Assembly: GCF_009914755.1 (NCBI RefSeq)
Contig: NC_060932.1
Length of the DNA: 64,000 nucleotides
Source: the human T2T-CHM13v2.0 reference genome, Homo sapiens
Strand: one strand, 5' to 3'
Positions within the stretch are counted from its first letter, which is position 1. Every line of letters starts with the position of its first letter. A program made the translations under genes and the position numbers. Below the pieces are notes generated by a model. The model was given only the letters and a program-made list of their open reading frames with translations. It did not search any database and was not told where the DNA came from. Below, one piece after another: positions 1 to 64,000 of the stretch.

Positions 1-745
1 GAAGGATGAGACATCCACTGAAAAGGACTCCCATCAGAGCAACATGAATTCCACGAAAATTGCAGCAAGAGGAAACATCAAATTTATGGTGAAGCTTGGG
101 TGGAAGATTGAAGAAATCATTGACGTTTTAAGAAAAGCTTGTAAGGACACTACCCCAAAGAAATGAACTCTTTACGAATGTATAGCTTGTTTCAAGAAGA
201 GGTGAGAAGATGTGGAAGATGAATCCTGCAGTGGCTGTGAAAACCACTGTGCCCAGATGAGCTGCAGTTACGACGAGAGCTATCAGTGGAAATTTTAAAC
301 AGGAGGGATCACGATCCTGACGCATCCCTCTGACAAATTGTAAGCGGCAGTTGGAACATGGCTTCACCAATATGATCTCGAAGGCAAAGCATCATGAAAG
401 CGATGGCTACCAAGAGGTGGCAGTGGTCCAGTCAAAGGAAAAGGAGGCCAGTCAGGAGCCCACATCATGGCATCAGTGTTTTGGGACACTCAAGGCATTT
501 TGCTTGTTGACTTTCTGAAAGGCCAAACATCTGCTTATTAGGAGAGTGTTCTGAGAAGCTTAGATAAAGCTTTGGTAGAAACATGCTGGGAAAGTCTCAC
601 TAGATCCTTGTTCACCACATCAATGCTCTGCTCATTCCTCTCATCAAACAAGGGCAATTTTGTCAGTTTCAATGGGCAGTCCTTAGGAATTCACCTTACG
701 GGCTGCTTTCATTCCTTCTAAATTCTTTTTGTTTCCTAATGATAA
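1..745 (+). mobile_element. HSMAR2 mariner transposon relic (internally deleted, frameshifted transposase; 5' end lies outside the window)
   Basis: ATG at 44 reads MNSTKIAARGNIKFMVKLGWK, close to the Hsmar2 transposase N-terminus (MNSAKIEARTNIKFMVKLGWK). Degenerate ELSMEILN..DQDP..IVTGDETW and FFLFPN motifs follow. Confidence 0.85.
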
Positions 746-811
746 AAAGTCTCCTTGCCTTGCTTGGAAAGATGAGAGAAAGTCTCCTTGCCTTGTTTGG
801 ACAGATGAGAG
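746..811. repeat. 33-bp tandem duplication at the HSMAR2 3' junction (in every unit)
   Basis: aaagtctccttgccttgcttggaaagatgagag (746-778) and aaagtctccttgccttgtttggacagatgagag (779-811), 2 mismatches. Confidence 0.9.
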
Positions 812-2609
812 ATGAGATCCTCCTCTTCTCTCCCAGGACAGAATGGTGAGACTTGAGTTTCCTTTCTCCTCACTCTTCTCCTCCTTGAGGGAGCTGCTGT
901 GCCGGACAGACCTGCCCCCGTGTCTAGACACTGGTAGACTCGTTTAAGTTCCTCACAGGCAATCCTCCATGGGGTCAAAGTGGAAGGACTTATTTCTTCA
1001 GGGCTCAGTAGTCCACATCCTGGCGCGCACCTTCACCAGCCCAGGGCGGGGTAGAGGAGGGTGAAAGGGCGTGGCTCAGAGCCCGCTTCTTCCGCTCGGG
1101 CGTATCCTGGGAGGAACCCTTGTCCGGTGAGCATGTCTTCGTCTCTACCAAATTCCCTAGTGGGACATTTCTGGCAGCCCTACTTGTTCAGCAGCTTACG
1201 GGGGTCAGGTGGACCTCTGCTAGTCACCAGCCTGAAGCCCTTTCTCCATTTCAGCTATTTTGGCAGTTGCCTAGGTGACTTTTGAACCTCATTATCCAGA
1301 ACAGCAAACGGACGAGGGGTGAGAAGAGTGGCCGTCTGGGTTTGCAGCATAGTGCTGCCTTCTAGGAGTTGTGCAGTCTTCGATTGTGTGAAACTTCACC
1401 TGGCTGATTTGTGGCAATGCCTCCACAAATTCGCTAAATTCAGTAGCTTTTGCCTTCCAAGATTCATTTACACAATGTTGAATGCTTTAAATGAATGAGC
1501 ATGAAGAGTGCTGGGCTGGAAAGTGATGAGATGGGTGGTAGGGACTCCTCGGAGTAGAGGAGTAGAGTTTTACTATTATGACTAGGAGGCAAATAAAAAG
1601 AAGCTGAACGTGATCCATAATAAAAGAAGCACACACTCACAGAGCTCCATACCAACTACATTAAAATGGAAATCATGATATTTGGAAATACAACTTAATT
1701 GGAAATCATTAAGTAATCTCATCAACCTTTTTACAGTGGGTGGCAGGGCTATGGAGGGAAAACAGCAATGGTTCTGGCACCTACTTAACTTGATTCCATT
1801 AAATTCACCCAACAGGCCTCCAGAGAAGATATTACTGCTTTGATATTACAAAGGGAAAAACAGCTATGGCGTCTCTGAAAAGCACAACGTGCTAGGACTG
1901 GAATGACTTTAAAACCACACATAAATTTCTGAGAGATTTTTGCCGTAAGGTACCATCCACCTTACTGTAAACCACATCCTAAAATTGTCTGCAGTGCAAA
2001 TGGATTATGTGCATCCAACAGGAAACAGCATAGGTTGAGAAGCTGTTACTTAATAGCTTCATTGTCACCACGAGTGTAAAGTGTGGGGTCTCATCACTTT
2101 TGCACCCACGTTTTGCCTGTTGGTTTCTCCACACTGTCAGGAGCATTTGACCAACTCACTGTGGCTCAGGGTCCCTTACGCAGCCTGTTGGGGAAACCAG
2201 TGGGTATTGAAGACCTGCCTCTGGTGTGCCAGGAGGTTGTGCCTGCCGGCCACTCTGACTTGCGATCTTCCGCCTCAGTGTATGGCTTCCTACACCTGGG
2301 TAATTAACATTGCCAGCATGATAAGGAGGTCCTTTCATCACTATTGCCACTAGTCCTTCCGACTCCTGTGCCCTGTTTCTCCTTTATTGGAACCCAAGAA
2401 CGAGTAAACATAGCATTTTCAAACATCCCGCCCCCTTCCCTGGTAACACCAATATTCCACCATCCTAATTCCCTCACAAGCATTCAGTCTCTCCACCCTG
2501 AGGTGGTGAAATCCCTGCAGGCATTTATAAGTATACCTGGACAGAAGAAATACAAGATACCGTTCTATTAACTCAATATAGTGTTGCTAAGTTCGTACTT
2601 GTGCTTGGT

Positions 2610-3180
2610 TTATTTTATTTTATAAATAGGTATCACTCGCATGGTTCCAAATGCGGTAGGCACAGAGAGTATATATGATGGAATTACATCCTCCTTCCCT
2701 GCACTCACCAACCGAGATCATCCCGCTACGGGCACTCAAAGGTTTCATTGTCTGAAATATCAGCCTAAACGTAGTTTATGTTTAGGAAGCAACAACCGTA
2801 AATAGGCCCACATCCAAACGGAGTGGATTTAGGTTTCACTTTTTCAAGGAAAAACCATCAAAGAATTTTTCCACATACTTATAAACCATCCCACGTATAG
2901 AATCCATTTTTACTGACACAAATTTAGTACCAATAAATGACTCTTCTTCTCAATTTGTTTTATTTAACAATAAGTCTTGAACGTCATTCCCAGTTAACAT
3001 TTTGAAGAGTTTCCTCTCTTTCGTTCTGTTTTAGCTGCAAAGTATTCTTCCGTAAGGATGAACGTACTATAATTTATTAGCCAGCCACTTAGTGATGTAC
3101 AATTAAGCAGTTTTAAATCTTTGACTCTTGAAAATATTGTTTCTCACACATAAATATTTCTATAAAATAAATTAGTTGAA
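2610..3180 (-). mobile_element. ancient L1M (L1ME-like) 3' UTR fragment (in every unit)
   Basis: ttagctgcaaagtattcttccgtaaggatgaacgtactataatttattagccagcc resembles the antisense old-L1 3' end (gctgcatagtattccattgtatggatgtaccataatttatttaacc). Boundaries are approximate. Confidence 0.5.
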
Positions 3181-3191
3181 TTAGAATTGTT

Positions 3192-3404
3192 GGAGTTCAA
3201 GACCAGCCTGGCCAACATGGTGAAACCCCATCTCTACTAGAAGCACAAAATTAGCCGGACATGCCGGTACATGCCTCTAATCTCAGGTGAGGCAGGAGAA
3301 TCACTTCAACCTGGGAGGCAGAGGTTGTAGTGACTCGAAATCACGCCACTGCACTCCAGCCTGGGCGACGCGAGCGAAACTCTGTCTCAAAAAACCAAAA
3401 AAAA
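3192..3404 (+). mobile_element. 5'-truncated Alu (AluS-like)
   Basis: ggagttcaagaccagcctggccaacatggtgaaacccc...cactgcactccagcctgggcgac...ctctgtctc followed by an A tail. Confidence 0.9.
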
Positions 3405-3419
3405 TTAAACGTAAAAAGA

Positions 3420-4275
3420 AAAGCGGTACATATACCCAATAGAACACAATTCAGCCTTAAAAAAGAAAGAAATCATCTCATTGGCAACACGAATGAGCCT
3501 AGAGGATGGTACACTGAGTGAAAGAAAGCAAAGGCCAGGCACGGTGGCTCATGCCTGTAATCCCAGTACTTTGGGAGGCCAAGGCAGGTGGAAGCGTTGA
3601 GCCCAGGAGTTGGAGATGAACCTGGGCAACATGGTGAAACCCCATCTCTAAAAGAAACACAAAAATTAGCCAAGTGTGGCGTTGGACGCCTGTAGTCCTA
3701 GCTATTCAGGAGGCTGAAGCGGGAGGAACTCTCGACCCCGAGAGGTGGAGGCCGTGGTGAGTGAGCCGTGTTTGTGTCACTGTACTCCAGCCTGGGTGAC
3801 AGACTGAGACCCTGTCTCAAAAAATAAATAATTACATAATAAAGATTTAAAAAGCAAGCACAAAAAGACAAATGCTGCATGATCTCACTTATATGTGCAA
3901 TCTCAAACAATGCAACTCATAGCTGTAGAGAGCAGAACGGTGGTTACCCGAGGCAGGGGTCAGGGAGGGACTGGAGAGATGATAGTCTCATGATACAAAA
4001 TTTCAGAGAGGAATGGTTCTAGAGATCTATTGAACAGCCTGGCATCTACAGTGTATAACTATGTATTGTATACTTGAAAATTGCTATAAGAGTAGATTTT
4101 AGACATGTCCTCATCACATTAAAATCAGTATGTGAGGAAACGAGTGTGTTAATTAGCTTGATTTTGTCATTCCACAATGTATACACATATGAAACATCAT
4201 GTTGTATGCCATAAATATATATAATTTTTATTTGTCAAGTTAAAATTAAAATTCATATAAATTATAAAAATAAAA
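3420..4275 (+). mobile_element. L1MA-type 3' end, split by the AluJ (in every complete unit)
   Basis: attcagccttaaaaaagaa...gagtgaaa|Alu|gcacaaaaagacaaat.ctgcatgatctcacttatatgtg...aaaattgctataagagtagatttt...aattagcttgatt...A-rich tail. Confidence 0.75.
3533..3850 (+). mobile_element. full-length Alu (AluJ-like) with TSD aaagcaa
   Basis: ggccaggcacggtggctcatgcctgtaatcccag...ttgagcccaggagtt...gagaccctgtctc followed by a tail. aaagcaa occurs at 3525-3531 and 3851-3857. Confidence 0.9.
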
Positions 4276-4803
4276 TGAAATAACATACACTACAAAAGAC
4301 GTTTATTTATTAAATCCCCACAGAAGGGGTCTAAGTGATAAAGGAAAATAAAATTCCGGGAACGGTAAAATCAATCAGAAATGCCCTACTTCAGTGCTTT
4401 CCGAAATTTGTCTGACAGAGTGGAAATCCAGTTTTTCACTAAGTCACTGTTCTGGAACAGTTTGTGTGTGTGTATGTATGTGTGTGAGGGCTCACATACA
4501 CAAATTGAACTAATGGAAGTGTAAGCATTCAAATTATCAGTTTAATTTAGTTCTATACATATACACACACACACACTCACACACCGAAAACATTGATAAA
4601 ATCAGCCATTCCAGCAAAACTAGCTACTTAGTGTCTATCTCTCCTTGAAGATTCAAACTAGAAATGAGGATTTAGAGAGGCATGATGGTTCGTTCTCTCT
4701 TGGAGCCCAGTTCGAAGTTGACTGACTGATTCAGTCATTGTAATTGGTTGGTCTTGGGGAAGAATCCACTTTGACTCTTGGGAAGTCAGCTAGGTCAGCG
4801 GAC

Positions 4804-5115
4804 AGAGCAGGGGCTCTGGAGCCAGACTGCCTGCACCCGACTTCTAGCTATGATACCTTGGATAAACTACTTATCACCTGGGCTTCAGGTTCCTCATCTG
4901 TAAAATGGGGATAAGAATGCTATCTCTCTCACAACTGTTAGGAGGACTGACTGGGTTAATATGTGCAAAGTACCAAGTACATAAGAAACCAACAGCCAGT
5001 GCTCATTACAATCATTATTATTTTGGGCAAGTTAAGCCGCATGGTTTCTTTAGGTATAAAATTAGGCTTTATTTACCTACCTGTTGGGTTGTTCCAAGGA
5101 TTAATCACATAGTGT
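4804..5115 (+). mobile_element. MIR SINE fragments (in every complete unit)
   Basis: gggctctggagccagactgcctg...ttcctcatctgtaaaatggggataa is the MIR core. A second degenerate core follows from about 5022. Confidence 0.8.
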
Positions 5116-5157
5116 TCATGAATTCCCTTTATAAACTATTATACAAAAGAAATATAG

Positions 5158-5252
5158 TTAACATTAATTGAACACCTACTATGTGCGATCGTTTTAAGGC
5201 TTGCCATGTGCTGCTTCATTCAGTCCGCACCATGACATTAGGATCACACTTT
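5158..5252 (-). mobile_element. MIR 3' part, left flank of the L1PA insertion
   Basis: aacattaattgaacacctactatgtgc matches the antisense MIR 3' end. The element resumes at 8925. Confidence 0.65.
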
Positions 5253-8924
<3,672 letters not shown>

Positions 8925-9047
8925 GGTCACACTTTAAAGACCAAAAGGTAGAAGCGCAAAGACGTTATCTGTCCAATATTACAAACCTAGTAAGTGGTGG
9001 AATTTGGCCTTGAACCCAGATCTGTAACTCCAGAGCCGAAGTGCTTC
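8925..9047 (-). mobile_element. MIR 5' part, right flank of the L1PA insertion
   Basis: ctagtaagtggtggaatttggccttgaacccagatctgtaactccagagcc is the antisense MIR 5' half. Confidence 0.7.
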
Positions 9048-9171
9048 ACCCACCTCCCTGTGGTGCCTCTACAGAAAAAGAGGTAAGCAGGCATTCCGAA
9101 AGCTGGTGGGCCGGGGGGCTGGCCTTGTACTCAGAAGCCATGGAAGTCCCACGTGGGGTGGCTAGTGGTGT

Positions 9172-9362
9172 AAGGACAGAGGTCTCGGATGGGCAGAGGG
9201 ATGTGGACAGGCGCGAGGGCGCGCGGCAGGGACTCGGGGGACTGGGAGTGGCGGCTCGGGGCTGCGGGAGGCGATTGGTGGAAGGACAGAGGTCTGGGAG
9301 GGGCAGAGGGATGTGGACAGGCCCGAGGGGCCGCGGCAGGGATTCCGGGGGACCGGGAGTGG
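9172..9362. repeat. G-rich ~110-bp-period direct duplication downstream of the CDS (in every complete unit)
   Basis: aaggacagaggtct..gggcagagggatgtggacagg..cggcaggga..gggagtgg occurs at 9172-9251 and 9282-9362. Confidence 0.85.
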
Positions 9363-9488
9363 GGGGTTGGGGTTACTCTTGGCTTTTTGCCCTCTCCTGC
9401 CGCCGGCTGCTCCAGTTTCTTTCGCTTTGCGGCGAGGTGGGCAGGGTGAGCTCTCGGGACTGATGGCGGTTTTGGAAGAGGCCTGGGG

Positions 9489-11516
9489 CTAAGGACAGGC
9501 CAGGGCGGCGGGAGAGGCGGACCGGTGGCGTGGCTGGATCTGGGCGCGCTGTCGGACCTTCCACATCACCAGCTGCAGGCAGGCGTTTGCGTCCTCGCTG
9601 GAGTTGTGGCCGTCCTGGCTGTCCTGGATGATCTGTGCCAGGTAGTCGGCCGCGAGATTCCTGAGGGAGCGCTTGTAGGGGAAACCCAGGTAGTGCGGGA
9701 AGAGCACGGCCGTGTCCACCACGGTGCTGTGGATGAGCTTCAGGGCCAGCAGGTCGCTCTCCAGGCTGTGCCCGATGAGGATGGTTTGGGCGCTGAAAAA
9801 GCTCAGCAGGATGGCTTGGACTTGGGGCAACGTGATGCTCGTCTTGGCGACGTCGGCCTCGGTGACTCCGGAAAACCTGGTGTTGTAGTCCACGATCTCG
9901 TTGTCGGGCTTGACGAAGGTGTCGTACACCACTCGCATGTCGGCGTCCACCACGGTGACGCGGGTCAGCTCTAGGCCATGCGTGGTGTAGCACATCTCAC
10001 AGTCCAAGGCGTAGATTCCTGGATAAGCGTCTCTGGACAACTCTTTCTTGAAGGTCTCCACGAAGCCATCGAGGCTCTCCTTGCGGCCGTCCCGCACGTG
10101 CTGCTTTGCCACCTGGCAGCCCACAGAGCCAGGAGCAGCTGCACAGCAGGTGTACTGGCTAACCCGGCCTCCAGCCACCTGGCTCGAGCGGACCCGCCCC
10201 CAGTGATAATAACACAACTGGTCGCGTACACAGCGGCCCGAGGAGGACACCAGGTACTCGGTGCCACAACGGCAGCAGACCCTGCAGGAGGAGTCGCCGG
10301 GCCCCTTCCCCTGGCCAGTGAAGAGGACGGCGCCTCCGGGCCGCTCGGGGTGCGGGAAGGGGTAGCCGTTCTCCTTGAGCTGGTCCTGGGTGAGCAGGAA
10401 CTCCTGGAGGCGGCTGTACAGGGCGGCCCTGCTGAGGCCGGGCATGGAGCTGGGGGTCAGGCCCTTCAGTCTCTTGAGGGTGTTCAGGACCACGTTCAGG
10501 TACCTGTTCTTGTTGGGGCTGCAGTCGTAGGCCACCTTCTCCTCGTTCAGCGCCTTCTCCTCGGCCTCCTGCTTGGAGGCGCAGAACTTGAGACACTCTT
10601 CGGTGAACAGTTGGAGATAGCCTCGGCGGAGGACGGTGGGGACTTGGCACCCAGAGCTTCGGAGGATAATGGGTTTCTTCAAACTCAAACTCGGTAAGGA
10701 TGCACGACGGACGATTCGCTTAGAGCTGGTGGTGGCGGTGGTCTTGCATGCCATCCCTGACCTGTTGCGCGTCTTCCCTGGCTGTCTGCCGACCTTGGAG
10801 CCACGGGAGCGTTGGCTGCTGCTGGCCACCCGGGTTCTCTTGGCATCTGTGTAACCTGTGACCAAGCAAGGGCTGGAAGAGTGGGCGATCGTCTTCCTCT
10901 TCCTGGGGGCTGAGATGCGGACTCCCGAGGGCCTCTCTGTCAGCCTTGGGGCGGCTGGCAAGCGGCAGGCCGATCCCCTCTGCGCAGGGAAGTAGCACGA
11001 CTCCGTCACCATCTTGGGCCACGCTGGGGGCACCGCCGGACCCCTGTTCTGGGGCTCCGCCTGGATGTCCACAAATGCTGAGGCCTGCTTGTGCATCTGG
11101 GGCACCCAGAGCCCGAAGCTCTGGGCAGGCTGATGAGAGGGCAGTGGGAATTCTGGAGCCTCGAGGGCCGCCTCCTCGGCCACCTTCTTAGCTTCTGGGT
11201 ATCCAGGTGGGAACCAGCAGGGAGCTGTGGCTCGCAACATCTTGCTGCCTTCGGGAGCACCGGCCGGGCTCTGCTCCGCTCCCAAATGGCGGCTTGCCTC
11301 CGGGGCCGCCTCCTTGGCCACCTTCTTAGCTTCTGGGTATCCAGGGCGGAACCAGCAGGGAGCTGTGGCTCGCAACATCTTGCTGCCTTCGGGAGCACCG
11401 GCCTGGCTCTGCTCCCCTCCCAAATGGCGGCTTGCCTCCAGGGCCGCCTCCTCGGCCACCTTCTTAGCTTCTGGGTATCCAGGGGGGAACCAGCAGGGAG
11501 CTGTGGCTCGCAACAT
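9489..11516 (-). CDS. REXO1L1: REXO1-like 1 / exonuclease GOR, 675 aa, intronless retrogene copy 1 (3 N-terminal repeats)
   Basis: The ORF track starts at an upstream TTG; the first ATG is at 11516 ([10 protein letters not shown]). Cys/His-rich EloA-BP1-like region, then DEDDh motifs ALDCEMC / GHSLESDL / HNSSEDA. CpG island. Family members are usually annotated as REXO1LnP pseudogenes. Confidence 0.9.
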
Positions 11517-11571
11517 CTTGCTGCCTTCGGGAGCACCGGCCTGGCTCTGCTCCTCTCCCAACTGGCGGCTT
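11158..11571 (-). repeat. 138-bp (46-codon) VNTR x3 spanning the 5' UTR and start codon
   Basis: Units at 11158-11295, 11296-11433 and 11434-11571. Peptide [40 protein letters not shown] is repeated. Confidence 0.95.
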
Positions 11572-11850
11572 CAATGAGTGCTGCGGCCGCCACTTGTCGC
11601 CTTTATATAGGCACAGGGCAGACTGGGTGGGACTTCTCCTTGATAGGTTGGTGCTTCAGTCCAATCACACTGAGCCTCATCTTCCACCAGACTCCAGCTT
11701 GGGAATGCCTCAGGGGGTGCGCTAATGGAATCAACTGGAACTCCCGGTTGCTAAACTTGGAGCTAGGTTGCTTTTCCTGAGTTAAGTAACTGTCCCTGCA
11801 GGGCAGTCCTATAATGGCTACTGGAATTGGGCTACCTAGGATTAAATTAA
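11572..11850 (-). promoter_or_regulatory. putative REXO1L core promoter: Inr (~11575), TATA (11602-11609), CCAAT (11661-11665), DUX4-type motif (11723-11733)
   Basis: Minus-strand TATATAAA lies ~32 nt upstream of an Inr-like CTCATTG. ccaatc is on the plus strand. TAATGGAATCA fits TAAYBBAATCA. Confidence 0.65.
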
Positions 11851-12054
11851 GGTTCAGGGAGGTTGGTCAACTTGCTTGGGCCCACACAGCACCCCTTGGA
11901 GCCAGGACTGGGCCAGCAGTCTGCTGCATGCTGGAGGGCGGGATCCCTCTGGGGCTGCCTTTCCCTGCTCTGTGCACTCCGCCGCTGCGGGCAAATTGAG
12001 GACAGGAAGCGGACCGCACCCACTTCTCTCCCAGGACTTGGGCAATGTTCAACA

Positions 12055-12935
12055 CAGGTGGTCTTCCAAAGGTTCATAGAAAATGCACATGGTGAAGAAA
12101 CTATGCATGGATTTCCACTGGTTTGCACTAAAATAAACTTGTCCTAACTTCTGATAACCTTTCTGAACTAGATCTAGTTTGAGGCACTAAGAAGGATGAG
12201 ACATCCACTGAAAAGGACTCCCATCAGAGCAACATGAATTCCACGAAAATTGCAGCAAGAGGAAACATCAAATTTATGGTGAAGCTTGGGTGGAAGATGG
12301 AAGAAATCATTGACGTTTTAAGAAAAGCTTGTAAGGACACTACCCCAAAGAAATGAACTCTTTACGAATGTATAGCTTGTTTCAAGAAGAGGTGAGAAGA
12401 TGTGGAAGATGAATCCTTCAGTGGCTGTGAAAACCACTGTGCCCAGATCAGCTGCAGTTACGACGAGAGCTATCAGTGGAAATTTTAAACAGGAGGGATC
12501 ACGATCCTGACGCATCCCTCTGACAAATTGTAAGCGGCAGTTGGAACATGGCTTCACCAATATGATCTCCAAGGCAAAGCATCATGAAAGCGATGGCTAC
12601 CAAGAGGTGGCAGTGGTCCAGTCAAAGGAAAAGGAGGCCAGTCAGGAGCCCACATCATGGCATCAGTGTTTTGGGACACTCAAGGCATTTTGCTTGTTGA
12701 CTTTCTGAAAGGCCAAACATCTGCTTATTAGGAGAGTGTTCTGAGAAGCTTAGATAAAGCTTTGGTAGAAACATGCTGGGAAAGTCTCACTAGATCCTTG
12801 TTCACCACATCAATGCTCTGCTCATTCCTCTCATCAAACAAGGGCAATTTTGTCAGTTTCAATGGGCAGTCCTTAGGAATTCACCTTACGGGCTGCTTTC
12901 ATTCCTTCTAAATTCTTTTTGTTTCCTAATGATAA
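12055..12935 (+). mobile_element. HSMAR2 relic with degenerate left TIR
   Basis: ggtggtcttccaaaggttcatagaaaatg resembles the Hsmar2 TIR, followed by the transposase remnant as at 1-745. Confidence 0.85.
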
Positions 12936-15381
12936 AAAGTCTCCTTGCCTTGCTTGGAAAGATGAGAGAAAGTCTCCTTGCCTTGTTTGGACAGATGAGA
13001 GATGAGATCCTCCTCTTCTCTCCCAGGACAGAATGGTGAGACTTGAGTTTCCTTTCTCCTCACTCTTCTCCTCCTTGAGGGAGCTGCTGTGCCGGACAGA
13101 CCTGCCCCCGTGTCTAGACACTGGTAGACTCGTTTAAGTTCCTCACAGGCAATCCTCCATGGGGTCAAAGTGGAAGGACTTATTTCTTCAGGGCTCAGTA
13201 GTCCACATCCTGGCGCGCACCTTCACCAGCCCAGGGCGGGGTAGAGGAGGGTGAAAGGGCGTGGCTCAGAGCCCGCTTCTTCCGCTCGGGCGTATCCTGG
13301 GAGGAACCCTTGTCCGGTGAGCATGTCTTCGTCTCTACCAAATTCCCTAGTGGGACATTTCTGGCAGCCCTACTTGTTCAGCAGCTTACGGGGGTCAGGT
13401 GGACCTCTGCTAGTCACCAGCCTGAAGCCCTTTCTCCATTTCAGCTATTTTGGCAGTTGCCTAGGTGACTTTTGAACCTCATTATCCAGAACAGCAAACG
13501 GACGAGGGGTGAGAAGAGTGGCCGTCTGGGTTTGCAGCATAGTGCTGCCTTCTAGGAGTTGTGCAGTCTTCGATTGTGTGAAACTTCACCTGGCTGATTT
13601 GTGGCAATGCCTCCACAAATTCGCTAAATTCAGTAGCTTTTGCCTTCCAAGATTCATTTACACAATGTTGAATGCTTTAAATGAATGAGCATGAAGAGTG
13701 CTGGGCTGGAAAGTGATGAGATGGGTGGTAGGGACTCCTCGGAGTAGAGGAGTAGAGTTTTACTATTATGACTAGGAGGCAAATAAAAAGAAGCTGAACG
13801 TGATCCATAATAAAAGAAGCACACACTCACAGAGCTCCATACCAACTACATTAAAATGGAAATCATGATATTTGGAAATACAACTTAATTGGAAATCATT
13901 AAGTAATCTCATCAACCTTTTTACAGTGGGTGGCAGGGCTATGGAGGGAAAACAGCAATGGTTCTGGCACCTACTTAACTTGATTCCATTAAATTCACCC
14001 AACAGGCCTCCAGAGAACATATTACTGCTTTGATATTACAAAGGGAAAAACAGCTATGGCGTCTCTGAAAAGCACAACGTGCTAGGACTGGAATGACTTT
14101 AAAACCACACATAAATTTCTGAGAGATTTTTGCCATAAGGTACCATCCACCTTACTGTAAACCACATCCTAAAATTGTCTGCAGTGCAAATGGATTATGT
14201 GCATCCAACAGGAAACAGCATAGGTTGAGAAGCTGTTACTTAATAGCTTCATTGTCACCACGAGTGTAAAGTGTGGGGTCTCATCACTTTTGCACCCACG
14301 TTTTGCCTGTTGGTTTCTCCACACTGTCAGGAGCATTTGACCAACTCACTGTGGCTCAGGGTCCCTTACGCAGCCTGTTGGGGAAACCAGTGGGTATTGA
14401 AGACCTGCCTCTGGTGTGCCAGGACGTTGTGCCTGCCGGCCACTCTGACTTGCGATCTTCCGCCTCAGTGTATGGCTTCCTACACCTGGGTAATTAACAT
14501 TGCCAGCATGATAAGGAGGTCCTTTCATCACTATTGCCACTAGTCCTTCCGACTCCTGTGCCCTGTTTCTCCTTTATTGGAACCCAAGAACGAGTAAACA
14601 TAGCATTTTCAAACATCCCGCCCCCTTCACTGGTAACACCAATATTCCACCATCCTAATTCCCTCACAAGCATTCAGTCTCTCCACCCTGAGGTGGTGAA
14701 ATCCCTGCAGGCATTTATAAGTATACCTGGACAGAAGAAATACAAGATACCGTTCTATTAACTCAATATAGTGTTGCTAAGTTCGTACTTTTGCTTGGTT
14801 TATTTTATTTTATAAATAGGTATCACTCGCATGGTTCCAAATGCGATAGGCACAGAGAGTATATATGATGGAATTACATCCTCCTTCCCTGCACTCAGCA
14901 ACCGAGATCTTCCCGCTACGGGCACTCAAAGGTTTCATTGTCTGAAATATCAGCCTAAACGTAGTTTATGTTTAGGAAGCAACAACCGTAAATAGGCCCA
15001 CATCCAAACGGAGTGGATTTAGGTTTCACTTTTTCAAGGAAAAACCATCAAAGAATTTTTCCACATACTTATAAACCATCCCACGTATAGAATCCATTTT
15101 TACTGACACAAATTTAGTACCAATAAACGACTCTTCTTCTCAATTTGTTTTATTTAACAATAAGTCTTGAACGTCATTCCCAGTTAACATTTTGAAGAGT
15201 TTCCTCTCTTTCATTCTGTTTTAGCTGCAAAGTATTCTTCCGTAAGGATGAACGTACTATAATTTATTAGCCAGCCACTTAGTGATGTACAATTAAGCAG
15301 TTTTAAATCTTTGACTCTTGGAAATATTGTTTCTCACACATAAATATTTGTATAAAATAAATTAGTTGAATTAGAATTGTT

Positions 15382-15594
15382 GGAGTTCAAGACCAGCCTG
15401 GCCAACATGGTGAAACCCCATCTCTACTAGAAACACAAAATTAGCCGGACATGCCGGTACATGCCTCTAATCTCAGGTGAGGCAGGAGAATCACTTCAAC
15501 CTGGGAGGCAGAGGTTGTAGTGACTCGAAATCACGCCACTGCACTCCAGCCTGGGCGACGCGAGCGAAACTCTGTCTCAAAAAACCAAAAAAAA
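15382..15594 (+). mobile_element. truncated Alu (AluS-like), unit 2
   Basis: Copy of 3192-3404. Confidence 0.88.
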
Positions 15595-15722
15595 TTAAAC
15601 ATAAAAAGAAAAGCGGTACATATACCCAATAGAACACAATTCAGCCTTAAAAAAGAAAGAAATCATCTCATTGGCAACACGAATGAGCCTAGAGGATGGT
15701 ACACTGAGTGAAAGAAAGCAAA

Positions 15723-16040
15723 GGCCAGGCACGGTGGCTCATGCCTGTAATCCCAGTACTTTGGGAGGCCAAGGCAGGTGGAAGCGTTGAACCCAGGAGT
15801 TGGAGATGAACCTGGGCAACATGGTGAAACCCCATCTCTAAAAGAAACACAAAAATTAGCCAAGTGTGGCGTTGGACGCCTGTAGTCCTAGCTATTCAGG
15901 AGGCTGAAGCGGGAGGAACTCTCGACCCCGGGAGGTGGAGGCCGTGGTGAGTGAGCCGTGTTTGTGTCACTGTACTCCAGCCTGGGTGACAGACTGAGAC
16001 CCTGTCTCAAAAAATAAATAATTACATAATAAAGATTTAA
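15723..16040 (+). mobile_element. Alu (AluJ-like), unit 2
   Basis: Copy of 3533-3850. Confidence 0.88.
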
Positions 16041-17441
16041 AAAGCAAGCACAAAAAGACAAATACTGCATGATCTCACTTATATGTGCAATCTCAAACAA
16101 TGCAACTCATAGCTGTAGAGAGCAGAACGGTGGTTACCCGAGGCAGGGGTCAGGGAGGGACTGGAGAGATGATAGTCTCATGATACAAAATTTCAGAGAG
16201 GAATGGTTCTAGAGATCTATTGAACAGCCTGGCATCTACAGTGTATAAGTATGTATTGTATACTTGAAAATTGCTATAAGAGTAGATTTTAGACATGTCC
16301 TCATCACATTAAAATCAGTATGTGAGGAAACGAGTGTGTTAATTAGCTTGATTTTGTCATTCCACAATGTATACACATATGAAACATCATGTTGTATGCC
16401 ATAAATATATATAATTTTTATTTGTCAAGTTAAAATTAAAATTCATATAAATTATAAAAATAAAATGAAATAACATACACTACAAAAGACTTTTATTTAT
16501 TAAATCCCCACAGAAGGGGTCTAAGTGATAAAGGAAAATAAAATTCCGGGAACGGTAAAATCAATCAGAAATGCCCTACTTCAGTGCTTTCGAAATTTGT
16601 CTGACAGAGTGGAAATCCGGTTTTTCACTAAGTCACTGTTCTGGAACAGTTTGTGTGTGTGTATGTATGTGTGTGAGGGCTCACATACACAAATTGAACT
16701 AATGGAAGTGTAAGCATTCAAATTATCAGTTTAATTTAGTTCTATACATATACACACACACACACTCACACACCGAAAAAATTGATAAAATCAGCCATTC
16801 CAGCAAAACTAGCTACTTAGTGTCTATCTCTCCTTGAAGATTCAAACTAGAAATGAGGATTTAGAGAGGCATGATGGTTCGTTCTCTCTTGGAGCCCAGT
16901 TCGAAGTTGACTGACTGATTCAGTCATTGTAATTGGTTGGTCTTGGGGAAGAATCCACTTTGACTCTTGGGAAGTCAGCTAGGTCAGCGGACAGAGCAGG
17001 GGCTCTGGAGCCAGACTGCCTGCACCCGACTTCTAGCTATGATACCTTGGATAAACTACTTATCACCTGGGCTTCAGGTTCCTCATCTGTAAAATGGGGA
17101 TAAGAATGCTATCTCTCTCACAACTGTTAGGAGGACTGACTGGGTTAATACGTGCAAAGTACCAAGTACATAAGAAACCAACAGCCAGTGCTCATTACAA
17201 TCATTATTATTTTGGGCAAGTTAAGCCGCATGGTTTCTTTAGGTATAAAATTAGGCTTTATTTACCTACCTGTTGGGTTGTTCCAAGGATTAATCACATA
17301 GTGTTCATGAATTCCCTTTATAAACTATTATAGAAAAGAAATATAGTTAACATTAATTGAACACCTACTATGTGCGATCGTTTTAAGGCTTGCCATGTGC
17401 TGCTTCATTCAGTCCGCACCATGACATTAGGATCACACTTT

Positions 17442-21113
<3,672 letters not shown>

Positions 21114-21677
21114 GATCACACTTTAAAGACCAAAAGGTAGAAGCGCAAAGACGTTATCTGTCCAATATTACAAACCTAGTAAGTGGTGGAATTTGGCCTT
21201 GAACCCAGATCTGTAACTCCAGAGCCGAAGTGCTTCACCCACCTCCCTGTGGTGCCTCTACAGAAAAAGAGGTAAGCAGGCATTCCGAAAGCTGGTGGGC
21301 CGGGGGGCTGGCCTTGTACTCAGAAGCCATGGAAGTCCCACGTGGGGTGGCTAGTGGTGTAAGGACAGAGGTCTCGGATGGGCAGAGGGATGTGGACAGG
21401 CGCGAGGGCGCGCGGCAGGGACTCGGGGGACTGGGAGTGGCGGCTCGGGGCTGCGGGAGGCGATTGGTGGAAGGACAGAGGTCTGGGAGGGGCAGAGGGA
21501 TGTGGACAGGCCCGAGGGGCCGCGGCAGGGATTCCGGGGGACCGGGAGTGGGGGGTTGGGGTTACTCTTGGCTTTTTGCCCTCTCCTGCCGCCGGCTGCT
21601 CCAGTTTCTTTCGCTTTGCGGCGAGGTGGGCAGGGTGAGCTCTCGGGACTGATGGCGGTTTTGGAAGAGGCCTGGGG

Positions 21678-23567
21678 CTAAGGACAGGCCAGGGCGGCGG
21701 GAGAGGCGGACCGGTGGCGTGGCTGGATCTGGGCGCGCTGTCGGACCTTCCACATCACCAGCTGCAGGCAGGCGTTTGCGTCCTCGCTGGAGTTGTGGCC
21801 GTCCTGGCTGTCCTGGATGATCTGTGCCAGGTAGTCGGCCGCGAGATTCCTGAGGGAGCGCTTGTAGGGGAAACCCAGGTAGTGCGGGAAGAGCACGGCC
21901 GTGTCCACCACGGTGCTGTGGATGAGCTTCAGGGCCAGCAGGTCGCTCTCCAGGCTGTGCCCGATGAGGATGGTTTGGGCGCTGAAAAAGCTCAGCAGGA
22001 TGGCTTGGACTTGGGGCAACGTGATGCTCGTCTTGGCGACGTCGGCCTCGGTGACTCCGGAAAACCTGGTGTTGTAGTCCACGATCTCGTTGTCGGGCTT
22101 GACGAAGGTGTCGTACACCACTCGCATGTCGGCGTCCACCACGGTGACGCGGGTCAGCTCTAGGCCATGCGTGGTGTAGCACATCTCACAGTCCAAGGCG
22201 TAGATTCCTGGATAAGCGTCTCTGGACAACTCTTTCTTGAAGGTCTCCACGAAGCCATCGAGGCTCTCCTTGCGGCCGTCCCGCACGTGCTGCTTTGCCA
22301 CCTGGCAGCCCACAGAGCCAGGAGCAGCTGCACAGCAGGTGTACTGGCTAACCCGGCCTCCAGCCACCTGGCTCGAGCGGACCCGCCCCCAGTGATAATA
22401 ACACAACTGGTCGCGTACACAGCGGCCCGAGGAGGACACCAGGTACTCGGTGCCACAACGGCAGCAGACCCTGCAGGAGGAGTCGCCGGGCCCCTTCCCC
22501 TGGCCAGTGAAGAGGACGGCGCCTCCGGGCCGCTCGGGGTGCGGGAAGGGGTAGCCGTTCTCCTTGAGCTGGTCCTGGGTGAGCAGGAACTCCTGGAGGC
22601 GGCTGTACAGGGCGGCCCTGCTGAGGCCGGGCATGGAGCTGGGGGTCAGGCCCTTCAGTCTCTTGAGGGTGTTCAGGACCACGTTCAGGTACCTGTTCTT
22701 GTTGGGGCTGCAGTCGTAGGCCACCTTCTCCTCGTTCAGCGCCTTCTCCTCGGCCTCCTGCTTGGAGGCGCAGAACTTGAGACACTCTTCGGTGAACAGT
22801 TGGAGATAGCCTCGGCGGAGGACGGTGGGGACTTGGCACCCAGAGCTTCGGAGGATAATGGGTTTCTTCAAACTCAAACTCGGTAAGGATGCACGACGGA
22901 CGATTCGCTTAGAGCTGGTGGTGGCGGTGGTCTTGCATGCCATCCCTGACCTGTTGCGCGTCTTCCCTGGCTGTCTGCCGACCTTGGAGCCACGGGAGCG
23001 TTGGCTGCTGCTGGCCACCCGGGTTCTCTTGGCATCTGTGTAACCTGTGACCAAGCAAGGGCTGGAAGAGTGGGCGATCGTCTTCCTCTTCCTGGGGGCT
23101 GAGATGCGGACTCCCGAGGGCCTCTCTGTCAGCCTTGGGGCGGCTGGCAAGCGGCAGGCCGATCCCCTCTGCGCAGGGAAGTAGCACGACTCCGTCACCA
23201 TCTTGGGCCACGCTGGGGGCACCGCCGGACCCCTGTTCTGGGGCTCCGCCTGGATGTCCACAAATGCTGAGGCCTGCTTGTGCATCTGGGGCACCCAGAG
23301 CCCGAAGCTCTGGGCAGGCTGATGAGAGGGCAGTGGGAATTCTGGAGCCTCGAGGGCCGCCTCCTCGGCCACCTTCTTAGCTTCTGGGTATCCAGGTGGG
23401 AACCAGCAGGGAGCTGTGGCTCGCAACATCTTGCTGCCTTCGGGAGCACCGGCCGGGCTCTGCTCCGCTCCCAAATGGCGGCTTGCCTCCGGGGCCGCCT
23501 CCTTGGCCACCTTCTTAGCTTCTGGGTATCCAGGGCGGAACCAGCAGGGAGCTGTGGCTCGCAACAT
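21678..23567 (-). CDS. REXO1L1: REXO1-like/GOR copy 2, 629 aa (2 N-terminal repeats)
   Basis: Intact ORF identical to copy 1 except for loss of one 138-bp repeat. DEDDh motifs intact. Confidence 0.88.
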
Positions 23568-23622
23568 CTTGCTGCCTTCGGGAGCACCGGCCTGGCTCTG
23601 CTCCTCTCCCAACTGGCGGCTT
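23347..23622 (-). repeat. 138-bp VNTR x2
   Basis: Repeats WFRPG..KEAAPEA and [13 protein letters not shown]. Confidence 0.9.
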
Positions 23623-23901
23623 CAATGAGTGCTGCGGCCGCCACTTGTCGCCTTTATATAGGCACAGGGCAGACTGGGTGGGACTTCTCCTTGATAGGTT
23701 GGTGCTTCAGTCCAATCACACTGAGCCTCATCTTCCACCAGACTCCAGCTTGGGAATGCCTCAGGGGGTGCGCTAATGGAATCAACTGGAACTCCCGGTT
23801 GCTAAATTTGGAGCTAGGTTGCTTTTCCTGAGTTAAGTAACTGTCCCTGCAGGGCAGTCCTATAATGGCTACTGGAATTGGGCTACCTAGGATTAAATTA
23901 A
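23623..23901 (-). promoter_or_regulatory. putative REXO1L promoter, unit 2 (DUX4-type motif 23774-23784)
   Basis: TATA, CCAAT and TAATGGAATCA are conserved. Confidence 0.6.
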
Positions 23902-24105
23902 GGTTCAGGGAGGTTGGTCAACTTGCTTGGGCCCACACAGCACCCCTTGGAGCCAGGACTGGGCCAGCAGTCTGTTGCATGCTGGAGGGGGAGATCCCTC
24001 TGGGGCTGCCTTTCCCTGCTCTGTGCACTCCGCCGCTGCGGGCAAATTGAGGACAGGAAGCGGACCGCACCCACTTCTCTCCCAGGACTTGGGCAATGTT
24101 CAACA

Positions 24106-24986
24106 CAGGTGGTCTTCCAAAGGTTCATAGAAAATGCACATGGTGAAGAAACTATGCATGGATTTCCACTGGTTTGCACTAAAATAAACTTGTCCTAACT
24201 TCTGATAACCTTTCTGAACTAGATCTAGTTTGAGGCACTAAGAAGGATGAGACATCCACTGAAAAGGACTCCCGTCAGAGCAACATGAATTCCACGAAAA
24301 TTGCAGCAAGAGGAAACATCAAATTTATGGTGAAGCTTGGGTGGAAGATGGAAGAAATCATTGACGTTTTAAGAAAAGTTTGTAAGGACACTACCCCAAA
24401 GAAATGAACTCTTTACGAATGTATAGCTTGTTTCAAGAAGAGGTGAGAAGATGTGGAAGATGAATCCTGCAGTGGCTGTGAAAACCACTGTGCCCAGATC
24501 AGCTGCAGTTACGACGAGAGCTATCAGTGGAAATTTTAAACAGGAGGGATCACGATCCTGACGCATCCCTCTGACAAATTGTAAGCGGCAGTTGGAACAT
24601 GGCTTCACCAATATGATCTCCAAGGCAAAGCATCATGAAAGCGATGGCTACCAAGAGGTGGCAGTGGTCCAGTCAAAGGAAAAGGAGGCCAGTCAGGAGC
24701 CCACATCATGGCATCAGTGTTTTGGGACACTCAAGGCATTTTGCTTGTTGACTTTCTGAAAGGCCAAACATCTGCTTATTAGGAGAGTGTTCTGAGAAGC
24801 TTAGATAAAGCTTTGGTAGAAACATGCTGGGAAAGTCTCACTAGATCCTTGTTCACCACATCAATGCTCTGCTCATTCCTCTCATCAAACAAGGGCAATT
24901 TTGTCAGTTTCAATGGGCAGTCCTTAGGAATTCACCTTACGGGCTGCTTTCATTCCTTCTAAATTCTTTTTGTTTCCTAATGATAA
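24106..24986 (+). mobile_element. HSMAR2 relic
   Basis: Copy of 12055-12935. Confidence 0.85.
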
Positions 24987-27432
24987 AAAGTCTCCTTGCC
25001 TTGCTTGGAAAGATGAGAGAAAGTCTCCTTGCCTTGTTTGGACAGATGAGAGATGAGATCCTCCTCTTCTCTCCCAGGACAGAATGGTGAGACTTGAGTT
25101 TCCTTTCTCCTCACTCTTCTCCTCCTTGAGGGAGCTGCTGTGCCGGACAGACCTGCCCCCGTGTCTAGACACTGGTAGACTCGTTTAAGTTCCTCACAGG
25201 CAATCCTCCATGGGGTCAAAGTGGAAGGACTTATTTCTTCAGGGCTCAGTAGTCCACATCCTGGCGCGCACCTTCACCAGCCCAGGGCGGGGTAGAGGAG
25301 GGTGAAAGGGCGTGGCTCAGAGCCCGCTTCTTCCGCTCGGGCGTATCCTGGGAGGAACCCTTGTCCGGTGAGCATGTCTTCGTCTCTACCAAATTCCCTA
25401 GTGGGACATTTCTGGCAGCCCTACTTGTTCAGCAGCTTACGGGGGTCAGGTGGACCTCTGCTAGTCACCAGCCTGAAGCCCTTTCTCCATTTCAGCTATT
25501 TTGGCAGTTGCCTAGGTGACTTTTGAACCTCATTATCCAGAACAGCAAACGGACGAGGGGTGAGAAGAGTGGCCGTCTGGGTTTGCAGCATAGTGCTGCC
25601 TTCTAGGAGTTGTGCAGTCTTCGATTGTGTGAAACTTCACCTGGCTGATTTGTGGCAATGCCTCCACAAATTCGCTAAATTCAGTAGCTTTTGCCTTCCA
25701 AGATTCATTTACACAATGTTGAATGCTTTAAATGAATGAGCATGAAGAGTGCTGGGCTGGAAAGTGATGAGATGGGTGGTAGGGACTCCTCGGAGTAGAG
25801 GAGTAGAGTTTTACTATTATGACTAGCAGGCAAATAAAAAGAAGCTGAACGTGATCCATAATAAAAGAAGCACACACTCACAGAGCTCCATACCAACTAC
25901 ATTAAAATGGAAATCATGATATTTGGAAATACAACTTAATTGGAAATCATTAAGTAATCTCATCATCCTTTTTACAGTGGGTGGCAGGGCTATGGAGGGA
26001 AAACAGCAATGGTTCTGGCACCTACTTAACTTGATTCCATTAAATTCACCCAACAGGCCTCCAGAGAACATATTACTGCTTTGATATTACAAAGGGAAAA
26101 ACAGCTATGGCGTCTCTGAAAAGCACAACGTGCTAGGACTGGAATGACTTTAAAACCACACATAAATTTCTGAGAGATTTTTGCCATAAGGTACCATCCA
26201 CCTTACTGTAAACCACATCCTAAAATTGTCTGCAGTGCAAATGGATTATGTGCATCCAACAGGAAACAGCATAGGTTGAGAAGCTGTTACTTAATAGCTT
26301 CATTGTCACCACGAGTGTAAAGTGTGGGGTCTCATCACTTTTGCACCCACGTTTTGCCTGTTGGTTTCTCCACACGGTCAGGAGCATTTGACCAACTCAC
26401 TGTGGCTCAGGGTCCCTTACGCAGCCTGATGGGGAAACCAGTGGGTATTGAAGACCTGCCTCTGGTGTGCCAGGAAGTTGTGCCTGCCGGCCACTCTGAC
26501 TTGCGATCTTCCGCCTCAGTGTATGGCTTCCTACACCTGGGTAATTAACATTGCCAGCATGATAAGGAGGTCCTTTCATCACTATTGCCACTAGTCCTTC
26601 CGACTCCTGTGCCCTGTTTCTCCTTTATTGGAACCCAAGAACGAGTAAACATAGCATTTTCAAACATCCCGCCCCCTTCACTGGTAACACCAATATTCCA
26701 CCATCCTAATTCCCTCACAAGCATTCAGTCTCTCCACCCTGAGGTGGTGAAATCCCTGCAGGCATTTATAAGTATACCTGGACAGAAGAAATACAAGATA
26801 CCGTTCTATTAACTCAATATAGTGTTGCTAAGTTCGTACTTGTGCTTGGTTTATTTTATTTTATAAATAGGTATCACTCGCATGGTTCCAAATGCGGTAG
26901 GCACAGAGAGTATATATGATGGAATTACATCCTCCTTCCCTGCACTCACCAACCGAGATCATCCCGCTACGGGCACTCAAAGGTTTCATTGTCTGAAATA
27001 TCAGCCTAAACGTAGTTTATGTTTAGGAAGCAACAACCGTAAATAGTCCCACATCCAAACGGAGTGGATTTAGGTTTCACTTTTTCAAGGAAAAACCATC
27101 AAAGAATTTTTCCACATACTTATAAACCATCCCACGTATAGAATCCATTTTTACTGACACAAATTTAGTACCAATAAATGACTCTTCTTCTCAATTTGTT
27201 TTATTTAACAATAAGTCTTGAACGTCATTCCCAGTTAACATTTTGAAGAGTTTCCTCTCTTTCGTTCTGTTTTAGCTGCAAAGTATTTTTCCGTAAGGAT
27301 GAACGTACTATAATTTATTAGCCAGCCACTTAGTGATGTACAATTAAGCAGTTTTAAATCTTTGACTCTTGAAAATATTGTTTCTCACACATAAATATTT
27401 CTATAAAATAAATTAGTTGAATTAGAATTGTT

Positions 27433-27645
27433 GGAGTTCAAGACCAGCCTGGCCAACATGGTGAAACCCCATCTCTACTAGAAGCACAAAATTAGCCGGA
27501 CATGCCGGTACATGCCTCTAATCTCAGGTGAGGCAGGAGAATCACTTCAACCTGGGAGGCAGAGGTTGTAGTGACTCGAAATCACGCCACTGCACTCCAG
27601 CCTGGGCGACGCGAGCGAAACTCTGTCTCAAAAAACCAAAAAAAA
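27433..27645 (+). mobile_element. truncated Alu (AluS-like), unit 3
   Basis: Copy of 3192-3404. Confidence 0.88.
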
Positions 27646-27773
27646 TTAAACATAAAAAGAAAAGCGGTACATATACCCAATAGAACACAATTCAGCCTTA
27701 AAAAAGAAAGAAATCATCTCATTGGCAACACGAATGAGCCTAGAGGATGGTACACTGAGTGAAAGAAAGCAAA

Positions 27774-28091
27774 GGCCAGGCACGGTGGCTCATGCCTGTA
27801 ATCCCAGTACTTTGGGAGGCCAAGGCAGGTGGAAGCGTTGAGCCCAGGAGTTGGAGATGAACCTGGGCAACATGGTGAAACCCCATCTCTAAAAGAAACA
27901 CAAAAATTAGCCAAGTGTGGCGTTGGACGCCTGTAGTCCTAGCTATTCAGGAGGCTGAAGCGGGAGGAACTCTCGACCCCGGGAGGTGGAGGCCGTGGTG
28001 AGTGAGCCATGTTTGTGTCACTGTACTCCAGCCTGGGTGACAGACTGAGACCCTGTCTCAAAAAATAAATAATTACATAATAAAGATTTAA
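27774..28091 (+). mobile_element. Alu (AluJ-like), unit 3
   Basis: Copy of 3533-3850. Confidence 0.88.
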
Positions 28092-29493
28092 AAAGCAAGC
28101 ACAAAAAGACAAATACTGCATGATCTCACTTATATGTGCAATCTCAAACAATGCAACTCATAGCTGTAGAGAGCAGAACGGTGGTTACCCGAGGCAGGGG
28201 TCAGGGAGGGACTGGAGAGATGATAGTCTCATGATACAAAATTTCAGAGAGGAATGGTTCTAGAGATCTATTGAACAGCCTGGCATCTACAGTGTATAAC
28301 TATGTATTGTATACTTGAAAATTGCTATAAGAGTAGATTTTAGACATGTCCTCATCACATTAAAATCAGTATGTGAGGAAACGAGTGTGTTAATTAGTTT
28401 GATTTTGTCATTCCACAATGTATACACGTATGAAACATCATGTTGTATGCCATAAATATATATAATTTTTATTTGTCAAGTTAAAATTAAAATTCATATA
28501 AATTATAAAAATAAAATGAAATAACATACACTACAAAAGACGTTTATTTATTAAATCCCCACAGAAGGGGTCTAAGTGATAAAGGAAAATAAAATTCCGG
28601 GAACGGTAAAATCAATCAGAAATGCCCTACTTCAGTGCTTTCCGAAATTTGTCTGACAGAGTGGAAATCCAGTTTTTCACTAAGTCACTGTTCTGGAACA
28701 GTTTGTGTGTGTGTATGTATGTGTGTGAGGGCTCACATACACAAATTGAACTAATGGAAGTGTAAGCATTCAAATTATCAGTTTAATTTAGTTCTATACA
28801 TATACACACACACACACTCACACACCGAAAACATTGATAAAATCAGCCATTCCAGCAAAACTAGCTACTTAGTGTCTATCTCTCCTTGAAGATTCAAACT
28901 AGAAATGAGGATTTAGAGAGGCATGATGGTTCGTTCTCTCTTGGAGCCCAGTTCGAAGTTGACTGACTGATTCAGTCATTGTAATTGGTTGGTCTTGGGG
29001 AAGAATCCACTTTGACTCTTGGGAAGTCAGCTAGGTCATCGGACAGAGCAGGGGCTCTGGAGCCAGACTGCCTGCACCCGACTTCTAGCTATGATACCTT
29101 GGATAAACTACTTATCACCTGGGCTTCAGGTTCCTCATCTGTAAAATGGGGATAAGAATGCTATCTCTCTCACAACTGTTAGGAGGACTGACTGGGTTAA
29201 TACGTGCAAAGTACCAAGTACATAAGAAACCAACAGCCAGTGCTCATTACAATCATTATTATTTTGGGCAAGTTAAGCCGCATGGTTTCTTTAGGTATAA
29301 AATTAGGCTTTATTTACCTACCTGTTGGGTTGTTCCAAGGATTAATCACATAGTGTTCATGAATTCCCTTTATAAACTATTATACAAAAGAAATATAGTT
29401 AACATTAATTGAACACCTACTATGTGCGATCGTTTTAAGGCTTGCCATGTGCTGCTTCATTCAGTCCGCACCATGACATTAGGATCACACTTT

Positions 29494-33165
<3,672 letters not shown>

Positions 33166-33729
33166 GGTCACACTTTAAAGACCAAAAGGTAGAAGCGCAA
33201 AGACGTTATCTGTCCAATATTACAAACCTAGTAAGTGGTGGAATTTGGCCTTGAACCCAGATCTGTAACTCCAGAGCCGAAGTGCTTCACCCACCTCCCT
33301 GTGGTGCCTCTACAGAAAAAGAGGTAAGCAGGCATTCCGAAAGCTGGTGGGCCGGGGGGCTGGCCTTGTACTCAGAAGCCATGGAAGTCCCACGTGGGGT
33401 GGCTAGTGGTGTAAGGACAGAGGTCTCGGATGGGCAGAGGGATGTGGACAGGCGCGAGGGCGCGCGGCAGGGACTCGGGGGACTGGGAGTGGCGGCTCGG
33501 AGCTGCGGGAGGCGATTGGTGGAAGGACAGAGGTCTGGGAGGGGCAGAGGGATGTGGACAGGCCCGAGGGGCCGCGGCAGGGATTCCGGGGGACCGGGAG
33601 TGGGGGGTTGGGGTTACTCTTGGCTTTTTGCCCTCTCCTGCCGCCGGCTGCTCCAGTTTCTTTCGCTTTGCGGCGAGGTGGGCAGGGTGAGCTCTCGGGA
33701 CTGATGGCGGTTTTGGAAGAGGCCTGGGG

Positions 33730-35619
33730 CTAAGGACAGGCCAGGGCGGCGGGAGAGGCGGACCGGTGGCGTGGCTGGATCTGGGCGCGCTGTCGGACCT
33801 TCCACATCACCAGCTGCAGGCAGGCGTTTGCGTCCTCGCTGGAGTTGTGGCCGTCCTGGCTGTCCTGGATGATCTGTGCCAGGTAGTCGGCCGCGAGATT
33901 CCTGAGGGAGCGCTTGTAGGGGAAACCCAGGTAGTGCGGGAAGAGCACGGCCGTGTCCACCACGGTGCTGTGGATGAGCTTCAGGGCCAGCAGGTCGCTC
34001 TCCAGGCTGTGCCCGATGAGGATGGTTTGGGCGCTGAAAAAGCTCAGCAGGATGGCTTGGACTTGGGGCAACGTGATGCTCGTCTTGGCGACGTCGGCCT
34101 CGGTGACTCCGGAAAACCTGGTGTTGTAGTCCACGATCTCGTTGTCGGGCTTGACGAAGGTGTCGTACACCACTCGCATGTCGGCGTCCACCACGGTGAC
34201 GCGGGTCAGCTCTAGGCCATGCGTGGTGTAGCACATCTCACAGTCCAAGGCGTAGATTCCTGGATAAGCGTCTCTGGACAACTCTTTCTTGAAGGTCTCC
34301 ACGAAGCCATCGAGGCTCTCCTTGCGGCCGTCCCGCACGTGCTGCTTTGCCACCTGGCAGCCCACAGAGCCAGGAGCAGCTGCACAGCAGGTGTACTGGC
34401 TAACCCGGCCTCCAGCCACCTGGCTCGAGCGGACCCGCCCCCAGTGATAATAACACAACTGGTCGCGTACACAGCGGCCCGAGGAGGACACCAGGTACTC
34501 GGTGCCACAACGGCAGCAGACCCTGCAGGAGGAGTCGCCGGGCCCCTTCCCCTGGCCAGTGAAGAGGACGGCGCCTCCGGGCCGCTCGGGGTGCGGGAAG
34601 GGGTAGCCGTTCTCCTTGAGCTGGTCCTGGGTGAGCAGGAACTCCTGGAGGCGGCTGTACAGGGCGGCCCTGCTGAGGCCGGGCATGGAGCTGGGGGTCA
34701 GGCCCTTCAGTCTCTTGAGGGTGTTCAGGACCACGTTCAGGTACCTGTTCTTGTTGGGGCTGCAGTCGTAGGCCACCTTCTCCTCGTTCAGCGCCTTCTC
34801 CTCGGCCTCCTGCTTGGAGGCGCAGAACTTGAGACACTCTTCGGTGAACAGTTGGAGATAGCCTCGGCGGAGGACGGTGGGGACTTGGCACCCAGAGCTT
34901 CGGAGGATAATGGGTTTCTTCAAACTCAAACTCGGTAAGGATGGACGACGGACGATTCGCTTAGAGCTGGTGGTGGCGGTGGTCTTGCATGCCATCCCTG
35001 ACCTGTTGCGCGTCTTCCCTGGCTGTCTGCCGACCTTGGAGCCACGGGAGCGTTGGCTGCTGCTGGCCACCCGGGTTCTCTTGGCATCTGTGTAACCTGT
35101 GACCAAGCAAGGGCTGGAAGAGTGGGCGATCGCCTTCCTCTTCCTGGGGGCTGAGATGCGGACTCCCGAGGGCCTCTCTGTCAGCCTTGGGGCGGCTGGC
35201 AAGCGGCAGGCCGATCCCCTCTGCGCAGGGAAGTAGCACGACTCCGTCACCATCTTGGGCCACGCTGGGGGCACCGCCGGACCCCTGTTCTGGGGCTCCG
35301 CCTGGATGTCCACAAATGCTGAGGCCTGCTTGTGCATCTGGGGCACCCAGAGCCCGAAGCTCTGGGCAGGCTGATGAGAGGGCAGTGGGAATTCTGGAGC
35401 CTCGAGGGCCGCCTCCTCGGCCACCTTCTTAGCTTCTGGGTATCCAGGGCGGAACCAGCAGGGAGCTGTGGCTCGCAACATCTTGCTGCCTTCGGGAGCA
35501 CCGGCCGGGCTCTGCTCCGCTCCCAAATGGCGGCTTGCCTCCGGGGCCGCCTCCTTGGCCACCTTCTTAGCTTCTGGGTATCCAGGGGGGAACCAGCAGG
35601 GAGCTGTGGCTCGCAACAT
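33730..35619 (-). CDS. REXO1L1: REXO1-like/GOR copy 3, 629 aa (2 hybrid N-terminal repeats)
   Basis: Intact ORF with substitutions RKRKA and RRPSLP. DEDDh motifs intact. Confidence 0.88.
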
Positions 35620-35674
35620 CTTGCTGCCTTCGGGAGCACCGGCCTGGCTCTGCTCCTCTCTCAACTGGCGGCTT
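35399..35674 (-). repeat. 138-bp VNTR x2 (hybrid repeats)
   Basis: Repeats WFPPG..KEAAPEA and [13 protein letters not shown]. Confidence 0.9.
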
Positions 35675-35953
35675 CAATGAGTGCTGCGGCCGCCACTTGT
35701 CGCCTTTATATAGGCACAGGGCAGACTGGGTGGGACTTCTCCTTGATAGGTTGGTGCTTCAGTCCAATCACACTGAGCCTCATCTTCCACCAGACTCCAG
35801 CTTGGGAATGCCTCAGGGGGTGCGCTAATGGAATCAACTGGAACTCCCGGTTGCTAAACTTGGAGCTAGGTTGCTTTTCCTGAGTTAAGTAACTGTCCCT
35901 GCAGGGCAGTCCTATAATGGCTACTGGAATTGGGCTACCTAGGATTAAATTAA
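35675..35953 (-). promoter_or_regulatory. putative REXO1L promoter, unit 3 (DUX4-type motif 35826-35836)
   Basis: TATA, CCAAT and TAATGGAATCA are conserved. Confidence 0.6.
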
Positions 35954-36157
35954 GGTTCAGGGAGGTTGGTCAACTTGCTTGGGCCCACACAGCACCCCTT
36001 GGAGCCAGGACTGGGCCAGCAGTCTGCTGCATGCTGGAGGGCGGGATCCCTCTGGGGCTGCCTTTCCCTGCTCTGTGCACTCCGCCGCTGCGGGCAAATT
36101 GAGGACAGGAAGCGGACCGCACCCACTTCTCTCCCAGGACTTGGGCAATGTTCAACA

Positions 36158-37038
36158 CAGGTGGTCTTCCAAAGGTTCATAGAAAATGCACATGGTGAAG
36201 AAACTATGCATGGATTTCCACTGGTTTGCACTAAAATAAACTTGTCCTAACTTCTGATAACCTTTCTGAACTAGATCTAGTTTGAGGCACTAAGAAGGAT
36301 GAGACATCCACTGAAAAGGACTCCCATCAGAGCAACATGAATTCCACGAAAATTGCAGCAAGAGGAAACATCAAATTTATGGTGAAGCTTGGGTGGAAGA
36401 TTGAAGAAATCATTGACGTTTTAAGAAAAGCTTGTAAGGACACTACCCCAAAGAAATGAACTCTTTACGAATGTATAGCTTGTTTCAAGAAGAGGTGAGA
36501 AGATGTGGAAGATGAATCCTGCAGTGGCTGTGAAAACCACTGTGCCCAGATCAGCTGCATTTACGACGAGAGCTATCAGTGGAAATTTTAAACAGGAGGG
36601 ATCACGATCCTGACGCATCCCTCTGACAAATTGTAAGCGGCAGTTGGAGCATGGCTTCACCAATATGATCGCCAAGGCAAAGCATCATGAAAGCGATGGC
36701 TACCAAGAGGTGGCAGTGGTCCAGTCAAAGGAAAAGGAGGCCAGTCAGGAGCCCACATCATGGCATCAGTGTTTTGGGACACTCAAGGCATTTTGCTTGT
36801 TGACTTTCTGAAAGGCCAAACATCTGCTTATTAGGAGAGTGTTCTGAGAAGCTTAGATAAAGCTTTGGTAGAAACATGCTGGGAAAGTCTCACTAGATCC
36901 TTGTTCACCACATCAATGCTCTGCTCATTCCTCTCATCAAACAAGGGCAATTTTGTCAGTTTCAATGGGCAGTCCTTAGGAATTCACCTTACGGGCTGCT
37001 TTCATTCCTTCTAAATTCTTTTTGTTTCCTAATGATAA
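36158..37038 (+). mobile_element. HSMAR2 relic
   Basis: Copy of 12055-12935. Confidence 0.85.
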
Positions 37039-39484
37039 AAAGTCTCCTTGCCTTGCTTGGAAAGATGAGAGAAAGTCTCCTTGCCTTGTTTGGACAGATG
37101 AGAGATGAGATCCTCCTCTTCTCTCCCAGGACAGAATGGTGAGACTTGAGTTTCCTTTCTCCTCACTCTTCTCCTCCTTGAGGGAGCTGCTGTGCCGGAC
37201 AGACCTGCCCCCGTGTCTAGACACTGGTAGACTCGTTTAAGTTCCTCACAGGCAATCCTCCATGGGGTCAAAGTGGAAGGACTTATTTCTTCAGGGCTCA
37301 GTAGTCCACATCCTGGCGCGCACCTTCACCAGCCCAGGGCGGGGTAGAGGAGGGTGAAAGGGCGTGGCTCAGAGCCCGCTTCTTCCGCTCGGGCGTATCC
37401 TGGGAGGAACCCTTGTCCGGTGAGCATGTCTTCGTCTCTACCAAATTCCCTAGTGGGACATTTCTGGCAGCCCTACTTGTTCAGCAGCTTACGGGGGTCA
37501 GGTGGACCTCTGCTAGTCACCAGCCTGAAGCCCTTTCTCCATTTCAGCTATTTTGGCAGTTGCCTAGGTGACTTTTGAACCTCATTATCCAGAACAGCAA
37601 ACGGACGAGGGGTGAGAAGAGTGGCCGTCTGGGTTTGCAGCATAGTGCTGCCTTCTAGGAGTTGTGCAGTCTTCGATTGTGTGAAACTTCACCTGGCTGA
37701 TTTGTGGCAATGCCTCCACAAATTCGCTAAATTCAGTAGCTTTTGCCTTCCAAGATTCATTTACACAATGTTGAATGCTTTAAATGAATGAGCATGAAGA
37801 GTGCTGGGCTGGAAAGTGATGAGATGGGTGGTAGGGACTCCTCGGAGTAGAGGAGTAGAGTTTTACTATTATGACTAGGAGGCAAATAAAAAGAAGCTGA
37901 ACGTGATCCATAATAAAAGAAGCACACACTCACAGAGCTCCATACCAACTACATTAAAATGGAAATCATGATATTTGGAAATACAACTTAATTGGAAATC
38001 ATTAAGTAATCTCATCAACCTTTTTACAGTGGGTGGCAGGGCTATGGAGGGAAAACAGCAATGGTTCTGGCACCTACTTAACTTGATTCCATTAAATTCA
38101 CCCAACAGGCCTCCAGAGAACATATTACTGCTTTGATATTACAAAGGGAAAAACAGCTATGGCGTCTCTGAAAAGCACAACGTGCTAGGACTGGAATGAC
38201 TTTAAAACCACACATAAATTTCTGAGAGATTTTTGCCGTAAGGTACCATCCACCTTACTGTAAACCACATCCTAAAATTGTCTGCAGTGCAAATGGATTA
38301 TGTGCATCCAACAGGAAACAGCATAGGTTGAGAAGCTGTTACTTAATAGCTTCATTGTCACCACGAGTGTAAAGTGTGGGGTCTCATCACTTTTGCACCC
38401 ACGTTTTGCCTGTTGGTTTCTCCACACGGTCAGGAGCATTTGACCAACTCACTGTGGCTCAGGGTCCCTTACGCAGCCTGTTGGGGAAACCAGTGGGTAT
38501 TGAAGACCTGCCTCTGGTGTGCCAGGAGGTTGTGCCTGCCGGCCACTCTGACTTGCGATCTTCCGCCTCAGTGTATGGCTTCCTACACCTGGGTAATTAA
38601 CATTGCCAGCATGATAAGGAGGTCCTTTCATCACTATTGCCACTAGTCCTTCCGACTCCTGTGCCCTGTTTCTCCTTTATTGGAACCCAAGAACGAGTAA
38701 ACATAGCATTTTCAAACATCCCGCCCCCTTCACTGGTAACACCAATATTCCACCATCCTAATTCCCTCACAAGCATTCAGTCTCTCCACCCTGAGGTGGT
38801 GAAATCCCTGCAGGCATTTATAAGTATACCTGGACAGAAGAAATACAAGATACCGTTCTATTAACTCAATATAGTGTTGCTAAGTTCGTACTTGTGCTTG
38901 GTTTATTTTATTTTATAAATACGTATCACTCGCATGGTTCCAAATGCGGTAGGCACAGAGAGTATATATGATGGAATTACATCCTCCTTCCCTGCACTCA
39001 GCAACCGAGATCATCCCGCTACGGGCACTCAAAGGTTTCATTGTCTGAAATATCAGCCTAAACGTAGTTTATGTTTAGGAAGCAACAACCGTAAATGGGC
39101 CCACATCCAAACGGAGTGGATTTAGGTTTCACTTTTTCAAGGAAAAACCATCAAAGAATTTTTCCACATACTTATAAACCATCCCACGTATAGAATCCAT
39201 TTTTACTGACACAAATTTAGTACCAATAAACGACTCTTCTTCTCAATTTGTTTTATTTAACAATAAGTCTTGAACGTCATTCCCAGTTAACATTTTGAAG
39301 AGTTTCCTCTCTTTCGTTCTGTTTTAGCTGCAAAGTATTCTTCCGTAAGGATGAACGTACTATAATTTATTAGCCAGCCACTTAGTGATGTACAATTAAG
39401 CAGTTTTAAATCTTTGACTCTTGAAAATATTGTTTCTCACACATAAATATTTCTATAAAATAAATTAGTTGAATTAGAATTGTT

Positions 39485-39697
39485 GGAGTTCAAGACCAGC
39501 CTGGCCAACATGGTGAAACCCCATCTCTACTAGAAACACAAAATTAGCCGGACATGCCGGTACATGCCTCTAATCTCAGGTGAGGCAGGAGAATCACTTC
39601 AACCTGGGAGGCAGAGGTTGTAGTGACTCGAAATCACGCCACTGCACTCCAGCCTGGGCGACGCGAGCGAAACTCTGTCTCAAAAAACCAAAAAAAA
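39485..39697 (+). mobile_element. truncated Alu (AluS-like), unit 4
   Basis: Copy of 3192-3404. Confidence 0.88.
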
Positions 39698-39825
39698 TTA
39701 AACATAAAAAGAAAAGCGGTACATATACCCAATAGAACACAATTCAGCCTTAAAAAAGAAAGAAATCATCTCATTGGCAACACGAATGAGCCTAGAGGAT
39801 GGTACACTGAGTGAAAGAAAGCAAA

Positions 39826-40143
39826 GGCCAGGCACGGTGGCTCATGCCTGTAATCCCAGTACTTTGGGAGGCCAAGGCAGGTGGAAGCGTTGAGCCCAGG
39901 AGTTGGAGATGAACCTGGACAACATGGTGAAACCCCATCTCTAAAAGAAACACAAAAATTAGCCAAGTGTGGCGTTGGACGCCTGTAGTCCTAGCTATTC
40001 AGGAGGCTGAAGCGGGAGGAACTCTCGACCCCGGGAGGTGGAGGCCGTGGTGAGTGAGCCGTGTTTGTGTCACTGTACTCCAGCCTGGGTGACAGACTGA
40101 GACCCTGTCTCAAAAAATAAATAATTACATAATAAAGATTTAA
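39826..40143 (+). mobile_element. Alu (AluJ-like), unit 4
   Basis: Copy of 3533-3850. Confidence 0.88.
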
Positions 40144-41545
40144 AAAGCAAGCACAAAAAGACAAATACTGCATGATCTCACTTATATGTGCAATCTCAAA
40201 CAATGCAACTCATAGCTGTAGAGAGCAGAACGGTGGTTACCCGAGGCAGGGGTCAGGGAGGGACTGGAGAGATGATAGTCTCATGATACAAAATTTCAGA
40301 GAGGAATGGTTCTAGAGATCTATTGAACAGCCTGGCATCTACAGTGTATAAGTATGTATTGTATACTTGAAAATTGCTATAAGAGTAGATTTTAGACATG
40401 TCCTCATCACATTAAAATCAGTATGTGAGGAAACGAGTGTGTTAATTAGCTTGATTTTGTCATTCCACAATGTATACACGTATGAAACATCATGTTGTAT
40501 GCCATAAATATATATAATTTTTATTTGTCAAGTTAAAATTAAAATTCATATAAATTATAAAAATAAAATGAAATAACATACACTACAAAAGACGTTTATT
40601 TATTAAATCCCCACAGAAGGGGTCTAAGTGATAAAGGAAAATAAAATTCCGGGAACGGTAAAATCAATCAGAAATGCCCTACTTCAGTGCTTTCCGAAAT
40701 TTGTCTGACAGAGTGGAAATCCAGTTTTTCACTAAGTCACTGTTCTGGAACAGTTTGTGTGTGTGTATGTATGTGTGTGAGGGCTCACATACACAAATTG
40801 AACTAATGGAAGTGTAAGCATTCAAATTATCAGTTTAATTTAGTTCTATACATATACACACACACACACTCACACACCGAAAACATTGATAAAATCAGCC
40901 ATTCCAGCAAAACTAGCTACTTAGTGTCTATCTCTCCTTGAAGATTCAAACTAGAAATGAGGATTTAGAGAGGCATGATGGTTCGTTCTCTCTTGGAGCC
41001 CAGTTCGAAGTTGACTGACTGATTCAGTCATTGTAATTGGTTGGTCTTGGGGAAGAATCCACTTTGACTCTTGGGAAGTCAGCTAGGTCATCGGACAGAG
41101 CAGGGGCTCTGGAGCCAGACTGCCTGCACCCGACTTCTAGCTATGATACCTTGGATAAACTACTTATCACCTGGGCTTCAGGTTCCTCATCTGTAAAATG
41201 GGGATAAGAATGCTATCTCTCTCACAACTGTTAGGAGGACTGACTGGGTTAATACGTGCAAAGTACCAAGTACATAAGAAACCAACAGCCAGTGCTCATT
41301 ACAATCATTATTATTTTGGGCAAGTTAAGCCGCATGGTTTCTTTAGGTATAAAATTAGGCTTTATTTACCTACCTGTTGGGTTGTTCCAAGGATTAATCA
41401 CATAGTGTTCATGAATTCCCTTTATAAACTATTATAGAAAAGAAATATAGTTAACAATAATTGAACACCTACTATGTGCGATCGTTTTAAGGCTTGCCAT
41501 GTGCTGCTTCATTCAGTCCGCACCATGACATTAGGATCACACTTT

Positions 41546-45218
<3,673 letters not shown>

Positions 45219-45782
45219 GATCACACTTTAAAGACCAAAAGGTAGAAGCGCAAAGACGTTATCTGTCCAATATTACAAACCTAGTAAGTGGTGGAATTTG
45301 GCCTTGAACCCAGATCTGTAACTCCAGAGCCGAAGTGCTTCACCCACCTCCCTGTGGTGCCTCTACAGAAAAAGAGGTAAGCAGGCATTCCGAAAGCTGG
45401 TGGGCCGGGGGGCTGGCCTTGTACTCAGAAGCCATGGAAGTCCCACGTGGGGTGGCTAGTGGTGTAAGGACAGAGGTCTCGGATGGGCAGAGGGATGTGG
45501 ACAGGCGCGAGGGCGCGCGGCAGGGACTCGGGGGACTGGGAGTGGCGGCTCGGGGCTGCGGGAGGCGATTGGTGGAAGGACAGAGGTCTGGGAGGGGCAG
45601 AGGGATGTGGACAGGCCCGAGGGGCCGCGGCAGGGATTCCGGGGGACCGGGAGTGGGGGGTTGGGGTTACTCTTGGCTTTTTGCCCTCTCCTGCCGCCGG
45701 CTGCTCCAGTTTCTTTCGCTTTGCGGCGAGGTGGGCAGGGTGAGCTCTCGGGACTGATGGCGGTTTTGGAAGAGGCCTGGGG

Positions 45783-47810
45783 CTAAGGACAGGCCAGGGC
45801 GGCGGGAGAGGCGGACCGGTGGCGTGGCTGGATCTGGGCGCGCTGTCGGACCTTCCACATCACCAGCTGCAGGCAGGCGTTTGCGTCCTCGCTGGAGTTG
45901 TGGCCGTCCTGGCTGTCCTGGATGATCTGTGCCAGGTAGTCGGCCGCGAGATTCCTGAGGGAGCGCTTGTAGGGGAAACCCAGGTAGTGCGGGAAGAGCA
46001 CGGCCGTGTCCACCACGGTGCTGTGGATGAGCTTCAGGGCCAGCAGGTCGCTCTCCAGGCTGTGCCCGATGAGGATGGTTTGGGCGCTGAAAAAGCTCAG
46101 CAGGATGGCTTGGACTTGGGGCAACGTGATGCTCGTCTTGGCGACGTCGGCCTCGGTGACTCCGGAAAACCTGGTGTTGTAGTCCACGATCTCGTTGTCG
46201 GGCTTGACGAAGGTGTCGTACACCACTCGCATGTCGGCGTCCACCACGGTGACGCGGGTCAGCTCTAGGCCATGCGTGGTGTAGCACATCTCACAGTCCA
46301 AGGCGTAGATTCCTGGATAAGCGTCTCTGGACAACTCTTTCTTGAAGGTCTCCACGAAGCCATCGAGGCTCTCCTTGCGGCCGTCCCGCACGTGCTGCTT
46401 TGCCACCTGGCAGCCCACAGAGCCAGGAGCAGCTGCACAGCAGGTGTACTGGCTAACCCGGCCTCCAGCCACCTGGCTCGAGCGGACCCGCCCCCAGTGA
46501 TAATAACACAACTGGTCGCGTACACAGCGGCCCGAGGAGGACACCAGGTACTCGGTGCCACAACGGCAGCAGACCCTGCAGGAGGAGTCGCCGGGCCCCT
46601 TCCCCTGGCCAGTGAAGAGGACGGCGCCTCCGGGCCGCTCGGGGTGCGGGAAGGGGTAGCCGTTCTCCTTGAGCTGGTCCTGGGTGAGCAGGAACTCCTG
46701 GAGGCGGCTGTACAGGGCGGCCCTGCTGAGGCCGGGCATGGAGCTGGGGGTCAGGCCCTTCAGTCTCTTGAGGGTGTTCAGGACCACGTTCAGGTACCTG
46801 TTCTTGTTGGGGCTGCAGTCGTAGGCCACCTTCTCCTCGTTCAGCGCCTTCTCCTCGGCCTCCTGCTTGGAGGCGCAGAACTTGAGACACTCTTCGGTGA
46901 ACAGTTGGAGATAGCCTCGGCGGACGACGGTGGGGACTTGGCACCCAGAGCTTCGGAGGATAATGGGTTTCTTCAAACTCAAACTCGGTAAGGATGCACG
47001 ACGGACGATTCGCTTAGAGCTGGTGGTGGCGGTGGTCTTGCATGCCATCCCTGACCTGTTGCGCGTCTTCCCTGGCTGTCTGCCGACCTTGGAGCCACGG
47101 GAGCGTTGGCTGCTGCTGGCCACCCGGGTTCTCTTGGCATCTGTGTAACCTGTGACCAAGCAAGGGCTGGAAGAGTGGGCGATCGTCTTCCTCTTCCTGG
47201 GGGCTGAGATGCGGACTCCCGAGGGCCTCTCTGTCAGCCTTGGGGCGGCTGGCAAGCGGCAGGCCGATCCCCTCTGCGCAGGGAAGTAGCACGACTCCGT
47301 CACCATCTTGGGCCACGCTGGGGGCACCGCCGGACCCCTGTTCTGGGGCTCCGCCTGGATGTCCACAAATGCTGAGGCCTGCTTGTGCATCTGGGGCACC
47401 CAGAGCCCGAAGCTCTGGGCAGGCTGATGAGAGGGCAGTGGGAATTCTGGAGCCTCGAGGGCCGCCTCCTCGGCCACCTTCTTAGCTTCTGGGTATCCAG
47501 GTGGGAACCAGCAGGGAGCTGTGGCTCGCAACATCTTGCTGCCTTCGGGAGCACCGGCCGGGCTCTGCTCCGCTCCCAAATGGCGGCTTGCCTCCGGGGC
47601 CGCCTCCTTGGCCACCTTCTTAGCTTCTGGGTATCCAGGGCGGAACCAGCAGGGAGCTGTGGCTCGCAACATCTTGCTGCCTTCGGGAGCACCGGCCTGG
47701 CTCTGCTCCCCTCCCAAATGGCGGCTTGCCTCCAGGGCCGCCTCCTCGGCCACCTTCTTAGCTTCTGGGTATCCAGGGGGGAACCAGCAGGGAGCTGTGG
47801 CTCGCAACAT
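45783..47810 (-). CDS. REXO1L1: REXO1-like/GOR copy 4, 675 aa
   Basis: Intact ORF with the PTVVRR variant. DEDDh motifs intact. Confidence 0.9.
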
Positions 47811-47865
47811 CTTGCTGCCTTCGGGAGCACCGGCCTGGCTCTGCTCCTCTCCCAACTGGCGGCTT
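47452..47865 (-). repeat. 138-bp VNTR x3
   Basis: Same arrangement as unit 1. Confidence 0.92.
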
Positions 47866-48144
47866 CAATGAGTGCTGCGGCCGCCACTTGTCGCCTTTAT
47901 ATAGGCACAGGGCAGACTGGGTGGGACTTCTCCTTGATAGGTTGGTGCTTCAGTCCAATCACACTGAGCCTCATCTTCCACCAGACTCCAGCTTGGGAAT
48001 GCCTCAGGGGGTGCGCTAATGGAATCAACTGGAACTCCCGGTTGCTAAACTTGGAGCTAGGTTGCTTTTCCTGAGTTAAGTAACTGTCCCTGCAGGGCAG
48101 TCCTATAATGGCTACTGGAATTGGGCTACCTAGGATTAAATTAA
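47866..48144 (-). promoter_or_regulatory. putative REXO1L promoter, unit 4 (DUX4-type motif 48017-48027)
   Basis: TATA, CCAAT and TAATGGAATCA are conserved. Confidence 0.6.
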
Positions 48145-48348
48145 GGTTCAGGGAGGTTGGTCAACTTGCTTGGGCCCACACAGCACCCCTTGGAGCCAGG
48201 ACTGGGCCAGCAGTCTGCTGCATGCTGGAGGGCGGGATCCCTCTGGGGCTGCCTTTCCCTGCTCTGTGCACTCCGCCGCTGCGGGCAAATTGAGGACAGG
48301 AAGCGGACCGCACCCACTTCTCTCCCAGGACTTGGGCAATGTTCAACA

Positions 48349-49229
48349 CAGGTGGTCTTCCAAAGGTTCATAGAAAATGCACATGGTGAAGAAACTATGC
48401 ATGGATTTCCACTGGTTTGCACTAAAATAAACTTGTCCTAACTTCTGATAACCTTTCTGAACTAGATCTAGTTTGAGGCACTAAGAAGGATGAGACATCC
48501 ACTGAAAAGGACTCCCATCAGAGCAACATGAATTCCACGAAAATTGCAGCAAGAGGAAACATCAAATTTATGGTGAAGCTTGGGTGGAAGATTGAAGAAA
48601 TCATTGACGTTTTAAGAAAAGCTTGTAAGGACACTACCCCAAAGAAATGAACTCTTTACGAATGTATAGCTTGTTTCAAGAAGAGGTGAGAAGATGTGGA
48701 AGATGAATCCTGCAGTGGCTGTGAAAACCACTGTGCCCAGATCAGCTGCATTTACGACGAGAGCTATCAGTGGAAATTTTAAACAGGAGGGATCACGATC
48801 CTGACGCATCCCTCTGACAAATTGTAAGCGGCAGTTGGAGCATGGCTTCACCAATATGATCGCCAAGGCAAAGCATCATGAAAGCGATGGCTACCAAGAG
48901 GTGGCAGTGGTCCAGTCAAAGGAAAAGGAGGCCAGTCAGGAGCCCACATCATGGCATCAGTGTTTTGGGACACTCAAGGCATTTTGCTTGTTGACTTTCT
49001 GAAAGGCCAAACATCTGCTTATTAGGAGAGTGTTCTGAGAAGCTTAGATAAAGCTTTGGTAGAAACATGCTGGGAAAGTCTCACTAGATCCTTGTTCACC
49101 ACATCAATGCTCTGCTCATTCCTCTCATCAAACAAGGGCAATTTTGTCAGTTTCAATGGGCAGTCCTTAGGAATTCACCTTACGGGCTGCTTTCATTCCT
49201 TCTAAATTCTTTTTGTTTCCTAATGATAA
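48349..49229 (+). mobile_element. HSMAR2 relic
   Basis: Copy of 12055-12935. Confidence 0.85.
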
Positions 49230-51675
49230 AAAGTCTCCTTGCCTTGCTTGGAAAGATGAGAGAAAGTCTCCTTGCCTTGTTTGGACAGATGAGAGATGAG
49301 ATCCTCCTCTTCTCTCCCAGGACAGAATGGTGAGACTTGAGTTTCCTTTCTCCTCACTCTTCTCCTCCTTGAGGGAGCTGCTGTGCCGGACAGACCTGCC
49401 CCCGTGTCTAGACACTGGTAGACTCGTTTAAGTTCCTCACAGGCAATCCTCCATGGGGTCAAAGTGGAAGGACTTATTTCTTCAGGGCTCAGTAGTCCAC
49501 ATCCTGGCGCGCACCTTCACCAGCCCAGGGCGGGGTAGAGGAGGGTGAAAGGGCGTGGCTCAGAGCCCGCTTCTTCCGCTCGGGCGTATCCTGGGAGGAA
49601 CCCTTGTCCGGTGAGCATGTCTTCGTCTCTACCAAATTCCCTAGTGGGACATTTCTGGCAGCCCTACTTGTTCAGCAGCTTACGGGGGTCAGGTGGACCT
49701 CTGCTAGTCACCAGCCTGAAGCCCTTTCTCCATTTCAGCTATTTTGGCAGTTGCCTAGGTGACTTTTGAACCTCATTATCCAGAACAGCAAACGGACGAG
49801 GGGTGAGAAGAGTGGCCGTCTGGGTTTGCAGCATAGTGCTGCCTTCTAGGAGTTGTGCAGTCTTCGATTGTGTGAAACTTCACCTGGCTGATTTGTGGCA
49901 ATGCCTCCACAAATTCGCTAAATTCAGTAGCTTTTGCCTTCCAAGATTCATTTACACAATGTTGAATGCTTTAAATGAATGAGCATGAAGAGTGCTGGGC
50001 TGGAAAGTGATGAGATGGGTGGTAGGGACTCCTCGGAGTAGAGGAGTAGAGTTTTACTATTATGACTAGGAGGCAAATAAAAAGAAGCTGAACGTGATCC
50101 ATAATAAAAGAAGCACACACTCACAGAGCTCCATACCAACTACATTAAAATGGAAATCATGATATTTGGAAATACAACTTAATTGGAAATCATTAAGTAA
50201 TCTCATCAACCTTTTTACAGTGGGTGGCAGGGCTATGGAGGGAAAACAGCAATGGTTCTGGCACCTACTTAACTTGATTCCATTAAATTCACCCAACAGG
50301 CCTCCAGAGAACATATTACTGCTTTGATATTACAAAGGGAAAAACAGCTATGGCGTCTCTGAAAAGCACAACGTGCTAGGACTGGAATGACTTTAAAACC
50401 ACACATAAATTTCTGAGAGATTTTTGCCATAAGGTACCATCCACCTTACTGTAAACCACATCCTAAAATTGTCTGCAGTGCAAATGGATTATGTGCATCC
50501 AACAGGAAACAGCATAGGTTGAGAAGCTGTTACTTAATAGCTTCATTGTCACCACGAGTGTAAAGTGTGGGGTCTCATCACTTTTGCACCCACGTTTTGC
50601 CTGTTGGTTTCTCCACACTGTCAGGAGCATTTGACCAACTCACTGTGGCTCAGGGTCCCTTACGCAGCCTGTTGGGGAAACCAGTGGGTATTGAAGACCT
50701 GCCTCTGGTGTGCCAGGACGTTGTGCCTGCCGGCCACTCTGACTTGCGATCTTCCGCCTCAGTGTATGGCTTCCTACACCTGGGTAATTAACATTGCCAG
50801 CATGATAAGGAGGTCCTTTCATCACTATTGCCACTAGTCCTTCCGACTCCTGTGCCCTGTTTCTCCTTTATTGGAACCCAAGAACGAGTAAACATAGCAT
50901 TTTCAAACATCCCGCCCCCTTCCCTGGTAACACCAATATTCCACCATCCTAATTCCCTCACAAGCATTCAGTCTCTCCACCCTGAGGTGGTGAAATCCCT
51001 GCAGGCATTTATAAGTATACCTGGACAGAAGAAATACAAGATACCGTTCTATTAACTCAATATAGTGTTGCTAAGTTCGTACTTGTGCTTGGTTTATTTT
51101 ATTTTATAAATACGTATCACTCGCATGGTTCCAAATGCGGTAGGCACAGAGAGTATATATGATGGAATTACATCCTCCTTCCCTGCACTCAGCAACCGAG
51201 ATCTTCCCGCTACGGGCACTCAAAGGTTTCATTGTCTGAAATATCAGCCTAAACGTAGTTTATGTTTAGGAAGCAACAACCGTAAATGGGCCCACATCCA
51301 AACGGAGTGGATTTAGGTTTCACTTTTTCAAGGAAAAACCATCAAAGAATTTTTCCACATACTTATAAACCATCCCACGTATAGAATCCATTTTTACTGA
51401 CACAAATTTAGTACCAATAAACGACTCTTCTTCTCAATTTGTTTTATTTAACAATAAGTCTTGAACGTCATTCCCAGTTAACATTTTGAAGAGTTTCCTC
51501 TCTTTCGTTCTGTTTTAGCTGCAAAGTATTCTTCCGTAAGGATGAACGTACTATAATTTATTAGCCAGCCACTTAGTGATGTACAATTAAGCAGTTTTAA
51601 ATCTTTGACTCTTGAAAATATTGTTTCTCACACATAAATATTTCTATAAAATAAATTAGTTGAATTAGAATTGTT

Positions 51676-51888
51676 GGAGTTCAAGACCAGCCTGGCCAAC
51701 ATGGTGAAACCCCATCTCTACTAGAAGCACAAAATTAGCCGGACATGCCGGTACATGCCTCTAATCTCAGGTGAGGCAGGAGAATCACTTCAACCTGGGA
51801 GGCAGAGGTTGTAGTGACTCGAAATCACGCCACTGCACTCCAGCCTGGGCGACGCGAGCGAAACTCTGTCTCAAAAAACCAAAAAAAA
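51676..51888 (+). mobile_element. truncated Alu (AluS-like), unit 5
   Basis: Copy of 3192-3404. Confidence 0.88.
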
Positions 51889-52016
51889 TTAAACATAAAA
51901 AGAAAAGCGGTACATATACCCAATAGAACACAATTCAGCCTTAAAAAAGAAAGAAATCATCTCATTGGCAACACGAATGAGCCTAGAGGATGGTACACTG
52001 AGTGAAAGAAAGCAAA

Positions 52017-52334
52017 GGCCAGGCACGGTGGCTCATGCCTGTAATCCCAGTACTTTGGGAGGCCAAGGCAGGTGGAAGCGTTGAGCCCAGGAGTTGGAGA
52101 TGAACCTGGGCAACATGGTGAAACCCCATCTCTAAAAGAAACACAAAAATTAGCCAAGTGTGGCGTTGGACGCCTGTAGTCCTAGCTATTCAGGAGGCTG
52201 AAGCGGGAGGAACTCTCGACCCCGGGAGGTGGAGGCCGTGGTGAGTGAGCCATGTTTGTGTCACTGTACTCCAGCCTGGGTGACAGACTGAGACCCTGTC
52301 TCAAAAAATAAATAATTACATAATAAAGATTTAA
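52017..52334 (+). mobile_element. Alu (AluJ-like), unit 5
   Basis: Copy of 3533-3850. Confidence 0.88.
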
Positions 52335-53735
52335 AAAGCAAGCACAAAAAGACAAATACTGCATGATCTCACTTATATGTGCAATCTCAAACAATGCAAC
52401 TCATAGCTGTAGAGAGCAGAACGGTGGTTACCCGAGGCAGGGGTCAGGGAGGGACTGGAGAGATGATAGTCTCATGATACAAAATTTCAGAGAGGAATGG
52501 TTCTAGAGATCTATTGAACAGCCTGGCATCTACAGTGTATAAGTATGTATTGTATACTTGAAAATTGCTATAAGAGTAGATTTTAGACATGTCCTCATCA
52601 CATTAAAATCAGTATGTGAGGAAACGAGTGTGTTAATTAGCTTGATTTTGTCATTCCACAATGTATACACGTATGAAACATCATGTTGTATGCCATAAAT
52701 ATATATAATTTTTATTTGTCAAGTTAAAATTAAAATTCATATAAATTATAAAAATAAAATGAAATAACATACACTACAAAAGACTTTTATTTATTAAATC
52801 CCCACAGAAGGGGTCTAAGTGATAAAGGAAAATAAAATTCCGGGAACGGTAAAATCAATCAGAAATGCCCTACTTCAGTGCTTTCGAAATTTGTCTGACA
52901 GAGTGGAAATCCGGTTTTTCACTAAGTCACTGTTCTGGAACAGTTTGTGTGTGTGTATGTATGTGTGTGAGGGCTCACATACACAAATTGAACTAATGGA
53001 AGTGTAAGCATTCAAATTATCAGTTTAATTTAGTTCTATACATATACACACACACACACTCACACACCGAAAAAATTGATAAAATCAGCCATTCCAGCAA
53101 AACTAGCTACTTAGTGTCTATCTCTCCTTGAAGATTCCAACTAGAAATGAGGATTTAGAGAGGCATGATGGTTCGTTCTCTCTTGGAGCCCAGTTCGAAG
53201 TTGACTGACTGATTCAGTCATTGTAATTGGTTGGTCTTGGGGAAGAATCCACTTTGACTCTTGGGAAGTCAGCTAGGTCAGCGGACAGAGCAGGGGCTCT
53301 GGAGCCAGACTGCCTGCACCCGACTTCTAGCTATGATACCTTGGATAAACTACTTATCACCTGGGCTTCAGGTTCCTCATCTGTAAAATGGGGATAAGAA
53401 TGCTATCTCTCTCACAACTGTTAGGAGGACTGACTGGGTTAATACGTGCAAAGTACCAAGTACATAAGAAACCAACAGCCAGTGCTCATTACAATCATTA
53501 TTATTTTGGGCAAGTTAAGCCGCATGGTTTCTTTAGGTATAAAATTAGGCTTTATTTACCTACCTGTTGGGTTGTTCCAAGGATTAATCACATAGTGTTC
53601 ATGAATTCCCTTTATAAACTATTATAGAAAAGAAATATAGTTAACATTAATTGAACACCTACTATGTGCGATCGTTTTAAGGCTTGCCATGTGCTGCTTC
53701 ATTCAGTCCGCACCATGACATTAGGATCACACTTT

Positions 53736-57407
<3,672 letters not shown>

Positions 57408-57971
57408 GATCACACTTTAAAGACCAAAAGGTAGAAGCGCAAAGACGTTATCTGTCCAATATTACAAACCTAGTAAGTGGTGGAATTTGGCCTTGAACCC
57501 AGATCTGTAACTCCAGAGCCGAAGTGCTTCACCCACCTCCCTGTGGTGCCTCTACAGAAAAAGAGGTAAGCAGGCATTCCGAAAGCTGGTGGGCCGGGGG
57601 GCTGGCCTTGTACTCAGAAGCCATGGAAGTCCCACGTGGGGTGGCTAGTGGTGTAAGGACAGAGGTCTCGGATGGGCAGAGGGATGTGGACAGGCGCGAG
57701 GGCGCGCGGCAGGGACTCGGGGGACTGGGAGTGGCGGCTCGGGGCTGCGGGAGGCGATTGGTGGAAGGACAGAGGTCTGGGAGGGGCAGAGGGATGTGGA
57801 CAGGCCCGAGGGGCCGCGGCAGGGATTCCGGGGGACCGGGAGTGGGGGGTTGGGGTTACTCTTGGCTTTTTGCCCTCTCCTGCCGCCGGCTGCTCCAGTT
57901 TCTTTCGCTTTGCGGCGAGGTGGGCAGGGTGAGCTCTCGGGACTGATGGCGGTTTTGGAAGAGGCCTGGGG

Positions 57972-59999
57972 CTAAGGACAGGCCAGGGCGGCGGGAGAGG
58001 CGGACCGGTGGCGTGGCTGGATCTGGGCGCGCTGTCGGACCTTCCACATCACCAGCTGCAGGCAGGCGTTTGCGTCCTCGCTGGAGTTGTGGCCGTCCTG
58101 GCTGTCCTGGATGATCTGTGCCAGGTAGTCGGCCGCGAGATTCCTGAGGGAGCGCTTGTAGGGGAAACCCAGGTAGTGCGGGAAGAGCACGGCCGTGTCC
58201 ACCACGGTGCTGTGGATGAGCTTCAGGGCCAGCAGGTCGCTCTCCAGGCTGTGCCCGATGAGGATGGTTTGGGCGCTGAAAAAGCTCAGCAGGATGGCTT
58301 GGACTTGGGGCAACGTGATGCTCGTCTTGGCGACGTCGGCCTCGGTGACTCCGGAAAACCTGGTGTTGTAGTCCACGATCTCGTTGTCGGGCTTGACGAA
58401 GGTGTCGTACACCACTCGCATGTCGGCGTCCACCACGGTGACGCGGGTCAGCTCTAGGCCATGCGTGGTGTAGCACATCTCACAGTCCAAGGCGTAGATT
58501 CCTGGATAAGCGTCTCTGGACAACTCTTTCTTGAAGGTCTCCACGAAGCCATCGAGGCTCTCCTTGCGGCCGTCCCGCACGTGCTGCTTTGCCACCTGGC
58601 AGCCCACAGAGCCAGGAGCAGCTGCACAGCAGGTGTACTGGCTAACCCGGCCTCCAGCCACCTGGCTCGAGCGGACCCGCCCCCAGTGATAATAACACAA
58701 CTGGTCGCGTACACAGCGGCCCGAGGAGGACACCAGGTACTCGGTGCCACAACGGCAGCAGACCCTGCAGGAGGAGTCGCCGGGCCCCTTCCCCTGGCCA
58801 GTGAAGAGGACGGCGCCTCCGGGCCGCTCGGGGTGCGGGAAGGGGTAGCCGTTCTCCTTGAGCTGGTCCTGGGTGAGCAGGAACTCCTGGAGGCGGCTGT
58901 ACAGGGCGGCCCTGCTGAGGCCGGGCATGGAGCTGGGGGTCAGGCCCTTCAGTCTCTTGAGGGTGTTCAGGACCACGTTCAGGTACCTGTTCTTGTTGGG
59001 GCTGCAGTCGTAGGCCACCTTCTCCTCGTTCAGCGCCTTCTCCTCGGCCTCCTGCTTGGAGGCGCAGAACTTGAGACACTCTTCGGTGAACAGTTGGAGA
59101 TAGCCTCGGCGGACGACGGTGGGGACTTGGCACCCAGAGCTTCGGAGGATAATGGGTTTCTTCAAACTCAAACTCGGTAAGGATGCACGACGGACGATTC
59201 GCTTAGAGCTGGTGGTGGCGGTGGTCTTGCATGCCATCCCTGACCTGTTGCGCGTCTTCCCTGGCTGTCTGCCGACCTTGGAGCCACGGGAGCGTTGGCT
59301 GCTGCTGGCCACCCGGGTTCTCTTGGCATCTGTGTAACCTGTGACCAAGCAAGGGCTGGAAGAGTGGGCGATCGTCTTCCTCTTCCTGGGGGCTGAGATG
59401 CGGACTCCCGAGGGCCTCTCTGTCAGCCTTGGGGCGGCTGGCAAGCGGCAGGCCGATCCCCTCTGCACAGGGAAGTAGCACGACTCCGTCACCATCTTGG
59501 GCCACGCTGGGGGCACCGCCGGACCCCTGTTCTGGGGCTCCGCCTGGATGTCCACAAATGCTGAGGCCTGCTTGTGCATCTGGGGCACCCAGAGCCCGAA
59601 GCTCTGGGCAGGCTGATGAGAGGGCAGTGGGAATTCTGGAGCCTCGAGGGCCGCCTCCTCGGCCACCTTCTTAGCTTCTGGGTATCCAGGTGGGAACCAG
59701 CAGGGAGCTGTGGCTCGCAACATCTTGCTGCCTTCGGGAGCACCGGCCGGGCTCTGCTCCGCTCCCAAATGGCGGCTTGCCTCCGGGGCCGCCTCCTTGG
59801 CCACCTTCTTAGCTTCTGGGTATCCAGGGCGGAACCAGCAGGGAGCTGTGGCTCGCAACATCTTGCTGCCTTCGGGAGCACCGGCCTGGCTCTGCTCCCC
59901 TCCCAAATGGCGGCTTGCCTCCAGGGCCGCCTCCTCGGCCACCTTCTTAGCTTCTGGGTATCCAGGGGGGAACCAGCAGGGAGCTGTGGCTCGCAACAT
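57972..59999 (-). CDS. REXO1L1: REXO1-like/GOR copy 5, 675 aa
   Basis: Intact ORF with FPVQRG and PTVVRR variants. DEDDh motifs intact. Confidence 0.9.
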
Positions 60000-60054
60000 C
60001 TTGCTGCCTTCGGGAGCACCGGCCTGGCTCTGCTCCTCTCCCAACTGGCGGCTT
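59641..60054 (-). repeat. 138-bp VNTR x3
   Basis: Same arrangement as unit 1. Confidence 0.92.
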
Positions 60055-60333
60055 CAATGAGTGCTGCGGCCGCCACTTGTCGCCTTTATATAGGCACAGG
60101 GCAGACTGGGTGGGACTTCTCCTTGATAGGTTGGTGCTTCAGTCCAATCACACTGAGCCTCATCCTCCACCAGACTCCAGCTTGGGAATGCCTCAGGGGG
60201 TGCGCTAATGGAATCAACTGGAACTCCCGGTTGCTAAACTTGGAGCTAGGTTGCTTTTCCTGAGTTAAGTAACTGTCCCTGCAGGGCAGTCCTATAATGG
60301 CTACTGGAATTGGGCTACCTAGGATTAAATTAA
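60055..60333 (-). promoter_or_regulatory. putative REXO1L promoter, unit 5 (DUX4-type motif 60206-60216)
   Basis: TATA, CCAAT and TAATGGAATCA are conserved. Confidence 0.6.
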
Positions 60334-60537
60334 GGTTCAGGGAGGTTGGTCAACTTGCTTGGGCCCACACAGCACCCCTTGGAGCCAGGACTGGGCCAGC
60401 AGTCTGCTGCATGCTGGAGGGCGGGATCCCTCTGGGGCTGCCTTTCCCTGCTCTGTGCACTCCGCCGCTGCGGGCAAATTGAGGACAGGAAGCGGACCGC
60501 ACCCACTTCTCTCCCAGGACTTGGGCAATGTTCAACA

Positions 60538-61418
60538 CAGGTGGTCTTCCAAAGGTTCATAGAAAATGCACATGGTGAAGAAACTATGCATGGATTTCCA
60601 CTGGTTTGCACTAAAATAAACTTGTCGTAACTTCTGATAACCTTTCTGAACTAGATCTAGTTTGAGGCACTAAGAAGGATGAGACATCCACTGAAAAGGA
60701 CTCCCATCAGAGCAACATGAATTCCACGAAAATTGCAGCAAGAGGAAACATCAAATTTATGGTGAAGCTTGGGTGGAAGATTGAAGAAATCATTGACGTT
60801 TTAAGAAAAGCTTGTAAGGACACTACCCCAAAGAAATGAACTCTTTACGAATGTATAGCTTGTTTCAAGAAGAGGTGAGAAGATGTGGAAGATGAATCCT
60901 GCAGTGGCTGTGAAAACCACTGTGCCCAGATCAGCTGCATTTACGACGAGAGCTATCAGTGGAAATTTTAAACAGGAGGGATCACGATCCTGACGCATCC
61001 CTCTGACAAATTGTAAGCGGCAGTTGGAGCATGGCTTCACCAATATGATCGCCAAGGCAAAGCATCATGAAAGCGATGGCTACCAAGAGGTGGCAGTGGT
61101 CCAGTCAAAGGAAAAGGAGGCCAGTCAGGAGCCCACATCATGGCATCAGTGTTTTGGGACACTCAAGGCATTTTGCTTGTTGACTTTCTGAAAGGCCAAA
61201 CATCTGCTTATTAGGAGAGTGTTCTGAGAAGCTTAGATAAAGCTTTGGTAGAAACATGCTGGGAAAGTCTCACTAGATCCTTGTTCACCACATCAATGCT
61301 CTGCTCATTCCTCTCATCAAACAAGGGCAATTTTGTCAGTTTCAATGGGCAGTCCTTAGGAATTCACCTTACGGGCTGCTTTCATTCCTTCTAAATTCTT
61401 TTTGTTTCCTAATGATAA
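60538..61418 (+). mobile_element. HSMAR2 relic
   Basis: Copy of 12055-12935. Confidence 0.85.
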
Positions 61419-63864
61419 AAAGTCTCCTTGCCTTGCTTGGAAAGATGAGAGAAAGTCTCCTTGCCTTGTTTGGACAGATGAGAGATGAGATCCTCCTCTT
61501 CTCTCCCAGGACAGAATGGTGAGACTTGAGTTTCCTTTCTCCTCACTCTTCTCCTCCTTGAGGGAGCTGCTGTGCCGGACAGACCTGCCCCCGTGTCTAG
61601 ACACTGGTAGACTCGTTTAAGTTCCTCACAGGCAATCCTCCATGGGGTCAAAGTGGAAGGACTTATTTCTTCAGGGCTCAGTAGTCCACATCCTGGCGCG
61701 CACCTTCACCAGCCCAGGGCGGGGTAGAGGAGGGTGAAAGGGCGTGGCTCAGAGCCCGCTTCTTCCGCTCGGGCGTATCCTGGGAGGAACCCTTGTCCGG
61801 TGAGCATGTCTTCGTCTCTACCAAATTCCCTAGTGGGACATTTCTGGCAGCCCTACTTGTTCAGCAGCTTACGGGGGTCAGGTGGACCTCTGCTAGTCAC
61901 CAGCCTGAAGCCCTTTCTCCATTTCAGCTATTTTGGCAGTTGCCTAGGTGACTTTTGAACCTCATTATCCAGAACAGCAAACGGACGAGGGGTGAGAAGA
62001 GTGGCCGTCTGGGTTTGCAGCATAGTGCTGCCTTCTAGGAGTTGTGCAGTCTTCGATTGTGTGAAACTTCACCTGGCTGATTTGTGGCAATGCCTCCACA
62101 AATTCGCTAAATTCAGTAGCTTTTGCCTTCCAAGATTCATTTACACAATGTTGAATGCTTTAAATGAATGAGCATGAAGAGTGCTGGGCTGGAAAGTGAT
62201 GAGATGGGTGGTAGGGACTCCTCGGAGTAGAGGAGTAGAGTTTTACTATTATGACTAGGAGGCAAATAAAAAGAAGCTGAACGTGATCCATAATAAAAGA
62301 AGCACACACTCACAGAGCTCCATACCAACTACATTAAAATGGAAATCATGATATTTGGAAATACAACTTAATTGGAAATCATTAAGTAATCTCATCAACC
62401 TTTTTACAGTGGGTGGCAGGGCTATGGAGGGAAAACAGCAATGGTTCTGGCACCTACTTAACTTGATTCCATTAAATTCACCCAACAGGCCTCCAGAGAA
62501 CATATTACTGCTTTGATATTACAAAGGGAAAAACAGCTATGGCGTCTCTGAAAAGCACAACGTGCTAGGACTGGAATGACTTTAAAACCACACATAAATT
62601 TCTGAGAGATTTTTGCCATAAGGTACCATCCACCTTACTGTAAACCACATCCTAAAATTGTCTGCAGTGCAAATGGATTATGTGCATCCAACAGGAAACA
62701 GCATAGGTTGAGAAGCTGTTACTTAATAGCTTCATTGTCACCACGAGTGTAAAGTGTGGGGTCTCATCACTTTTGCACCCACGTTTTGCCTGTTGGTTTC
62801 TCCACACTGTCAGGAGCATTTGACCAACTCACTGTGGCTCAGGGTCCCTTACGCAGCCTGTTGGGGAAACCAGTGGGTATTGAAGACCTGCCTCTGGTGT
62901 GCCAGGACGTTGTGCCTGCCGGCCACTCTGACTTGCGATCTTCCGCCTCAGTGTATGGCTTCCTACACCTGGGTAATTAACATTGCCAGCATGATAAGGA
63001 GGTCCTTTCATCACTATTGCCACTAGTCCTTCCGACTCCTGTGCCCTGTTTCTCCTTTATTGGAACCCAAGAACGAGTAAACATAGCATTTTCAAACATC
63101 CCGCCCCCTTCCCTGGTAACACCAATATTCCACCATCCTAATTCCCTCACAAGCATTCAGTCTCTCCACCCTGAGGTGGTGAAATCCCTGCAGGCATTTA
63201 TAAGTATACCTGGACAGAAGAAATACAAGATACCGTTCTATTAACTCAATATAGTGTTGCTAAGTTCGTACTTGTGCTTGGTTTATTTTATTTTATAAAT
63301 ACGTATCACTCGCATGGTTCCAAATGCGGTAGGCACAGAGAGTATATATGATGGAATTACATCCTCCTTCCCTGCACTCAGCAACCGAGATCTTCCCGCT
63401 ACGGGCACTCAAAGGTTTCATTGTCTGAAATATCAGCCTAAACGTAGTTTATGTTTAGGAAGCAACAACCGTAAATGGGCCCACATCCAAACGGAGTGGA
63501 TTTAGGTTTCACTTTTTCAAGGAAAAACCATCAAAGAATTTTTCCACATACTTATAAACCATCCCACGTATAGAATCCATTTTTACTGACACAAATTTAG
63601 TACCAATAAACGACTCTTCTTCTCAATTTGTTTTATTTAACAATAAGTCTTGAACGTCATTCCCAGTTAACATTTTGAAGAGTTTCCTCTCTTTCGTTCT
63701 GTTTTAGCTGCAAAGTATTCTTCCGTAAGGATGAACGTACTATAATTTATTAGCCAGCCACTTAGTGATGTACAATTAAGCAGTTTTAAATCTTTGACTC
63801 TTGAAAATATTGTTTCTCACACATAAATATTTCTATAAAATAAATTAGTTGAATTAGAATTGTT

Positions 63865-64000
63865 GGAGTTCAAGACCAGCCTGGCCAACATGGTGAAACC
63901 CCATCTCTACTAGAAACACAAAATTAGCCGGACATGCCGGTACATGCCTCTAATCTCAGGTGAGGCAGGAGAATCACTTCAACCTGGGAGGCAGAGGTTG
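63865..64000 (+). mobile_element. truncated Alu (AluS-like), unit 6, cut by the window end
   Basis: Copy of 3192 onward. Confidence 0.85.

What the first reader, a model, noticed from the sequence alone, without database searches (positions are those of the whole stretch)
9489..59999. All five 'pseudogene' copies keep an open ORF and the full DEDDh catalytic set; the C-terminal half is invariant
Seen: five of five ORFs are uninterrupted, and the only length change is an in-frame 138-bp unit, while 1-bp indels and a new stop do occur in flanking DNA. ExoI D-x-E (ALDCEM), ExoII D (GHSLESD), ExoIII H-x4-D (HNSSED) and the Cys/His cluster (CCRC..C..CYYH..CC..C..H) are all present. Outside the VNTR, the amino-acid differences (T>A and A>P in copy 3, L>V in copies 4 and 5, A>V in copy 5) all lie upstream of RRGYLQLF, and everything downstream is identical. 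Established: REXO1 (Elongin A-binding protein 1) is a DEDDh 3'-5' exonuclease. Inference: this is a dosage-variable, potentially active nuclease family rather than dead copies. Recent homogenisation alone could also give high identity.
Basis: partly seen in the sequence, partly recalled or inferred. Interest (0 to 1): 0.7.

Follow-up and report, generated by a model that had tools for sequence, protein, structure and literature searches.

The report
Conserved nuclease gene labelled a pseudogene
A human gene repeated 72 times on chromosome 8 and usually called a pseudogene is unbroken in every copy, and its protein has been conserved across monkeys and apes, so it likely still makes a working RNA-trimming enzyme, although neither the protein nor its activity has been convincingly shown.

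Summary
Observation confirmed and extended. The window lies in the known 8q21.2 REXO1L1/GOR array. All 72 of 72 copies in this genome have an open frame with D505/E507/D588/H637/D642. GOR is a retrocopy of REXO1 whose start codon and promoter-like motifs come from a retained REXO1 intron. Long-term selection on the protein is shown: GOR-branch changes hit 1 of 76 family-conserved columns against 49 of 204 others (p=8e-7), while a dead chr7 retrocopy shows no avoidance. Full-length orthologues exist from apes to New World monkeys. Against present function: the gene is methylated, internal copies lack the poly(A) signal kept by one edge copy, the only protein evidence is one peptide-spectrum match, and activity is untested. 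Locus and domain layout are in print; the selection evidence was not found. Most likely a live KIX-CHORD-DEDDh exoribonuclease retrogene (0.6).

The parts
9489..11516 (-). GOR/REXO1L1 ORF copy 1, 675 aa (three 138-bp units)
21678..23567 (-). ORF copy 2, 629 aa (two units)
33730..35619 (-). ORF copy 3, 629 aa (LOC124906711)
   Evidence: supplied gene table
45783..47810 (-). ORF copy 4, 675 aa (LOC124902048)
   Evidence: supplied gene table
57972..59999 (-). ORF copy 5, 675 aa (3' part annotated REXO1L4P pseudogene)
   Evidence: supplied gene table
11158..11571 (-). 138-bp VNTR; each unit carries 5' leader plus an in-frame ATG, so the third ATG (11240) gives the 583-aa form whose start matches the other primates
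10461..10646 (-). KIX-like three-helix bundle (about residues 291-352; R297 and Y339 kept), inside Pfam EloA-BP1
   Evidence: domain definition in PMC12129344
10092..10289 (-). CHORD-type Cys/His domain (about 410-475; C414, C417, C435, C457, C458, C467, H473 invariant in the family alignment)
9552..10022 (-). DEDDh exonuclease domain: D505 (10002-10004), E507 (9996-9998), D588 (9753-9755), H637 (9606-9608), D642 (9591-9593)
9261..10630 (.). Run with no variable site among the five copies; the RefSeq enhancer in copy 4 (45802-46587) maps to 9508-10293 inside it
11517..12328 (-). 5' flank homologous to a retained REXO1 intron (61-76% identity); holds a TATA-like box (11602-11609), a CCAAT box (11661-11665) and a DUX4-like 11-mer (11723-11733) absent from the parent stretch
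12974..13430 (-). Decayed remnants of two upstream REXO1 exons, spliced together: 5' end of the retrocopy
9086..9092 (-). Junction where internal units lack a segment of about 170 nt with AATAAA and an A-rich run that the leftmost array copy (L032) keeps
8500..8505 (-). First AATAAA downstream of the stop in internal units (+983), likely inside the L1 fragment
7410..8027 (-). L1 reverse-transcriptase fragment ORF (205 aa), open in 4 of 5 units; a passenger and internal control

Best explanation
REXO1L1/GOR is an intact retrogene of REXO1, unbroken in all 72 copies of this genome and conserved as a protein across simians, that likely still encodes an active 3'-5' exoribonuclease made in a narrow, probably germline, window. 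Shown: (1) origin from a REXO1 transcript with the 3' exons spliced, one 38-aa exon skipped and one intron retained, that intron supplying the ATG and CCAAT/TATA-like motifs; (2) KIX-CHORD-DEDDh layout with all five catalytic residues and the zinc ligands; (3) long-term purifying selection on the CHORD and DEDDh domains; (4) extra homogenisation of the 3' CDS among copies, which also covers synonymous sites. Inferred: gene conversion spreads the 3' CDS among units while selection removes damaging variants; the enzyme trims or degrades RNA 3' ends by two-metal catalysis as ISG20 and SDN1 do; the fast-evolving KIX and N-terminus set targeting, perhaps to RNA polymerase II complexes as proposed for REXO1 and Rex3; somatic methylation keeps the array mostly silent.
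For: 72 of 72 copies open, all ending in TAG, motifs intact. GOR-branch amino-acid changes: 1 of 76 family-conserved columns vs 49 of 204 others, p=8e-7; dead chr7 copy 28 of 62 vs 71 of 170. GOR vs parent: 2 indels, none frameshifting; chr7 copy 36 indels, 34 of frameshift length. dN/dS vs REXO1 0.24 in CHORD and in DEDDh at dS 0.55-0.66. Human-marmoset divergence 66 of 186 in the N-terminus vs 18 of 182 in DEDDh, p=3e-9, although CpG density is higher in DEDDh. Full-length orthologue proteins in chimpanzee, gorilla, gibbon, an unnamed record (P0005), marmoset, capuchin, owl monkey and squirrel monkey. Simulated neutral survival of this ORF is 0.8% at 3% divergence and under 0.1% at 5% (assumed indel and CpG rates). 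Within the array, residues 478-660 have 4 synonymous and 2 missense sites, p=0.03. Model pLDDT 95.5, best matches SDN1 and ISG20. Weak expression hints: RT-PCR with DNase treatment in cell lines (PMC4422118); REXO1L2P classed as having a testis-specific transcript (PMC4737856 supplement); one GOR-specific peptide, 1 PSM (PMC7320927).
Against: No nuclease assay seen, and the single peptide fails the HUPO two-peptide rule. The 3-kb gene region is methylated in CHM13 (PMC8099727). The five window copies and 31 of 32 longer loci lack the proximal AATAAA segment. Present-day selection in humans is only suggested: array-wide pN/pS 0.47-0.50, p=0.04-0.06; piN about equals piS; zero loss-of-function where 2.9-4.9 are expected, P=0.053-0.007 under assumed rates. 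Polarised GOR-branch omega is 0.55 for CHORD+DEDDh (vs chr7 copy p=0.06) and 0.82 over all folded parts, far above the parent's 0.12-0.13, so constraint is relaxed. The titi monkey record departs at 13 of 76 conserved columns and the gorilla record has a 9-aa gap in DEDDh; these may be real damage or model errors. Protein searches see only intact copies. The testis record shows 0 for testis mRNA and low specificity in one of its data sets.
Confidence: 0.6

Rival explanations
1. The gene was functional through most of primate history but is now silent or dying in humans; all copies look intact only because they share a recent ancestor through conversion and unequal crossing-over.
For: piS only 0.084% and mostly singletons; methylation; loss of the proximal poly(A) signal in internal units; almost no protein evidence; the non-functional L1 fragment ORF is also open in 4 of 5 units.
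Against: 25 core variants where 72 are expected at flank diversity; no loss-of-function in 72 copies (P=0.007-0.053); 4 synonymous vs 2 missense in the nuclease domain; CCAAT motif kept in 32 of 32 and TATA-like motif in 31 of 32 loci.
Confidence: 0.2
2. Master-copy model: only the leftmost copy (L032, 581 aa), which keeps its own poly(A) signal, makes stable mRNA; the other 71 are a reservoir held identical by gene conversion, so copy number would not set enzyme dosage.
For: L032 is the only one of 32 longer loci with AATAAA within 700 nt of the stop (+493); its 3' flank is about 87% identical to the array while its 3' CDS matches at 1139 of 1140 nt.
Against: Selection on one copy would not easily keep 71 others clean; internal units have an AATAAA at +983 that could serve; the chimpanzee protein's tail is of the internal type. 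Only 32 of 72 copies plus the window were checked for this segment.
Confidence: 0.12
3. The 3' CDS is held constant for a DNA-level role (exonic enhancer, methylation or chromatin domain of the array), with the open frame a by-product.
For: The RefSeq enhancer maps onto the invariant run; synonymous sites and the near 3' flank are depleted too.
Against: Cannot explain the avoidance of amino-acid-conserved columns with dS near 0.5 over the long run. It may still add to the recent homogeneity.
Confidence: 0.04
4. The protein is made but acts as a non-catalytic scaffold or competitor of REXO1 through KIX and CHORD.
For: KIX has diverged quickly (23 missense vs 3 synonymous changes on the GOR branch); GOR lacks the N-terminal half of REXO1.
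Against: All five catalytic residues are kept in every simian record, and DEDDh is the slowest or near-slowest part.
Confidence: 0.04

Closest known systems
REXO1L1/GOR at the 8q21.2 VNTR (PMC8099727, PMC2588610, PMC4063668; passages read)
   Same: This is that locus: 12.2-kb unit, about 71-72 units in CHM13, 108-266 diploid copies in HapMap samples, about 860 in one gorilla.
   Different: PMC8099727 and the 2025 neocentromere preprint call it a pseudogene; the passages I read do not report that all copies are intact or test selection.
REXO1 (EloA-BP1) / yeast Rex3 clade (PMC12129344; passages and section 8 read)
   Same: KIX, CHORD and C-terminal DEDDh; that paper already names GOR beside REXO1 as a human DEDDh enzyme with these domains.
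   Different: GOR is single-exon, lacks about 530 N-terminal REXO1 residues and a 38-aa exon, has an intron-derived N-terminus, is tandemly amplified and evolves faster (branch omega 0.55-0.82 vs 0.12-0.13).
ELOA3 tandem retrogene array (PMC10664989; abstract start and one passage read)
   Same: Primate retrogenes in a macrosatellite, annotated as pseudogenes yet with open frames; ELOA3 was shown to function. Both arrays are largest in gorilla and chimpanzee.
   Different: ELOA3 has functional data and GOR has none; that paper's main text never mentions REXO1, so no link between them is shown.
Drosophila Prage (as described in PMC12129344)
   Same: A second, short Rex3-family CHORD-DEDDh protein beside the canonical gene; needed for turnover of maternal mRNA.
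   Different: Prage lacks KIX and is not shown to be an orthologue; an embryonic role for GOR has no support here.
SDN1 (PDB 5z9x) and ISG20 (PDB 1wlj)
   Same: Closest solved structures by sequence (E=6e-28, 7e-16) and by fold (rmsd 2.2-2.3 A over 159-171 columns).
   Different: They match the DEDDh domain only.

Membership tests
DEDDh exonuclease | ExoI D-x-E, ExoII D, ExoIII H-x4-D | tested here: met
   D505, E507, D588, H637, D642 in 72 of 72 copies; aligned to ISG20 and SDN1
DEDDh exonuclease | RNase H-like DEDD fold | tested here: met
   Model pLDDT 95.5; Foldseek E=9e-14 to SDN1, 4e-13 to ISG20. Pfam gave no RNase_T hit at E<=0.001.
DEDDh exonuclease | Metal-dependent 3'-5' hydrolysis | not testable with these tools
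   No assay seen in the papers read
Rex3/REXO1 clade | KIX domain with conserved Arg and Tyr | tested here: met
   Three-helix bundle, pLDDT 75-88 in an otherwise poor model; top rows Gal11 KIX Z 8.8 (rmsd 3.2, 74 aligned) and RECQL5 Z 8.5, modest for a helical bundle; R297 and Y339 present; Pfam EloA-BP1 E=2e-38
Rex3/REXO1 clade | Single CHORD domain next to DEDDh | tested here: met
   Six Cys and one His invariant in 131- and 85-row alignments; fold match to a solved CHORD not tested separately
Rex3/REXO1 clade | DCEM in ExoI followed by Y/F, DL in ExoII, IQ before ExoIII | tested here: met
   All present in the sequence; criteria from PMC12129344
Rex3/REXO1 clade | Binding to Elongin A / RNA polymerase II complexes | not tested
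   No complex job was run; the binding region of REXO1 was not established from the papers read
Retrogene (processed copy) | Loss of parental introns | tested here: met
   12 REXO1 exon segments lie contiguous in the ORF; one upstream intron spliced and the next retained
Retrogene (processed copy) | Poly(A) remnant and target-site duplication | tested here: inconclusive
   A-rich run after AATAAA in the edge copy only; no target-site duplication was sought
Functional retrogene | Purifying selection on the protein | tested here: met
   (long-term); only suggestive within the human array
Functional retrogene | Transcribed and translated | tested here: inconclusive
   RT-PCR report, weak testis class, 1 PSM
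Pseudogene | Disabling mutation or neutral evolution | tested here: not met
   0 of 72 copies with a stop or frameshift; non-neutral pattern. Loss of expression was not excluded.
DUX4-activated cleavage-stage gene | DUX4 site and induction by DUX4 or at 8-cell stage | tested here: inconclusive
   Two matches per unit to the loose consensus (recalled), none to the strict one; no REXO1L hit in supplements of five papers, of which the two searched for REXO1 lacked that too, so they are poorly informative; no relevant title among 8 papers

The most novel reading that the evidence does not exclude
GOR is an old mammalian retrogene (one origin shared with hare and mouse lemur) that took its promoter and start codon from a retained REXO1 intron, kept its nuclease core, rewired its KIX domain, and was amplified to hundreds of copies in apes as a germline or early-embryo RNA-clearance nuclease of the Prage kind whose dose varies several-fold between people.
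Probability: 0.2. Interest if true: 0.8.

Novelty: new member of a known kind. Interest (0 to 1): 0.55.

Why it matters
[quoted passage not shown] If its 100-270 copies per person encode a selected enzyme, it joins ELOA3 as a mis-annotated multi-copy protein gene, and its copy-number range, the reported deletion case (PMC4422118) and its absence from unique-mapping RNA and variant analyses become testable questions. The retained-intron origin is also a clear example of how a retrocopy can acquire a promoter and start codon. The locus, the 675-aa putative protein and its domains are already known, which limits the surprise.

Tried and rejected
(1) C-terminal invariance as proof of protein selection: rejected; synonymous sites and near flank are depleted too, the edge copy has no synonymous difference in the 3' CDS where about 7 are expected, and common flank variants show little linkage even at 100-200 bp, as expected under frequent exchange. 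(2) DUX4 or 8-cell target: loose motif only, no support found. (3) Co-evolution with ELOA3 as binding partner: no mention of REXO1 in the ELOA3 paper; no complex prediction run. (4) Positive selection on KIX: omega 2.3 rests on 3 synonymous changes; not claimed. (5) The human stop as a disabling premature stop relative to the 690-aa chimpanzee protein: not supported; it lies after the nuclease domain, the parent's 3' UTR has TAG at the same place, and gorilla and five New World monkey records end at the same residue; unnamed P0129 reads through like chimpanzee, so the deep ancestral state is open. (6) First structure job with 27 close rows was poor outside KIX (pLDDT 42); replaced by an 85-row job. 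(7) The antisense 239-aa and 169-215-aa ORFs on the + strand were taken as GC-rich shadow frames and not pursued. (8) One origin for all GOR-type proteins: first tree 17% bootstrap, second tree SH-aLRT 92, not starred, long branches: neither shown nor rejected. (9) Four papers were not held, among them Tyson 2014 and the early GOR cloning work, so these may hold prior statements; earlier scan findings were not open. Flanks longer than about 170 bp were seen for 37 of 72 copies only.
Full report
Observation. Over one full unit the five copies differ at 102 of 12,009 columns: 2.4 per kb in the CDS outside the VNTR, 9.8 per kb in the rest. The run 9261-10630 has none (P=0.0002 by uniform placement).

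Identity. The window is part of the 8q21.2 VNTR, whose 12.192-kb unit is described as carrying 'the REXO1L1 (GOR) pseudogene', methylated over the 3-kb gene region (PMC8099727, passages). Copy number is 108-266 per diploid genome in HapMap samples, about 860 in one gorilla and about 22 in macaque (PMC4063668, passages and supplement rows).

Whole array. A search of the own genome gave 83 matches: 72 full copies at chr8:86.08-86.95 Mb, 8 exon matches of REXO1 on chr19 and 3 weak matches on chr7, 9 and 15 (counts are lower bounds). I read the CDS of all 72. All 72 are open and end in TAG: 62 of 675 aa, 7 of 629, and one each of 673, 583 and 581; no catalytic or Cys/His motif tested is changed. 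Among the 70 copies of equal core length (the two edge copies, with a 6-bp in-frame deletion, were left out) there are 10 synonymous and 15 missense sites. Residues 297-675 hold 7 missense sites, so 'invariant' is true of this window only. pN/pS is 0.47-0.50 overall (p=0.04-0.06) and 0.16 for residues 478-660 (p=0.03). No loss-of-function allele was seen where 2.9-4.9 would be expected (P=0.053-0.007; indel rate assumed). This is suggestive, not strong.

Origin. Twelve REXO1 exon segments lie contiguous in the ORF. The first 60 or so codons match the intron in front of a REXO1 exon, where human REXO1 itself has an in-frame ATG and an open frame. Homology continues upstream through that intron (12328-11624) to two earlier exons already spliced together (13430-12974). 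A 38-aa exon is skipped. The source was therefore a partly spliced transcript, and the retained intron gave the start codon and the 5' flank. The CCAAT box aligns with one in the parent intron; the TATA-like box and the DUX4-like 11-mer are GOR-specific. That this flank works as a promoter is inferred. The same intron-derived N-terminal motif and skipped exon occur in mouse lemur, hare and three unnamed proteins. With dS of 0.47 to the parent this suggests an origin older than simians, but the trees neither show nor reject one origin.

Selection on the protein. This is the main result. From 123 family members (7 GOR-type or GOR-like rows and the query left out) 76 columns are at least 85% conserved. 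Changes on the GOR branch fall on 1 of 76 such columns and 49 of 204 others (p=8e-7). The dead chr7 retrocopy changed 28 of 62 and 71 of 170. GOR differs from the parent by 2 in-frame indels; the chr7 copy has 36 indels, 34 of frameshift length. Pairwise dN/dS to REXO1 is 0.24 in CHORD and in the linker-plus-DEDDh bin 479-660. Named orthologues from chimpanzee to New World monkeys are full length, with 34-36% N-terminal and 9-11% DEDDh divergence from human in four New World monkeys. Against: three-way polarised omega on the GOR branch is 0.55 for CHORD+DEDDh (p=0.06 against the chr7 copy) and 0.82 for all folded parts, against 0.12-0.13 for the parent, so constraint is looser. The titi record is damaged or mis-modelled (13 of 76 columns) and the gorilla record has a 9-aa gap. 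Protein databases list only intact copies, and no orthologous DNA was available.

Why the 3' half is so uniform. piS (0.084%) about equals piN (0.069%), against 0.57-0.61% in distal flanks of 35 copies, 30 of which were picked for protein identity. The leftmost copy differs from the window by 2.65% upstream, 1.5% in the 5' CDS, 0.09% in the 3' CDS and about 13-17% from roughly 150 nt after the stop. Protein selection does not hold synonymous sites, so gene conversion over the 3' CDS is inferred, with selection filtering what spreads. A RefSeq enhancer overlaps the same stretch.

An unexpected asymmetry. The leftmost copy keeps a segment of about 170 nt with AATAAA at +493 and an A-rich run. 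It is missing from 31 of 32 longer loci and from the window's units, whose first AATAAA is at +983, likely in the L1 fragment. Internal copies either use the later signal or are poorly processed; this is the basis of the master-copy rival.

Structure. With 85 rows, residues 363-661 fold at pLDDT 95.5, pTM 0.91; best matches are SDN1, ISG20, Pan2 and ISG20L2 (by sequence). The bundle at about 291-352 matches Gal11 KIX (Z 8.8) and RECQL5 (Z 8.5), modest scores. PMC12129344 (passages and section 8) already places GOR with REXO1 as KIX-CHORD-DEDDh, proposes KIX-mediated recruitment to RNA polymerase II, and notes that fly Prage clears maternal mRNA. PMC4422118 (part 1 and passages) calls it a DEDDh exonuclease without an assay in the parts read.

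Expression. Thin. RT-PCR in cell lines and induction by X-rays; REXO1L2P in class C6a, 'testis-specific transcript', with 0 in the testis mRNA column, from a file cut when stored (PMC4737856); one peptide with one PSM (PMC7320927), which is absent from the REXO1 part compared. DUX4 and embryo supplements gave nothing (PMC6349399, PMC8901440, PMC9287684, PMC8990217, PMC5818005: supplement searches only); full gene tables seem not to be held, so these blanks are weak. Supplements of the bioRxiv preprint (passages) were not seen.

Novelty. Locus, putative protein and domains are known, and RefSeq already predicts two window copies as coding. Searches for REXO1L1 (37 of 40 listed), 'exonuclease GOR' (21), REXO1L since 2015 (25, 40 of 49 listed), 'GOR gene' with hepatitis C and chimpanzee (31, none), REXO1 with retrogene (74) and REXO1L with purifying selection (82, none) showed no paper whose title or abstract start reports array-wide intactness, selection, the retained-intron origin or the poly(A) asymmetry. 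Subscription papers are not covered. The kind, a working retrogene array labelled pseudogene, has a precedent in ELOA3 (PMC10664989).

Verdict. Real and more than chance. Long-term protein constraint is shown; present-day activity is likely but untested (0.6). Interest 0.55.

Noticed in passing
L032 (G000:C8:86080000-86084500), +340 to +510 after the stop; window junction about 9086-9092: The leftmost array copy keeps a poly(A)-signal segment that internal units have lost, and its 3' flank is only about 87% identical to theirs while its 3' CDS is 99.9% identical.
   Followed up: yes
L031 8485-8305 (chr19, REXO1 intron): Human REXO1 has an in-frame intronic ATG and about 60 open codons before an exon: a candidate short isoform from an internal promoter.
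   Followed up: partly
window 11723-11733 (+) and 13981-13991 (-), and the same places in each unit: Two identical 11-mers per unit fit the loose DUX4 consensus (recalled); 0.65 expected per window, but the copies are not independent, and no literature support was found.
   Followed up: partly
window 9168-9488 (-): The frame after the human TAG stays open for 106 codons and matches the chimpanzee C-terminal extension, which holds the stretch I recall as the hepatitis-C-associated GOR epitope.
   Followed up: partly
L069 (G000:C7:55503300-55505800): A dead REXO1 retrocopy made from the canonical transcript (includes the 38-aa exon), with 34 frameshift-length indels; used as neutral control. Weaker matches on chr9 and chr15 were not examined.
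   Followed up: partly
window 7410-8027 and equivalents: An L1 reverse-transcriptase fragment in the same orientation as the gene, open in 4 of 5 units, with a stop in copy 4.
   Followed up: partly
P0123, P0124, P0126, P0129, P0131, P0135, P0136: Several unnamed short REXO1-like proteins with long branches and mostly intact catalytic motifs; P0123 keeps a version of the 38-aa exon and groups apart, which suggests more than one REXO1 retrocopy lineage in mammals.
   Followed up: partly
whole array, coordinates: Orientation flips four times (five domains), with shortened spacings of 6.8 and 8.4 kb, in line with PMC8099727; two-unit VNTR copies cluster toward the right end, which includes this window.
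   Followed up: no
PMC4063668: REXO1L1 and TCEB3C/ELOA3 arrays are both largest in gorilla and chimpanzee; their parent proteins REXO1 and Elongin A bind each other, but no link between the retrogenes was found.
   Followed up: partly
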